This document shows positions 1 to 64,000 of a DNA stretch of 64,000 nt, piece after piece. The stretch lies in assembly GCA_934754495.1 (NCBI GenBank), contig CAKVHW010000002.1, positions 138,925 through 202,924 on the forward strand, in the 5' to 3' direction. Source of the DNA: an uncultured Clostridia bacterium (GTDB lineage Bacteria; Bacillota; Clostridia; Christensenellales; UBA1242). The notes beneath the pieces are model-generated. The model searched no databases, was not told where the DNA came from, and worked only from the letters and a program-made list of their open reading frames with translations. The position numbers were made by a program, and so were the translations under genes. Positions within the stretch are counted from its first letter, which is position 1, and each line of letters begins with the position of its first letter.

Positions 1-3000
1 TTTACTTTTATGGAGTTCCTATGAGAGCAACCACCAAACACACCTGATACATTTTCTGAACTAACCTGAGAAAAGTTCAACCCAGTAACACTTATATCTT
101 TTGTAATTGTAGTATTGTCAAACCCTGCCAAAACACCTGCGACCATACTAGAATAACTATAATAAGTTGTATCTTTACCATCTATATTTAGCCCATTAAC
201 CGTGATTTTAGAATCTAGTGTCTTGTTGTACAAATCACCAATAACACCCGAAATCATGTTTACATGGCCATACAAACTAATTGACAGATTTGTAATTTCT
301 ATATCGCCATTTATTGTGCCGGAGTTTTTATAAACAAGCCCACCACAATCTTGGGTTTTTAGGATTTTAGAGTTAGAAATTATAGTTGACACGCCATCAG
401 ATGTTGTTATTGTCCCTTCATTTTTATAAACACCAACAGAGTATGCATTTGTGTCTATTGAGCCATCAGAAATCTTAGAAGACACAGCCACACTAGATGC
501 ACTAAAGTCTTTAATTGTTCCTTTGTTTGTATCTATTGACGCTGTACCATTAATACTTATTTCCTTTAATGAAAATTGAGAAATTTCACCATTATTGGTT
601 GAAATAATTGAACTATTAAATGTTACACCTTGTATACTACCAGTAACTTTTCCATAATTACTCACATTCAAAGTAAATGGTTTATTAATAGTCTTTTTCT
701 CTTCAATATCAAAATTTACTGTTTGAATATTGCTTGCATTAAATTTAGTCCCTTCTCCAATTGGAGTAACAGCACCATACATATCATCGTATGCATTAAA
801 TGCATAAATCATATTTTTAAGTTCGGCAACAGTTTGAATATCAACTTCTTTTTGTCCAAATGGGTCTGTAGGAATTTGAATACCATTTCTAATATAAGGA
901 TAACCTTCATTAATATGGAAGTTGCCGTTTTTAACAACCCAAATAGATTTGTTTGTAGACTCTACAGTATCTGCATTAGTATAGTTGTAAGATGATTCTT
1001 TCATTACAAATTCTGAAATTTCACCATCACTACATGTTGCAATTTTACTACCACTGCTACCAGCAGATATGGCTTTTACACCGCCACCTACATATGTCTT
1101 GCCAAATCTGCCACCAGCAAGGCAGTTTCTAATAGTGCCTTGGTTTGAATAACACAATGCACCAAATTCAACATTAGAATTAATAGTTCCATTGAATTTA
1201 CTTGTTGTATAACTTTCGGCAATTGTACCATAGTTATAGAGTACAAAGTTTGAGAATTTATCATCCTTTAATACTGATGAAACCTCTTCTTTGCCATCTT
1301 GATTAACAGCTGCTGCTTTTACAAACACCATCATTGTACCAGATTTGTATATTTCACCATAGTTTGATGAAATTACAGAAATTTCCGACTGTCCAACATT
1401 TAATACATATTTATCATTATTTGTTAGACCAGATACAAATGCAATGTTATATAGCATACCATTGTTTTCATTCATAAAGAATGTATACGCACTTACTGCA
1501 CCTTCCACTTTCTCAAATTCAGTTTTGCGTAATACAAATAATATATTACTAATTATACCATCGTTTTTATTAAACAAATTCAATCCTGTTGTTACTTTTG
1601 TTCTTTTAATAACAACCTTAAAGTCACCATTTGTTTTATTTGATGTTAATATAGCACCACTGCCAACATTTAAACCTTCAGCAATTGTGGTAAAACTATC
1701 ACCAGTAAACACGTTGTAAGTATTTGCAGCAACATTAGCCACCAAAGTTGTAGGATTATTAGGATTATTTTTATTACCAGCATTATTGAAAGTTGTATAA
1801 GTGCTTATCATTTCATAGAACTTATCATATGATTCAAATGAACTAGTAAACATTGCCAAGTAATGTTTAGAACCTTTACTGTCAGCATTATTAAGTAAAC
1901 TTACTCCATTACTATCAGTTATATTAAAGTCTTGTAACAAACCATAACTAACATGATTATTTACAAGGTTTTTATTTTTCCCATCACTTGCAGTTGCTGG
2001 GTCAAACTCGCTAACAAAATAATAATTTTGAGAGCCTTCCACAACCTTTAAGCCTTTTGTAATTGCCGAATAAGATGCTTGATTTTTCTTGTTCTCAACA
2101 TTTGTTATTTTCGTTTCAACACCAGCTATATTTTTAACCACAAACTCCATTTTGTCACTATAAGCATAGAAACGTGTATAATCCATTACCCCATTAAGAC
2201 TAATACTAGCCGTTGTGTATCCAATTATACCACCAAGTTTAATTTTATTACTTTGAGCTTCTTTACCAGTACTATCTTTTGCTTGCTCATCGTACAAAAT
2301 ATCACCATAATTAGCCACGTTTTTAAATGCAACTGTTTTAGTCGCCTGTCCAATAATACCGCCAACATATGTATATGTTTTTAGTATCGCAAAGTTATTA
2401 GAAGCACCACCATTAAGGTTTACTAAATCAATATTTGCCATATTGTATGATTCTTCAATATTGATTGCATTCTTATTGTTGCTACCTACAATTCCACCAA
2501 TAGCAAGCGAATTAGCAGTTGCGGTGGTTTCATTTGCCTCAACAATAATATTAATTTTGGCAGTATTTCCTGTTTTTTGGATAGAACTATCGCATAATCC
2601 CGCAATTCCACCAATAGCAATTCCTTTTCTAGAATTAACCTCAGTTGCCGGAATGCCATTACCAGCATCAGCAACACCAATAAATGTGTAGTTAATTTCA
2701 CTATACACTTTTGTTCCATCATCGTAATAGCCAGTCTCAACACCATTAATTACATCGCCAGATGAATATCCTGCAATTAATCCAATGTATTCTTTGTCAG
2801 TATTAGAAATAGCTCTTATAGTTACATTACATCCTAGCGCATCTACATCTGAATATCCTACACCACTACTAGAACCAACTATTGCACCAATACCTACAAT
2901 TTTAGCATTTTTAGTTACTCCAGTTGCATTAATTATACTTACACCGCTAATTCTAATTTTATTAAACTTAGAATTAGCGAATGATGAACCATCAATAGCA

Positions 3001-6000
3001 ACCCTACCAAACACACCACCAATATAAATATTGGAACTTGAAGCACCTTTTGTCACTGTAGCAGTAATATTTTCGTCTGTTGCAGTAAGTGCTCCAATTA
3101 CACTTCCTTGTGAGGTTCCTGCAAATCCACCAAGGGAAATAGTGCCTTTATTAGATGTTATTTTATAATCAACACTGCCAATTTTATAAGTTATACCATC
3201 AATATTAGAATACAACAAATTACCAATGATACCACCCGCATTAGCAATTGTATCTTTATTGCTTACAATAGTACTTCCGCCATTAACTTGCAATTTGCAA
3301 TTTATAAACGAACTACGATATGCTCTACCAATAATATGACCATATGTAGATACATTTAATGTGTCAGTATCATAAGAAATAAGTTGTATTGTATCAGGAA
3401 TATTTATAATAATTTCACAATTTGTAAAGTTACAACCACTTGTGTTGTTGGCAAATAGTCCCAAATAACCTTCGCTATGCGATGTACCAATGCCACTTTT
3501 TCCACCTGCCAATCCAACACGTTTTGTAGCATTAATATTAAATTTAACATTTGTAAAGTTACAACCGCTTAGAATGTTGTACATGCCGTTGTAATTAGAA
3601 CTATCACTAGCTGCAAGAAGTGTAACATTAACCGAAACAACACTATTAGCAAAGAATACACAACTTGAAAGATTTATGTCTGTATTTTCAATTGTGACTT
3701 TATATGGAATTTCAGTAAATGAAATTTCCACACTCCTATCAAAAAATCTACCAGAATTGCCACCGCCATTTTTTGTCAATGTTATGTCTGCCAACTCTAC
3801 ATATAAAGGAGAAGAAGGAACCTCATTGCCTGTTGCAACATCAATAAATTTATAATTTTTGTTAATTTTATATATTTTATCTTTATAACCAAAAGTTAAA
3901 GCTGTTTTTAAATCATCATCATTGTTGATTTCAATAACATTTGATGTGGTGTTGTAGCCATATCTTGGTAAATACAATTTTGTATTTACGTACCAAATTG
4001 TAGAAGCCTTAGGATTACTTATTGTAAATACCTTATTTAGCATATCAGCCTCAGTATACTCACTAATGTCTACAATAAAGCCCCAGTTTGTCATAAACTC
4101 GTTTTTAAAGTTTCCAAGATCAGTACCACTTGGATTACTAATTAAATAATCGCCAGTAATATAAGAAATGTAATATTGTTTACCAATACGATATGGTGAA
4201 GTATATTCTTCTGTATATCTAGTAATTGTATCATTCGTAGTTTCAGAAATTGATCTACAATACAAAGACAATGCATTATTGCTAATTTTACTTGTATAGT
4301 TTTCATTATCTAGACTTCCAGTATGACTAACACCACCATAAGTAGAACTAATTACATTAAAGAAGTTGTTTGTATAGATTGTTGCATAACGTTCTTCTCT
4401 AGTTCCGGATATATTTTCTCTATAACCAGTTGTATAAGTGCTTACTAAATAATCAGATGCACCAATGTAAGAAGAACTTGGGTTTATATTATTTGCAGGA
4501 GTTTCTTCAACTGCCGAGCCGTCACTCAATGTGGCACAACTTACTCTACCAATTAAAGAACCTAAATATCTAAACCTAGCACTTTCGGTTGTTGGTGAAT
4601 AAGTATATGCTCCTGTTATGTTTCCAACCTCAAACATTGAGTTTTCACTACGTGTACTTCCAGCAAAATTTAAGAATTTGTTAATATCGTTTACATAGGT
4701 TACAACATTGTTGCTCCAAACATTCGAACTAACAACATTTATTAAATACAAATCTCTTTCTGCCCCACTCTTTCTGCCGTACATTTTATAACCAATTGCA
4801 CCACCAATCATTGTACTAGCATCAACATCACCAATTGTGTAGTCGTATGCCATATATAGCATGCCAACCGCTTGACCTACCAAGCCACCAGCGATGTATG
4901 AATAAGGATTAATAACATTAAGTTTTGAATAACTATCAACAATTGCAACCATGTTGCTGTAACCAATCAAACCACCAATTGCAATGTTTCTGCTTGAAAC
5001 ATCACCAAGATTATTAACAAAGAAGTTGTTTGCCGAAACGTTTCCAGCAGTTATTGTGTTGATTTGCGCATCAATTGTTTCTTGAATTGTTTCTGCGTGT
5101 TCAATTCGGCTTTCTATTAAGGCTGCCTTGTAAGAATAACCCACAATACCGCCCGCATAAGCCATACCAAACACACTTTGATTTAGATTATCAGAATTAA
5201 GTTCTACCTTAACATCTTTAACAATCAAAATGTCTGATTTCGATTCATTAACACCATTAAGTGAGTATTTTCCACCTAAATAGCCAAACACACCGCCCGA
5301 AACCATCGAATTAACAGCAAGGTTGTCTTTAACTGTTAGGTTTTGAATTGTTGTTCTGCCTGTTCTTAAATTTGCATATGTTGGGTCGTTTTCATCTTTT
5401 TTGTAAATTGATGGATTACTATAATCAAAGTCAACTCCAGATGTTCCAACAACCGCACCTGCAATTGCACCAGCATATGAAATATTTAAGTTTGACCAAT
5501 CAATATTATAATCGTGTTTTTTAAGAGTTACACCAATTTTATGAACACGTTGATTGCTATCAGTATAACTAAATTCATTATAATTAACATTATCAACTTT
5601 AAAGTTTTCAGTAAGGTTAAAGGCTTCGTTATCACCAGCACCAGAAGATGTGTCGGTTACATAATTTGCCATAACCCTAACATTAGATGTTGTAATTTCA
5701 GAGATTTTGGTGTTGTCACCAACAATCAAACCAGCAAGTCCACCAACCATATATTTACCACCAACAACATCACTTTCTTTGCTGTCTTGTGGTCCAACAA
5801 TATCTATTTTTGTAATTGTTGCATTATTGATTGTTCCAGCCAAAACACCTACTTTTCGGCTGTTTTCGCTACTAACTTCTCTGTAGTTTAGTTTTAGGTT
5901 GAATACAAACGCATTGGCAACATCATTCTTTTCCGACCCTAAACCAATTTGTGAGAAGATACCCCAGTTGTCACTCTCTGTTGCTTGTTGGTTAACAAGG

Positions 6001-9000
6001 TAAATATTAGAAAGTGTCATTGAATTTCCCATTAACACGCCATTAAATATAATGTCTGTAATAGAAATTTGGTCGCTAGCACCACTAATCTTGTACTTAT
6101 ATGTAATCTTATTGTCCGAGAAATCAAGATCTCTAACAACTTTTACATATCTAGCAGTAGATGAGTCACCATCATCGGTTGTTCCACCAAATACATACTT
6201 ACCATTACGTTTTTGAGTGTTTGTTACTATGTATTTAGCAAATTCCTCCGCTGTTGTGACAACAAGTGGGTTGTTTCTGCTACCAGGGTTGTTTTGAGTG
6301 TACGAATAATTAAATAATGTTTCTGTTCCGTTTTGAGTAGAAACGTTATCAGAATATCTATAATAAGTTTTTCCTTCTCTTTCAGTTGTTGTAAGAGTAA
6401 TTGTCTCACCGCTTAATGGTGATACATATACCCAATCACTAGAAACAGCGCTCAATTTTTTAATTTCAATTCCATAATACTTAAATGTATTATTTTTAAT
6501 TTGAAGAGTAGTATCAAGAGATGAGAATGTTAAATCATATACATCAGCAGTTCCAACACCGCTTGCATCTACTTCAATTACAAAGTACGAACTTGGAGCA
6601 GATATTAGTTCTCTGCAAGTATATATTTCAACATTTTCGCAGTTTGCAAGTGTAGGAAGTGCATTTTCGTTGTACAACCATACACCATCAACACTTGATT
6701 TATCACTAACAAAAGTAAATCCTGTAAAATATGATTGCGAAATAACCGAATCCGTAATAAGGTTTAAACCTACTGCTGGGTCAAGTCCTCTTAGTATTTC
6801 AAGATCAGCATTAGCACCAAGTCCCAATTCATTGTCAACAATTGCATAATAGCAATTTTTCAATGTTCCAAACATTGGCTTAACACTTACAAATAATGAA
6901 TGAGAAGATGAGTTTTTATCAATTTCTAGATTTCTAGATGTTGTATAAGCATTAACAATTTCACCTTTAGCACCATTTTCGTATACAAAACCAGCAGTTT
7001 GAGTACTAACATTCTTAATTTGAATATTAGTATAGCAGTCTTCAATTCTACCGGTATTTAGATATGTGAATCCACCAACCGATACAAGACTTTCAATAGT
7101 TGTAGATGTTGCACGGAAACTAGTAATACTATTACTTGTAACCGCACAAGAGTAAACTTTACCTGTGTTTTGACCAACAAAACCAGCCGTATGTGAATTT
7201 CTAGTGATTGTAGCATTATTTACAATGCTTATATCACTTGTAAAAGAGTTAGAGATTGTACCAGCATTAAATGATACAAAACCTGCCACCCTATTAGCAC
7301 CAGCTAATTTAAAGCCATTAACTCTTACTTGTTTTGACGATTCATTAGTTGAAACAGATGCTGTAATGCTTCCATTGTTTCTTACACCAACCATGCTATC
7401 GGCAATAACACCTGTATTTTGTCCAACAAGACCACCAATATAACCTGTTGATGTGGTTTGAGAACCACCAACCGAATAATAACCCGTGCTTAATGCAACA
7501 TACAAGTAGTTGTTGTTATCAAGCATGTTGTAATTTACAACTTTAACATTTATAACGGTGCCCTCGTTGTTGCCAGCCAATACGCCAAAGTAAACAAGTT
7601 CGGTTTCCCTTAAATCAATGTTAGGAGTAGTGTTTCCATTTTTCATTGAATTGTAAGTACTGCTACTTACAAGCAATTGAGCAATGTTAATGTTAAGGTT
7701 TTTAACAATACTATTTTCAGAAATTGTTTTAAACAAACCAACATATGCTTCAGTACTACCCTTTTCATTGGTTAGGTCAAGACTCTTAATATTTAATGTG
7801 TACCCATTACCATCTAGGTAATTTGCATTAAAATCAATAGGTTTCCAAGAAATCAAATCAATATCGCATTGAAGAATATAACTTGCACCTTCTTGCATCT
7901 TTTCCAAATCCTCTTGAGTGTTAATAGGATTTGGGTGATCTTCAGAACTATTATCTTCAATAACAAGTGTAAAGTAATAGTCAAACATGAACACTGTATA
8001 ACCTTCAATATTGTATTGATCTGTAATTACAATGTCACCATTAATATCATAATAATAATGGAATGTTAGTCTTAATGTATTAGTCGAAATCGACAATGCT
8101 TTTATCTTACAAAGACCATCTTCGGTTAAAAATTTAAATCCGCTATATATCTTATTAGCCAATAGTTTTTCATAACCATTAGATGTTGCAACATACCAGT
8201 TTACCCCATCATCAGAACCTGATATTGCAGAAACAAGTGCATTATATTTTTCAAGTTCTTTTGGTTTTAATACACCATAGTTATAATCATATGCTTTTTC
8301 ATTAAGTGTCGCAACAGCCTTTAATGTTTTTGTTGTTGCATTTTTAATTGTAACTACTCCATCAACAGCATCAAGTTCGTTTATATCTTCTAGAGTAAAC
8401 GACACAATCTGCAACTCAACTGTTTTATCTGCACTAAATGTCGTTTTGTTAATCTCTCGCTTACCGCTAAAGTTTAAGGTATATTTACCATATGTAAGCG
8501 CACCCGTATCAAGATAGTACTTTTTAGATAGATCAATTTCACTATCCATTAAAACAGGTTGAAGTACACCCTTATTGTCCATGTAGTACATAATGTTTTT
8601 TGCAACAATACTACCATCAGCTGCTCTTAAATTCCAATTAATTTCAGTATCTACATTTTTTGCTGTAATTGTAAGAGGTACAATTTCTCCCTTACCAATA
8701 ATACCATCAGAATATTTATCAAGGGTTGCAGTAATTTTAGGGAAACTTTCAACATGTAGTTGTTTTGTTTCACTTACAATAACATTTCTATCTTTATCAT
8801 ACAAATTAACTGTAATTGGGAAGTACACATCTTGTGGCATTGTTGTTCTAAAGTTAAATAGCAAGTAGTATTCGCCTTGTGCCATATCCAATACAGAACT
8901 GGAACCACCATATTGTGAAGGAAGTAACGAAGGATAATCCACTATTGTGTTCCATAGAATTATCTTATTGCCTACAAGAGTATTAGTTGTAGGAAGTTTT

Positions 9001-12000
9001 GAATAAGTAACACTATTATTGTCCAAATCCATTGACGAGATATATTGTTGACTAATATCAACATAATTTAAGTATTGAGAGTCAAGTTGTACTTCAACCA
9101 ACAATACATTGTTGTAATCTGGAGTAATTTCAACTTTTAAAATGCCTTGTTTGCCAGGAGCAATCGCCCAAATATCCGATTGATCAAATGCACTTCCGTT
9201 TTCTTCCTTAACAGGATAGAAATATGCATCAAGTGTAGAAACAGGATTTGGAGCAATTGTAAAGTTAAAGGTACTTTCTTTGCTACCACTAGTAGCCTTA
9301 ATTACAAATTCTTTATCATAATATAATGGGTTGTTGCCTTTAGCATAGATATTTACATAATCTTCCAAATTCATAGACAACACAAATGTAAATATGTGTC
9401 TGTGAATAGCAACTTCACCCACAGCATTATTGTCTTTAACGAATTCGTATTTTCTAAGTCTAATTTTTAATAGACTTGCTTCGCTTGTAGAATCAACAAC
9501 TAAGTTTGTTGATGAATTAAAGCCCTTGCTTACATCTACTAGAATATCATTAATTCCATTAGCAGAAAGTGTAACTGTTTGAAGTCCATCACCATTATTG
9601 GAGTAAACAATAACAGAAATTTCTTTTTCGTTTTGAGCTGAAATTCTAGCCTCGTCTTCACTAAACATAACGTTTAGGGCTTCAACAACAACATTAATTG
9701 TAATTTCTTTAGCAAGTGAACTTACAAACACTTTTTCGTTGTTGAAAATTACAAAAGGCGTAATACTTAATTTAATTTCACCAGTTCCAACTTTGTCTAG
9801 TGCCAACAAACTAAGTGTTGTTGTGTAATTAAAGTCAAGAGTTTTTCCAACCATTTTGCCGTCAATAATATCTGTACCAAACTTAACACTACTTGTAGCC
9901 TCTGTTGAGATATTTGTATTTCCGTCAACCGATTTCACAACAACTTGGAAACCGCTTGTGTTGGCTGGATAATCAATACCGTTAAGAATGTTTTCAAAAC
10001 CAAAACTATAGTCTTCGGCAACACCAACTGTAAGATTAAAACTTTCAACCATTTCATCGGTTTTGTCGTGTTTTACAACAAAATCTGTAAAGCCCTTAAC
10101 AACAACAATATTAAACTTAACATTAATTCCGTCATCTTTAAGGTTGTAGAAAGTCAATGTTGCTTGTCCTACATTTCTAACTTTAATTGTAATATAACTG
10201 TCATTAGAAGTATCAACATACACAACATCTTGGTTGCTACTAGCAACAATCATTTGCGATGCTGTGTCTTTATTAATTTTTAACGCACTAATTTCAAGAA
10301 TCTTGCCATTAATGCTAGCTACATAATATCCATCGCTTGTTATGCCATAAGACATTTTGTAACTATTAAGATTTTTAGAATCTCCGCTAGTTGTTGGGGT
10401 ATTGTACATTAAAATTACTGTGTCAGAATCATATAGCACATGACCTTGTAATTCTTCATCACCATCAACAACATAATATTTTCGACTGGTTTCGTCTACA
10501 TTGAAATCATTAACAATCAAGTTAAGAGTTGCTAGAGTGTCAAACCACAATTCATACTTACTTTCAGAAATTTTATCAGTGATAGTCAAGTATGGTTTAA
10601 TCATAACTGGCAAACCACCATTAATCTTGTTGGTAATAACCCATTTATGAGCATTAGGACCACTTGATATTGTAGCAGTACGTATCTCACCTGTATTATT
10701 ATCTTTAAATGTTAATATGTTGTTTTCACAACTTACTTCTTTGTTGTGTGGGAAAACACCACTACCATCTTCATTTTCAATTGCAAAAAATCCATCTACA
10801 ATTGTGATATAATAGGTATGTCCATCAACAAATACGCTAAAGTCTTGTTGCAAGTTGGTGGTTGTTACACCTTGTTTTATTATAAATTTATCTTTAACAT
10901 TGTTGTAATAGTCGTCACCGCCAACATAATTTTCATCATAGCTCCAATTGTCGCCATTCTTATATAGTTTAACGGTTGCCGAACCAACAGTTGTGGCATT
11001 TCCACTATTCAATTTTGTCATCAATGTTTCAATTAAAGTTGCATTAGTACTTTTGTCTAAAATATTTCCTTTGCTATCAGTCCAATATGTATGGTAGTAA
11101 TATGTTTTTTCATATTCAACATATTTCCTGCCATCTTCAGCAGTTTTAATTGCAAGTCCACCAATAATTTCTAGTGTTGCACTATCATTAATAGCATTAC
11201 CATTCTCATCAACCCAGCCATCGCCATTTTGATAGTATCTTGTTACCAACACATAACTTTCACCGCTTACTACTGTCACCAAACCAAGTTTTGCAAGCAC
11301 CTTAGAATCGACAACTGCAGTAGCATGGCTGGCATCATTGTACCAGTGTGCACTGTAATAATATTTGTTTCCGCCGTTTTCAACTTCTTGTAACTTACGT
11401 GCATTAAGCATATCTATTACAAATTGGTCAGAAATGTCATTGTTCACATACTGCCATACATTAAACGAAACATATTTAATAGCAGTGCTACCTTCTACAA
11501 TATTTGAAGTAGAAGAATTAAGTCTTGCAAGTGTATTGGCATCAGTAACTTCTTCAGAAAGCGTTTCCACGCCTTCACTCTTATCATACTTTTTATACCA
11601 TTTTTGATAGTATTCACTTGTAGGGTCATCTGTTGAGTAATAAGTGCTAATTCCAAATGTTGCATTTATTTCAAGTTCGGTAACTTCTACATAACTTATG
11701 TTTCCTTTAATGACAATCTTAGGAAGTGTATCCAATTTATCGCTTGTTTCTTTATCATCAACAAGGTTTTCTAAGCCACCTTCTTCGGTGTAATTACCAT
11801 ACCAATGTGCACCATCGTAATAATAACGTTTAAATACAAGATATATTTCACCGTCAAAGTTTTTAAAGCCATTAGCGGTAAACAATTCTTGAATTGTCTT
11901 ATACTCTGTTTTGTTAATAATGTTGTAGATATTTAAAATTTTGTTGTTTGTTAGCACTTTGTTTTCAATATTGATGTTAAGTTTTTCATTAACATAATAT

Positions 12001-15000
12001 CTATTTCCACCAGACAAATTAAACTCTTGTCCGGATGCATCAACAAGCACACCATTTTCTAGTGTATAATCAACACCACCAATTGTAATTGTAACTGTGC
12101 CATTAGGATTAATAGTACTATTTACTGATTTTACAATAATTGTAGGATTGCCTTCATAATAATGAATAATCTTTTTAGAAGAATCCTTATCATCTTCAAG
12201 TGGAATTGTAGCATAATAGCCACTTTCATATCCACCATATTGATACAAGTTGCCAACTAGCATTCCTGTACCTGCAATAAGTTTGGTATATATTTTACCG
12301 CCAAACTCACATGTATCGCTTGTGTTTGATGACAAGATTACGTCACCGTAAACATACATCTTAACACCGCTATAATAATACAACTTACCTTCATATGGAT
12401 TGCTTTTGCTATTTGAAATAAAGAAAATTCTTGTTACTTTGTTTCCGTCAATAACTATGTCACCGTCTTCTTCACTAAGTGTAATTTCTTTTAGCAAATC
12501 TTCAGTTGTTTCTATCGTTTTTTGTTCTGGAACATTAGCAAGCCAATATTCATTAAAGTCTCTAACAATTGTCAAACATTCTTTATCGCTATACACATTA
12601 GACCAGTTGTTGGTGTTAATGTAATATGTATTATCCTCATAAGTGAATTTGATAATAGGTTTAAATTCGGCAGCCTTTTCACCTATTGCTACAATATCAC
12701 CAGTAATTGATTCGTTGTAAACAACATTTGATTTGTTTTGTGTTTGGTCGTAAGCATATTTCCCGCTTTCAACCTTTTTCATTTCGCTTCTGGTATTGAT
12801 ACTAGCAACTTGTTCTGCTAATGAACTACCAGTTCCGCCAAACCTAGCCAAAACACCAATTATATCATTTTGTGTTTCGCTTGCAACAGTGTCGTTTACA
12901 CCAACTCTTAATGTTTTTAGTTTTAATAATGACTTTGTATCTGCTTTTCCATTAATAAAGTTATAACCAATTAAACTTTGTAACAAATCAACTTTATATG
13001 AATCAAAGCTTGAAATTTCACTAGAGCCTTCAAGTCTATAATATTCATAAGAATCTGCAAGTGGCGAACTTGCTAAATCACGCCTGTATGCCGAAAGCCT
13101 TAATTGATCATTGTTTCTAAATACAATGATTGTGCTTTCACTTACTTTTGTAGTCAAACCAAAATATGAAATTTTGTCATTAAAGATGTTTTTATCTTGT
13201 TCTATTGTAAACAACGAACCATTAAGTTTTGCATAAACTTTGCTAATTGTTGTGCTATCAAGAGTTTCGTTAATCTTAAATGTTGTTTTGCTTACTGCTG
13301 TTTCTTGCACAACAACATAGTTGCTATGTTTATCTAGGTTTTTATCACCTAAAATATTGTATGTGTATGTTGTAGGTTCGCTTGTATATTCTTTGTTGTT
13401 TGTGTCCGCAACCGCTATTGCATCGGCAAACACAAGTTTTAGCATATTATTTACATTTGCTTTTCCATCAAAATAAGAATTTTCAATTTTAATGCTTGCA
13501 TCTTCTCCGCCATTATCAAGAGTAGATTTAAAACCTACAAAAGCACCTGCTCTTTCTTGACTTGCATAAGCATTAGAAGCAATGTGTGAATTAAAATAAC
13601 TATTGTTGATTGTAAGGCTGTTATCAAGTTTTAAGTCTTCACTTTTTACCTTAGTAACTGCACCTACAAGACCACCAATATATTGACCAGTAGCAAATTC
13701 AGGCGAGTTGTTTTGAAGCACCACAACCGCACCTAAGTACTTAGATGCCATCGCTTCCATAACCTTAACATTGCCGTCATATGTATTAATGTCTTGCGAA
13801 GTATAAGATCTTACATAAGTGTATTCAAGTCTTGCATTTTCAGCAGTTCCTACCACACCACCAACATTATTATAACCAGCAATAATGTTTTTCATATTGA
13901 TGTTGTAAAGCATTTGAACTTGTGAATCATTAATTTCGGCATATTGCACATAACCTGCAATACCACCAACATTGCTATGACCAGCAATTACAGGATATAC
14001 AATGGCTTTGTTGATAGTAATATTTTGAGCATAACCCACTACACCACCAATATTTGCCTTAGCAAAATCCATTGCCACTGTGCTATTTGCTTTTTCATAT
14101 TTTAATGCCGTTAATCTTGCCAAAACATTAACTTCGCTAATATTTGCAAAATTACCCTCGCTAACACCAACAAACCCAACAATACCACCAACATTAATGT
14201 CGTTGTTGTTTCCTTGAAGTGTGCTTACACTAATTGCAATATTTGCATTAATGTTGCTATTGTTGATAGTGCTTTCACTTGGAGCACCCGTAACTTCTAC
14301 TTTGCCGTTTGTTTTACCAAACATACCCCCCACATTAACAGCACCACTGCCGTTTTGAACAACAGTGATTGTACCATTAACACGTGAGTTTTTAACAACA
14401 AGACTACTATTTACATTTCCTGCAATTACACCAATATTAATCTCTCTGTTAAATTCACCTCTTACGGTAACATTAACATTTTCAAAATTAACATGGTCAA
14501 GTGTAATTCCTGCCCTTACACTTGCAAACAAGCCAAAACTTGTATTTACAGAATCACTAGTAAATAGCATATTTAATCCATAAATTTTGTATTTGTAAGT
14601 TAAGGTTTCTGTTTTGGAAATGTATTTTGTAAATATTCCCGAAAGATTGTTTTTCAAAACATAATTAGGATTTGTAATTACATTGTTTAAAATTATCTCA
14701 TTTGCAAGCACATAATATTTGTCTGCAATTTCGGTTGTTTCACCATTAATAACTTTTGTGCCTTGCAAATATTTTTCAAAGTCGCTTCTGCTTCTTATTT
14801 GATATGGGTTTTCTTGTGTTCCGTCTGCAACATTAATGTTGAATTCGGTCTTTAGGTTAAATTGTCCGTCAGAGATTTGGTCAACAGCACCAACTGTGCA
14901 AATATACTTTCCAGCGGTTGTGCCCAAATACTCAATTACAACTTGGTTGTTTTTAAGTGTAACTTTAAATAAAGGTGCATCATTATTATATGTTCCGTTA

Positions 15001-18000
15001 ATGAATTCACCACATGTTTTGTAGTTTCTGTAGTTTAAAATTCCATTTCTATAAATTGCAAATGCAACATTAACTTTTTCTCCAGTTTTCACATCGGCAA
15101 TTTCAACAAACACGTCTTTATTAAATGTGTTTGTTGGCAAAACCTCATATGTAAATGATGTTGTTTTTTCGCCGTCTAGTTCAAGGTACAAACCGTTTTC
15201 TTTGTTGACTGTTGTTTTGATACTAGTAGATTTTGTAGGGTTATAAATTCTAAGAACAAAGTTGTTTCCTTCAAACACGTTATTAAATTGTTTTACAGTG
15301 CCCCTAAATACAACTTCAACAAAACCTTCTTTAAAGATTGCATTAATTAATGCTTCTCTATTTTCTGTACTAACAGCACCACTAAGTTTTGCTTCATAAG
15401 TATAAACAGTATTTAGTCTAAATGTTTCTTTTTTTGCATCGTTAAGATTGTTAATTAATGCTATGTCTTCAATACGTCTAGAATCTTCTACTGTTTCGTA
15501 AATGATGTCGTCAATACTTTCATACCAGTTTTCAGCCCACAAATAATATGTTTTACTTACTTCATTTGCGGTAATTGTAGCATATTTTAAACCATCTAAA
15601 TTAGGAATTGTTTTTGTATTGGCTTCAGATGCATCAAATATTGTCTTATACCAATTAATATTTTCTGCAACATTCACTCTATAATATCTTGTACCACCCA
15701 CTTCAATGAAAGACATTACATGTTGGTCGCCCACAAGGTCGCCATAACTAACAGTTGTTGCACCAAGTTTTGTAACAGTATCAGTAGCATTATTCATTGT
15801 GTAATTTTGATACAAATTACCATAGTTTTCCATGTCAAACATGTCATCGCCAGAAGCGGTTGTTATTTTTAATTGAATTTCTGCAAATGCCTTAGCAATA
15901 TCGGCATCTTTTAAGTTTGTAGCATCATACACCGTGAATGTGTTTTTGTTAAGTTTAGCATTCGATATTTTTTCAAACACATAAGTATTAATAATAATTG
16001 AATTTGCAATACCATTAACATGAATTACAAGTGGCGTACTTACAAATTTACCATCTTTAACACTTGTTGTTGAAGTGGCAGTTGTTATAAGTTTACCGCC
16101 TTCATTCTTAACCCAGCGAACATAACTTGTATTTGTGTCGATTTCCACACCTTCATTAACCGCAACTTTTTCAATGTTTCCGTTATACAAGAATAATCTG
16201 TACACGTCAAAGTTGATTGTTGTGTTAGTAGCCAAAACTAAGTAGTCAAAGAATGTGTATGTATGTTCCATTCCATTAAGGTCCATGTACTTAACAGAAT
16301 CTCTGCTTAGTGTAAATGCATCGCTAACACTACTTGTTAGTTCGCCAGCACCTTCACTATCGCTGTTCCAACTAGCAAAGAAGCCAGTATTGTTTTTATC
16401 AACATCTAAAAGTAAAAGTTCATCAACATATTTTAGCCCAACATTAATTCTACAACTAGAAGAAATACCAGTAATCATTCTAAGTGTTAATTGTGTTCCA
16501 CTTGGAGTAAAGTATTTGTCTAGTTTGAAATTAGGAGTAAAGAAAACCTTATTGCCTTCAAATGTAACTCTACCAGAACCACCATTTGTAAGGCTCACAT
16601 CACTAATAACATCACGAGCAGTGATATTAGTGTCGGTAAATTCATATATCAAAGTAGGTTGTAAGTCAGCCGACTTTTCAATAATGATTGTTTTATCGGT
16701 TAAATTAAAATCACTAATACTTGCCGAAACGTGAACCTTAATATTTACATCTTTTGTGTAAATTTGTGCTTCTTTTCCTTGACCATAGTTGTCGGTATAA
16801 AACTTAGACGTCATGGTAAGCACAATTGAAATCGTAAATGTGTCGTTGCTACTGCTCTTTAGGTAAAGAGTTGTGCCATTTGCAAATTCTGTTGCGCTAC
16901 CTGCACTTGTATCAACAACTGTGCCGTTTTCGTTCATAACAACAATGGTAGATTCCATTGTATTAATTTTAAATGTCATGTCGGTGGCAGAACTATCGTA
17001 CACTTTTAGTTTTGTTCCAAAGGTACTGCTGTAATCCTTAAACACCATCAACATTTTTTCTGAATTATAAGATTCATCGTTAATTTTTAAATTTGTTGCA
17101 GTAGGAACATTTATTACTTTAAAGTTTACAACAATCTTTTTAGTAAATTGCCCATCGTACTCGCCAGTGCTTTTTCCACCTGTATAATCAACCTTAAACA
17201 CTAAAGTTTGATTACCAGCTTCTCGTGGTTCAACATCAAACACGAATGTTGTACTGCCACCACTAATTGATGTGCTTACTTTTGTTACACCAATTATTTC
17301 GTTTCCAAGGTCATCAACTGTAACTTTGTAATCGGTGTAATTTAGTACCATTCTAATTTGTCCACCAAAGAAATACTTATCACCTATTGTTTCTGCCCCA
17401 CTCTTCTCACCTTCTGGAAGATTAGGATTAGCAAACAACAAATCATATTCAACTTGGTCTTCTTTCTTTTCGTTTGGTTCTACACTATTAAATGTGTTTT
17501 GAGCACCCACACTAAACACAATGTGTGCTGTAGGAGTGCTGGTGTTTGTATTGCTATAAAATTTAAATGGTTTTATTACTTTAACTCTTAGATAAGTATC
17601 TTTAGTTGTTATATCTTCTTTGCCCTCAATTGCTGACCTTGCACCAAGTTTAATATAACAATTTCCTTCACCATCTACCAATTCTGAGTTTTCAGAAATT
17701 CTGAAATCTTTTAAGTCAAGCACATTGTCTTTAATAAGTTTATCGGCACTTCCTTGACCTTGATACAATCTTCTTGTTTCTTCAGAAATATAGTACTTAA
17801 CCTCGGTTTGGCTTGTTGCTGATGGTGTAAAGTTTATATATCTTCTTGAGTTTCCGTTAAGGTCTAGTTTTCCACCTTCTTCACACACAAGTTCCACATC
17901 GTTTTTAAATGCCATTTCTTTCACTTCAACATCAATGCGAATTTTAATTATTTCCGTGCGGTTGCCTTCTGCCGTTTTTATAGGTATTTCTGTATAACCT

Positions 18001-18320
18001 GTCTTAACACCCTTAAATTCTAACACATAATGGCCGGCTTCGTTGTTTTCTTTTACTTCAACCGAAACAAACTCATCGCCCAGCCTACCGCCGTACTTAG
18101 GAAGTTCTATGTCTTTGCTTATAGATTTTGGTGCATCAACATCAACTATTAGTCGCTGTGGCTCGCTCACAAGTTCGTTGTTTTCGCCCTCAACCATTGT
18201 AATGTTAAGTTCGTTGCTACTAACTGTAAGTTTTACTTTTTCGTATGGGTCACCACCACAAGCAGCCACTCCAAACAATGTAAATATAGCCAAAAGTAAT
18301 ACACAAAATCTTTTTTTCAT
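1..18320 (-). CDS. Giant cell-surface lipoprotein, N-terminal 6,106 codons; the C-terminus and stop codon lie beyond the left window edge
   Basis: ATG at 18320 has a GAGGA about 10 nt upstream and an in-frame TGA at 18324-18326. The N-terminus MKKRFCVLLLAIFTLFGVAAC/GGDP is a signal peptide plus lipobox. My hand translation of this minus frame found no stop from 18320 to 1. The ORF track lists no ORF in this frame, which fits a frame with no in-window stop. The body contains many [IV]GG[ILV][IV]G GLUG-type turns. Confidence 0.85.
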   Translation of the reverse strand, partial: MKKRFCVLLLAIFTLFGVAACGGDPYEKVKLTVSSNELNITMVEGENNELVSEPQRLIVDVDAPKSISKDIELPKYGGRLGDEFVSVEVKENNEAGHYVLEFKGVKTGYTEIPIKTAEGNRTEIIKIRIDVEVKEMAFKNDVELVCEEGGKLDLNGNSRRYINFTPSATSQTEVKYYISEETRRLYQGQGSADKLIKDNVLDLKDFRISENSELVDGEGNCYIKLGARSAIEGKEDITTKDTYLRVKVIKPFKFYSNTNTSTPTAHIVFSVGAQNTFNSVEPNEKKEDQVEYDLLFANPNLPEGEKSGAETIGDKYFFGGQIRMVLNYTDYKVTVDDLGNEIIGVTKVSTSISGGSTTFVFDVEPREAGNQTLVFKVDYTGGKSTGEYDGQFTKKIVVNFKVINVPTATNLKINDESYNSEKMLMVFKDYSSTFGTKLKVYDSSATDMTFKINTMESTIVVMNENGTVVDTSAGSATEFANGTTLYLKSSSNDTFTISIVLTMTSKFYTDNYGQGKEAQIYTKDVNIKVHVSASISDFNLTDKTIIIEKSADLQPTLIYEFTDTNITARDVISDVSLTNGGSGRVTFEGNKVFFTPNFKLDKYFTPSGTQLTLRMITGISSSCRINVGLKYVDELLLLDVDKNNTGFFASWNSDSEGAGELTSSVSDAFTLSRDSVKYMDLNGMEHTYTFFDYLVLATNTTINFDVYRLFLYNGNIEKVAVNEGVEIDTNTSYVRWVKNEGGKLITTATSTTSVKDGKFVSTPLVIHVNGIANSIIINTYVFEKISNAKLNKNTFTVYDATNLKDADIAKAFAEIQLKITTASGDDMFDMENYGNLYQNYTMNNATDTVTKLGATTVSYGDLVGDQHVMSFIEVGGTRYYRVNVAENINWYKTIFDASEANTKTIPNLDGLKYATITANEVSKTYYLWAENWYESIDDIIYETVEDSRRIEDIALINNLNDAKKETFRLNTVYTYEAKLSGAVSTENREALINAIFKEGFVEVVFRGTVKQFNNVFEGNNFVLRIYNPTKSTSIKTTVNKENGLYLELDGEKTTSFTYEVLPTNTFNKDVFVEIADVKTGEKVNVAFAIYRNGILNYRNYKTCGEFINGTYNNDAPLFKVTLKNNQVVIEYLGTTAGKYICTVGAVDQISDGQFNLKTEFNINVADGTQENPYQIRSRSDFEKYLQGTKVINGETTEIADKYYVLANEIILNNVITNPNYVLKNNLSGIFTKYISKTETLTYKYKIYGLNMLFTSDSVNTSFGLFASVRAGITLDHVNFENVNVTVRGEFNREINIGVIAGNVNSSLVVKNSRVNGTITVVQNGSGAVNVGGMFGKTNGKVEVTGAPSESTINNSNINANIAISVSTLQGNNNDINVGGIVGFVGVSEGNFANISEVNVLARLTALKYEKANSTVAMDFAKANIGGVVGYAQNITINKAIVYPVIAGHSNVGGIAGYVQYAEINDSQVQMLYNINMKNIIAGYNNVGGVVGTAENARLEYTYVRSYTSQDINTYDGNVKVMEAMASKYLGAVVVLQNNSPEFATGQYIGGLVGAVTKVKSEDLKLDNSLTINNSYFNSHIASNAYASQERAGAFVGFKSTLDNGGEDASIKIENSYFDGKANVNNMLKLVFADAIAVADTNNKEYTSEPTTYTYNILGDKNLDKHSNYVVVQETAVSKTTFKINETLDSTTISKVYAKLNGSLFTIEQDKNIFNDKISYFGLTTKVSESTIIVFRNNDQLRLSAYRRDLASSPLADSYEYYRLEGSSEISSFDSYKVDLLQSLIGYNFINGKADTKSLLKLKTLRVGVNDTVASETQNDIIGVLARFGGTGSSLAEQVASINTRSEMKKVESGKYAYDQTQNKSNVVYNESITGDIVAIGEKAAEFKPIIKFTYEDNTYYINTNNWSNVYSDKECLTIVRDFNEYWLANVPEQKTIETTEDLLKEITLSEEDGDIVIDGNKVTRIFFISNSKSNPYEGKLYYYSGVKMYVYGDVILSSNTSDTCEFGGKIYTKLIAGTGMLVGNLYQYGGYESGYYATIPLEDDKDSSKKIIHYYEGNPTIIVKSVNSTINPNGTVTITIGGVDYTLENGVLVDASGQEFNLSGGNRYYVNEKLNINIENKVLTNNKILNIYNIINKTEYKTIQELFTANGFKNFDGEIYLVFKRYYYDGAHWYGNYTEEGGLENLVDDKETSDKLDTLPKIVIKGNISYVEVTELEINATFGISTYYSTDDPTSEYYQKWYKKYDKSEGVETLSEEVTDANTLARLNSSTSNIVEGSTAIKYVSFNVWQYVNNDISDQFVIDMLNARKLQEVENGGNKYYYSAHWYNDASHATAVVDSKVLAKLGLVTVVSGESYVLVTRYYQNGDGWVDENGNAINDSATLEIIGGLAIKTAEDGRKYVEYEKTYYYHTYWTDSKGNILDKSTNATLIETLMTKLNSGNATTVGSATVKLYKNGDNWSYDENYVGGDDYYNNVKDKFIIKQGVTTTNLQQDFSVFVDGHTYYITIVDGFFAIENEDGSGVFPHNKEVSCENNILTFKDNNTGEIRTATISSGPNAHKWVITNKINGGLPVMIKPYLTITDKISESKYELWFDTLATLNLIVNDFNVDETSRKYYVVDGDEELQGHVLYDSDTVILMYNTPTTSGDSKNLNSYKMSYGITSDGYYVASINGKILEISALKINKDTASQMIVASSNQDVVYVDTSNDSYITIKVRNVGQATLTFYNLKDDGINVKFNIVVVKGFTDFVVKHDKTDEMVESFNLTVGVAEDYSFGFENILNGIDYPANTSGFQVVVKSVDGNTNISTEATSSVKFGTDIIDGKMVGKTLDFNYTTTLSLLALDKVGTGEIKLSITPFVIFNNEKVFVSSLAKEITINVVVEALNVMFSEDEARISAQNEKEISVIVYSNNGDGLQTVTLSANGINDILVDVSKGFNSSTNLVVDSTSEASLLKIRLRKYEFVKDNNAVGEVAIHRHIFTFVLSMNLEDYVNIYAKGNNPLYYDKEFVIKATSGSKESTFNFTIAPNPVSTLDAYFYPVKEENGSAFDQSDIWAIAPGKQGILKVEITPDYNNVLLVEVQLDSQYLNYVDISQQYISSMDLDNNSVTYSKLPTTNTLVGNKIILWNTIVDYPSLLPSQYGGSSSVLDMAQGEYYLLFNFRTTMPQDVYFPITVNLYDKDRNVIVSETKQLHVESFPKITATLDKYSDGIIGKGEIVPLTITAKNVDTEINWNLRAADGSIVAKNIMYYMDNKGVLQPVLMDSEIDLSKKYYLDTGALTYGKYTLNFSGKREINKTTFSADKTVELQIVSFTLEDINELDAVDGVVTIKNATTKTLKAVATLNEKAYDYNYGVLKPKELEKYNALVSAISGSDDGVNWYVATSNGYEKLLANKIYSGFKFLTEDGLCKIKALSISTNTLRLTFHYYYDINGDIVITDQYNIEGYTVFMFDYYFTLVIEDNSSEDHPNPINTQEDLEKMQEGASYILQCDIDLISWKPIDFNANYLDGNGYTLNIKSLDLTNEKGSTEAYVGLFKTISENSIVKNLNINIAQLLVSSSTYNSMKNGNTTPNIDLRETELVYFGVLAGNNEGTVINVKVVNYNMLDNNNYLYVALSTGYYSVGGSQTTSTGYIGGLVGQNTGVIADSMVGVRNNGSITASVSTNESSKQVRVNGFKLAGANRVAGFVSFNAGTISNSFTSDISIVNNATITRNSHTAGFVGQNTGKVYSCAVTSNSITSFRATSTTIESLVSVGGFTYLNTGRIEDCYTNIQIKNVSTQTAGFVYENGAKGEIVNAYTTSRNLEIDKNSSSHSLFVSVKPMFGTLKNCYYAIVDNELGLGANADLEILRGLDPAVGLNLITDSVISQSYFTGFTFVSDKSSVDGVWLYNENALPTLANCENVEIYTCRELISAPSSYFVIEVDASGVGTADVYDLTFSSLDTTLQIKNNTFKYYGIEIKKLSAVSSDWVYVSPLSGETITLTTTEREGKTYYRYSDNVSTQNGTETLFNYSYTQNNPGSRNNPLVVTTAEEFAKYIVTNTQKRNGKYVFGGTTDDGDSSTARYVKVVRDLDFSDNKITYKYKISGASDQISITDIIFNGVLMGNSMTLSNIYLVNQQATESDNWGIFSQIGLGSEKNDVANAFVFNLKLNYREVSSENSRKVGVLAGTINNATITKIDIVGPQDSKESDVVGGKYMVGGLAGLIVGDNTKISEITTSNVRVMANYVTDTSSGAGDNEAFNLTENFKVDNVNYNEFSYTDSNQRVHKIGVTLKKHDYNIDWSNLNISYAGAIAGAVVGTSGVDFDYSNPSIYKKDENDPTYANLRTGRTTIQNLTVKDNLAVNSMVSGGVFGYLGGKYSLNGVNESKSDILIVKDVKVELNSDNLNQSVFGMAYAGGIVGYSYKAALIESRIEHAETIQETIDAQINTITAGNVSANNFFVNNLGDVSSRNIAIGGLIGYSNMVAIVDSYSKLNVINPYSYIAGGLVGQAVGMLYMAYDYTIGDVDASTMIGGAIGYKMYGRKSGAERDLYLINVVSSNVWSNNVVTYVNDINKFLNFAGSTRSENSMFEVGNITGAYTYSPTTESARFRYLGSLIGRVSCATLSDGSAVEETPANNINPSSSYIGASDYLVSTYTTGYRENISGTREERYATIYTNNFFNVISSTYGGVSHTGSLDNENYTSKISNNALSLYCRSISETTNDTITRYTEEYTSPYRIGKQYYISYITGDYLISNPSGTDLGNFKNEFMTNWGFIVDISEYTEADMLNKVFTISNPKASTIWYVNTKLYLPRYGYNTTSNVIEINNDDDLKTALTFGYKDKIYKINKNYKFIDVATGNEVPSSPLYVELADITLTKNGGGNSGRFFDRSVEISFTEIPYKVTIENTDINLSSCVFFANSVVSVNVTLLAASDSSNYNGMYNILSGCNFTNVKFNINATKRVGLAGGKSGIGTSHSEGYLGLFANNTSGCNFTNCEIIINIPDTIQLISYDTDTLNVSTYGHIIGRAYRSSFINCKLQVNGGSTIVSNKDTIANAGGIIGNLLYSNIDGITYKIGSVDYKITSNKGTISLGGFAGTSQGSVIGALTATDENITATVTKGASSSNIYIGGVFGRVAIDGSSFANSKFNKIRISGVSIINATGVTKNAKIVGIGAIVGSSSGVGYSDVDALGCNVTIRAISNTDKEYIGLIAGYSSGDVINGVETGYYDDGTKVYSEINYTFIGVADAGNGIPATEVNSRKGIAIGGIAGLCDSSIQKTGNTAKINIIVEANETTATANSLAIGGIVGSNNKNAINIEESYNMANIDLVNLNGGASNNFAILKTYTYVGGIIGQATKTVAFKNVANYGDILYDEQAKDSTGKEAQSNKIKLGGIIGYTTASISLNGVMDYTRFYAYSDKMEFVVKNIAGVETKITNVENKKNQASYSAITKGLKVVEGSQNYYFVSEFDPATASDGKNKNLVNNHVSYGLLQDFNITDSNGVSLLNNADSKGSKHYLAMFTSSFESYDKFYEMISTYTTFNNAGNKNNPNNPTTLVANVAANTYNVFTGDSFTTIAEGLNVGSGAILTSNKTNGDFKVVIKRTKVTTGLNLFNKNDGIISNILFVLRKTEFEKVEGAVSAYTFFMNENNGMLYNIAFVSGLTNNDKYVLNVGQSEISVISSNYGEIYKSGTMMVFVKAAAVNQDGKEEVSSVLKDDKFSNFVLYNYGTIAESYTTSKFNGTINSNVEFGALCYSNQGTIRNCLAGGRFGKTYVGGGVKAISAGSSGSKIATCSDGEISEFVMKESSYNYTNADTVESTNKSIWVVKNGNFHINEGYPYIRNGIQIPTDPFGQKEVDIQTVAELKNMIYAFNAYDDMYGAVTPIGEGTKFNASNIQTVNFDIEEKKTINKPFTLNVSNYGKVTGSIQGVTFNSSIISTNNGEISQFSLKEISINGTASIDTNKGTIKDFSASSVAVSSKISDGSIDTNAYSVGVYKNEGTITTSDGVSTIISNSKILKTQDCGGLVYKNSGTINGDIEITNLSISLYGHVNMISGVIGDLYNKTLDSKITVNGLNIDGKDTTYYSYSSMVAGVLAGFDNTTITKDISVTGLNFSQVSSENVSGVFGGCSHRNSIKV

Positions 18321-18370
18321 TTTTCATTTCCTCATAAGTTTATTTAATTTACTTACAAAATTATATATAT

Positions 18371-18399
18371 ATTATATATATACCCCTTTTTTAAGTCAA
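18371..18399 (-). promoter_or_regulatory. Sigma-A-type promoter of the giant lipoprotein gene
   Basis: The minus strand reads TTGACT (18399-18394), a 17-nt spacer (taaaaaaggggtatata), then TATAAT (18376-18371). This leaves a leader of roughly 45 nt before ATG 18320. The -10 element sits inside an alternating TA tract. Confidence 0.45.
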
Positions 18400-18453
18400 A
18401 TATTTACACTAAGTAATGCAAAGTTTTTTACCTCAAAAAACAAAAAATAATCC

Positions 18454-18482
18454 TTGATTATACCCCCTAGCTGTGCTATTAT
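18454..18482 (+). promoter_or_regulatory. Sigma-A-type promoter with an extended -10, upstream of the ttcA-like gene
   Basis: TTGATT (18454-18459), 17-nt spacer, then TGcTATTAT (-10 at 18477-18482). An AGGAG RBS lies at about 18497-18501 and the ATG at 18508. Confidence 0.4.
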
Positions 18483-18507
18483 AACTACTGATATTTAGGA
18501 GTAAATT

Positions 18508-19233
18508 ATGCAACAAATTTTATCATCAATGCGTAAAGCAATAGAAAGTTATAATATGATTCAAAGTGGCGACCGAATTGCTGTAGGTGTTTCTGGCGGA
18601 AAAGATAGCATGGTGCTACTTAAAGCACTTAAAGAATATTCAAGATTTGCCACCACCCCTTTTGAAGTGGTTGGAATTACAATCGACATGTTTAATGATG
18701 GCAATTTTCAACCAGTTGTAGATTTTTGCAAGCAAGAAAATATTGAATACCACATAATTCCAAGCGATATTTACAAAATTGTTTTTGAAGAAAGAAAAGA
18801 AAAAAATCCTTGCAGTCTTTGTTCTAAATTAAGACGTGGTATGCTCAACACCAATGCGATTGCACTTGGTTGCAACAAACTTGCCCTTGGACACTCTGCC
18901 GATGATATGGTACACACATTTTTACTAAGCCTATTTTATGAAGGCAGACTTAGCACACTTTCACCTACCAGTTACCTTGACCGTACAGGCATAACAGTAA
19001 TTAGACCACTAATTCTAACTGACGAACGTGACATAATTTCTGCCAGCAAAAAACTTCCGGTTATTAAAAGCAAATGTCCAGTAGATAAACACACCCAACG
19101 CGAATACACTAAGGACGTTATTAAAGAAATTCAAAAGCAAATTCCTTTTGTAAAGGATCGTATTTTTGGAGCAATTACTCACCCCGAACGCAACAACTTA
19201 CCACCAGAACAAATACCAAGAGATAAAAAATAA
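18508..19233 (+). CDS. ttcA: PP-loop ATPase, tRNA 2-thiocytidine biosynthesis TtcA family
   Basis: SGGKDS PP-loop motif and the PCSLCSKLRRG signature typical of TtcA. A good RBS precedes the ATG. Confidence 0.7.
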   Translation: MQQILSSMRKAIESYNMIQSGDRIAVGVSGGKDSMVLLKALKEYSRFATTPFEVVGITIDMFNDGNFQPVVDFCKQENIEYHIIPSDIYKIVFEERKEKNPCSLCSKLRRGMLNTNAIALGCNKLALGHSADDMVHTFLLSLFYEGRLSTLSPTSYLDRTGITVIRPLILTDERDIISASKKLPVIKSKCPVDKHTQREYTKDVIKEIQKQIPFVKDRIFGAITHPERNNLPPEQIPRDKK

Positions 19234-19249
19234 ATTTAATTTTTCACTC

Positions 19250-19279
19250 AAAAAAACGGCTTAGTTAAGCCGTTTTTTG
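19250..19279. terminator. Bidirectional rho-independent terminator between ttcA and spoIIID
   Basis: aaaaaACGGCTTagtTAAGCCGTttttt: a GC-containing stem flanked by an A-run and a T-run. It overlaps the spoIIID stop codon. Confidence 0.7.
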
Positions 19280-19509
19280 TATTTAATCCTTGTAGATTCT
19301 CCACCTCTAAGGTGTTTCTCCTTAAAGTTGTTTTTTAGCAGTATCTGAACTCTTAAATACAACTCATAGTTTTCGTATTTTAGTTTTTTAGAAAGATCGG
19401 TATGCACCGTACTTTTACTTAGTCCAAAAGCCTTTGCAGTTTTTCTTATTGTGCTACAATTTTCCAAAATATACATTCCCAGATTCTCCGACCTAGTCAA
19501 ACAATTCAT
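19261..19509 (-). CDS. spoIIID: Stage III sporulation transcriptional regulator SpoIIID
   Basis: HTH segment IRKTAKAFGLSKSTVHTDL and C-terminal HLRGGESTRIKYKK match SpoIIID. I prefer ATG 19509, which follows GGAGGGGAG, over the track's GTG at 19521. Confidence 0.85.
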   Translation of the reverse strand: MNCLTRSENLGMYILENCSTIRKTAKAFGLSKSTVHTDLSKKLKYENYELYLRVQILLKNNFKEKHLRGGESTRIKYKKRLN

Positions 19510-19582
19510 ACTCCCCTCCACATATTTTGGCTACAACTTAGTCATTAACAAAATATATGTCGAAAAATATACAAATATGTTA

Positions 19583-19622
19583 AAAAAAAGAAAAACACAA
19601 AGAATTTTAGACCTTTGTGTTT
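19583..19622 (-). terminator. Rho-independent terminator downstream of acpP
   Basis: Plus-strand ACACAAAG (19595-19602) pairs with CTTTGTGT (19613-19620). On the minus strand the hairpin is followed by a T-run. Confidence 0.65.
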
Positions 19623-19640
19623 TTATTCAATATTTATAAT

Positions 19641-19871
19641 TTATTTTTTGGTTTTTGCTTCAAGCATTTTTACAATGTCGCCAACTGTTTTTAAATTAAC
19701 AGCTTCTTCATCAGAAACAGAAACACCAAAACTATCTTCCATTGTCATTAATAATTCAACAACATCTAATGAATCAGCGCCAAGATCTTCTACTATCTTG
19801 CTTTCAAGTTTAATTTTATCTGCCTTTAGGTTTAGTTGTTCCATTAAAATTGCTTTTACTTTATCAAACAT
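19641..19871 (-). CDS. acpP: Acyl carrier protein
   Basis: 76 aa with the DLGADSLDVVEL phosphopantetheine-attachment motif. Confidence 0.85.
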   Translation of the reverse strand: MFDKVKAILMEQLNLKADKIKLESKIVEDLGADSLDVVELLMTMEDSFGVSVSDEEAVNLKTVGDIVKMLEAKTKK

Positions 19872-19968
19872 AATTACTACCGCCTTAATCTTTCATACCA
19901 CGATTATATAAAGTTTTTTAAAAAGTGTAAAGCAAATAAACCCATTTTTAATGTTTTTTGATTTTTTG

Positions 19969-20565
19969 TTATTTATTTTCCAACATTAAATAACCAGAAG
20001 GGTCAATCTTTTTATCATTGTCAAGCATTTCAAAATGAAGATGAGTACCAGCACTTAACTCCGAATGAGCAGTTTTGCCAGCAGTACCAATAACATCTCC
20101 TTTGCTTACATTTTGCCCAACCTTAACACTTACATTATCACCAAGCGAACCATACACACTTTTTAAGTTGTTTCCATGATTAATAACAACATAATTACCT
20201 CTTAAGTAGTTGTTGCCCACTTCTTCAACCGTACCATTAGCAACCGACAATACATTACTTCCATCTTCGCAAGAAAAGTCAGTAGCCAAGTGTGCTTCAT
20301 ACTGTTTTAATGTTTCGTTGTATTGTAATTTGGTATTACTATACCCCTTAATAATTTCAGCATTCAATAACGGCAAACCAAATGTCAACTTGCTTGCGTT
20401 AACTGGCTTGTCATCAACATTATTAACAACATTACCCTTCCCCTTTGTTCCATTTGATGCAATAAGAGCAATAATTAAAACCAATGCACATACACCAAAC
20501 ACAATTAAGTACCCATACTTTTTAAATAGATAAATTCCTCTTTCTTTTTTAGTCATTTTTTCCAT
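19969..20565 (-). CDS. Membrane-anchored M23 (LytM) metallopeptidase, possible clostridial-type SpoIIQ
   Basis: N-terminal TM helix (LIVFGVCALVLIIALIA), HxxxD (HLATD) and HLHFE zinc-ligand motifs, and GDVIGTAG. ATG 20565 follows AAGGAGG; the track's TTG at 20571 is less likely. The SpoIIQ assignment rests on architecture and proximity to spoIIID. Confidence 0.75.
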   Translation of the reverse strand: MEKMTKKERGIYLFKKYGYLIVFGVCALVLIIALIASNGTKGKGNVVNNVDDKPVNASKLTFGLPLLNAEIIKGYSNTKLQYNETLKQYEAHLATDFSCEDGSNVLSVANGTVEEVGNNYLRGNYVVINHGNNLKSVYGSLGDNVSVKVGQNVSKGDVIGTAGKTAHSELSAGTHLHFEMLDNDKKIDPSGYLMLENK

Positions 20566-20625
20566 AACCAAAACCTCCTTGATGTTTAATATTTGCCACT
20601 AAATGCTAGGCATATACCTGCAATT

Positions 20626-21042
20626 TTAAAAACCTTCAAAAATTGTTGGAATGCCAACTTTTACATCTTTTCCCACCGCAATTTGTAATGTTAATATATC
20701 ACCAGTGTATATATTATCAAATTTACAATCATACACAATATTGTCAAAAACATAATACTTTTTGACAATATGTATTTGCAATAAGTCAATAAATAATTTA
20801 AAATCTTTTTTAGAAATTTTAAAAGATATATATTTATACCCATTAAATTTAAGGTTTAAATTATCAATATCTTTAATTATGTAGTCCCCCACCATCTGCC
20901 CATTACTAACGTTTTCACATGCAATTTCAACTTGCATTATATCATATACAATGCTATTTAGAACCTGCAGCTTTATGTTATTTACACAAAGCATAAAGGC
21001 AAGCATTAAGCATATAAATACTAAAACATATAATCTTTTCAT
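20626..21042 (-). CDS. Hypothetical secreted or membrane protein
   Basis: 138-aa ORF with a hydrophobic N-terminus (LYVLVFICLMLAFMLCV), on the same strand immediately upstream of the M23 gene. No motif recognised. Confidence 0.55.
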   Translation of the reverse strand: MKRLYVLVFICLMLAFMLCVNNIKLQVLNSIVYDIMQVEIACENVSNGQMVGDYIIKDIDNLNLKFNGYKYISFKISKKDFKLFIDLLQIHIVKKYYVFDNIVYDCKFDNIYTGDILTLQIAVGKDVKVGIPTIFEGF

Positions 21043-21253
21043 ATGTTCTATTTATTGACTAAAATTATTATTATTAAAACCACACTCGGTTTTCTATAAT
21101 GTAAGTTTTTGTCAAAAACTTTTACTTTTATGTCAAAATTTATACAACAAAAAACACAAACAGCAAACTTGACATTCCAGCAATTATAATATAAATGTAA
21201 CACAACTAAACCTTAACATACATAATTACCAACAAAATACATCAAAATAAAAT

Positions 21254-22492
21254 ATGAAAAAATTAATATCTATTGTAATTACAACATCAATTATGTTGTC
21301 ATTTATATTAGGCTTTAAAGTGGTATTTTTTAACAACTATTATTTGTCAAATCAGTACAAAACCTACCCAATTTCAGACGGACTAGCCTATAGTTTCAAC
21401 AAAGAAAAAATCAATTTAGACCTTACAAAAAACAAAGAAGATTTAATAAAACAGGCCAACACATTAATCAATAATGGCAATTATATTGAAGCCAAAGAAC
21501 TGCTACAAGGCAGTATTTTTACAAACGACATACAAGTATTATCACTTCTAAACCTAATCAATTTAAAGCAAAAGCAAGGCAATATGGTGCCTTATTTAGG
21601 CGAAGTAAATATATTAGAATTTAATCCAATTATATCATTTCCCGAGATTTTAAAGAAAAACTCATCATACTCAGTCCAAATGGACGAAAACCAAATAACA
21701 ATAGACGAATTTGAAAGAATACTTCTTTCGCTTTACAACAACAATTATGTTTTAGTGAATATAAAAAGTTTTACAAACAACCCAATACTTCCACGTGGCA
21801 AAAAACCAATTGTATTACTATTAAATTCTAGCGAGTACAGGACAAAACTTGGCAATGTTGACAAACTCATGCTTGACGACAACAACACCCTTGTAACATA
21901 CACCCCAAAACGAAGTATTAACGACCGTTTACATCACTCCAACGACTTTATAACAGCCCTTAGTAAATTTGTTGATAATCACCCTACTTTTAGTCACAAC
22001 AATGCAAAAGGACTAATATGTGTAGACGGTAGCCATGGAATATTAGGATATAAAACACAAAAAACAAACGCTAATAGCAAATTTCAAATAAAAAAGTGCA
22101 CCGAACTTACAACCGTTCTAAAAGATATTGGTTGGCAATTTGCTAGCAAGGGCTATAAATACGGCATAAATGAAAGCGACATAAACTTTTCAAGCGGACT
22201 TTCGCATTGGAAAGAAACAGTAGAGCCAATTCTAGGCAACACTTCTATTTATTACGGAAGTTTTGACCTTAACACAAATGACTACAAACTCTCACTATTT
22301 GATACCTACAACTACAACGTGTTTATCTCCAATACAGCTCTTGAAACCCATAACACAGGCAAAACATTTTATTCTACAACAAAAATTTCCGGCAAAAGTT
22401 TAAGAGAAAATAGTGATGAATTATCAAAATATTTTGACTGCGAAAAAGTATATGACCACCTAAATCGAAACACCACTTTTTGTAGCGTATAA
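21254..22492 (+). CDS. Hypothetical membrane-anchored protein, weakly NodB/polysaccharide-deacetylase-like
   Basis: 412-aa ORF with an N-terminal TM helix. The segment ITIDEFERILLSLYNNNYVLVNIKSF resembles a conserved segment of NodB-fold deacetylases, but I did not recognise catalytic motifs. Confidence 0.6.
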   Translation: MKKLISIVITTSIMLSFILGFKVVFFNNYYLSNQYKTYPISDGLAYSFNKEKINLDLTKNKEDLIKQANTLINNGNYIEAKELLQGSIFTNDIQVLSLLNLINLKQKQGNMVPYLGEVNILEFNPIISFPEILKKNSSYSVQMDENQITIDEFERILLSLYNNNYVLVNIKSFTNNPILPRGKKPIVLLLNSSEYRTKLGNVDKLMLDDNNTLVTYTPKRSINDRLHHSNDFITALSKFVDNHPTFSHNNAKGLICVDGSHGILGYKTQKTNANSKFQIKKCTELTTVLKDIGWQFASKGYKYGINESDINFSSGLSHWKETVEPILGNTSIYYGSFDLNTNDYKLSLFDTYNYNVFISNTALETHNTGKTFYSTTKISGKSLRENSDELSKYFDCEKVYDHLNRNTTFCSV

Positions 22493-22505
22493 TTAGTAAA
22501 ACAAG

Positions 22506-22533
22506 AAAAAACACCTTAAACCAAGGTGTTTTT
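22506..22533. terminator. Bidirectional rho-independent terminator
   Basis: aaaaaACACCTTaaaccAAGGTGTtttt, lying between convergent genes. Confidence 0.7.
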
Positions 22534-22583
22534 CTATTGTTTTAAATATAATGTTACAACAAATACAGAAACTAGAATTGCAT

Positions 22584-23852
22584 TTATTTTCTGTAATTTG
22601 CTTTCATTTTTAGTTCTACAAGTTTTGTTTCTTTATATTTTCTATCACGTTTGTCGCCAATAATAATATCATATAGAATTACAATAAATCCTTGCAAGAT
22701 ATAAATATAATATGATGCAATTCTATATATTAGCATTGCCCAGAAAAGCAAACCATCTGAGAAAAGAGATGCAAACAATGCAGTAAACGAAATTTCTGCC
22801 ACACCAGAACCACCTGGAAGCGGAACATACATCGTAGCAAGTTCACACACAATAAATTTGCAGAATATTATTGAAAATCCCACTTCAATATTATCCGACA
22901 ACATCACATAAATTAAATACGGAATAAGTGCCTTTAATAGCACCACTCCTGCCGATGAAATAAACGCAAGGAGTGACGTCCAAAAGTCTTTTAGGTAAAA
23001 CCTTATACTCTTTTGATATTCACTAAGACTGCGATATACCACACGACTAGTTTTTTCATAGTTTTTAACAAGTTTTATTTTGCTTAAAAATTTTATAAAC
23101 CCAATAATCAGCCTTGATGCAACCTTTTTGCTAAGGGTAATAAAAATAATAAGTAGCAAAAACACAACACTAATTATAAGTGACACAATTGACAAGCCCA
23201 CAACAAGTGATGATTTAGTGCCCCACATTCCAGAGCCCACAATAAGCATAATAAGTGCAATTAGGCAAAATGAAATTTGCGAATACATATACTTAGCAAG
23301 CGGTACAGAAGTAGCCACTCCGGTATTAACACCCCTTGTGCTAAGGTAGTAAATTTGAAAAGGTTGACCACCAAAAGAAAATGGTGTTATACAGTCATAA
23401 TAGCGGCAAATTGCAGTGGACTTATAACTTATAATCGGTCTGCTAATTTTGGTCGCTTTTAGTATCAATAACCATGTTCTAAACGATTCTAAAAACATTA
23501 TTGCCAAAAATACTAATACAATTAAGCCAACGCCTTTAAAACTAACGTTTTCTTTAAACAAGTCGCCAGGATCTTTAATACCGTATTTTCGTGATTGATA
23601 CAAAAGTATAACTACAAGTACAACCACACTTATACAGAAAAAAACAAGGTTTATAATTCGACTTTTGTTGGTTTTTTGTGATTTAACCTTAGCCTCGGTA
23701 TCTTTTAGCACCTGCTCGTCTGCAAGGTTTTCTTTTATCACACCTTCAGCATCTTCGTCTTTATAAACTGCAAATTCTTCAACCATCGATTCCGTGGTTT
23801 CGTTGACTTGGTCGTTGGATATTAAGTTGTCTTTATTTTCTTTATCTTCCAT
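22584..23852 (-). CDS. UPF0104 / lysylphosphatidylglycerol-synthase TM-region family (flippase-like) membrane protein
   Basis: Polytopic membrane protein with the family motifs TPFSFGGQPFQIYYL and PLPGGSGVAEISF. It has an acidic N-terminal extension. Confidence 0.7.
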   Translation of the reverse strand: MEDKENKDNLISNDQVNETTESMVEEFAVYKDEDAEGVIKENLADEQVLKDTEAKVKSQKTNKSRIINLVFFCISVVVLVVILLYQSRKYGIKDPGDLFKENVSFKGVGLIVLVFLAIMFLESFRTWLLILKATKISRPIISYKSTAICRYYDCITPFSFGGQPFQIYYLSTRGVNTGVATSVPLAKYMYSQISFCLIALIMLIVGSGMWGTKSSLVVGLSIVSLIISVVFLLLIIFITLSKKVASRLIIGFIKFLSKIKLVKNYEKTSRVVYRSLSEYQKSIRFYLKDFWTSLLAFISSAGVVLLKALIPYLIYVMLSDNIEVGFSIIFCKFIVCELATMYVPLPGGSGVAEISFTALFASLFSDGLLFWAMLIYRIASYYIYILQGFIVILYDIIIGDKRDRKYKETKLVELKMKANYRK

Positions 23853-23911
23853 AACACACTATCCATATATATACTATCAAATTAAGTCTTACAATGTCAA
23901 AAGGTTACAAT

Positions 23912-23950
23912 AAAAAAACAACATCAAACCACAAAGTATTTGATGTTGTT
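23912..23950 (-). terminator. Rho-independent terminator downstream of the PrsA-like gene
   Basis: AACAACATCAA (23917-23927) pairs with TTGATGTTGTT (23940-23950). A T-run follows on the minus strand. Confidence 0.7.
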
Positions 23951-23969
23951 TAAAAATTTTTTAATTTTT

Positions 23970-25742
23970 TTATTTTGTAAGGTCTTTGTATCTATTTTCG
24001 TATTTAACAATATTAACAAATTCAAAGCAATTGCTTACAAAGTTGCTTGCTGCTGTTTTATAGTTTTCAGTAGCAACAGTGTCATAAATCTTAGCAAAGA
24101 TTGTTTTGTTACTGCTACGTTGAGTCTTAACACTCATTAAGTCTTCAGCAGTAAGTGAATTAATGTCGCTTACAACATTTTTAACAATTCCAGCATGGTA
24201 CAAAATATGAACACCATATTCTGTAATAACCATATCGCTTAAAGCACCTTCTTCTTGTTCCTTGTTAAGTTTTCTTGCAGTATCAGCAAATTCCTTAACC
24301 ATTTTATCTTTTACTTCGGTGTCTAGATTTACAACATAAGCAAAGTCTTTATTCATAATTCCTTCGTCATCGTTGTATAGATAAATCATATCATTAAATA
24401 GTTTTGCACGTTCATTTAGGGCAAGTTCTAATTCTTCACCAGTTTTGCCTTTGTATTGAGCTTTGTTCACATAATTTTTAATTTTATTTGTTACTTCCAA
24501 AGCATTAGAAGTATATTTTTTGCCGTCAATTTCGTAAGTAACAACGGTACGATTTGCAATTTCTTTAACACGAGCATCGTAGTTTTCTTGTGTAATCTTA
24601 TGAGCACTTAGTTTGTTTTTAAGTTCGGTAATTTCGGCTTTTTGCGCATCACTAAATTTCATTAAGATATGAGAAACATACATGTATTCGTTTCCACTAT
24701 TATAGTGATAATAAATGTCGTCAATGCTATCGCCAGCCATTGCTGTATGATATGCACTTTCGTCATTTTCGTATTGGTTCTTTTGAGCAGTATAACGTTC
24801 TTTAAAATAATCTACAACCGCTTGTTTTACACTATCATTCAAAACGTAAACATTGTTTTTAGCATTGTAAGTAAAGTTGTAATTAATGTTGTACCATTTT
24901 TCAAAAATTGAAATATATTCACTTCTTGTATAACTCTTAGTAAGTCTTTCAATTTCTGCATTTAAAACTTCTTGTTCGCCTGTTTTTGCGCCTTCAGCTT
25001 TAGCTGCTTCTTGCAATTGTTTAATATATCTTGTATAGGCTTCTTTAGATACTTCTGGGTCGCTAATTTGTTGTTTGAATGTGTCACCAGCAACTCTTGT
25101 ATCATAAGTTTTTGTTAGTTGATTAGGGTTTAAAATAATTGCTTGTTTTTCTACTTCGGTTGTGCTTCCTTCTACAACAACATCAACCTTAATGTTTGTC
25201 ATAAGCACTTTGCTATCATATGCTTCATATGCTTTTCTAAGTGATTCTACCTTATCTTCTGAAAGGTCATCTTGATTTGTGTAATTGTAATTCCATTCTT
25301 CATACACTTCTTTTTCTAGTGATGTAATTTGTTCTTGAATGGCATCATACACTTTTAGCTTTACTTCGTTTCTATCAGCATCGGTAAATTGAATGTCGTA
25401 ATTTGGATTATCGAAGTAATTTTTCTTAATGTACTTATATAATAGGTCAACATTAACCATATTATTGATGGCATAATTCATGCCTTCGCTTGCTTTAATT
25501 TGACCATTAGAAACGTAATTGTATGCATAGTTGTAATAAGCATTAATAAGGTCTTTTTTAGTATATTTTTCAATGTAATCGTTGTAGTCTTCGCCATATC
25601 CATCTTTAAGTTCTACAGAAATTACAATCTGATTGTAATATTTAGCCTTATTGATTTCAATTAAGTTACAACCCGCAAACATAAACATGCTTAAAAACAT
25701 GGCACATATTACGGTTAATATTTTTTTAGTAGTAGCTTTCAC
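23970..25742 (-). CDS. PrsA/SurA-like peptidylprolyl isomerase lipoprotein (parvulin-type)
   Basis: Lipobox MFMFAGC. Parvulin-like strands YVSHILMKF and ITEYGVHILYHAG are split by a long insertion. GTG start with GGGAGA upstream. The position after mfd matches clostridial loci. Confidence 0.65.
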   Translation of the reverse strand: MKATTKKILTVICAMFLSMFMFAGCNLIEINKAKYYNQIVISVELKDGYGEDYNDYIEKYTKKDLINAYYNYAYNYVSNGQIKASEGMNYAINNMVNVDLLYKYIKKNYFDNPNYDIQFTDADRNEVKLKVYDAIQEQITSLEKEVYEEWNYNYTNQDDLSEDKVESLRKAYEAYDSKVLMTNIKVDVVVEGSTTEVEKQAIILNPNQLTKTYDTRVAGDTFKQQISDPEVSKEAYTRYIKQLQEAAKAEGAKTGEQEVLNAEIERLTKSYTRSEYISIFEKWYNINYNFTYNAKNNVYVLNDSVKQAVVDYFKERYTAQKNQYENDESAYHTAMAGDSIDDIYYHYNSGNEYMYVSHILMKFSDAQKAEITELKNKLSAHKITQENYDARVKEIANRTVVTYEIDGKKYTSNALEVTNKIKNYVNKAQYKGKTGEELELALNERAKLFNDMIYLYNDDEGIMNKDFAYVVNLDTEVKDKMVKEFADTARKLNKEQEEGALSDMVITEYGVHILYHAGIVKNVVSDINSLTAEDLMSVKTQRSSNKTIFAKIYDTVATENYKTAASNFVSNCFEFVNIVKYENRYKDLTK

Positions 25743-25822
25743 AGTAAAATTCTCCCATAATAATTATTAAAGTCTTAGGTATTATACTATTATAATTAAA
25801 AATAATCAAGAAATAAACAACA

Positions 25823-28800
25823 CTAATTAGCCAATATTTCCAAAAAATTGATTATCAAATTAAGAGCATTTTTCATATCAACAATATTTTTTATGTTAAT
25901 TATTGGTTTGTTTTGCACATCTAATACCATATACAAATTAAAACTTTCTAATGCAAGGCTAACTGCACTTAAATTGATGTCGTCATAAAAATAAATTTGA
26001 CTACCAGTGGCTCTAACCACAACACGAGATACTTTTTTGGTGCTCGCCAAGTTTTTAATGAGTGCAATCTTACACAAATTAAACACTTCTTGTGGAACCT
26101 CGCCATATGTTTCGGTAAGCTCGTTAACCACTTTTTGCAATTCTTCTGGAGTGGAAATTTTACTAATTTTAACATAACTACTCATTCTTAGGTCGTGCCT
26201 TTCAATGTAATCATATGGCAAGAATGCATCAAGTTGGGTTTCTATCTTAACATCTCTTACTTGAGCAATCTTTTCGCCTTTTAATTCGCCTACCGCTTCG
26301 GACAATAATTTTAGATACATTGCATACCCAACTTTTTCTATGTGCCCGCTTTGTTCGGCACCAAATATCTTACCAGCACCACGAATTTCCAAATCTCTAA
26401 GGGCAATTTTATAGCCACTACCCATACTTGTATATTCGCTTAACGCCTCAAGACGTTTGTATGCAGTTTCGTTAAGTTCCTTGTTTCCGCTAAAGGTGAA
26501 AAATGCAAATGCTTGCCTATCACTTCTACCAACTCTTCCCTTCAATTGATACAACTGCGACAATCCAAGCATATCGGCATTAATAACAAACAATGTGTTT
26601 GCATTAGGTAAATCAACGCCATTTTCAATTAAGGTTGTGCTTATTAAAATTTGTGTTTCGTTGTTGTAAAGTTTTACAATTGCATCTTCAAGTTTTTGTT
26701 GTTCCATCTGTCCATGGGTGACATCAACCGTTGCATTAGGAAACATTGCTTTCACCTTGGCCGCAAACTCAAAAATTGTTTCAACTCGATTGTAAATTAT
26801 CAACACTTGTCCGCCACGTTCTAACTCAGCATCAACTGCAGTTTTAAGTAATTCATCAGAATATTCTTGCACTCTTACCAATGTAGGAATACGTGACACT
26901 GGTGGCGTATCGATAATGCTAATATCTCTTACCCCCATAAGTGCCATATTAAGAGTACGAGGAATTGGCGTTGCAGAAAGTGTAAGCACATTAATATTTT
27001 TCTTTAACTCTTTAATTTTTTCTTTATCGCCTACACCAAACTTTTGTTCTTCATCCAAAATCAAAAGCCCAAGATTTTTAAATTGAATATTTTTGTTAAG
27101 TAGTTTGTGAGTGCCTACCACTATATCAATGTCACCGCTCTTTAGCCCTTCCTCAACTTCTGCCACTTTTTTAGCAGAACAGAATCTGTTAAGCACCGCA
27201 ACATTAACACCAAAATCTTTCATTCGATATACACACGTATTGTAGTGCTGTTCGCTTAAAATTGTGGTTGGACACAAAAAAGCAACTTGCTTGCCTGCCA
27301 TAATTGTTTTAAATGCACCACGCAAAGCAACTTCAGTTTTGCCAAAACCAACATCGCCACAAATAAGCCTGTCCATAATTTTGCCTTTCATCATGTCAGT
27401 CTTAATGTCAAGCACAGCCTGTTCTTGGTCTGGAGTTTCCACATAGCCAAAACTATCTTCAAATTGTTTTATAATATCATCATCATTAGGATACACATAC
27501 CCTTTCATACCCTCTCTTTCGGAGTAAAGTTTTGCAAGGTTTATTGCAAGTTTTTTAACATTCGCTTTAACCTTTTCTTTGGTCTTTAAAAACTCAGTTG
27601 AACCTAATTTATTAAGTGGCGGATTGTCTTCGCCCACAAACCTTGACAACGAATCAATGTTCTCAACTGGCAAATACAACTTATCAGAGTTTTTATATTC
27701 CACAATAACATAATCTCTTGCAGATTTTGATAGTGTAAGCCTTTCAACACCTAAGCATTTGCCAATACCATATGTGTTGTGGACAACATAATCCCCAGTT
27801 TGTGGCAAAAAGTCACTAGTTTCATTTTTTGCCGATGCTTTTAATATTGGTTTTGCCACACCAAATAAGTTTCCACTTCCTAGCACCAAAACCTTATCAA
27901 GTTCTAGATTTACGCTCATTCCAAAACGTTTAGTAGCAAGATTTATTTCGCCAGTTGTGGCAAAAGATAATGCCCCAATATTATTGTAAGTAAGGTTGTT
28001 GGCCTCAAGCAAAGTAGATATTCTATTATAGCCTTCCTTATTTTTAACATATATTACTATTGTGTATTTTTTACTTTTTAAATTACTAAGGTCAGAGCCT
28101 AGGAGTTTATATTGCCCCCTATAATTTGGCACTGGCACACACTTTAAATTAAACACTTTTGTTGTGGTGAATAATCTATTTGAATTAGTGATGTATTGAA
28201 ACCCAACAACAGGCACATCGCCCAAATTAAGTACGTCTTTAACCACCATTTTTTTGTGTGCTGGCATATCAAGCATACACTTATTATATTCTTTTACTTC
28301 TTCTTGCAAATAAGTGTAAGTAAGTTTGTTGTCAGTAAAACACACCACTGCATCTTCCGGCAAATAATTAACAATATTGTCGTTAATGTACTCACAAAAA
28401 GGCGAACACCAAATCATGTTGTTAAGCTTGTCTTCAAATTCTACAAGTTTTTGTTTTTCTTCATCGTCTTTGACGCTTTTTATAATATCTTCAGTATTTT
28501 CAATCCAACATGCATTGCCAATATTAATTTCATCAACATCTTTTTCATTTATTCGTGTTTCAATGTTAAAAATCTTAATTTTTTCAATTGCATCAAAGTC
28601 AAAATACACCCTATATGCTTCGCCTGAAACAAACTCAACACAATCGCCTTTTAGTGAAAATTGTCCGTCTTTTTCTACATACTCTTCTCTAGTAAAACCA
28701 ACATTAACAAGTTGTTTTACAAGTTCGTCAGGTTGTTTTTTTACACCACTAGACAAGTGAATTGTTTTTGCTCTTAACCACTCCACATTAGGTAATTTAT

Positions 28801-29143
28801 AATACAAAAACATTGGGTTTACAATAAGTGCATCAATCTCGCCATTTAGTACCTTATTTAGTACCTTTAAAACCTTTTCATTATATTCATTATCAAAAGG
28901 GTTAAGGTTATAGTTAAGTTTTTCAGTAAGACATTCTACCCTATAACCTGTTTCAGTAAGTTTTTCTTTAATATTAACCGCTTCTTTCACATCACTGGTC
29001 ACAAAAAGAAGAAACTTACCCGTATCATTAAGTATGGTAAGTTTTGCATCTAAATCGCACCCAAAAACAGTTAGTTTCTCGTGCGGTTTTATTGAGTTTA
29101 TAAGTGTAGCATAAATGCTATTTTTACTCAAAAATTCAATCAT
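25823..29143 (-). CDS. mfd: Transcription-repair coupling factor Mfd
   Basis: GDVGFGKTEVA Walker A, DEEQKFGV, SATPIPRTL, and a 1,106-aa length. Confidence 0.95.
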   Translation of the reverse strand: MIEFLSKNSIYATLINSIKPHEKLTVFGCDLDAKLTILNDTGKFLLFVTSDVKEAVNIKEKLTETGYRVECLTEKLNYNLNPFDNEYNEKVLKVLNKVLNGEIDALIVNPMFLYYKLPNVEWLRAKTIHLSSGVKKQPDELVKQLVNVGFTREEYVEKDGQFSLKGDCVEFVSGEAYRVYFDFDAIEKIKIFNIETRINEKDVDEINIGNACWIENTEDIIKSVKDDEEKQKLVEFEDKLNNMIWCSPFCEYINDNIVNYLPEDAVVCFTDNKLTYTYLQEEVKEYNKCMLDMPAHKKMVVKDVLNLGDVPVVGFQYITNSNRLFTTTKVFNLKCVPVPNYRGQYKLLGSDLSNLKSKKYTIVIYVKNKEGYNRISTLLEANNLTYNNIGALSFATTGEINLATKRFGMSVNLELDKVLVLGSGNLFGVAKPILKASAKNETSDFLPQTGDYVVHNTYGIGKCLGVERLTLSKSARDYVIVEYKNSDKLYLPVENIDSLSRFVGEDNPPLNKLGSTEFLKTKEKVKANVKKLAINLAKLYSEREGMKGYVYPNDDDIIKQFEDSFGYVETPDQEQAVLDIKTDMMKGKIMDRLICGDVGFGKTEVALRGAFKTIMAGKQVAFLCPTTILSEQHYNTCVYRMKDFGVNVAVLNRFCSAKKVAEVEEGLKSGDIDIVVGTHKLLNKNIQFKNLGLLILDEEQKFGVGDKEKIKELKKNINVLTLSATPIPRTLNMALMGVRDISIIDTPPVSRIPTLVRVQEYSDELLKTAVDAELERGGQVLIIYNRVETIFEFAAKVKAMFPNATVDVTHGQMEQQKLEDAIVKLYNNETQILISTTLIENGVDLPNANTLFVINADMLGLSQLYQLKGRVGRSDRQAFAFFTFSGNKELNETAYKRLEALSEYTSMGSGYKIALRDLEIRGAGKIFGAEQSGHIEKVGYAMYLKLLSEAVGELKGEKIAQVRDVKIETQLDAFLPYDYIERHDLRMSSYVKISKISTPEELQKVVNELTETYGEVPQEVFNLCKIALIKNLASTKKVSRVVVRATGSQIYFYDDINLSAVSLALESFNLYMVLDVQNKPIINIKNIVDMKNALNLIINFLEILAN

Positions 29144-29700
29144 AACAAATTAAAGTCTATATTATCTACTTTTCCTTTTGTTTTTATAAATTCTTCTATT
29201 GCCTTATCCGTTTTAGCCAAAATAGTATCAATTTTTTCTCGGTTGTTTTTATTAATTTGGCTTAACACATAGTCTATTAATGACACATTGTCTTCACTTC
29301 CTATGCCTACTCTAAGCCTAGCAAAATTGGTTGTCCCAAGCCATTCTACAATGCTTTTCATTCCGTTATGAGTTCCGGCACTGCCATTTTTTCTAAATCT
29401 AGCTGTGCCAACAGGAATATCAACATCGTCATAAACCACAATCAATTGGTTAAGGTCAAGTTTTAGCATGTTTACCACGTCTGCCACCGCTTGTCCGCTT
29501 GCATTCATATAGGTATGTGGTTTAAGTAGCACAACTTTTTCGCCATCAACAACACCTTCCGCCACCACGCCCTTGTATTTTTTCTTACTAAAAGTTAGTC
29601 CAAATTTTTCGGCAAAGTGGTCAATAGTAATAAATCCCACATTGTGGTATGTATTAGCATATTGTTTGTCTGGATTTCCTAACCCAACAACAACTATCAT
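29140..29700 (-). CDS. pth: Peptidyl-tRNA hydrolase
   Basis: N-terminal VGLGNPDKQYANTYHNVGF signature. ATGA overlap with the mfd start. Confidence 0.95.
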   Translation of the reverse strand: MIVVVGLGNPDKQYANTYHNVGFITIDHFAEKFGLTFSKKKYKGVVAEGVVDGEKVVLLKPHTYMNASGQAVADVVNMLKLDLNQLIVVYDDVDIPVGTARFRKNGSAGTHNGMKSIVEWLGTTNFARLRVGIGSEDNVSLIDYVLSQINKNNREKIDTILAKTDKAIEEFIKTKGKVDNIDFNLL

Positions 29701-29704
29701 ATAA

Positions 29705-30529
29705 TCATTCTTCCTTTTTGTTTATTTTGCTACCTGCTCTAGTTTTTCGGTTTACCAAATTCACTCCGCCACCAAGCAAGCAATTTTTTCTTACTATGCT
29801 TTTTTCAACATAGCAGTAAGGCTTTACAAACACCCCTTCTTCTAAGGTGCTATTCACAATAGTACTACCAGACACACAACATTCACTTGAAACAGTGCTA
29901 TTTTCGATAACATTTTTTTCTTTTAATATTACGTTATCTCCAATAATAGTATTTCCTTTTATCACATTACCACTAAAAATGATTGTGCCTTTGCCAATTT
30001 TCACATCGGCTTCAATGTACGAATTTGTAATTTCAACACCATTCATAACATGTGTAGCAAGTATACGTTCTTGCAAAACTTCAGTTGCATATTTTAGTTG
30101 TTTTTTATCTTCAACCATATAAAAATTTTGTTGGTCATTGTAGTACACACTATCATAAAAAATGTTTTTTTCTTTCTTTAAATATTCAGTTTCAAATGCA
30201 TAACCGCCTGAAAACTTACATGCCTTAATCCCCTTTAAAGTGACATAGTCTACAAGGTTGTTAATAGCATCATTGGTAAGCAAAATAAGGCTATTAGCAA
30301 GTATTATTGTGTATTTAGAATTAGTAAGATATTGCTTAAAATAATCCAAATCAAATTTATCGTTTTTCACAATAACACATGAGTACCCCTTACAAGCACT
30401 CATCACCCACTCGCTCATTGTTCTGCCGAGAATATTAGTTGCAAGTGGTTTTTGTGGTTCTGTAATAAAAATTGTGACCGAATTAAAGTCATTAGGCTTT
30501 AACACTAACTTTTCTGTTTGTGTTTGCAT
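29705..30529 (-). CDS. Truncated or degenerate GlmU-like hexapeptide-repeat (left-handed beta-helix) protein
   Basis: Occupies the glmU position upstream of pth. HVMNGVEITNSYIEADVKIGKGTIIFSGNVIKGNTIIGDNVIL aligns with the start of the GlmU LbH domain. It is only 274 aa and lacks the N-terminal LAAGxGTRM motif and the C-terminal half of the acetyltransferase domain. Confidence 0.6.
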   Translation of the reverse strand: MQTQTEKLVLKPNDFNSVTIFITEPQKPLATNILGRTMSEWVMSACKGYSCVIVKNDKFDLDYFKQYLTNSKYTIILANSLILLTNDAINNLVDYVTLKGIKACKFSGGYAFETEYLKKEKNIFYDSVYYNDQQNFYMVEDKKQLKYATEVLQERILATHVMNGVEITNSYIEADVKIGKGTIIFSGNVIKGNTIIGDNVILKEKNVIENSTVSSECCVSGSTIVNSTLEEGVFVKPYCYVEKSIVRKNCLLGGGVNLVNRKTRAGSKINKKEE

Positions 30530-30966
30530 TTTTCACTCCTTAATTCACTAAAAAACTTTGAAAGCATTTCGCTACATTCTTGTTCCATAACACCACCCTC
30601 TAGATTGGCAAAGTGGTTAAATTTAATATATTCGTTAAGGTCAAGAATTGAATACTTTTTATCATATGCCCCAAAGTACACATTCTTAATTCTTGCCGAA
30701 AGTATAGCCCCATAACACATAAGGCATGGCTCTTTAGTAACATACATATCGCAATCTTCAAGCCTATAATCCCCAACAACTTTGCATGCTTTTTCAATTG
30801 CAATTATTTCGGCATGTTTAATAGGATTATTTAGTTTTGCCTTTTTATTGTAAGCTTTGGCAATTATTTTATCATATTTTACAATCACCACACCCACTGG
30901 AACATCACCATTATCATAGGCTCGTTTTGCTTCTTTCAAGGCAGTTTTCATAAATTTTTCGTTCAT
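30505..30966 (-). CDS. tadA: tRNA-specific adenosine deaminase TadA
   Basis: HAE (KHAEIIAIE) and PCLMCYGAI zinc motifs. The likely start MNEKFMKTALKEAK at 30966 overlaps the upstream stop as TAATG. The track start at 31026 is probably too long. Confidence 0.9.
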   Translation of the reverse strand: MNEKFMKTALKEAKRAYDNGDVPVGVVIVKYDKIIAKAYNKKAKLNNPIKHAEIIAIEKACKVVGDYRLEDCDMYVTKEPCLMCYGAILSARIKNVYFGAYDKKYSILDLNEYIKFNHFANLEGGVMEQECSEMLSKFFSELRSEKCKHKQKS

Positions 30967-32087
30967 TAGAAAAATCCCCAAACGTAAGTAAATATTGTGA
31001 TAAGTGCACCCATAAATAGCGAGCAAACAAGGAAAATGTTGTCTTTAAAATTGGTCTTATACACCCTTGTTTGTTTTGGCATAATAACATCAAGCGGGCT
31101 TTTCATTTCTTCATAGTTAAGGTTAATCATGGTGTTGTTTTCAAGCACATCTTGCAACACCTTGCCCTTTTCAATAATAACAGGCTCATCGCTTGCACCA
31201 TTGTTGTAAACCTTAGCAATAGCCTTGTTTATTTTTCTTAAAATGGATTGTTTAAATAACAATACCATAAAATAATATAGCAACAAAGCCACAATACTCA
31301 ACACAACAAAACACACCACACATAGTACTATAAAGTTAAGACTTTGAAGCGATGTAAAAATATTTTTGTAATTTCCTAAAAACCAATGATTTACTTCGGC
31401 GAAATCTAGGTACACGGCAATAAAGTTGTTGGTGAAGTGAATAATAATTGGAACCCAAATATTTTTGGCAACAACACTCGCAAAGCCCATAATAAGACCA
31501 ATCACAATAGCATAAGCCACTTGATTAATATTGAAGTGAAGTAGTCCAAAACATATGGACGAAATTATAATTGCTCTTGTAAAACCTGCGTGTTTTGTGC
31601 CCTGCAAAAGTAGTCCCCTATGCAAGAATTCTTCACAAAGAGCAGGAAGCAATGCAACTGTAAGAACCTGCAAGAAAAAACTTGACACACTATAATCGGC
31701 TTCAACACCAGTAAACGAAAGCGGTGTTTGATAACCAGTAAATGTAATAATTCCACTAAAAATACTAGAAACTATAATATTTAAAACAAATGCAATTAAT
31801 CCTAGTCCAATGCTAACAAGTATAACAGGAACAGAAGTTTTTTCATAGTTGCAAGTCTTGAACACGGCTTTTGGTTTCACCTTTAAAAAGCACATATATA
31901 GCACAAAAGGAATTAAAAACATTATACCCACTTGTATTATAATCGTGTAAATTACATCACTTAATTTGGCATCCATTTTAGAAAACATACCAAGCGATGC
32001 CCCAATTCGAACACCGCAAAATAGAATCATAGAAATGAAGTAAATTAAGTATGTTTTAAAAATAGATTTCTTTTTCTGTTCTTCCAT
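30966..32087 (-). CDS. CPBP family intramembrane glutamic endopeptidase (CAAX/Abi type)
   Basis: Polytopic protein with EEFLHRG, FGLLH and HFTNN motifs. Confidence 0.8.
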   Translation of the reverse strand: MEEQKKKSIFKTYLIYFISMILFCGVRIGASLGMFSKMDAKLSDVIYTIIIQVGIMFLIPFVLYMCFLKVKPKAVFKTCNYEKTSVPVILVSIGLGLIAFVLNIIVSSIFSGIITFTGYQTPLSFTGVEADYSVSSFFLQVLTVALLPALCEEFLHRGLLLQGTKHAGFTRAIIISSICFGLLHFNINQVAYAIVIGLIMGFASVVAKNIWVPIIIHFTNNFIAVYLDFAEVNHWFLGNYKNIFTSLQSLNFIVLCVVCFVVLSIVALLLYYFMVLLFKQSILRKINKAIAKVYNNGASDEPVIIEKGKVLQDVLENNTMINLNYEEMKSPLDVIMPKQTRVYKTNFKDNIFLVCSLFMGALITIFTYVWGFF

Positions 32088-32095
32088 ATATCTCC

Positions 32096-33148
32096 CTAAA
32101 ATGAATTACAAATCCAAATAATTAGCCCAACAATAAGGCTAGAATAAAAATAAAATTTTTCGTTAAAATCAAACGACAAAACAAACTCTTTAAAACCAAG
32201 TTTTTTGTCTTGTTGTTCCACAATAATTGTGTCACCCTCAACCACAACATCTTCTGTTTCGCTGTGTTTGTTTATTTTCTTTAACAACCAGATAAATAGC
32301 ACCGCAACAATTGTTGCCATAACAGCAATTGCAATTGCAAACATGTATCCGCCAAAGTTTTGACTAAATCCGTTTAAAAAACTATTATATCCGCCAACTA
32401 ATTCAAGCAGAACAACAATCGCATTGTTAAGGAAGTGGAATATCATTGAAAATAAAATGTTTCCGGTGTAATATGCCACAAATCCTAGCATAACACCCAA
32501 TATTAGTTGATAAAATGTTTGTTGCAAACTTCCATGCATTAAGCAAAACATTACAGCACTTAGTAAAACGCTTGCCACCCCAGATGCTCGTCTTGAAAAT
32601 CCTCTTAGCATAATGCCTCTAAACAAAAGTTCTTCAGCAATAGCAGGAAGCACAGCATATGCCACAAATCCTAATATTATTCTCCACCATGTATTCATAG
32701 GAAACATAGGGTTTGAATTCAAATTGCCAATGCCTGCATTAGTAAATGCAGTTAGTATCATGTTGATTATTGGCATAAAGCCCACAATTGTAATTCCAAC
32801 CAAAGTAAATGTTATTACTAGCGACCAAATATTGAATTTTTTAGTAGGCGCAACTGCTGACTTTGCATTAATATTATTAACCTTGTTGTACACCAAAAAC
32901 ACGCCAAAAAATGATAGCGGAACAATTAGCAATGCAACATAACAGGCAAAAGGTGTTTTAATTAAATCCGCATAACTTCCCTTGTAAAAGATGTTAATAA
33001 TAAACATTAGAATCATGTAAAAAACACTTGCTAGTATGTTGATTGCTAGCACATAAAAGAATGTTCGCACACCGTCAAGCACATTGTAATTGTTGCGGAT
33101 TTTATTTTCTTTTAAGTTGTTGTTTAAATTATTATCAAATTTTTCCAT
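32096..33148 (-). CDS. CPBP family intramembrane glutamic endopeptidase (CAAX/Abi type)
   Basis: Polytopic protein with EELLFRG, FCLMH and HFLNN motifs. An 8-nt gap separates it from the second CPBP gene. Confidence 0.8.
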   Translation of the reverse strand: MEKFDNNLNNNLKENKIRNNYNVLDGVRTFFYVLAINILASVFYMILMFIINIFYKGSYADLIKTPFACYVALLIVPLSFFGVFLVYNKVNNINAKSAVAPTKKFNIWSLVITFTLVGITIVGFMPIINMILTAFTNAGIGNLNSNPMFPMNTWWRIILGFVAYAVLPAIAEELLFRGIMLRGFSRRASGVASVLLSAVMFCLMHGSLQQTFYQLILGVMLGFVAYYTGNILFSMIFHFLNNAIVVLLELVGGYNSFLNGFSQNFGGYMFAIAIAVMATIVAVLFIWLLKKINKHSETEDVVVEGDTIIVEQQDKKLGFKEFVLSFDFNEKFYFYSSLIVGLIIWICNSF

Positions 33149-33206
33149 ATTAATATTATATATTAATAATATTAAATATGCAAGTTTCTTCTTTCAAATT
33201 CTAGTT

Positions 33207-33242
33207 AAATAAAAATAAGCAACTTTTAATTGCTTATTTTTT
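33207..33242 (-). terminator. Rho-independent terminator downstream of the HtrA-like gene
   Basis: AATAAGCAA (33214-33222) pairs with TTGCTTATT (33230-33238), overlapping the stop codon. A T-run follows on the minus strand. Confidence 0.6.
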
Positions 33243-34241
33243 CGACAAGGTTATGTTCACCTTATTATTATTTTGACCATTAAAATATGTAAGTTCTATC
33301 GTGTCACCTTGCTTGTGTTTGTATAATTCATTTCTAAGGTCTAAAGCATTTGTAATCACCTTGCCATTAATGCCAATAATTACATTTCCATTTTCTAATC
33401 CTGCTAATTTTAGCGGACTATTTTCTGCAATATTTTCAAGGTAAAACCCACTTTTTACTGCACTTAAATTTTTAAATTCTGCTATTTCTGCATCATAACC
33501 ATAAGCCCCTAAATATGGTGTATTATAGGCGTTGTTTGACCCTACAACATTTTTTAACAAACTGGAAAAACTTTTAACTGGAATAGCAAAACCTATTCCT
33601 TCGCCACCACTTATTTTTAATGTGTTTATTCCCACAACTTCGCCATTTAGATTAAGAAGTGGTCCACCACTATTGCCAGGGTTAAGGCTTGCATCATGCT
33701 GAATAAGGTTTTGCATATAACTTTCGCCATTCTTTCCATTAACTCTTTAAGTTCTATTTAGTGCACTCACTATTCCTTTAGTAAAAGAGTGTTTTAGTAG
33801 TAGGCTAAGTGGTGTTCCTATTGCCACAACATCTTGTCCAACATCAATTTGGTCATCATTTGAAAGTTCAAGATACGGCAAACCAATTTCCGACCTTATT
33901 ATTGCAATATCTTGCGAATCATCACCCCACACATATGTGGCATTAGTAGTGTCGCCATTGGACAAATACAGCACAATGCTATCCTTATTAGTAAGCACAT
34001 GGCAGTTTGTAAGAACATATCCGCCACCAGCAACACACACTCCACTACCTACACTTTGTTCACCACCGCTTGTGCTTACCACACCCACCACAGCAGGTGT
34101 AACTTCCTTAGCAAGTTCGGTCACACTAGCATAATTGTTGCCTTCTATTAATTTCTCACCAAGACTCATGGTTTTGGCTGCTGGACTACTACACCCCATA
34201 ATTAAAAAAGCGCAAATAAAAAATAACACAAATTTTCTCAT
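33234..34241 (-). pseudogene. HtrA/DegP-family serine protease (lipoprotein, trypsin-like domain plus PDZ) interrupted by one in-frame TAA at 33747-33749
   Basis: The track ORFs 33747..34241 and 33234..33716 are in the same frame. The upstream ORF carries lipobox LIMGC, His in TNCHV and Asp in DIAII. The downstream ORF carries GNSGGPLL and a PDZ-like tail. The junction reads ...[38 protein letters not shown]. Confidence 0.8.
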
Positions 34242-34295
34242 ATAATTTCACCTTTTATATGATATATTTTGTGTCATTTTTTGTGGTTTTATTTG

Positions 34296-35087
34296 TTATT
34301 TTAAATAAAAAATATTACTAAATCCGTTGGCTGGAGCAACGTCAATTTTAATATGAGTACCTTCCAAAATTCCAAATCTAGACAAGTACTCACAAATGGT
34401 ATTATATGCAAGTTCTGGAGTGTTGTTTTCTTCGCTAAGGTGGGCAAGCAGAATTTGTTTTACACCACTATTTATTAGTTTTAATATTACTTCGGCAGAC
34501 TGCATATTATTTAAGTGTCCGCTTTTACCTAAGATACGTTGTTTTAGCATATATGGATAGTTTTGGTTGTTTTGAAGCATTTTTACATCGTGATTACTTT
34601 CTAGCACAACAAGTTTGCTTCCCATAAGGTTTTTAATAATCTCGTCATCGCAATAACCAAGGTCCGTTGCAATTGATGCTCTATTGCCATTTTCCTCAAA
34701 TGTAAAGCCCACACAACTTGATGCATCGTGCGGAAGTTTGAATGCTCTTACAATAAAGTCGCCAATTCTAAAAGGCAAATCTTCAAAGCATAAAATGTTG
34801 TCAAGATTAACATTGCCAAGTTTTGTAATAAGTTTTTCATATCCGTCAAGGTGACAGTATAGCGGAGTGCCATATTTTCGCATAAACGCACCAATATTTT
34901 TAGTATGATCTACATGCTCGTGAGTGTTTAAAATCGCAGTAATTTCATGCGGATTAATGCCTAGTTTATTAAGTTTTTCTTCTAAATAACTTATCGTTAC
35001 GCCTACGTCTACAAGTATTTTAGTGTTGTCGGTATAAAACAAAACACAATTACCCTTAGACGAACTGGCAAGTGTACATACTCTCAT
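34296..35087 (-). CDS. MBL-fold metallo-hydrolase, WalJ/YycJ-like
   Basis: HEHVDH (HxHxDH) motif and an N-terminus MRVCTLASSSKGN like YycJ. It is followed by an HtrA-type gene, as in the walJ-htrC arrangement. The track's alternative GTG start is at 35111. Confidence 0.8.
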   Translation of the reverse strand: MRVCTLASSSKGNCVLFYTDNTKILVDVGVTISYLEEKLNKLGINPHEITAILNTHEHVDHTKNIGAFMRKYGTPLYCHLDGYEKLITKLGNVNLDNILCFEDLPFRIGDFIVRAFKLPHDASSCVGFTFEENGNRASIATDLGYCDDEIIKNLMGSKLVVLESNHDVKMLQNNQNYPYMLKQRILGKSGHLNNMQSAEVILKLINSGVKQILLAHLSEENNTPELAYNTICEYLSRFGILEGTHIKIDVAPANGFSNIFYLK

Positions 35088-35247
35088 TGTTTCGTCCTTT
35101 TTTTGTAACACAAAATATATTACACTAAACCCTCTTTTTTGTAAAGTACATTTTCAAGACCAATTTTTGTAAATGTAAATTATAACAATTTTCACTTGTT
35201 ATTTTAGACAATTGAAATTGCGTAAATTATCAAGATTATAAAAGCAA

Positions 35248-35272
35248 CAAAAAAAGTGCTGAGTGGCACTTT
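35248..35272 (-). terminator. Rho-independent terminator downstream of the M1 peptidase gene
   Basis: aaaaAAGTGCtgagtgGCACTTtttt. The stem is short, and a T-run follows on the minus strand. Confidence 0.5.
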
Positions 35273-35278
35273 TTTCGA

Positions 35279-36763
35279 TTACTCTACACTATAAATCACA
35301 ACCTTGCCGTTAATCCAGCTATCAAAAAAGCCTTTCATTTCACATGACATTGTTTTTTCAAAAACGCCAATTAAGTGGCTAGGATTAACATTTTGGAATT
35401 TGTATGTTTCAAAATATTTTTTAAGAGCCTTTAAAAACTTTTCGTCACCACAATTTTCACGAAGACTATCAAATAGCAAAACTCCCTTAACATAGGCAAT
35501 ATACACATATTCTGGCTCTGTGTCAAATTTAGAAAGTGGTCTATTCATACTAGTATCAACCTTACCCAAAACCTTGGTGTACACATCTACAAAGGTTACA
35601 TATGAATTAGTTGTGTTTTTAATAATTTCATCAAAATTTACTTCATATTCTGGGTTGTTTTTGTAGAATAGTGCTGTTGAATAATCAGTAAGACCTTCAT
35701 CTAGCCAACCATAATCAAACTCATTATTCCCCACTAGCCCATACCACCACTGATGGGCAGTTTCGTGAATAATAACATTTTGATAATCCTTAAAATTTTC
35801 GTAAGCATCACTAATCATAACAAGATTAGGATACTCCATTCCACCATGAATAAAATTGGTTTTCACCACACTAAAAGTAGAATATGGATAAGTGCCAAAA
35901 AGTTTGTTAAAGGTCTTAATGCTATCAACGGCCGTTTTTAGACTTTCATTAAAATTAACATCATTATAATAATAGTACTTCACATTAACATTTTGATATT
36001 TTTCACTTACAACACTAAATTTATCGCTTAAGCAAAATGCAAAATCTCTTACCGCTTTAGCTGTGATTTTATATTTTTTACACTCCCCTACATCTTCCTG
36101 TTTTTCCACTTTGCCAGTGTTTGCAACAACCATTTCACTTGGCACTGTTAAAGTCACGTTGTAATTAGCCACATCGCTATAAAACGGATCACCATTAGAG
36201 TTGTAGGGATCTAAGTTCCACTCACCATCATACACTGCCACAATTGGGTAAAAGTTTGCCACATTCACAACATTTTCGCCATACCCAAATCGATGATTAC
36301 AATTAGGAATAATCACCTTATATGATATGGTTAGCTTTATACGGTCGTCTGGTTTTAATCCTTTGGTTTCAATCGCCAAAATGTCGTTGTCGTCCCCTTC
36401 ATAGCAAGGCGAAACATCGCTATTATCAACACGCAAAGTGTTTATTTCTATATCTCCATAACTACTACCATTAGGATATGCTTTTTTAATTTGCAATGTG
36501 TTTACAGGTCTATTTTTAGCACCTTCACTAAAAGCCTTAGGGTACAAGTGCAAATATATTTTATCAAAACCAACATTACTAGAATTAATGTAATTAATGC
36601 TTTGGTTAACATCTAGTGTATAGTCGTTATTATATATAATCTCCATATCATAACTAGAAAGATTTTTACTTGCTTTCTTTATTTCAAGTTCGGTTTTGCT
36701 TGTACATGCCACAAGCCCAAAACACGAAACAGCACAAAATAAAAATGCCACAAATTTTTTCAT
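35279..36763 (-). CDS. M1-family zinc metallopeptidase lipoprotein
   Basis: HETAHQWWYG...WLDEGL (HExxH plus E) and lipobox GLVAC. ATG 36763 follows AAAGGTGG; the track's GTG is at 36772. Confidence 0.8.
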   Translation of the reverse strand: MKKFVAFLFCAVSCFGLVACTSKTELEIKKASKNLSSYDMEIIYNNDYTLDVNQSINYINSSNVGFDKIYLHLYPKAFSEGAKNRPVNTLQIKKAYPNGSSYGDIEINTLRVDNSDVSPCYEGDDNDILAIETKGLKPDDRIKLTISYKVIIPNCNHRFGYGENVVNVANFYPIVAVYDGEWNLDPYNSNGDPFYSDVANYNVTLTVPSEMVVANTGKVEKQEDVGECKKYKITAKAVRDFAFCLSDKFSVVSEKYQNVNVKYYYYNDVNFNESLKTAVDSIKTFNKLFGTYPYSTFSVVKTNFIHGGMEYPNLVMISDAYENFKDYQNVIIHETAHQWWYGLVGNNEFDYGWLDEGLTDYSTALFYKNNPEYEVNFDEIIKNTTNSYVTFVDVYTKVLGKVDTSMNRPLSKFDTEPEYVYIAYVKGVLLFDSLRENCGDEKFLKALKKYFETYKFQNVNPSHLIGVFEKTMSCEMKGFFDSWINGKVVIYSVE

Positions 36764-36822
36764 TTTAACCACCTTTTAAAGTAAAGTTAAAATATTATAT
36801 TTATGGCATTTTTAAAATATGT

Positions 36823-39531
36823 TTAATAATATTGTTTTATAATACTTCCTTCTTCGTTGCTATTTTTAGTCACAACAATTCGGTTGTTAATGTAAGTTTG
36901 CATTTTTTCAACGTGCGAAATAAATCCAACAGTAAAGCCCAGTTTAATAAGAGCATCAAAACTATTAAGCACGTTTTCAATATAGTTGTCGCTAAGGCTT
37001 CCAAAACCTTCATCAATAAAGAAGAAGTTAAATTTCTTATTGTTGTTGATTGCAATACTTTGAGATATTCCTAGAGCCAAACTAAGCGAAATAATAAATC
37101 TTTCACCACCACTAAGCGTCTTAACGCCACGTGTAATTCCACCATTAAAGTTGTCTACAACATAAAATTCACCAGCATACTTTAACATGTATTTTCCTTT
37201 GCTAATATTGTAAACAAACTTATTGCTAAATTGGGTAATAAGTTGCATATACTCTTCCGACACATAATCAAGAAGTTTTCCATTAGCAGTAAGGGTCGCT
37301 AGTTCATTTACAGCATCAAGTTGTTTTTGAACCTTATTCTTTTCTTCTTTTAAAGACTCAACTTTCTTTAATGTTTCGGCATATTGCCCCACTGCTTGTT
37401 TTGCAAGTGCCACATTTATGCTATAAGACTTAATACTACTTTCCAACACTTCAATATGTTCGTATTCTTTTTTAACATCTTCGTCACTTACATATTTACC
37501 ATCAAGCCTATCTTTAAGTTCTTTTATTTTACTTGTAATAAGTTCGTATTTAGTTTCGTAGTCTTCAACGTTTTGTTTCGCATCTTCTAGTTTTTCGGCA
37601 TCAAGGTACAACATATTGTCACAAACCATATCTTTTGTTGACTTTATGTTAAGTTTCTTAATTTCACCCTCAACTTCTTTAAGTTGTTTTTTATAATTTT
37701 CCAAAACCGTAACATTTACTTCAATAGAAACAACTGTTTTATTTTTCTCATCGTTAAGTTCAATTTTTCTTAAGTTTCCTTTATTGATTACTTCGGTTAA
37801 GTTTTCAACACTTTTATATAGTTTGTCGTATTGTTTTTCATCTCCGTAAGTTTTTAGTTCTTCCTTACACTCTTCAAGTTGTGTCTTAATTTTTCTTACT
37901 TCGTCCTTAGCATCTTGCAATGCAAATTGCTTATCGGTTATCTGATTTTCGCAAACCGCTTTATCCATTTTAATACGTTCTAGTTGAACTCTAATATCTT
38001 CGTTTTGTTTAATTAGTTTTCCATTTGCATTGTCAAGGTCACGTTGCAATTTTTCAAGGTCTTTATTATATCTAGCAAGAGTATTGTAGTCGTCTTGAAG
38101 CCCCAAAACTTGTTTTCGTGTTTTTGTTTCGTAATCACTTAGACTACTTAATAAATTATTTACTTCTTTATGAATGTCAAATTGATATACTTCTTCTAGT
38201 GCCTCAGGTGTAATTAAAGTTTGAGCAAAGTTAATATAATCTAGCACACTTTCAATTGTTTTAACATTCTTAACATCTCTAAGTTTGTCAAGAACATCGT
38301 TGTTATCAGAAATTGTGTTGGTTAAGTTTTTGCTTACTTTTTCATTTTCATCTACAAGTTTTTTGTAGTCAGCAAGGGTTTCTTTAAGGCTTCTAATATC
38401 ATCAGTAAGGTCTTCCACTTCTTGCTCTGTTAGTTTCTTTTGGCTTTCCAACTGACCAATTTTTGCAACACAGGCAATTCGTTTTTCTTTAGTGTCTTCA
38501 AGATGTTTTAAACTTGCCTTATCTTCTTTTAACTTCTTAGAATTTTCTTCAATTTCATCATCTAATCTTTCAAGTTCTTCTGTTGCATTTAATAGCAATT
38601 CCCTATCATCTTTTAATTCCAAAGTAGTATTGCTAATTTCTTTTTCAAGGTTGTTTTTCTTGCCAAGTTTTAAACTATATTCACCATATTTTAAAGTGAA
38701 TTCTATTTGCTTTTTAAGTTCCTCAATTTCTTTTTTCTCGCTGTTAATCAAAACAAGTTCTGTTTCTTTAGTGTTAAGTTCTTTAGTAAGTTGTAAGTTT
38801 TTAACAAGCTCTTCGTAGTTTTTCTTACGTGTTTTTAGTTCTACTTCTGCTTTTTCAAGTTGTTTTGCATTGTCTTCCAAATTAGATTTAACAACTTCAA
38901 CACTTGATTCGTCAATATTTCCAAGCATTGCAATTTTTTCTTGAATATTAAGTTTTTGCATTGTTACCATATCACGTTTGCGACGCAATTTTTCTTGCAA
39001 GTTTGTTCCAAAATCTTCCAAGTTAAATAGTTTTGCAATGGTCTTTTTCCTGTTTGCAGGAGTATCCATTAAAAATCTATCAAACTCGCCTTGTGGCAAT
39101 GCGATGCATTTTAAGAATTCTTTTTTGCCCACGCCCACAAGTTTTAGAATATAATCATTAACCATATCGGTTTGTTCAGCCAAAACTGCATTTGTTTTTG
39201 CATCAAGAATTACAGCATCACTTTTAACACCGCTTGCCCTAACCTTATAGTCACGCTTAACAATAAATGTGCGGTTTTTACCATTTTCTTCACATTCAAA
39301 AGTGAAGTAAATGTGAGCATCTTTACTATTAACATTAATAATATTAGGTATTGTTTCCCTATCGGACGAACCATATAGAGCAATTATAATTGAGTCCAAA
39401 ATTGTGGTTTTCCCACTACCAGTTTCGCCAAAAACACCAAAAAGTTTTGATTGTGACAACTTGTCAAAACAAACTTCCTGCTCAGACACATAACTATTAA
39501 TACCTTTTATTTTCAAATTAATTGGCTTCAT
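36823..39531 (-). CDS. sbcC: SbcC-family exonuclease ATPase subunit
   Basis: Walker A GETGSGKTT, a long coiled-coil, LSGGERF signature and Walker B FFFIDEGFGSL. 14-nt overlap with sbcD. Confidence 0.85.
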   Translation of the reverse strand: MKPINLKIKGINSYVSEQEVCFDKLSQSKLFGVFGETGSGKTTILDSIIIALYGSSDRETIPNIINVNSKDAHIYFTFECEENGKNRTFIVKRDYKVRASGVKSDAVILDAKTNAVLAEQTDMVNDYILKLVGVGKKEFLKCIALPQGEFDRFLMDTPANRKKTIAKLFNLEDFGTNLQEKLRRKRDMVTMQKLNIQEKIAMLGNIDESSVEVVKSNLEDNAKQLEKAEVELKTRKKNYEELVKNLQLTKELNTKETELVLINSEKKEIEELKKQIEFTLKYGEYSLKLGKKNNLEKEISNTTLELKDDRELLLNATEELERLDDEIEENSKKLKEDKASLKHLEDTKEKRIACVAKIGQLESQKKLTEQEVEDLTDDIRSLKETLADYKKLVDENEKVSKNLTNTISDNNDVLDKLRDVKNVKTIESVLDYINFAQTLITPEALEEVYQFDIHKEVNNLLSSLSDYETKTRKQVLGLQDDYNTLARYNKDLEKLQRDLDNANGKLIKQNEDIRVQLERIKMDKAVCENQITDKQFALQDAKDEVRKIKTQLEECKEELKTYGDEKQYDKLYKSVENLTEVINKGNLRKIELNDEKNKTVVSIEVNVTVLENYKKQLKEVEGEIKKLNIKSTKDMVCDNMLYLDAEKLEDAKQNVEDYETKYELITSKIKELKDRLDGKYVSDEDVKKEYEHIEVLESSIKSYSINVALAKQAVGQYAETLKKVESLKEEKNKVQKQLDAVNELATLTANGKLLDYVSEEYMQLITQFSNKFVYNISKGKYMLKYAGEFYVVDNFNGGITRGVKTLSGGERFIISLSLALGISQSIAINNNKKFNFFFIDEGFGSLSDNYIENVLNSFDALIKLGFTVGFISHVEKMQTYINNRIVVTKNSNEEGSIIKQYY

Positions 39532-40717
39532 ACAAATCTTCCCCCATTAATTCCAAAAATAATTCCTTAACTTCAGGTTTTGCTTCTTTGCCAGTAACAG
39601 CAAGAGCAAATTTATCAAATATTTCCGAAGTAGTAAGGTCTTTTTTGCTTTCAATATTTTCACCCAACAACAACTCTTCATTAAGCACACTAAAAGTAAT
39701 TAGATTTGGGTGTCTAGCTCTAAGTTCTTTAAGTTGTTCGAATGTAATACTTCCGTTTTGCTTTAAGGTCGCCTTAATATAATCATCTTTAGCAACATCG
39801 CAGAATTTTTCAATTTCTTCTAATGAGTCTGATGTAAAAGTAACCATTCTCTTTACATCTAGCTGAACAGGCTCTAAATTCTTTACCCCTGTATTATCTA
39901 CATCAGCAACAATTACAAACTTATCGTTGTTAACATCGGCAAAAAAGTTGTTAATAAGCGAACCACTATAATAAATGTTTTTATTCTTATCAACTTTTAT
40001 TAATTTATGAATATGCCCAAGAGCAACATAATCAGCCCCAAGATCTAACACGTTTCTATCTATAAAATCTATTGTACTAGCGACACTTCCATATTCGTCA
40101 ATTTCTTCACTACCCAAATCTATACCATAAGTAAGTAAGTGTGCGGTTAGAATATTAACAGACTCTGGCTTAAATTCCTTAACAGCAGGTGCAAGCCATT
40201 TTCTAATTTTGTCATCAAACTTATCGTTTTCGTTTTTGGTATCACCATATCTATAGTACGATGGGTATGGCAAACAAGCCACAACAACGTCTTCGCCTGC
40301 TTTGGTTTTAAATTTTATGTATCCTGTTCCACAACTAGTGGCATATATATTTTTATCACGATTTGCATTTTTTGTAATTTTAATATCGTTAATATCGCCC
40401 ACCAAAAAGATGTTAAACTTGCTTGTGAAAAGCCCAGCATTAGACATTCTTTTTGGATCGTCATGATTGCCCGCAATAACAACAACGGCAGTGTTTCCGT
40501 TGTTACTAAGTTCGCTAACTGTGCGATAAAACAAGTTTTCGGCATCTGCAGATGGTACAAAACTATTGTAAATATCTCCAGCAACGATAACCATATCAAC
40601 TTTTTTATCTTTTGCAATTTTTATTATTTGGTCTAAGGCTTGTTTTTGTTCGTCAAGTCTATCTAGGTCATCAGTTTTTTTACCTAAATGCCAATCGGCA
40701 GTATGTAAAATTCTCAT
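39518..40717 (-). CDS. sbcD: SbcD-family exonuclease nuclease subunit
   Basis: MRILHTADWHLGK, GDIYN, AGNHD and GHIH phosphoesterase motifs. Confidence 0.9.
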   Translation of the reverse strand: MRILHTADWHLGKKTDDLDRLDEQKQALDQIIKIAKDKKVDMVIVAGDIYNSFVPSADAENLFYRTVSELSNNGNTAVVVIAGNHDDPKRMSNAGLFTSKFNIFLVGDINDIKITKNANRDKNIYATSCGTGYIKFKTKAGEDVVVACLPYPSYYRYGDTKNENDKFDDKIRKWLAPAVKEFKPESVNILTAHLLTYGIDLGSEEIDEYGSVASTIDFIDRNVLDLGADYVALGHIHKLIKVDKNKNIYYSGSLINNFFADVNNDKFVIVADVDNTGVKNLEPVQLDVKRMVTFTSDSLEEIEKFCDVAKDDYIKATLKQNGSITFEQLKELRARHPNLITFSVLNEELLLGENIESKKDLTTSEIFDKFALAVTGKEAKPEVKELFLELMGEDLYEAN

Positions 40718-40744
40718 AATACTTCTCCATTTTTCATTAAAAAT

Positions 40745-40773
40745 ATTATATCATACAATGTTTATATTAGAAA
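40745..40773 (-). promoter_or_regulatory. Putative extended -10 promoter of sbcDC
   Basis: The minus strand reads TGaTATAAT (-10 at 40750-40745) with a weak -35 (TTCTAA) about 17 nt upstream. It lies directly after the upstream terminator. Confidence 0.4.
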
Positions 40774-40810
40774 ATAAAAAAAGGGCAGAAAATAAATTTT
40801 CTAACCCTTT
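40774..40810 (-). terminator. Rho-independent terminator after the 316/327-aa orphan gene
   Basis: AGGGCAGAAAA (40782-40792) pairs imperfectly with TTTTCTAACCCT (40797-40808). A T-run follows on the minus strand. Confidence 0.55.
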
Positions 40811-40815
40811 AAATA

Positions 40816-41766
40816 TTAGATACAACGTGTAGGTATGCCAATTTCACCAATCCTATCTTCCAATGCCAAAATTGAATTGGCAGGAGTAAGATATGCGCCC
40901 TTAATTAATAGCTCTTGCGAAACTATTTCGCTACTATTATCATAACCAACTTCCATTCCGTCTGTTATGAATGCTCTTTCTGCTACATTCTTTAACAATT
41001 GCTCTTGTTCTGGACTCATAACTTCTAAGTTTTTAATTGAATCAAATTCAAAAACTGCTTTTTTATTTACAATTTCGTCATTAATTTCGGCTTCAGCAAC
41101 TTTCTTTATTGGTTTATAGTCAATTTTAGTTGATGTTGTGCTTTTATTCATTGCCTTATCAACAACTTCAGCAGAAATAAATTTGTTTTCACTTAATAGG
41201 AAATCAATTGTTCTTTTTTCTGCAGAACCAATTGTTAGCATTAATGAAGCTGCCAACATTTGAGTTGCTGCAATGTTAAGACCTGCCGCTTGGTCTCTTA
41301 CATCGTTTATAATGTTTTTAGTAACTGTTGTTTGGCAATTAGCATACATATTCATAACACACAACAAAAAGTTTCTTGCAACTTGTTCTCTACCAAGTTC
41401 TTCTGGCATAAAGTTAATGCTTGCAAGTATAAGCCCTTGCTCTAAAAAGCGATCACAATATTCTTTAAACAATCTGCATTTTTGTGTAACAAGTTGAATC
41501 ATCTTAACTGGAGTATCAACAACACCAATTTTTTCTGCAATATCTTGAGTTTCTTTTTCAAACGATTTGCTTATATAATTAAAAAATGCTTTTTCTTTAT
41601 TGCCACAATCAGCATACTTAATTTCATTTGCATCTTTTAAGTTTTGAAGTGCAGTTGCAGATTCGCCACCATTAATACTTTTGTAATATGAATCACTAAC
41701 AACAAAACTAAAATCTCTATTTCCAATATTAACAATAAATTTTATTTTATTTTTCTTATCTCTCAT
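40816..41766 (-). CDS. Hypothetical protein (orphan); no recognisable domain
   Basis: Long ORF. ATG 41766 (MRDKKNKIKF...) follows AGGGGTGA. The track's start at 41799 would overlap the upstream stop as ATGA. Its own terminator lies downstream. Confidence 0.65.
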   Translation of the reverse strand: MRDKKNKIKFIVNIGNRDFSFVVSDSYYKSINGGESATALQNLKDANEIKYADCGNKEKAFFNYISKSFEKETQDIAEKIGVVDTPVKMIQLVTQKCRLFKEYCDRFLEQGLILASINFMPEELGREQVARNFLLCVMNMYANCQTTVTKNIINDVRDQAAGLNIAATQMLAASLMLTIGSAEKRTIDFLLSENKFISAEVVDKAMNKSTTSTKIDYKPIKKVAEAEINDEIVNKKAVFEFDSIKNLEVMSPEQEQLLKNVAERAFITDGMEVGYDNSSEIVSQELLIKGAYLTPANSILALEDRIGEIGIPTRCI

Positions 41767-41795
41767 TTTCAATTCACCCCTATATAAATAGTTTA

Positions 41796-42395
41796 TCATA
41801 CATTCTCTCTAATGTCAATTGTACAACCTTTTTTAGCTGTGTGCTTTTCAAGTGCACTCTTATACTCATCTAGCCTATTTTTAGCCTCAACAACCCTACT
41901 ACGGTTTTTCGAACTGTCCACAATTCTTGCAATGTTGTATTCGCCCTTTAACTCAGTATAAATAAATGCCAATGCAAAAGGCACAAGATTACTACTAACA
42001 GTGCCATTATGTACATATACACAAGTTTTTTCCCAATCTTCATAGGCTTCAATTCTGGTGTAAGTTGGCGATTGCTCAGCATACAATCCCCTACCATTAA
42101 TATTAAAATAGCACACCCTCAAATAGTCGGCAAAACGTCTTGATTTTAGTAACAAGTTTTTGTCGGTTTCGCTTATCTGCAATGCGTCTTCATCACAAAG
42201 CCCTTTGCAATCGTTAAGGTTGTAACCATTAGATAACATTTGTTGTTTCATTCCCATTAGAGCCGTATGAATACTAATGATTATATCGTAATCGTTTTTC
42301 TTATCAATAGGCAATATTTCCTTAAAAATTTTGCCGTCATCAATTTGCAGATAAAACTTTAATCTATAATGATTTTTTATTTCAAATTTAAACAT
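41796..42395 (-). CDS. Hypothetical protein (orphan); no recognisable domain
   Basis: 199-aa ORF, first gene of a two-gene unit. It is preceded by TGATATAAT (-10 at about 42419-42414) and by a terminator upstream. Confidence 0.6.
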   Translation of the reverse strand: MFKFEIKNHYRLKFYLQIDDGKIFKEILPIDKKNDYDIIISIHTALMGMKQQMLSNGYNLNDCKGLCDEDALQISETDKNLLLKSRRFADYLRVCYFNINGRGLYAEQSPTYTRIEAYEDWEKTCVYVHNGTVSSNLVPFALAFIYTELKGEYNIARIVDSSKNRSRVVEAKNRLDEYKSALEKHTAKKGCTIDIRENV

Positions 42396-42444
42396 TTTTT
42401 ACCCTATATAAATATTATATCATAAGTTAAATTAAAAATAAAGA

Positions 42445-42481
42445 AAAAGTTTTTAACAGCATTTAGCTATTAAAAACTTTT
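42445..42481 (-). terminator. AT-rich hairpin terminator after the 153-aa orphan gene
   Basis: AAAAGTTTTTAA (42445-42456) pairs with TTAAAAACTTTT (42470-42481). A T-rich tract follows on the minus strand. Confidence 0.5.
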
Positions 42482-42490
42482 AATAAAACC

Positions 42491-42952
42491 TTATTTTATT
42501 TTATAAATATCTCTTTCAAAAGTATCTTCAATATCAGCAATACGTTTTGAAATTTTCTTGGCCATTTGCATTGCGTGATAGTTAATAAGTGCTTGTTTAT
42601 AGTCTTCGTGTTCGTTGTTTTCCAACCCCTTAGCATGGTCATTTACAAAGTTAAACCAACGTTTGTCATAATCACTAAGTCTACCGGTTTTTTCATCAAA
42701 GTCTTTGCCACTTAAAGTAGAAAATTCACCAAGTTCTTCCTTATCCCAAACTTCACCATTTTCTTCAACCATGTAATTTACTTTAAACACTGGTTCGCCA
42801 AGTTCGTTTTTACCTCTTACTACATCTATTCCAAAGGTTTTTGTTGGGTACTTTCTTTTAAACCAAGCTACTACGGATGTAGTTTTGCTGTTCATTAAAA
42901 AATCTTTTACTTCTTCGGTTTTAATTCTGCACAAAAAATTGTTTGTAATCAT
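42491..42952 (-). CDS. Hypothetical acidic protein (orphan)
   Basis: 153-aa ORF with an AAGGAAG RBS, monocistronic between hairpins. No motif recognised. Confidence 0.6.
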   Translation of the reverse strand: MITNNFLCRIKTEEVKDFLMNSKTTSVVAWFKRKYPTKTFGIDVVRGKNELGEPVFKVNYMVEENGEVWDKEELGEFSTLSGKDFDEKTGRLSDYDKRWFNFVNDHAKGLENNEHEDYKQALINYHAMQMAKKISKRIADIEDTFERDIYKIK

Positions 42953-43056
42953 AAAAAATATACTTCCTTAAAAATTAGGTGATGAGATTATATCACCTAA
43001 AAAGCAAAACTTCAAGGGCTTTTTACAAAAATATTGTACTTTTTTGTCGCTTTTTG

Positions 43057-43518
43057 TTATTTGGCATATACACAGAAAAAATGTTGCAAAATATCCATTC
43101 GGCTTTTAAGTAATTTTATCATGCATTGCTTATCGGCAATACTATTTTTTAAGGTTAAAATTTTTATAATTTTATCTATAAGTTCCATTTCACACTTGCA
43201 ATAATCACAACAGTTTCTATTAAAATCTTTATCACAACAATACCTATAGTCTAGGTTTCTTCTACAGCCACAACTTAGTGCTGTAATCTTGTCGTTTGCG
43301 GTGTCATCAATTAGTTTTTTTAAAAAATCCGCATTTCCAACATCTTTATTTTCTACCCATTTTAAAAGGCTTTCGCACTTAAACAGAAGTTCGTATATCT
43401 CATCAAGTTCGGCAAGTTGACGAAGGTGTGACACTTCACATATTTCTTCCGACCTTTTAAATTCGGTGTTCATTTTTTCCACAACTTCACCACTTGCCAA
43501 TAATTCATCGTTATACAT
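43057..43518 (-). CDS. Hypothetical cysteine-cluster protein
   Basis: 153-aa ORF with 9 Cys within 29 residues (CGCRRNLDYRYCCDKDFNRNCCDYCKCE), flanked by predicted helices. Confidence 0.6.
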   Translation of the reverse strand: MYNDELLASGEVVEKMNTEFKRSEEICEVSHLRQLAELDEIYELLFKCESLLKWVENKDVGNADFLKKLIDDTANDKITALSCGCRRNLDYRYCCDKDFNRNCCDYCKCEMELIDKIIKILTLKNSIADKQCMIKLLKSRMDILQHFFCVYAK

Positions 43519-43552
43519 CTAAAAATCCCCCAATAAAATATATGATTAAAAG

Positions 43553-43580
43553 TCAAAAAAAAGAAGTGAAACACACTTCT
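43553..43580 (-). terminator. Rho-independent terminator downstream of recR
   Basis: AGAAGTG (43562-43568) pairs with CACTTCT (43574-43580). A T8 run follows on the minus strand. Confidence 0.65.
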
Positions 43581-43586
43581 AATTTT

Positions 43587-44180
43587 TTAATATTCCTTAC
43601 GGTCTTCTAATGCTTTTGTTAAGGTCACTTCATCAGCATATTGTAGGTCACTACCCATTTGAATACCTTGGGCAAGACGTGAAACTTTTACACCTAGCGG
43701 TTTGATAAGTTTTGCAATATACGAAGCCGTTACTTCACCTTCAACATCTGGATTTGTGGCAAGTATAACTTCTTTAATATTTTCGCTATTAATTCTTTCT
43801 ACAAGTTCCTTAATTCTAATGTCGTTTGGTCCTCTATTTTCCAGTGGACTAATTGTGCCGTGAAGCACGTGATAACGAACCTTGAAATTACGAGCCTTTT
43901 CAAGAGCAAGCACATCTTTAGGTTCTTTAACCACACACACAATATCACTTTTGCGGTTTTTGCAAATATCACAAATGTCGTTGTCGGTAAAATTACCACA
44001 AACACTACAATAGTGAATGTTTTTCTTGGCTTCAACAAGCGAGTTTGCCATAAAATTAACATCGTCCGCATTAAGTTTTATAATGCTGTAAGCGTATCTT
44101 TCGGCTGTTTTTTGTCCAACACCAGGAAGAAGTGTAAAAGCATTAATAAGTTTTTGCATGCTTTCAATATTGTTTGCCAT
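43587..44180 (-). CDS. recR: Recombination protein RecR
   Basis: LPGVGQKTAERYA helix-hairpin-helix, CSVCGNFTDNDICDIC zinc finger and a Toprim region. Confidence 0.95.
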   Translation of the reverse strand: MANNIESMQKLINAFTLLPGVGQKTAERYAYSIIKLNADDVNFMANSLVEAKKNIHYCSVCGNFTDNDICDICKNRKSDIVCVVKEPKDVLALEKARNFKVRYHVLHGTISPLENRGPNDIRIKELVERINSENIKEVILATNPDVEGEVTASYIAKLIKPLGVKVSRLAQGIQMGSDLQYADEVTLTKALEDRKEY

Positions 44181-44182
44181 TA

Positions 44183-44518
44183 TTAAAATAAGCCCCCAAT
44201 AGGATTATCGCCTTTTAAACTTTTTTCAAGTTCGTCCGCTTTTTTCACCGCTTCATTGATACTAGCCATAATAAGGTCTTCTAGCATTTCAATATCATCT
44301 GGATCAACCGCTTGTGGTTGGATTTTAATACTTTTTAGATTTTTGTGACCGTCAACTGCCACAGTAACCATTCCGCCCCCGGCTGTACCAATAAGCTCGG
44401 CGTCATTAAGTTCTTGTTCTGCCTTTTCCATTTGTGCTTGCATCTGTTCTTGCATTTTTTGTGCTTGACGCATAATGTTTTGCATATTTCCGCCAAAGCC
44501 ACCCATTCCTTTATACAT
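44183..44518 (-). CDS. ybaB: Nucleoid-associated protein YbaB/EbfC
   Basis: 111 aa with GTAGGGMVTVAVDGHKNLKSIKIQPQAVDPDD and a Q/M-rich N-terminus. It lies between dnaX and recR. Confidence 0.9.
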   Translation of the reverse strand: MYKGMGGFGGNMQNIMRQAQKMQEQMQAQMEKAEQELNDAELIGTAGGGMVTVAVDGHKNLKSIKIQPQAVDPDDIEMLEDLIMASINEAVKKADELEKSLKGDNPIGGLF

Positions 44519-44534
44519 AACCTATCTCCTTTTT

Positions 44535-46037
44535 TTAAACCAATGTAAATTTTTCTTTAAATTCGTTCTGTAAAAATTCTACAACATCAAATTCCTTTTG
44601 TTCATCTTGTTTTAAAATGTTTACAATAATTGTTTTGTCTACACTCTCAACATATTTTTTTAGAGTTTTTTCATTTGCCAAAATACTGTCAAAGTGCTCA
44701 GAAGCAACACTAATATTTAGCATATTTCCTTCCATGCTATGTTTGCTACTTTCTAGTGTAAGGTATAATTTAAACTCGTTTGCATTTCTAAGAGTAATTA
44801 GTAATTTGCCCCATATTTGTTTTTCGTCATATTGTTTTATTTTAGGCTCAACAATAATCTCTGGGGCACGATTAAAATTTAGATTTTTTTCTCCAGCACC
44901 ATTAATTTTTTTCTCTAAATCAGCAACTTTTGCTTCAAGCTTTGCAATTCTATTGGTGTCTGTAACAAGCCCAAGCACCACAATTTCAAATAGTGCACGT
45001 GGATTTTGTGTATATCTAAAATCTTGTTCTAGCCCACCAAGTGATTGCATAATGGTTAACACATCATTTACGTCACCAAGTTTTGCAAGTGCTTCAAGTT
45101 CTGCCAAAACATCGGCTGGGTATTTTAAAATATCCTTATAATTGTGACAAGTTTGCACAACTGCAATATCTCTAAAATATCCTACAAGGTCTTTAGCGAC
45201 CATTGAAAAGTTTTTGCCACTTTTTGCAATTTCATTAATGTAGTTAAGCAAGTTTTTAGTATTTTTCTTTAAAATATTTTCTGCAAGTTTATTTAACACT
45301 TGGTTGTTGGTAATTCCCACCGCTTCAACTACTGCATTATATGTCACATTTTTATTCGTGTATGCAACACACATATCAGCAATACTAAGCGTATCTCTCA
45401 CACTACCTTGACCAAGTTTTGCGATTAGCGAAACTGCTTCGTCTTCGTATTTAATTCCACTATCATCAAAAATATGTTTAAGATGTTTTTCAAGACCTTC
45501 ATTGCTAACAAGCTTAAAATCAAAACGCAAACACCTACTAAGAATAGTTGCTGGCAATTTTTGAACTTCGGTTGTACCTAAAATAAACACAACATATTTT
45601 GGTGGCTCTTCTAGGGTTTTTAGTAGTGCATTAAAAGCACTATCAGTAAGCATATGAACTTCATCAATAATATACACCTTATATTTTCCATTAACTGGTG
45701 GGTATTTTACTTTTTCACGTAAGTCCCTGATTTCTTCTACCCTATTGTTACTGGCAGCATCAATTTCGATAATGTCCATATTAGACGGATCACTTAAAAT
45801 TTTACAGGTGTTACACTTATTGCAAGGGCCGTTTTCAAAATGTTCACAATTAATAGCCTTTGCAAAAATACGTGCAATACTTGTTTTACCTGTTCCACGA
45901 GTACCAGTAAACAAATAGGCATGGCTAATTTGGTTGTTTTTAATTTGGTTTATAAGTGACTGTGTAATATGTTTTTGCTCAACAACTTCATCAAAATTAG
46001 TTGGTCTATATTTTCTGTATAGTGCTTGATATTCCAA
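44535..46037 (-). CDS. dnaX: DNA polymerase III subunit gamma/tau
   Basis: GTRGTGKTS Walker A, IIDEVHML Walker B, zinc module CEHFENGPCNKCNTC and SRC sensor motif. Confidence 0.95.
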   Translation of the reverse strand: MEYQALYRKYRPTNFDEVVEQKHITQSLINQIKNNQISHAYLFTGTRGTGKTSIARIFAKAINCEHFENGPCNKCNTCKILSDPSNMDIIEIDAASNNRVEEIRDLREKVKYPPVNGKYKVYIIDEVHMLTDSAFNALLKTLEEPPKYVVFILGTTEVQKLPATILSRCLRFDFKLVSNEGLEKHLKHIFDDSGIKYEDEAVSLIAKLGQGSVRDTLSIADMCVAYTNKNVTYNAVVEAVGITNNQVLNKLAENILKKNTKNLLNYINEIAKSGKNFSMVAKDLVGYFRDIAVVQTCHNYKDILKYPADVLAELEALAKLGDVNDVLTIMQSLGGLEQDFRYTQNPRALFEIVVLGLVTDTNRIAKLEAKVADLEKKINGAGEKNLNFNRAPEIIVEPKIKQYDEKQIWGKLLITLRNANEFKLYLTLESSKHSMEGNMLNISVASEHFDSILANEKTLKKYVESVDKTIIVNILKQDEQKEFDVVEFLQNEFKEKFTLV

Positions 46038-46039
46038 AA

Positions 46040-46621
46040 TTATTCTCCTTTTTTAAAGTTTGCAAGTTTTGTCTTAATTCTAGAAAGTGCATTGTCTACA
46101 CTTTTGTAAGTTACATTCAGCTTTTCTATTATATCATTATACTTGTAACCTTCCAAATAAAGTTGCAAGACTTGTTGTTCAAATTCGCTCAACTTATTTG
46201 AAATTAAGTCATTAAGATTTTTGTTGTTTTCTTCATAAATCACTTCAAGTTCGGGCGATAGTGTTGTGCTAGGAATAGACACAACTTTGTCGTCAATACT
46301 AAGTTCTCCTTGGTTGTTTAGCATAAGGCTATCGTTAAGCGGAATGTTTTTCTGGCTATGCGATTTCTTTATTGCATTAACAATTTGCTGTTCTACAAGT
46401 TTTCTTAAGTATGGTACAAAGTCACACTTTGTTTCGTCATAAGTATTAACCGCCTTAATAAAGCCAAACATACCTTCTTGAACAATATCATCATTGTTTC
46501 CGTCAATAAGGTAATACTTTTTGGCAATAACTAACACAATCTTTTTATATTTATCATACAACTCGTCTAGTGCTTTTTCATCACCAGCCTTGGCTAGTGC
46601 CAATAATTTATTGTCTTCCAA
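46040..46621 (-). CDS. sigH: Sporulation/stationary-phase sigma factor SigH
   Basis: DIVQEGMFGFIKAV...QKNIPLN closely parallels B. subtilis SigH, with a region 4 HTH at the C-terminus. It lies downstream of mrnC-rlmB as in Bacillus. Confidence 0.8.
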   Translation of the reverse strand: MEDNKLLALAKAGDEKALDELYDKYKKIVLVIAKKYYLIDGNNDDIVQEGMFGFIKAVNTYDETKCDFVPYLRKLVEQQIVNAIKKSHSQKNIPLNDSLMLNNQGELSIDDKVVSIPSTTLSPELEVIYEENNKNLNDLISNKLSEFEQQVLQLYLEGYKYNDIIEKLNVTYKSVDNALSRIKTKLANFKKGE

Positions 46622-46623
46622 TA

Positions 46624-47343
46624 TTATTTTTTCCTTTGTTTAAAAGATTCATATAGTGCAATTCCTGTTGCAACTGACACATTTAGTGAGTTTACTTTGC
46701 CCACCATATCTATTGTAAAAATACCATCGCATAGTTTTTTAGTAAGAGCACTTACACCAAAGCCTTCACTTCCCATAACTATTGCAATTGGTCCAGTAAG
46801 GTTTGTTTTTGCAATATCTTGTCCACCAAGTTCGCAAGCATACACCCACACTCCATTATTTTGCAAATATTTTATAGTGTCATTAAGATTTGTAACTTTT
46901 GCAACTTTAACGTAATTAGTTGCACCAGCACTTGTTTTAATTACAGTTTCATTCACCCCGCATGCACGGTTTTTAGGAATAATTACTCCACTTACACCTA
47001 AGCACTCACACACTCTAATTATTGAGCCCAAGTTGTGCGGGTCTTCCACTCCGTCCAAAATCAAGATAAATGGGTCTTTGTTTTTATCGTCATTTAAAAT
47101 ATCATCTACTTCACAATATTTAAACTCGTCTACAACAGCAATTAACCCTTGATGTTTTTTTGTTACACTTTCTCTATCTAACACATCATTGCTAACAAAT
47201 TGTAGTTTTACTTTGTTTTGTTTTGCAAGAGCAATAATATCATTAAATACTTTATCTTTACTGCTATTGCTTGCCAATAATTTTGATATTTGAGCACCAC
47301 TTGTTAGGGTCTCCCTAACAGCATTTCTTCCTTCAATTTTCAT
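46624..47343 (-). CDS. rlmB: TrmH-family 23S rRNA 2'-O-methyltransferase, RlmB/YacO-like
   Basis: SpoU/TrmH motifs (LDGVEDPHNLGSIIR, IVMGSEGFGVS, SLNVSVATGIALYE). Confidence 0.85.
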   Translation of the reverse strand: MKIEGRNAVRETLTSGAQISKLLASNSSKDKVFNDIIALAKQNKVKLQFVSNDVLDRESVTKKHQGLIAVVDEFKYCEVDDILNDDKNKDPFILILDGVEDPHNLGSIIRVCECLGVSGVIIPKNRACGVNETVIKTSAGATNYVKVAKVTNLNDTIKYLQNNGVWVYACELGGQDIAKTNLTGPIAIVMGSEGFGVSALTKKLCDGIFTIDMVGKVNSLNVSVATGIALYESFKQRKK

Positions 47344-47749
47344 TGTTTTCTCCTATACAAATACTTAAAATATAATTTAATCTCTCTTGGTCTCCAGCCA
47401 AATACAAGTATCCAAGCACTGCTTCAAGTCCTGTGGCACGTTTGTAGTCCACAACACTTGCATTTTTAGCAACCGATGCAGTTTTGTAATTTCGTGCACG
47501 TTTGTACACACTCATTTCATCTTCAGTCAAAATCGGCATGAGTTTTTCAATGGTTACACTTTGCTTACTTGCCTTAACATAATCGGTTGTAAGTTTGTGA
47601 AGTTCGCCACTTTTCGCATGATGCTCTAGCACTATTTTATTGCGTATAAATAGCGTATACACTCCATCTCCAACAAAAGCCAAAACCTGTGGATTTTCCT
47701 TTTTTAAATCTGATTTATCTAATGTTTTAAAATTAAAATAGTTATTCAA
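47333..47749 (-). CDS. mrnC: Mini-ribonuclease 3
   Basis: LAFVGDGVY and RAR motifs, 138 aa. It overlaps rlmB by 11 nt. Confidence 0.85.
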   Translation of the reverse strand: MNNYFNFKTLDKSDLKKENPQVLAFVGDGVYTLFIRNKIVLEHHAKSGELHKLTTDYVKASKQSVTIEKLMPILTEDEMSVYKRARNYKTASVAKNASVVDYKRATGLEAVLGYLYLAGDQERLNYILSICIGENNEN

Positions 47750-47891
47750 AATTATCTCCTAAATTTCCTTAATTATAGCACTTTTTTAAAAGTAGTCCAA
47801 CTAAAATAAAAAAGGCTTATACAATTGTTTTCATAATTTGGTGGTTTTTTAAATAAAATATTTTAACAAACCTTTGTATTAGGAGTAAATA

Positions 47892-48605
47892 ATGTTTGTA
47901 AATATCAAATTAAAAACCGTAATTGCCTTTATTCTTTCACTCGCCCTAAGTTTTGGCACATCTATTTATATATACAAAACAATCAATGCCGGTAGCACAC
48001 CAAAGTTTAGCCAAACAATAGTGATAGATGCAGGGCATGGTGCAAGAGATGCGGGTTGTAACGGAATAAACACAGGAGTAAAAGAAAGCGACCTTAATTT
48101 AAGCATTTCACAAAAACTAAAAAAATATCTTGAAGACTTTGGATTTAATGTTGTGCTAACTCGTGAAAACGATAGCCCTCTTTATAGTCCTAATGCAACA
48201 AATTGCAAACGTGAAGATATGGAAAAACGAGAGCAAATTATAAATAATGCAAAAGCCGACCTAGTTGTTAGCATTCACATGAACTCATTTCCAGAACCTT
48301 CTCAAAAGGGGGCACAATGTTTCTTCAATCCAAACAGTGAAGAAAGTAAAAAATTAGCCGATGCAATACAAGGGCAACTAAAAAAACAAATTGATAATGC
48401 CCAAAACGAAAGTCACAAAGGTGACTACTTTATTTTAAATCTTAGCGATACTACCCCAATCTCAATTGTCGAATGTGGCTTTTTAACTAATCCCGACGAG
48501 GAAAAACTGCTAATAACCGATAGTTATCAAAATAAAATTGCCTACACAATAATGTGTGGCATAATAGATTACTTTGGAATTGAAAACACATACAGTAAAA
48601 AATAA
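47892..48605 (+). CDS. cwlD: N-acetylmuramoyl-L-alanine amidase, CwlD-like (spore cortex)
   Basis: N-terminal TM helix. Amidase_3 motifs IDAGHGARD, SIHMN and GAQCFF. A central KREDMEKREQIIN segment parallels B. subtilis CwlD. Confidence 0.7.
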   Translation: MFVNIKLKTVIAFILSLALSFGTSIYIYKTINAGSTPKFSQTIVIDAGHGARDAGCNGINTGVKESDLNLSISQKLKKYLEDFGFNVVLTRENDSPLYSPNATNCKREDMEKREQIINNAKADLVVSIHMNSFPEPSQKGAQCFFNPNSEESKKLADAIQGQLKKQIDNAQNESHKGDYFILNLSDTTPISIVECGFLTNPDEEKLLITDSYQNKIAYTIMCGIIDYFGIENTYSKK

Positions 48606-48635
48606 AAACCAAAAGATTTTAACTTTTGGTTTTTG
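48604..48635. terminator. Bidirectional rho-independent terminator
   Basis: aaaAACCAAAAGattttaaCTTTTGGTTttt, between cwlD (+) and the 62-aa ORF (-). Confidence 0.65.
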
Positions 48636-48643
48636 ACATATTG

Positions 48644-48832
48644 TTATAGTTTTGTGGCTTGTTGTATAAAGTTTATGTCACGAAGTAGATGTTCTACATT
48701 ATCATAAGCAATGTTATACACTGTTCCATCAAGCATAAAAACTTTAAGATAGAATGTCCTACGCTTTTTATCTACCTTAAAACTAACTAAATTATTAACA
48801 TTAATTACAATACCACCAATGTCCAACAACAT
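48644..48832 (-). CDS. Hypothetical small protein (62 aa)
   Basis: ORF between two terminators. No motif recognised, so coding status is uncertain. Confidence 0.4.
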   Translation of the reverse strand: MLLDIGGIVINVNNLVSFKVDKKRRTFYLKVFMLDGTVYNIAYDNVEHLLRDINFIQQATKL

Positions 48833-48903
48833 AAAAAGTCCCTCTTACTTTTTGGTTATTATACCACAAGGTTTTGTATTTTGTAAACCCCAATTTTTTA
48901 ACA

Positions 48904-48938
48904 CAAAAAAACACAGACTTTATTTCTCTGTGTTTTTC
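48904..48938 (-). terminator. Rho-independent terminator downstream of greA
   Basis: ACACAGA (48911-48917) pairs with TCTGTGT (48927-48933). A T-run follows on the minus strand. Confidence 0.65.
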
Positions 48939-48945
48939 TTTTGTA

Positions 48946-49428
48946 TTAGTATTTAATGCTCATAATTTTAACGTGCATATCTGTTGTTGGGTCTGGAGTA
49001 TCTACAGTAACAACATCACCCTTTTTCTTACCCATTAATGCTTTTCCAATAGGACTTTCATTACTGATAAGGCCTTTAGTAGGGTCACTATCATAACTGC
49101 CAGTAATAGTAAATGTAAAGTCTTGATTAAAGTCAAGGTCCTTAACAACTACTACAGCACCTACATTAATAACTGAAGTATCAACCTTAACTTTGCTAAT
49201 AATTTTAGCATTGTGAAGGGTGTTTTCAATAGATATAATTTCTTGCTCTAAAATAGCTTCTTCTTCTCTAGCGGCATCATATTCGCTATTTTCACTAATA
49301 TCGCCATAGCTACGAGCTTCTTTAATTTTATTAGCAACGTCTTCACGACCAACACTTTTTAGTTCGGCAAGACGCGCCTTTAATTCTTCATAATTTTCTT
49401 TAGTTAGGTAAGTTGTATTATCCATCAT
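48946..49428 (-). CDS. greA: Transcription elongation factor GreA
   Basis: Coiled-coil N-terminal domain with SENSEYDAAREE, and a C-terminal domain with ISNESPIGKALMGKKKGD. Confidence 0.95.
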   Translation of the reverse strand: MMDNTTYLTKENYEELKARLAELKSVGREDVANKIKEARSYGDISENSEYDAAREEEAILEQEIISIENTLHNAKIISKVKVDTSVINVGAVVVVKDLDFNQDFTFTITGSYDSDPTKGLISNESPIGKALMGKKKGDVVTVDTPDPTTDMHVKIMSIKY

Positions 49429-49598
49429 AACCCTCCTTTTGTTTTCTTAGTACGCAAGATTATATATTAATAAAAAAAGTTTGTCAATAAAAAAAATACC
49501 AATTATATAATATTTTGTTTGCAAAAATTTATTCACTAAATTATAAAATTGTTTGTGAAAATTCCAACAATAATGTAATATATTATGTAAGGTTTTTT

Positions 49599-49856
49599 AT
49601 GAACAATATATATGCAAAACTAACAATTGATAATAAATTAATTAATGATTACATATATGAATTACCAGAAGATTTTGTGATTCATAATTTTTTTGATTAC
49701 ATGGCAGAAATCTGTGCAAAGCTTGATATTCCAGTACCAATGATACTGGTAAAACACATTAAAAACTTTTTACTTTACAATAGTACCACTTTTACTAAAG
49801 ATGACTTTGTAGAAACTTTCCCTTACGACAAACTTGTTGTAGAAATTTACAATTAA
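49599..49856 (+). CDS. Hypothetical small protein (85 aa)
   Basis: I prefer the internal ATG (MNNIYAKL...) to the track's start at 49515. No motif recognised. Confidence 0.45.
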   Translation: MNNIYAKLTIDNKLINDYIYELPEDFVIHNFFDYMAEICAKLDIPVPMILVKHIKNFLLYNSTTFTKDDFVETFPYDKLVVEIYN

Positions 49857-49968
49857 CACCCTTTAAAATAATTTAAGCATCACAAATTAAAAACACACAA
49901 AACTTGCAATTAATGTATAATTTTACTCTAAATTTAGCAAACTAAAAGTAATTTTAAGGAGTAATATT

Positions 49969-50547
49969 ATGATAACATTAATTGCTTTTTTATTAGTTTT
50001 GGTAGGTGGGGCAAACTGGCTAACAATAGGACTACTACAGTTTGATTTTGTGGCAGGGCTATTTGGCTCACAAAGTAATATTTTTAGCCGAATTGTATAT
50101 GTACTAGTGGGAATTGGCACAATAATTATTACGGTTAACGTGATTAAAAATAAGGGCAAATTAACCTTTAACTTTAGAAAATTAAAAAATAAAATTAAAT
50201 CACAAGGCGAAACACAAATAGCCACTAATCCACAGGGTTCTCCACAATACTCACAAAGTTCCAACCAAAACTACACCACTTCGGGAGTAAATAGTCAGCA
50301 AGGTGAAACACAACCAAATACCAACAATCAAAACCAATATCAACTCACACAAAATAGTGATTATAACAACCAAACAATGTCGAGCAACCATAATGACCAG
50401 CAATATTATAATAACAAAGACTCTCAACAACGAGAAATCAACACTAATCAACCACAGTATAACACAGAAGCAGGCGTTGATAACGATATAAGGTCAATTT
50501 CAGCACGACTTACAGAAAAACATAACAACAACAGAAATTATAGATAA
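49969..50547 (+). CDS. DUF378-family membrane protein with a long Q/N-rich C-terminal extension
   Basis: The N-terminal approximately 65 aa (LVLVGGANWLTIGLLQFDFVAGLFG...SRIVYVLVGIG) match the two-TM DUF378 pattern. About 120 Q/N/S/T-rich residues follow. AAGGAG RBS. Confidence 0.75.
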   Translation: MITLIAFLLVLVGGANWLTIGLLQFDFVAGLFGSQSNIFSRIVYVLVGIGTIIITVNVIKNKGKLTFNFRKLKNKIKSQGETQIATNPQGSPQYSQSSNQNYTTSGVNSQQGETQPNTNNQNQYQLTQNSDYNNQTMSSNHNDQQYYNNKDSQQREINTNQPQYNTEAGVDNDIRSISARLTEKHNNNRNYR

Positions 50548-50610
50548 TGAAGTCGTTATGCATTAAAAAATCAATGGTAAACTTACAATCATCAAAATTA
50601 AATATAATAC

Positions 50611-50642
50611 AAAAAAACGATATCAAAATGATATCGTTTTTT
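50611..50642. terminator. Bidirectional rho-independent terminator
   Basis: aaaaaaACGATATCaaaatGATATCGTtttttt, between the DUF378 gene (+) and the 4,152-aa gene (-). Confidence 0.7.
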
Positions 50643-50643
50643 G

Positions 50644-53600
50644 TTATTCAATTTCTTTCCAAACAACTTGAATATCAAGGTTTTCACCAGAAACTGTAAT
50701 GTAGTTATAACCACCTTTATCATTAAATAAGTTGTATTTTGTACCATTAATTAACACATAATCGGCTTCCAAGTTGCTAATATCAATTCCATCACTAATT
50801 AAAACATTATAGTAATTAGTAACAAAACTTGAAATGCTTTCTTGAGCACCTTCAATTCGAGTATAAGATACTTGTTTATTGCCAACTAAATCGGTGTAAT
50901 TTTCACTACTTACGGTCACTGAAATTTCAGGAACATACACAGCATATAACACCACATTGTCACCTACTACAATTGTGTCATTTAACACACTAGTATATTC
51001 TTGCCTTACAATGCTTCCGCCCATAACCGATGTGTTAGCAGAGTTGGTTTTTAGTGCTTTTACATAATATAATCCGCTTGCATCTACCTTACAGCCATCA
51101 TCATTTGCATTAGTGCTATAGTAAACAAACCTTAATCCGCTAAAGTTTTTAGTATACTCACTTGCCTTAAAGTCGCTAAACATAGTGTTTAAAGTAGTTG
51201 TCATAACAACTAGTGAATATGTGCTTGAAACTTCGTCAAATACCAATTTTAAATTGTTTGTTTTTGCACCAAAATACAAAGTTGTGTTTTTAATAACTGT
51301 TGTCTTTCTATAACTCCCAATTTCAACACCCGTAAAGCCGTTATTTACATAATCACTATTACCAGAATATGTACCAGTAATAGCAGTGTTTGCAACAACA
51401 TAAATTGTTTTTGATACACCCAAATCACCAGCATTAACACCATTTACAGATTTTGTTGAGTTTATGGTAATAGACTTTTTAACATTTTCTAAATACCTTA
51501 CCACAACATCAATTGTGTTGCCATTAGTATAAGCTTCCCCAATTAAATCAAAGTATTTTTCAAAAGTAAGGTCATTATCAATTTTTTCGTTTTCCACATA
51601 GAATCCTAAAATTGAATAATAATTGCTTATATTTATATCATCTAGATAATAATTAAGTTGTAATTTTAATTCAGTTAACACTTGTGCATATGTTGTGGCA
51701 AATGTAACTTTTACACTTCCACCAGCCACTGTTCCGCCACCTACTGCAGGAACATTAGTTGTCACATTAAGTGTAAGTTCTTTTACAGCAATTTTGCTTA
51801 CAAGTTCTACTTCCAACAATCCATCAGTGTAATAATTTGCACTACCATTATTTGATGTGCTAATTATTTTACCTGTGATTTTTGGTGTAGAATTTTCCTT
51901 CACATAATAATCAGTAGTATATGATAATTCAAAGTGTGGCAAATATGTGTTGTCCTTAACCCTTAGCACAATCTTACTAAAGTACCTATTACCATCAACT
52001 TCGTAATTGTTGGTTGTGGCATTAATTACATTATAGTAATATGTAAGACCTGCATTATTTAAGAAGTTAATTCCTGCACGTTCACCTGTTTCGTCACCTT
52101 CCAACTTATATGTTAACCATACTGCACTGCTATACCCTGCATTGATTGTAACAGCACTAGTTAACCCACTTACAGCGATATTATCTTCGCTAGCACCTGT
52201 GCCGAAAGTAGATTCTAGTAGCCATTCCTCAAACCAAATATTTTTTAGGTCGTTAGCAAGGCTATTGCCATTAGAATACAAATAAACATAGTTTTCGTTA
52301 ATTGAATATCTATATGTTCCAATCAATTCACCAACAGTGTAATATTCAGTTGATGTTTTTAAAATATTGGACATATTATCAACATTGCTCACATCACTTG
52401 CCAACACACTAAGTGTAGCACTATCCAACGAATTAAAGCCATAAGTAACAAGTTTGTAGAATGCTTTTAGTTTGTTGCTATCAGTTGTTCTAAAATATGC
52501 TTTTGCATAGTCTACATTGGCAATTTTAAAACTATAGTCAATATACTTATAATCAAATTTTAAAGCATAACTTTCTTGTCCATTATCAAATCCGCTCACA
52601 ATTGTTGCAGAATTATCTACAACAATATTAGAGTTAACATTTTTTAAAACATAGTCGTTTGACGAATAGTTAAAGGTAATTTCACTATCGGTCACAACAG
52701 AAATTGTTTTGCTAGAATCACTACTTACTGAAACATTGATTGTTTGCATTGTGTAATCAGCAACAACTCCATTAGCAGTATTTGGTGTGTAGTAAATAAC
52801 TTCCACATTGCCAAAATCTGTCACATCAGAATTAACGAAACTTGAAGTAATTACAACATTTTTACTTTCAAGGTTAAACTTAACCGCACCAGTACTCTCG
52901 CTCAAGTTTTCGTTAACATATGTGTATGTTTTTGTGTTTTCATTAAAGTAAGGAGTATTAATTAAATCAAATACAACTTTTAAGCCATAGCCTTTTCTTA
53001 GTTTAATAGCAAGTTTGGAAATGTCAAAATTATCGTAAATGTTTACAACTTTTGATTCATTAATAATGTCATAAACACTACTATCACTTCTTATCATGTC
53101 CAATGTAAACACGTTTTCACTTGTTTCAAGTTTTGTAGTGATGTCGTACACAGTATAGCTAACTTTTAGTGCATACTTATATGTACTTCCACCATACTGT
53201 CCACCAAGGCTACCATAGTGTGTGTTTTTAATTGCGTCACTATATAACTTGTCCCATTCAATGTCAAGGTTGTGTTCAACAAAGCTTCCCCAGCACACAA
53301 CATCAATTATATTTGTTTCGGCCGTAATACTTGCCGAACTAATTGTTTTACCATTTAATTTAACTTCTTTTAGTTCGTAATTGTCATTAGTTTTTGGGGT
53401 TATTATAATCCTTCCCTTTAGATTACTTAAGTAATCATAAACCATAATGTTTGTGGTTGTTTTGCCGTCTAATGTACTAGAATAAACAACTAAATTATCA
53501 AGATAATTAAACGTAATATTGCCAGCAACATATGATACATTTTGATATACTTCCTGAGAAATGTCACACATATTAGGGTCATAATTTAAGGTTATACTAA

Positions 53601-56600
53601 GTTGTTTTGCCACCCACTTTGCTTGCAATGTAAGTGTATAGGCACTTGCAGAATCATCGTTTAGTTGTGTAGTAGTAATTAATTGATTAATTAGCACCGC
53701 ATCGCTTAAAATTGCATCAGTATTAACAGCTACTACATTACCATCACTGTCAACAAGTTTTTCAAAATCACTATTATAATTTAGATAGTATGTTTTGCCA
53801 TTATACACATAGAAATAACCTGCAAAGTTAAACCCTGTGCGAGTAGGAATTGTGCTTAAATTAATTCCATCTGTCACAAGCAGATTATTAATATCGCTTG
53901 GCATATTGCTTACATTGTCGCCATTTGTATCAAACTTTACAGTATACAAATTAGCCCATTTGCCAAACAAGTGCAAATTACCATTAGCTAAACTAAATGT
54001 GTAATTTAATGTGCCAATATTTGATAGTTTTGACATATCAACACTGCCATTTTCTTGGTCTAACTCGTAATTGCCATTGTAATATTTCCAATTGACAAAC
54101 TTGTATGATTTGCCATTTATCACAACAACATTTTTAGGTTGTTCGAAACTTGAATCTGATAGGCTTATAGATGAATTAAATTCAAATTTACTATTAGGAT
54201 TAATTAAACTTCCGCTTAGTTCACTGCCGTTAAATTCACTCATGTCAGGTTTATGGAACACAACTTTCATCACTTTAAACTTAACCGCAACAGTTATCAT
54301 TTGGTCGGTGCCATTGTTTCCGCCAGCATACAACGAAAGTGTGTTGTTTGTTATGTCAAACGAAACACCAGAAAGTGTACCAACATCTACACCATTAACA
54401 TAGATTTTGTCAATCTCGAAATAATCTTGGTTTGGCACAATGCCAACTTTAATTGTTTTCCTAAACGCTGAATTAATTATTGTTGTTTCAGTAAATGTAA
54501 TGTTTGAAGTATTGCCACCCACAACATAATCAGCAAAATTTTCACCACTATCTTTTAGCGATGCATACAACGTGTTTAAGGCATCACTACTTTGAGTGCT
54601 CTCTATTAGCATAATCTTGGTGTCGTAAGTCTTTCTTGCCACATCACAAATTACATTAACATCGTAAATTGCATTTTTAATTGAATACTTATTGCCGTTT
54701 TCAATTGCTTCTATGGTTATTTCAATTCCGCACGAATTAGCAAATTCAGTAAGATTAGCAAAGTTACTGCTATCAATATTATTGTAAATAATTTTCACGT
54801 TGGTTACATTAAATCCGCTTTCACTTACAACTGCAAAGGCAAATGTACTGCCAGTGCCAACACTTGTTAATGTGTAAGCGGTATTAATATTTCCATAAGT
54901 AAATGTCCTATCAGCACCAATTCCGTCATACAACTTAACGGTCAACATTGCTGTTGTATTAAGTTGTCCGTCACTATCGGCTACCGCATTAAATGTTGTG
55001 TTAAGGTTTAGTTTTCCCGCCTTAACAACCCCATTAATTGTAACATTTTGAGAAACAACCAAAGTAGTAATTGTTGTAGTTTCACTAACCCATTTATCAA
55101 ACACATAAGAGCCCACAGGCAATAATGTGATAGTTGTGTTTTTAACACTGCTACTGCTTATTTCCCCGTTTTCAGTAAACGAATACTCGCCCACTTTCAT
55201 TTGAAGTGTATTAGCATTTGCTGTAATTGTACTTCCATAAGGAACTCTATAAGTCTTAGACACATTACCGTCAATCAAAGATTTTCCGCTTTCGCCCATT
55301 ACGGTAACATTGTAAGACATTGTGCGGTATGTTGCTTTTAGTACAACAACCACATTTTGTTGTGTCACGAATGTTGTTACTCCAACAACCACATCACTAT
55401 TTAATGTTGTGGCAGATGTAACAAACTTACGGAATGTGGCACCACTTGAAGTGTTTCCACTAAACACCTTGTATCCACCAAACACCATGTTGGCTTTGCT
55501 TTCGGCGGTTGGGAACGGAATAGCAATTGTATCACCAATTGTACTTACCGCTACAAGTTCTTTTCCGCTTTCGTCAACAATAGTATAAGTACGATTTAAA
55601 AGTGTAATTTCAAATACTGGTTTTAAACTAACCTTAACATCTTCAATTGTGTGAGTGTTAACAGCGGTGTCATTATTTGTACCAGTAAGTGTAATGGTTT
55701 TTACATAATATAGCACACTATTTACTTCAACAACCACCTTAACCTTGGTATCGGCTTTCAGTGTTTTTGTTGTTGTAAATGTGCCGTTTTTAATATTATC
55801 AATATCAAAACTTTCTAGCAATGTCCACTTAAAGTTGTCATCATAATATATGCTAATTGTTCCGCTAAACTTGTTAGCACTGTAATCGCTAACCATAGCA
55901 GAATTTAACTTAAATGTTAGTTTTACATTTTCATTTGGTCTAACAACCAAATATATTCTTTCCGAATTATTTACTCTAAAGTTAATCGTAACAACATTAT
56001 CTGAAATATTGATTGTTCCGTTAAATGTTGTGGTAATATCGGTCATCGAACCATTAAGCACAATGCCGGCAAATTCGTAGCCGTCTTGCAAAGTCATAGC
56101 CACCGACACAAGTGTGCCCGCCTTAACAATGCTTGTGTATTCGTATGTTTTTTCTTCACCAAAGTAAGCCATTAATGTGTCATACACTGCATTGAATTGC
56201 GTGTTGGCAATTCCAACCGATGCACTAACATCGTTTGCCGTAGGCATACTAGCCGTAATTGTAAGCGCACTGCCAATTGTAATATTAGTACCTGTTTTTA
56301 CATTTTCAGGGTAATAATACCAACCATCGTTAAGCACATAAGATTCGTACCCTTCGGTAAGGTGTCTTGAAATGGTAACAACCGCTTTTACATCGTTGTA
56401 ATTTTCGGTTACCATTTTACCATCTGCCACCATACAACCTACAAAACTAAGTTGGGTATCACTAGCAATAATACTAGAATTTTTAACAAGGTAGAACTCA
56501 TAATTTCCGTTTGCGTTAATGGTGTAATATGTTCTGCCATCACCTGCTGAAATAGTGTAAGTAATTGCTTCGTACACATTAGCAAGTGTAAGTTTTTCAA

Positions 56601-59600
56601 ATGTGTAGTTAAATATTGGAACTAATCCATATGTGTAATTTGAAGAAGGGTAACCTAAGTCAATTAATGTTTGGATTGTAATTTCTTCGTTAAACTTAAA
56701 TACTCGCCTATCACTTCCGTTCATTACAAATTCATTAGAACCAATTGACCTAATGTACCAGCCTAGTAAAGTAAGACCTACTCTATCATAGTTAGCATCT
56801 TCTTCGTTTGGAATTACAATTTTAGTATTAGGTGTAAGTTTTTTAAACAACAAACTTTCGTCAATTCTACGTTCTGGGTCGTCCATTTGCAATGTGTAAT
56901 ATGGCATAGCAAGTGCAAGTAAAGTCACTGGTTTTACAATTGACTCACCATTATACTCGCTACCATCAAGTTGCCAATTACCAAGGTAGTAATTTTCACC
57001 CAAAACATAATCAATATTAGGAGCACTTGTGCCCATAACAATGAAGTCGGTTTTTACAATATTATCAATAACATCTACTGCATAATTTACCTTAACCCCA
57101 ATTACTGGGTAAGCATACAAGGTGTATGTGCCTAGCATCATGCTTTCGTCAATAGTAAAGTCGCTTGCAAGCACACTTGCTTCAACATTAGGATTATACA
57201 CATAATCACTAACACCATTTACTACATAACCAAGTGTTTTATAATCGCCGTCAATAAAGTAAGTACTTAAGTCAATGTAATCACCAACCACACAACCGCT
57301 TATAACAACCATACTTGACATATCAAATGTAAATTTGTTGGTTGTTTCGTCATATGAAATTGATTTAAATACATTAACATTAATTAGGTCTACCACCACT
57401 GCTTCAAGCGTAGCCGAACTATTAACAGTAAGTGTACTTAGCCAGTTGTGATAATTATAACCATGGTCGCCAGCACCTAAATGTGAATAGTAATTGCCAT
57501 TTAGTGACCAGCCAATTATTGCCTTACCTGTTAGCCCAGTATTATATGCTTTAAGTGCATTTACTAGGGCTGATTCATTAAGATTAAACTTATCACCACT
57601 TAGGTAATCATCTGTACGATAAATTTCTGTTGACTCGTTTGCAAATACAAGCGATATAACCATTTTATAAACTGGTGTGAATGTATGGTTTTTATTAAAC
57701 ACAACACTTACTGTGCCAGTATAAATTTTACCATTTTCATCTTTCCATGTACCATCAAACTTGTAAGTCACACCACCAACTTCATAGTAATTTGCTGTTG
57801 TTGGGAAACTAAACACGAAACTATTTGTTTCATTAAACTCGTAAGATTTTTCTGTTGTGCTAAGTGATGTAGGATTTTCTGCAACACCATAATATGTTGT
57901 GGCATTTCCGCTATTGTCATATGACATAAACTTAGCACTATAATATGATGTTTTCCAATAAGCATAAAGTTTTAAGTTGTAATCATCGGCAGAATCCATT
58001 GTGATTGTGCCTTCACGCAAATACACTGTCAATCCATTTCTAGAGTTTATCATAAGGCTTGTAATTAGCACAGGATTAACAGGATCCAACGACCAACCTA
58101 GGAATTCGCTTCCAGTCTTTTCTGATAGTTTTGTATCAGCAAAGTTTGCTGGAATAAACTCAAAATTAGTAACAATATGTTCGTCAAGTGTAGTGTTGTC
58201 GCCTAAATTATTGTAATAATAAATTGTGTAATATTTTTCCCAAATAGCATAGAAATTAACATCATCGGTTGTGTTTACAACAAAACTTGCATTAGGTTCA
58301 TATTCTGCAACTGTAGCATTAGGTGTTGTTGCCCAACCAATTAATTTATATCCTTCAAGACCTGTATCACCAAGCAAATTAAAGTTTTCAAAACAATTGT
58401 GGGTTTCTCTTAAGTAAATTGTTGTGCCGTCATTGTTGTGGTAAGTAATTACTGCTTTTGCAACGTCCCAAACTGGGTACAATCTTACAAACTGAGCATT
58501 GTAGGTAATAATTTCGCCGTTTCTAAATTCAACATTTTGTGAAATAAGGCTTGTAGACCAACCTAAGAATGTGTAGCCATCTTTACTTGGAACAATGTCG
58601 GCTTGTGTTAAACTTAAATCGCTTGTACCAATTATATATTCCGATCCTTCCAAAATATTAACTGCTGTACGGGCAGAACTTGCCTGACGGTCGGAATAAT
58701 ATTCTATTGTGCTAAACTTTCTTAAATCCATATAGATTTTAAAATTATAGTTTTCTGCAAGTGCCATAAGCACTGCATTGTTTGCAAAGTCAAAAGCACT
58801 ACCCATTGCAATTGCAAACGATGAATCACCACTTTCAAATGCACTCTTAGTTAAATATAGTCCCACACAGTCATAACTTGTAAGTTGGTAATTACCATGA
58901 ATAAAGTTAACAAGTGTAGCCTTATCGTGCAGGTTGAGTGGAGTATTATAGTCCGCTGTAATACTTTGTGTTGCACTTGCAAGTACACTGTATTTGTTAG
59001 ACATTCTGTAATAATAATTAATAACGTATGTTTGGGCTTCAAATACTGGTTTTAACACCATACTTGTATCCATTTGAATGTAAGTTGACGATAGATATGC
59101 GTCATACTGTTTTCCAAATTGGTCTTCCCATTTTCCTGTAAACACACCATAACCATTATCACGTGTTACTTGTTCTTTAGTAAGTTTGCTAATGTTGCCA
59201 ATATTTTTAAAGTACAACTTATCACCCTTACCTACTATTAGTTCGTCTGGCAAACCGCCAACCGAAATAGTAACACCAGTAAGGTCAAATGCTAGTTTTA
59301 CTGCTTCACTCCATTTAGCATCTATGTTAAGGGTATACTTTTTAACACCACCCTCTACTCTTTCAATTATGTAGTCGCCAATATTAGCAATTGTAAGTGG
59401 TAGTGAATCATTTTCTTTATACACCTTATCACCTACTTGCCAACCAGCAAGCAAGCAATCGGTTTTTATAGGCTTCACTGCAAAATCACCAGTAACAATT
59501 GTGTGACCATAACCTACATATGTGTTAACCTTTACTTGTTCCAGTTTATCTGGATTAGATGAATTTTCACTATAGTAGTTGTACACAAGTGTTAGTTCGG

Positions 59601-62600
59601 CAGATGTATATGTAGGGTAAATATCGTATGGACAAGTAATTCTTAAACCTTCCAAAGTAGATAAGCTTTGACTACTTCCCCCACCAGCAACTGTCCAGTA
59701 GTTAAAGTTGTAACCAACAAAATTTAATGTGCTTAATTGATTATTAACTTCGTCCATAACACTATCAAGTGTGTCATAATAATCAATAGTATAATTGCTA
59801 ACTTTTACTGTTTTGTTAGTAGCAGGATTGTTGTAAATAAACCTTACACTAAACGACTGAATAATTGCATGCAACGACAACACAATGTCGCTTTTTACAA
59901 GCAAGTTGCTTGTTTTTAAATCTACAATATATTCAGGTCTAATTGTTCCGTCACTTGCCTTATCACCACTAACTTTCCAGCCAGCATATTCATAGCCAGA
60001 TTTGTATGTAGGCATTGTAATTCGACTTAGTAGCGACCTAGCGCTTGTGCCATAACCAATGTCGTCAACTATCTGTTCGTCAACTTTATTAATTCCCACC
60101 CCATCAAATTTAAATGTAACAGTGAATTTTAGTATATTAAAAATAGGGTAAATATTAATAAATGTTTGGTTTGACGTAGGATAATCAATAAACAAATGGT
60201 TTTCGTCATTTAACACCGATACAGCATAACCAGTGCCACTCTTTACAAGTTCTACATTACTACTATTAGCCCAACCTGCAAGACCATAACCAACAACAGC
60301 ACTTGTATTAAGGGTAATTGTTTTTTCTGTTCCGTCAGCCAAAACATAACTAACAATATTGCCACTAAATAGCACTTCGTCAGTCACATTCTTTAAGCCA
60401 TCGGTAAATTTTTCTTTAGAAATGTAAATTACACCAGCACTATAGTTTACACTACTTGACATTGCAAGTTGGTTAATGTTAAGTGAAAACACAACCGGTT
60501 TCCACACAGCATATAATGTTTTGTCGCTTGAGAAAACTGGATATTTTTGACCAGCATTATATATTGCGTTATCTCTTATAAACTCATTGTAATTAATTCC
60601 TAGTTCTTCACGATTTTTTTCGCTCCAACCTACAAATTCATAGAATGGACGTTTTGCGTAAGACTTTGGTAAGTCTGGCATTGTCATATACAAGTCGCCA
60701 GCACCTAGCATTGTAAGTTCGTCTTCATTGTGTCCATTTAGCCACTCAACATCATCTGCCCCAGCCTTAAACGAAACAACAATATTTTCCATCCACACCG
60801 CTTCAAATGTAAGTAGTCGTGCAGGGATTTTTAAGTAAATATACGACCTATCGTTTACGTCATTATATATAGTATAATATGTATCGGTATCTAGCAAAAC
60901 CTTGCCAACAATATACACTTCTGTTGAGATGTTTCGCATTTGGTCAGTATAATTTGCTAGGTTGTACACAAATTCTGGACGATTAGAATTAAATTCAATC
61001 TTAATAGTAGATTGTCCACTAATTTCGTAGCCATCTTTTAATTTCCAACCCCACAAAATATAATCCGTGCCATTATCTGTTTTGCTTACCTGATATTTTT
61101 CATTTTTAACCGTAGCCAAAGTATAACTTGATTTTGTACGGTCGTAGTGGTGAACTATTTGGTTTCCACTCTCATCAAATAATGATGCTTTAATATTTGT
61201 TTCACTTGAGTAATTAATACCATCTGCATTTTCGCCCATATCATAAGTGTAATAGTTGTCATTAGCAAGCCAAATAGTATACAAGTTTTTCTCGGCTGAA
61301 TTTAAATAAATTCCCTGGTCATCTCTAATGTTGCCAACCGTATAAGTGTAATTAGGAACATAAATATTAGTAAAACCGCTAATAAATGTTGTTGAGTTCA
61401 TCCAGCCAATAAATGATTTATTAAATGGAATATTATAAGTTCTTTCAATTTTGTTAAGTCTAATTTGGTCATCGGTAAATTGAATATTGCCCTTACTACC
61501 TACCCCCATAACAAGGTCATTAAAACTAGGCAAACTAATTGTGTTTTTACCAACATTAACCGTGCCAAGAAGTATTCTAGAACTATCGTCACCAATGTAG
61601 TAGTAGTTTATACGGTGATAACTCTTCCACTGTGCATATAGTGTAATTTCACCGTCCAAAACTCTAAAATTGTCTTTATCAAAGTACAAGGTTGAGCCAT
61701 ATGCCATGTTGTATCCCGAACCGTCACGTTGGGTGTTCCACGAAAGAATTGTGTATAATGGAAGCCCTGTTGGGTCGTTGGTGCGGTAAACCACATCTTT
61801 AAAGTAGTTTTCGTTATATAGCACACCAGACTCTAAGTCATCGCCAAATATCTTCCAGCCTTGAGATGCAACATTTCTTTTTAATGTTGTGCCATCATCA
61901 GAATAAATAAGCGAATTAAAACTATGATTTAAAATAGCAGTCATTCCACTTGTGTCAATATAGTTGTTACCATGCGGAATATTTAAGTCAAATTTTATTG
62001 TGTATTCTTGCAATGTCCACTTAGCAAACAAAGTAACATATGAGTTTTTCTCATCAGTAGAAGAATATGCTTTAATTGTATCACGTTGGGCAGGAGTAAG
62101 AATGCTTGTATCAAAATACAACTCATCGTCTAAGATGTTTATGTCACGATCACGAGCCATTGTAAGATAACCATTCTTAATGTACAATTGGCTTGTTTTT
62201 AGTGGAACAATAAAATTAGGATCTAAAAACCAACCTGCAAATTTAAAGTTGCCGTAAGCATCTACTGGTGCTGGGATTGTGTCAACTCTCTGGTTAAACT
62301 CAGTCCTTAAATCCATGTAGGTTTCAAATCTGCCATTATATGTAAGGCCACCGCTAGCACTATCAATACGTGGTCTAATCTGACTAATCTTATCACCAGT
62401 AAAATCTAGGTCAAGAGTCTTATATCTAAGTTCTACTTGAATAGGTTTCCACACCGCATAGAATGTAAGGTTTTGAGCACGCATCGCAATAGAATCGGTG
62501 TAAGTTGTAGTTGCACTAGTAGACAACCCCCACCCTTCAAATGTATAACCATATTTATTGGTTCTTTTGTACTCATCAATACTTATTTCGGTGTCATCAT

Positions 62601-63102
62601 TTAGTTTTACAATATCGTTGTGTTTTGGAAAATATATACGGTCTTCAATTGTGTAGGCTTGTGTATAGTCAATGTTTTGGTTGGCATTATACACAATTTT
62701 TTTGTTGTCATCTAATACGATTTCAACATTATATTCAACTAGGTCAAACCTACCATATATTTGCATGTGTTCAGTAAGTTGGGCATTATAATCAAATGGA
62801 AACTTATAATCAATGTCTTTATACCAACCCACAAAAGTATAACCTTCCATATATGGAGCTGGAAGTGTAGGCAAAGTTCTGCCCTTTTTAACATCAATTA
62901 CTTCATACTCGGTTACGCTTTTTATTTCGCCGGTTTTGTATCTATTAACCGCAGTTAAAACAAGCCTAACCCTACTATAATAGTTTAGATACACTAGAAT
63001 TCCAATCAAGCAAAAAACAACCGCTATACTTACAAGCAGAATGTTTAAAAGGAGCCTATTTCTTTTGCTCAATTTTGCATTTTTTACTTTTCCAGATTTC
63101 AT
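50644..63102 (-). CDS. Giant (4,152 aa) N-terminally membrane-anchored surface protein with many Listeria-Bacteroides (Flg_new / InlB B-repeat type) repeats
   Basis: A single 12,459-nt ORF with a basic N-terminus and a TM helix (LLLNILLVSIAVVFCLIGILVYL). The repeat signature recurs more than 20 times, for example GYTFVGWY, GYTFEGWG...FYAVWKP, YEFVGWSE...LYAVWKP, GYKLIGWATTP...FYAIWEK and YTVKFDTNGD...GFNFAGYF...LQAKWVAK. Confidence 0.9.
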   Translation of the reverse strand: MKSGKVKNAKLSKRNRLLLNILLVSIAVVFCLIGILVYLNYYSRVRLVLTAVNRYKTGEIKSVTEYEVIDVKKGRTLPTLPAPYMEGYTFVGWYKDIDYKFPFDYNAQLTEHMQIYGRFDLVEYNVEIVLDDNKKIVYNANQNIDYTQAYTIEDRIYFPKHNDIVKLNDDTEISIDEYKRTNKYGYTFEGWGLSTSATTTYTDSIAMRAQNLTFYAVWKPIQVELRYKTLDLDFTGDKISQIRPRIDSASGGLTYNGRFETYMDLRTEFNQRVDTIPAPVDAYGNFKFAGWFLDPNFIVPLKTSQLYIKNGYLTMARDRDINILDDELYFDTSILTPAQRDTIKAYSSTDEKNSYVTLFAKWTLQEYTIKFDLNIPHGNNYIDTSGMTAILNHSFNSLIYSDDGTTLKRNVASQGWKIFGDDLESGVLYNENYFKDVVYRTNDPTGLPLYTILSWNTQRDGSGYNMAYGSTLYFDKDNFRVLDGEITLYAQWKSYHRINYYYIGDDSSRILLGTVNVGKNTISLPSFNDLVMGVGSKGNIQFTDDQIRLNKIERTYNIPFNKSFIGWMNSTTFISGFTNIYVPNYTYTVGNIRDDQGIYLNSAEKNLYTIWLANDNYYTYDMGENADGINYSSETNIKASLFDESGNQIVHHYDRTKSSYTLATVKNEKYQVSKTDNGTDYILWGWKLKDGYEISGQSTIKIEFNSNRPEFVYNLANYTDQMRNISTEVYIVGKVLLDTDTYYTIYNDVNDRSYIYLKIPARLLTFEAVWMENIVVSFKAGADDVEWLNGHNEDELTMLGAGDLYMTMPDLPKSYAKRPFYEFVGWSEKNREELGINYNEFIRDNAIYNAGQKYPVFSSDKTLYAVWKPVVFSLNINQLAMSSSVNYSAGVIYISKEKFTDGLKNVTDEVLFSGNIVSYVLADGTEKTITLNTSAVVGYGLAGWANSSNVELVKSGTGYAVSVLNDENHLFIDYPTSNQTFINIYPIFNILKFTVTFKFDGVGINKVDEQIVDDIGYGTSARSLLSRITMPTYKSGYEYAGWKVSGDKASDGTIRPEYIVDLKTSNLLVKSDIVLSLHAIIQSFSVRFIYNNPATNKTVKVSNYTIDYYDTLDSVMDEVNNQLSTLNFVGYNFNYWTVAGGGSSQSLSTLEGLRITCPYDIYPTYTSAELTLVYNYYSENSSNPDKLEQVKVNTYVGYGHTIVTGDFAVKPIKTDCLLAGWQVGDKVYKENDSLPLTIANIGDYIIERVEGGVKKYTLNIDAKWSEAVKLAFDLTGVTISVGGLPDELIVGKGDKLYFKNIGNISKLTKEQVTRDNGYGVFTGKWEDQFGKQYDAYLSSTYIQMDTSMVLKPVFEAQTYVINYYYRMSNKYSVLASATQSITADYNTPLNLHDKATLVNFIHGNYQLTSYDCVGLYLTKSAFESGDSSFAIAMGSAFDFANNAVLMALAENYNFKIYMDLRKFSTIEYYSDRQASSARTAVNILEGSEYIIGTSDLSLTQADIVPSKDGYTFLGWSTSLISQNVEFRNGEIITYNAQFVRLYPVWDVAKAVITYHNNDGTTIYLRETHNCFENFNLLGDTGLEGYKLIGWATTPNATVAEYEPNASFVVNTTDDVNFYAIWEKYYTIYYYNNLGDNTTLDEHIVTNFEFIPANFADTKLSEKTGSEFLGWSLDPVNPVLITSLMINSRNGLTVYLREGTITMDSADDYNLKLYAYWKTSYYSAKFMSYDNSGNATTYYGVAENPTSLSTTEKSYEFNETNSFVFSFPTTANYYEVGGVTYKFDGTWKDENGKIYTGTVSVVFNKNHTFTPVYKMVISLVFANESTEIYRTDDYLSGDKFNLNESALVNALKAYNTGLTGKAIIGWSLNGNYYSHLGAGDHGYNYHNWLSTLTVNSSATLEAVVVDLINVNVFKSISYDETTNKFTFDMSSMVVISGCVVGDYIDLSTYFIDGDYKTLGYVVNGVSDYVYNPNVEASVLASDFTIDESMMLGTYTLYAYPVIGVKVNYAVDVIDNIVKTDFIVMGTSAPNIDYVLGENYYLGNWQLDGSEYNGESIVKPVTLLALAMPYYTLQMDDPERRIDESLLFKKLTPNTKIVIPNEEDANYDRVGLTLLGWYIRSIGSNEFVMNGSDRRVFKFNEEITIQTLIDLGYPSSNYTYGLVPIFNYTFEKLTLANVYEAITYTISAGDGRTYYTINANGNYEFYLVKNSSIIASDTQLSFVGCMVADGKMVTENYNDVKAVVTISRHLTEGYESYVLNDGWYYYPENVKTGTNITIGSALTITASMPTANDVSASVGIANTQFNAVYDTLMAYFGEEKTYEYTSIVKAGTLVSVAMTLQDGYEFAGIVLNGSMTDITTTFNGTINISDNVVTINFRVNNSERIYLVVRPNENVKLTFKLNSAMVSDYSANKFSGTISIYYDDNFKWTLLESFDIDNIKNGTFTTTKTLKADTKVKVVVEVNSVLYYVKTITLTGTNNDTAVNTHTIEDVKVSLKPVFEITLLNRTYTIVDESGKELVAVSTIGDTIAIPFPTAESKANMVFGGYKVFSGNTSSGATFRKFVTSATTLNSDVVVGVTTFVTQQNVVVVLKATYRTMSYNVTVMGESGKSLIDGNVSKTYRVPYGSTITANANTLQMKVGEYSFTENGEISSSSVKNTTITLLPVGSYVFDKWVSETTTITTLVVSQNVTINGVVKAGKLNLNTTFNAVADSDGQLNTTAMLTVKLYDGIGADRTFTYGNINTAYTLTSVGTGSTFAFAVVSESGFNVTNVKIIYNNIDSSNFANLTEFANSCGIEITIEAIENGNKYSIKNAIYDVNVICDVARKTYDTKIMLIESTQSSDALNTLYASLKDSGENFADYVVGGNTSNITFTETTIINSAFRKTIKVGIVPNQDYFEIDKIYVNGVDVGTLSGVSFDITNNTLSLYAGGNNGTDQMITVAVKFKVMKVVFHKPDMSEFNGSELSGSLINPNSKFEFNSSISLSDSSFEQPKNVVVINGKSYKFVNWKYYNGNYELDQENGSVDMSKLSNIGTLNYTFSLANGNLHLFGKWANLYTVKFDTNGDNVSNMPSDINNLLVTDGINLSTIPTRTGFNFAGYFYVYNGKTYYLNYNSDFEKLVDSDGNVVAVNTDAILSDAVLINQLITTTQLNDDSASAYTLTLQAKWVAKQLSITLNYDPNMCDISQEVYQNVSYVAGNITFNYLDNLVVYSSTLDGKTTTNIMVYDYLSNLKGRIIITPKTNDNYELKEVKLNGKTISSASITAETNIIDVVCWGSFVEHNLDIEWDKLYSDAIKNTHYGSLGGQYGGSTYKYALKVSYTVYDITTKLETSENVFTLDMIRSDSSVYDIINESKVVNIYDNFDISKLAIKLRKGYGLKVVFDLINTPYFNENTKTYTYVNENLSESTGAVKFNLESKNVVITSSFVNSDVTDFGNVEVIYYTPNTANGVVADYTMQTINVSVSSDSSKTISVVTDSEITFNYSSNDYVLKNVNSNIVVDNSATIVSGFDNGQESYALKFDYKYIDYSFKIANVDYAKAYFRTTDSNKLKAFYKLVTYGFNSLDSATLSVLASDVSNVDNMSNILKTSTEYYTVGELIGTYRYSINENYVYLYSNGNSLANDLKNIWFEEWLLESTFGTGASEDNIAVSGLTSAVTINAGYSSAVWLTYKLEGDETGERAGINFLNNAGLTYYYNVINATTNNYEVDGNRYFSKIVLRVKDNTYLPHFELSYTTDYYVKENSTPKITGKIISTSNNGSANYYTDGLLEVELVSKIAVKELTLNVTTNVPAVGGGTVAGGSVKVTFATTYAQVLTELKLQLNYYLDDINISNYYSILGFYVENEKIDNDLTFEKYFDLIGEAYTNGNTIDVVVRYLENVKKSITINSTKSVNGVNAGDLGVSKTIYVVANTAITGTYSGNSDYVNNGFTGVEIGSYRKTTVIKNTTLYFGAKTNNLKLVFDEVSSTYSLVVMTTTLNTMFSDFKASEYTKNFSGLRFVYYSTNANDDGCKVDASGLYYVKALKTNSANTSVMGGSIVRQEYTSVLNDTIVVGDNVVLYAVYVPEISVTVSSENYTDLVGNKQVSYTRIEGAQESISSFVTNYYNVLISDGIDISNLEADYVLINGTKYNLFNDKGGYNYITVSGENLDIQVVWKEIE

Positions 63103-63129
63103 TTGTAGCTACCCTTTTTTATATATATT

Positions 63130-63158
63130 ATTATAATATATATAAACGAAACCGACAA
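63130..63158 (-). promoter_or_regulatory. Putative sigma-A-type promoter of the 4,152-aa gene
   Basis: The minus strand reads TTGTCG (63158-63153), a 17-nt spacer, then TATAAT (63135-63130), inside a TA-rich tract in the 72-nt gap. Confidence 0.35.
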
Positions 63159-63174
63159 ACAAAATTGTTATGTT

Positions 63175-64000
63175 TTACAATTTTGCTTCAATTTTTACAT
63201 TAAGGTTTACTTGTAAGTTTTCTAAAAAACAATTTTCATCTTCATATTCCGAAACATATTTTTTGTAGTCACTTGTTTTAAATTTATACAGCCTATCACA
63301 AGCCGAAAACATATCAACTTGGTTTTCTTTTGCCTTAGAATAAGCACTGCTTAAATCTGTTTGCATCTTTTTAATTATGGCATTTTTTACTTCATCACTA
63401 ATATGTGTTCTTGTTGCATCTATGCTTTTTAATGTTGTGTTACTGGTTTCCAACTCCAAAAGTTTTACATATAGTTTGCTTATAATATTAACCACTGGCA
63501 CACCATTTTCAAATTTATATTTTGCATCGGTATGTTTTTTCACAATTGAAATTCCCAAGTTTTTTGTGTTTTTGTCATCAACTTTTTCTTCAATTGTGAT
63601 GTGTCCTTTTTGCGTGTAAGGGTTTAGAATGTTCAAAACATTTGCTTCGTCACCTTGTAAGGTTAGTGCTTGCTTCCCCTTTTTATATAGCACAAAACTT
63701 CCGTCACACTTTATTTTTTTAGAACCTTGGCTTTGTTCACTTCCGCCACTTTCTCCACCTCCACCCTGTTCACTAGAGCCACTTCCATTGCTCCCGCCTT
63801 GGCTACTTCCACCTTGACTACCACTGCTACTTTCATCACTGCCTTCTTCTAATCCGACAATAGTCACCCATGCCATTTTGCTTTTAGAAAAATATCGTGA
63901 ATAAAACTCTTCAATATTCATTTCAACCACAGCAAGTGATTCACTACCGGTGCTTACAAGCTTTGCGAAAGTAATTCCATTTTCGTCACTATTCTCAGTG
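63175..64000 (-). CDS. Ger(x)C-like spore germination protein, C-terminal part; the N-terminus is probably beyond the right edge
   Basis: The frame stays open upstream of the track's GTG (63930) to position 64000. GSFVLYKKGKQALTLQGDEANVLNIL... and the tail ...KAKENQVDMFSACDRLYKFKTSDYKKYVSEY...LQVNLNVKIEAKL resemble the GerAC/GerBC family pattern. It contains a G/S/Q-rich insertion. Confidence 0.5.
   Translation of the reverse strand, partial: TENSDENGITFAKLVSTGSESLAVVEMNIEEFYSRYFSKSKMAWVTIVGLEEGSDESSSGSQGGSSQGGSNGSGSSEQGGGGESGGSEQSQGSKKIKCDGSFVLYKKGKQALTLQGDEANVLNILNPYTQKGHITIEEKVDDKNTKNLGISIVKKHTDAKYKFENGVPVVNIISKLYVKLLELETSNTTLKSIDATRTHISDEVKNAIIKKMQTDLSSAYSKAKENQVDMFSACDRLYKFKTSDYKKYVSEYEDENCFLENLQVNLNVKIEAKL

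Follow-up and report, generated by a model that had tools for sequence, protein, structure and literature searches.

The leftmost 18.3 kb (positions 1-18320) of the window, as the whole 64-kb stretch of DNA that was analysed is called here, is the first 95% of one functional gene, whose product is a protein of ~6,400-6,500 aa and ~700 kDa. Judged from its sequence, this product is probably a lipid-anchored, non-repetitive and fast-evolving giant protein of adhesin-like character. Together with an orthologue from a sister species it seems likely to be one of the founding pair of a new family of very large (~700 kDa), N-terminally lipid-anchored Gram-positive surface proteins, which would combine interspersed, non-repeated 'dark' domains and four to six mutually divergent solenoid modules of GLUG type with a region of W-repeats, would be confined to a single small clade of uncultured Firmicutes of the gut and would outpace the core genome several times over in their evolution. 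Giant adhesin-like proteins that are secreted and contain beta-solenoid modules are in general already well known, and the size is unusual yet not unprecedented and is no record. The host is, on the genes it carries, an uncultured, low-GC, spore-forming Firmicute of gut metagenomes. The spore-former and Firmicute markers used were SpoIIID, GerAC, Amidase_3 and the Mfd-Pth arrangement; neither tRNA genes nor Rfam families were found in the 64-kb window.

The original prediction was of a single minus-strand ORF of more than 6,106 codons running off the left edge, and machine translation (table 11) bore this out, with no stops in the 6,106 codons of the minus frame from the ATG at 18320 to position 3. 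The remaining five frames over 3..18320 contain 249-920 stops each, with a longest open run of 162 codons, and the chance of 6,106 stop-free codons, calculated from the base composition of the strand, is ~1e-229. The start had been fixed by an in-frame TGA at 18324-18326 and an upstream GAGGA; both were confirmed, the GAGGA lying 8 nt from the ATG, and a longer N-terminus is excluded by the TGA. A Mycoplasma-type code (code 4) was considered and ruled out, because none of the 6,106 codons is TGA and the ATG at 18320 suits the spacing of the Shine-Dalgarno sequence. It was also correct that the largest gene of the window was absent from the ORF track, a gap that arose because ORFs running off an end go unlisted; the next largest is an ORF of 4,152 aa at 50644..63102. 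Start-to-stop ORF finders can thus silently lose the largest gene of a window if it is cut by the edge, in this case missing 29% of the window. The features of the gene, all on the minus strand, are as follows.

18371..18399, minus strand: sigma-70-type promoter-like site, TTGACT-17 nt-TATAAT, 11/12 matches (a consensus match only)
18329..18333, minus strand: Shine-Dalgarno-like GAGGA, 8 nt before the ATG
1..18320, minus strand: giant lipoprotein CDS, residues 1-6106, ~670 kDa; 3' end lost at the window edge
18258..18320, minus strand: predicted signal peptide and lipobox, residues 1-21 (MKKR, hydrophobic core, VAAC; pattern match)
14829..18257, minus strand: N-terminal region, residues 22-1164; no recognisable domain, N/T/S/V-rich
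13371..14828, minus strand: GLUG module 1, residues ~1165-1650 (Pfam GLUG match and motifs)
7959..13370, minus strand: central region of unknown fold, residues ~1651-3454 (no matches; identity profile)
10821..11843, minus strand: six W-centred repeats of 45-65 aa, residues ~2160-2500 (unit alignment, conserved Trp positions)
6606..7958, minus strand: GLUG module 2, residues 3455-3905 (weak GLUG matches, orthologue identity, alignment to a TPS passenger)
3951..6293, minus strand: putative GLUG module 3, residues ~4010-4790 (motif-level support only)
2121..3938, minus strand: putative GLUG module 4, residues ~4795-5400 (motif-level support only)
885..1778, minus strand: possible further solenoid-like module, residues ~5515-5812 (motifs in the sequence; weak)
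3..848, minus strand: last GLUG module, beginning only, residues ~5825-6106 (edge-cut; continued in the orthologue)

The N-terminus reads MKKRFCVLLLAIFTLFGVAAC followed by GG, with an n-region MKKR, an h-region FCVLLLAIFTLFG and the lipobox VAAC (mean Kyte-Doolittle 2.37), and the mature protein is predicted to begin with Cys21, in lipidated form. Judged by pattern VAAC fits the lipobox consensus [LVI][ASTVI][GAS]C, and the layout is conserved in the orthologue (P0001), where MRKRLCVLLLALFTVLGFTAC is followed by GG, at a protein identity of 57%; the earlier assignment of a signal peptide plus lipobox therefore stands. The signal peptide is the only hydrophobic segment common to both proteins, a borderline hydrophobic stretch at residues 4884-4905 of the window protein (score 1.68) being missing from the orthologue. 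In domain and anchor checks the C-terminus of the orthologue stood in for that of the window strain, and the full-length orthologue has neither an LPXTG-like C-terminal sorting signal nor a C-terminal membrane segment. No genes for Lgt or LspA lie within the 64-kb window. A second lipobox protein, htrA-like and reading FLIMGC followed by SS, is encoded in the window and suggests that the Lgt/LspA pathway is in use.

That GLUG-type modules are present was substantiated by a Pfam GLUG match of 26.9 bits, against a cut-off of 20.5, at residues 1447-1469, and by the clustering of the motifs; a match of 27.6 bits was obtained in the C-terminus of the orthologue and further copies fell under the threshold (E 0.046 and 0.095). 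Read in this way, the protein is predicted to carry four to six divergent GLUG-type modules with long, relative-less stretches between them. Module 1 opens with a cap-like ENPYQIRS and has seven GG[LIV][IV]G coil motifs at residues 1325-1590, the corresponding DNA repeats (family D1) being spaced by 81-186 nt. Module 2 is the most conserved stretch of the protein, being 73-80% identical to its counterpart in the orthologue (78% in a further comparison). Its cap is HPNPINTQEDL and its tail VDGVWLYNENALPTL, and it gives weak Pfam GLUG matches at residues 3625 and 3708. Module 3 has a cap NNPLVVTTAEEF, five coil motifs at residues 4188-4480 and a tail STIWYVNTKLYLPRYG, and ten coil motifs at residues 4996-5360 define module 4. 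The possible module at residues ~5515-5812 has a cap NNPNNPTTL and a tail KSIWVVKNGNFHINEGYPYIRNG and no GLUG motif. The protein is without tandem-type internal sequence repeats: internal blastp found no pair at E <1e-4, and when windows of the protein were compared with one another by hhalign a single pair reached a probability of at least 80% (windows starting at 4401 and 5201, 83%), so divergent are the GLUG modules that mutual detection barely works. In composition N, T and S stand out, at 9.8, 8.9 and 8.8% respectively, and Cys is at 0.5%, a bias that has been reported for extracellular proteins (PMC12863079).

Attempts to find relatives beyond the sister species have met with little success. 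Approximately 90% of the protein has no match in Pfam, NCBIfam or PDB, the last searched by both sequence and profile; an exhaustive search of 1.84 billion representatives returned the orthologue and one fragment, and when it was carried out with the last 1,200 aa the orthologue was the sole GLUG protein at E 0.001. Scans of GTDB species-representative genomes and JGI metagenome contigs yielded no relative, nor did plasmid tblastn with the N-terminal, central and C-terminal regions and module 1. A word-indexed protein search with residues 1-1150, 5500-6106 and 1160-1660 gave 0 matches, a null that says little because it missed even the protein's own orthologue. The two stretches proposed as Ig-like (residues 24-1163 and 1627-3457) contain no Ig-like family in Pfam at E 0.1 or better, and the second of them has instead, at residues ~2160-2500, the six W-centred repeats, with a pattern [YF]Y...W[YV]...[VI]xD..L..L that is kept in both species and has no family match. 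The N-terminal region (residues 22-1164) is without matches in Pfam, NCBIfam, PDB and plasmids and may consist of beta-sandwich domains, as a candidate reading; the central region (residues ~1651-3454) has no family or PDB matches.

The one outside similarity is of module 2 to the passenger of WP_244808324.1 from Caballeronia zhejiangensis, a TPS-domain haemagglutinin-like ('filamentous hemagglutinin') protein, with 29% identity over 255 aa and a database E of 2e-4. The TPS secretion domain itself (PF05860) is absent from all pieces of the window protein. AlphaFold2 models built on the two-sequence alignment were unreliable, with a mean pLDDT of 33 for residues 1150-2349 and of 27.8 for residues 3455-3905 (module 2); strands appear in these unreliable models with the expected periodicity, in module 1 at a pLDDT of just 50-70. 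Since the mean pLDDT values are 33 and 28, the proposed beta-solenoid and beta-sandwich folds rest on motifs and one weak alignment, and with ~90% of the protein lacking a detectable relative a hidden catalytic or toxic domain is possible.

The orthologue, a protein of 6,403 aa, is encoded at the syntenic position in the sister species (contig DRR198890_2776) and is collinear with the window protein from end to end. Identity between the two is 57-59% overall and 42% over the last 1,200 aa; the profile runs at 60-80% in the first two thirds, with residues 2601-3200 among the best-conserved stretches (67-77%), and at 31-55% past residue 4500. The products of neighbouring genes share 83-97% identity in the two species (tilS-like 96.7, ACP 93.4, Mfd 88.4), and the giant protein thus diverges far faster than its neighbours. 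The C-terminus of the orthologue has seven GLUG motifs (residues 5924-6222) and then a final W-rich, C-containing domain of ~180 aa, itself without GLUG motifs.

Studies on the occurrence of the gene in other samples have a direct bearing on whether it is real. It was found in six further metagenome contigs, five of which are distinct strains with an intact frame over 3,271 comparable codons and a protein identity of 97.7-98.5%; indels among strains are all in-frame. Contig L006, the sixth, matches the window exactly across its 1,169 codons. Contigs that carry the gene include logan SRR25571799_2090 (127,695 bp), ENA ERZ1026794 NODE_86 and logan ERR11473359_68480, and the Hadza are among the cohorts sampled. 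Overall dN/dS among strains is 0.13-0.18, and the gene is real and is maintained in the different strains by purifying selection. Within-species positive selection was also considered and was rejected, as none of the windows of 100 codons had a dN/dS (pN/pS) above 1. Complete gene calls in other contigs are of 6,421, 6,429 and 6,477 aa, from which the window is estimated to be short of about 320-370 C-terminal residues, or ~5% of the 19.4-kb gene; the protein is therefore incomplete here, as had been stated, though by merely that amount. The contiguity of the gene, another point on which the original prediction depended, is upheld by its recurrence, frame intact, in independent assemblies of other samples. 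There is no sign of a collapsed assembly: the 18.3-kb stretch contains no N and no tandem repeats, and its direct repeats are short and imperfect, encode GLUG motifs and include nothing longer. Collapsed repeats could be rejected on the same grounds, together with the lack of internal blastp pairs.

It might still be argued that the long frame is chimeric or belongs to a decaying pseudogene that is no longer expressed, given that the organism is known solely from metagenome assemblies, that giant genes are often mis-assembled and that an htrA-like gene elsewhere in the window has an in-frame stop. Against this, the same frame of 18-19 kb was assembled independently from different samples with different pipelines, there are no tandem or long repeats able to collapse, the dN/dS values are those of a constrained gene, the orthologue in the sister species is collinear and nearly equal in length, and a frame this long could not persist unselected (~1e-229). 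An artefact or pseudogene is accordingly extremely improbable, and this explanation is effectively refuted already.

What a real gene of this size encodes is open to more than one interpretation. It is unlikely that the protein is a delivery system of the polymorphic-toxin or contact-dependent-inhibition kind, in which a beta-helical stalk presents a variable C-terminal effector to neighbours. The fall in orthologue identity from 60-80% to 31-55% after residue 4500 would be in keeping with such a system, as would the variation of full length by strain (6,421, 6,429 and 6,477 aa), the W- and C-containing final domain of the orthologue and a sole outside similarity to a TpsA/haemagglutinin-like passenger, a scaffold that is also used by CdiA toxins. 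However, identity declines gradually, with no sharp break before a swapped tip, Pfam detects neither toxin nor pre-toxin domains, nor any of the LXG/RHS/PT type, in the window protein and the C-terminus of the orthologue, and known delivery systems of this kind do not have an N-terminal lipid anchor. There is likewise only a small chance that the protein is a surface-anchored multi-enzyme, with beta-helix modules or dark regions that degrade glycans in the manner of a parallel beta-helix lyase or hydrolase and a size that aids substrate capture. The parallel beta-helix is a common fold among polysaccharide lyases and hydrolases, which favours an enzyme, and residues 2601-3200 and 3401-3900 (67-80% identity) are more constrained than a mere spacer requires. 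GLUG motifs are, moreover, known from IgA1-protease-type proteins (PMC4021314). An enzyme is less easily reconciled with the absence of any enzyme-family match in Pfam, NCBIfam or PDB sequence searches, even at E 0.1 to 10, with the lack of HExxH, P-loop/Walker A and other catalytic signatures in the window protein, and with a neighbourhood that has no carbohydrate-active genes.

An adhesive role for the giant protein is proposed by analogy with other giant surface proteins; a protective coat or an enzyme scaffold would also fit the data. As an adhesin, the pre-protein would be exported by Sec, Lgt would lipidate its Cys21 and signal peptidase II would cleave it, leaving the protein tethered by its N-terminus to the outer face of the cytoplasmic membrane as a long fibre running through and beyond the wall. 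The GLUG modules would take up the beta-solenoid fold of haemagglutinin-like adhesins, and their surfaces may bind mucus or glycans of the host, food particles or other cells, with the beta-rich stretches between them serving as spacers. Rapid divergence at a kept length could reflect surface exposure to phage, immune or ligand-driven pressure. Giant surface proteins usually decide to what a cell attaches and what recognises it, be it host mucus, phages or antibodies. Together with the ORF of 4,152 aa the gene takes up 48% of the 64-kb window, a large outlay on surface proteins for an uncultured bacterium of the gut. That a nearly all-'dark' protein should have one orthologue among 1.84 billion representatives, and no solved relative, points to a surface-protein space of gut Firmicutes that is largely uncharted; if the proposed family is real, its dark regions, >5,000 aa in which Pfam, PDB and AlphaFold give no signal, could contain folds not seen before, or new activities of a binding or enzymatic kind.

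Comparison with known systems reveals partial likenesses to several of them. The giant adhesins Ebh of Staphylococcus, the serine-rich repeat proteins and RTX adhesins of the LapA/SiiE/BapA type are also very long, secreted, acidic and low in Cys, and are presumed to form adhesive fibres. These adhesins consist of tens of near-identical tandem domains, and their attachment is by LPXTG/sortase, by a membrane segment at the C-terminus or by a T1SS retention module, whereas the giant protein has none of those tandem arrays or anchors, its C-terminus being judged from the orthologue; long RTX/Bap-type arrays, in which Ig-like, cadherin or RTX units follow in tandem, were absent by blastp, hhalign, DNA repeats and Pfam. 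In common with GLUG proteins (Pfam PF07581), the Caballeronia passenger among them, the giant protein has its GG[LIV][IV]G coil motifs in clusters and a module that opens with a cap-like motif, then 'DIDL...W.PI...F.G.LDGNG.T...L' and then 'YVGLF'. It differs from GLUG proteins in having several strongly divergent GLUG modules, and from the Caballeronia protein, which has a TPS domain, in having neither that domain nor an outer-membrane partner and in a host that is Gram-positive in type.

Proteins of 10,000-85,804 aa, in which transmembrane regions are numerous and SecA-like DEAD helicase domains occur, are encoded by the giant genes that West-Roberts et al. (bioRxiv 10.1101/2023.11.21.568195) describe from Omnitrophota and further phyla. 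Like the present gene these are metagenome-derived and mostly 'dark', and structure has to be predicted by sub-region, whereas the window protein is of 6.4-6.5 thousand aa and has a single N-terminal lipid anchor. In that literature 'large' means >10,000 aa, with bacterial predictions of >30,000 and up to 85,804 aa (10.1101/2023.11.21.568195); the window protein, described originally as extremely large for a bacterium, is large, but the description was overstated, as it falls below the 10,000-aa class. Giant1-5 of Apilactobacillus kunkeei are extracellular proteins of 3,000-8,000 aa with beta-solenoid domains proposed as binding heads (PMC12863079). No sequence similarity was found between these and the window protein, and they have long internal repeats (alpha-helical or beta-sheet arrays) and a C-terminal SH3b-like domain proposed for wall attachment (PMC12863079), in contrast to the N-terminal lipobox and lack of detectable tandem repeats here. 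Giant1-5 likewise belong to a Firmicute, are of the same size class, begin with a signal peptide, lack transmembrane domains, contain beta-solenoid domains (a fold that is inferred here), have few homologues, diverge rapidly and are encoded by more than one giant gene per small region (PMC12863079), as are the giant protein and the 4,152-aa ORF of the window.

Machine translation of the reverse complement of window 3..18320 gave 6,106 codons without a stop, bearing out the claim in the original prediction that a giant minus-strand gene runs off the left edge. The other five frames contained 249-920 stops, with a longest open run of 162 codons, and the chance of 6,106 stop-free codons, given the base composition of that strand, is ~1e-229. 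No in-frame TGA occurs among these codons, which favours the standard bacterial code. The gene was also correctly said to be missing from the mechanical ORF list, and for the reason proposed, because ORFs that run off the end go unlisted; the short plus-strand ORFs listed inside it, e.g. 16255..16734, are its shadows. Recognition of the gene is a correct and useful annotation repair. Both elements predicted upstream of the start were found, together with a promoter-like sequence.

18324-18326, minus strand: in-frame TGA upstream of ATG 18320
18329-18333, minus strand: GAGGA, 8 nt from ATG 18320
18399..18371, minus strand: near-consensus sigma-70-type promoter, TTGACT-17-TATAAT, by sequence match

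With the adjacent PP-loop (tilS-like) protein as an anchor, at least 21 contigs were found to carry the locus; they come from different samples, were built with different assemblers, and include contigs of a Hadza gut assembly and of several Logan and ENA assemblies. Complete calls elsewhere were of 6,429, 6,421 and 6,477 aa, with two more cut by contig ends, and from the range of 6,421-6,477 aa the window misses only about 320-370 C-terminal residues. Across 3,271 codons comparable in five distinct strains the frame was open, indels relative to the window were in-frame only and protein identity was 97.7-98.5%; a sixth contig was identical to the window across its 1,169 codons. Values of dN/dS against the window were 0.13-0.18 (Nei-Gojobori) and exceeded 1 in no 100-codon window (maxima 0.66, 0.60 and 0.47). 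No tandem repeats were found in the DNA of the gene, its direct repeats were short, imperfect and GLUG-encoding only, and there were no internal blastp pairs at E < 1e-4 in the protein. The intact frame, the low dN/dS and the lack of collapsible repeats make a collapsed or chimeric assembly very unlikely and indicate that selection maintains the frame; that the gene is an artefact or a pseudogene has a negligible probability.

Two local differences were seen among the strains. At residue 2293 all five had an extra 7 aa that the window lacks. The 0.47 maximum corresponds to a patch at residues 2501-2600, in which synonymous (0.108) and non-synonymous (0.05) divergence from the window were both raised and 1-aa indels occurred, which suggests import by recombination.

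Residues 4907-6106 served as the query for an exhaustive phmmer search of 1.84 billion cluster representatives, in which no more than two proteins reached E 0.001 or better: a 58-aa fragment and P0001, an orthologue of 6,403 aa from a sister species, with 42% identity across those residues. A word-indexed protein search with three parts of the giant protein gave 0 matches, a result given no weight as known relatives were missed too, and a search for further copies in GTDB species representatives and JGI metagenome contigs found none, a weak negative based on few peptide patterns. P0001, whose N-terminus reads MRKRLCVLLLALFTVLGFTAC|GG, is collinear with the giant protein from end to end at an overall identity of 57-59%. 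Its locus, on a contig from another sample (L007), is syntenic, with tilS-like, SpoIIID, ACP, M23 peptidase, MprF-like and Mfd neighbours. Flanking proteins are 83-97% identical between the two organisms (tilS-like 96.7, ACP 93.4, Mfd 88.4, MprF-like 85.5), and set against the 57-59% of the giant protein this indicates that it diverges several times faster than the surrounding core genes, with length and order kept.

Beyond these neighbours lie two ORFs without a Pfam family, set among genes with 83-97% identity between the sister species; they encode fast-evolving small proteins.

20629-21042, minus strand: 138-aa ORF (L007 12115-12531), 45% identity between sister species
21254-22492, plus strand: 412-aa ORF (L007 12718-13944), 68% identity between sister species

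The presence of SpoIIID, GerAC, Amidase_3 and Mfd-Pth in the context suggests a spore-forming Firmicute of low GC (32%) from gut metagenomes. Another very large ORF, of 4,152 aa (50644-63102, minus strand), lies complete within the window. Its product has a membrane anchor at the N-terminus (…LLLNILLVSIAVVFCLIGILVYL…) and scattered matches to the Listeria-Bacteroides repeat (Flg_new, PF09479), and showed no blastp similarity to the giant protein; the two genes make up 48% of the window. An HtrA/DegP-like serine protease gene (33234-34241, minus strand), which encodes a lipobox of its own, MRKFVLFFICAFLIMGC|SS, as well as a PDZ domain, is divided by a single in-frame TAA (33747-33749) into two ORFs that share one frame, a Trypsin_2 N-terminal part and a C-terminal part with trypsin and PDZ matches. 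In this one sequence the TAA could be a nonsense mutation, a sequencing error or the mark of a pseudogene. Searches of the 64 kb found neither tRNA genes nor Rfam families at gathering threshold. GC skew is negative throughout and almost every long gene is on the minus strand, so the window seems to belong to a single replichore, with its genes co-oriented.

The anatomy of the giant protein was read from sequence patterns, with GLUG-like coil motifs located by a motif scan and a custom profile.

Residues 1-21, minus strand: signal peptide with lipobox VAAC, by sequence pattern
Residues 1325-1590, 3620-3720, 4188-4480 and 4996-5360: four clusters of GLUG-like coil motifs
Residues 5924-6222 in P0001, starting just before the window edge: fifth GLUG cluster
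Residues about 2160-2500 (window 10821-11843), minus strand: six W-centred repeats of 45-65 aa, [YF]Y...W[YV]...[VI]xD..L..L, in both species

The predicted signal peptide and lipobox thus have a matching pattern, and residues 1-21 are the only hydrophobic segment common to the giant protein and P0001; a borderline stretch at residues 4884-4905 (score 1.68) has no P0001 counterpart. Full-length P0001 contains neither an LPXTG-type signal nor a C-terminal membrane segment. The protein is acidic, with 0.5% Cys and abundant N, T, S, V and G, a composition described for extracellular proteins (PMC12863079). The GLUG-type modules of the original prediction were recovered by Pfam as its only match (26.9 bits, residues 1447-1469); two further copies, near residues 3625 and 3708, scored below threshold, and in the C-terminus of P0001 the motif scored 27.6 bits. 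NCBIfam and PDB sequence/profile searches gave no match. Several modules begin with a cap-like 'NP.x[IV]' and end in a 'W...LP.L'-like tail, as judged partly by direct reading of the sequence. The best-conserved part is module 2 (residues 3455-3905), with 78% identity to P0001 and 29% identity over 255 aa to the passenger region of a Caballeronia TPS-domain 'filamentous hemagglutinin' protein, the only outside similarity found. The W-centred repeats matched no Pfam family and bear a loose resemblance to repeats that bind cell walls or glycans. In hhalign comparisons of 200-aa windows only one pair reached 80% probability, and the protein is not of the tandem-repeat type. AlphaFold2 models from a two-sequence alignment were unusable (mean pLDDT 33 for residues 1150-2349 and 27.8 for module 2); the GLUG modules may form solenoids and the other regions may be 'Ig-like'.

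The product is probably a lipid-tethered surface fibre with GLUG solenoid binding surfaces. Transcription would be driven by the gene's own promoter, Sec would export the product, Cys21 would be lipidated and signal peptidase II would cleave, leaving a protein of ~700 kDa tethered by its N-terminus to the outer leaflet of the membrane and reaching outward. The GLUG modules would bind through solenoid surfaces, as in adhesins of the haemagglutinin-like kind, and the remaining regions would be spacers or extra binding domains. Fast divergence between species combined with purifying selection within the species fits a surface-exposed protein. Of this reading, the analysis shows the gene and the selection on it, the signal and lipobox pattern, the GLUG content, the lack of other anchors and the contrast in rates, from which lipidation, localisation, fold and adhesion are inferred. 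A polymorphic-toxin-like delivery protein seems improbable. A surface enzyme is judged equally improbable; a motif scan of the giant protein for HExxH and a P-loop found neither.

The description of the protein as 'extremely large' for a bacterium was an overstatement, since a survey of giant genes reports proteins of >30,000 aa, Firmicutes included, and up to 85,804 aa, and applies 'large' only to those >10,000 aa (bioRxiv 10.1101/2023.11.21.568195). Giant secreted surface proteins are a known kind, and neither size nor kind would surprise a specialist; this protein is new and almost without relatives, and its >5,000 residues almost without homologues or predictable structure leave room for something new. 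By pattern it belongs to the broad lipoprotein class, and by its motifs to the GLUG-motif proteins; it does not belong to the TPS, LPXTG or RTX/Bap families, whose defining features were looked for in it, or for LPXTG in full-length P0001, and were not found. In mode of action it would resemble the giant adhesins that Gram-positive bacteria carry on their surface, but those are anchored by a C-terminal wall-binding domain or LPXTG, whereas here the anchor would be an N-terminal lipid and, unlike them, the chain lacks tandem repeats and has several putative solenoid modules spread along it. The nearest described analogues are Giant1-5 of Apilactobacillus kunkeei, proteins of 3,000-8,000 aa that carry a signal peptide and beta-solenoid heads, lack a transmembrane domain and have few homologues (PMC12863079).
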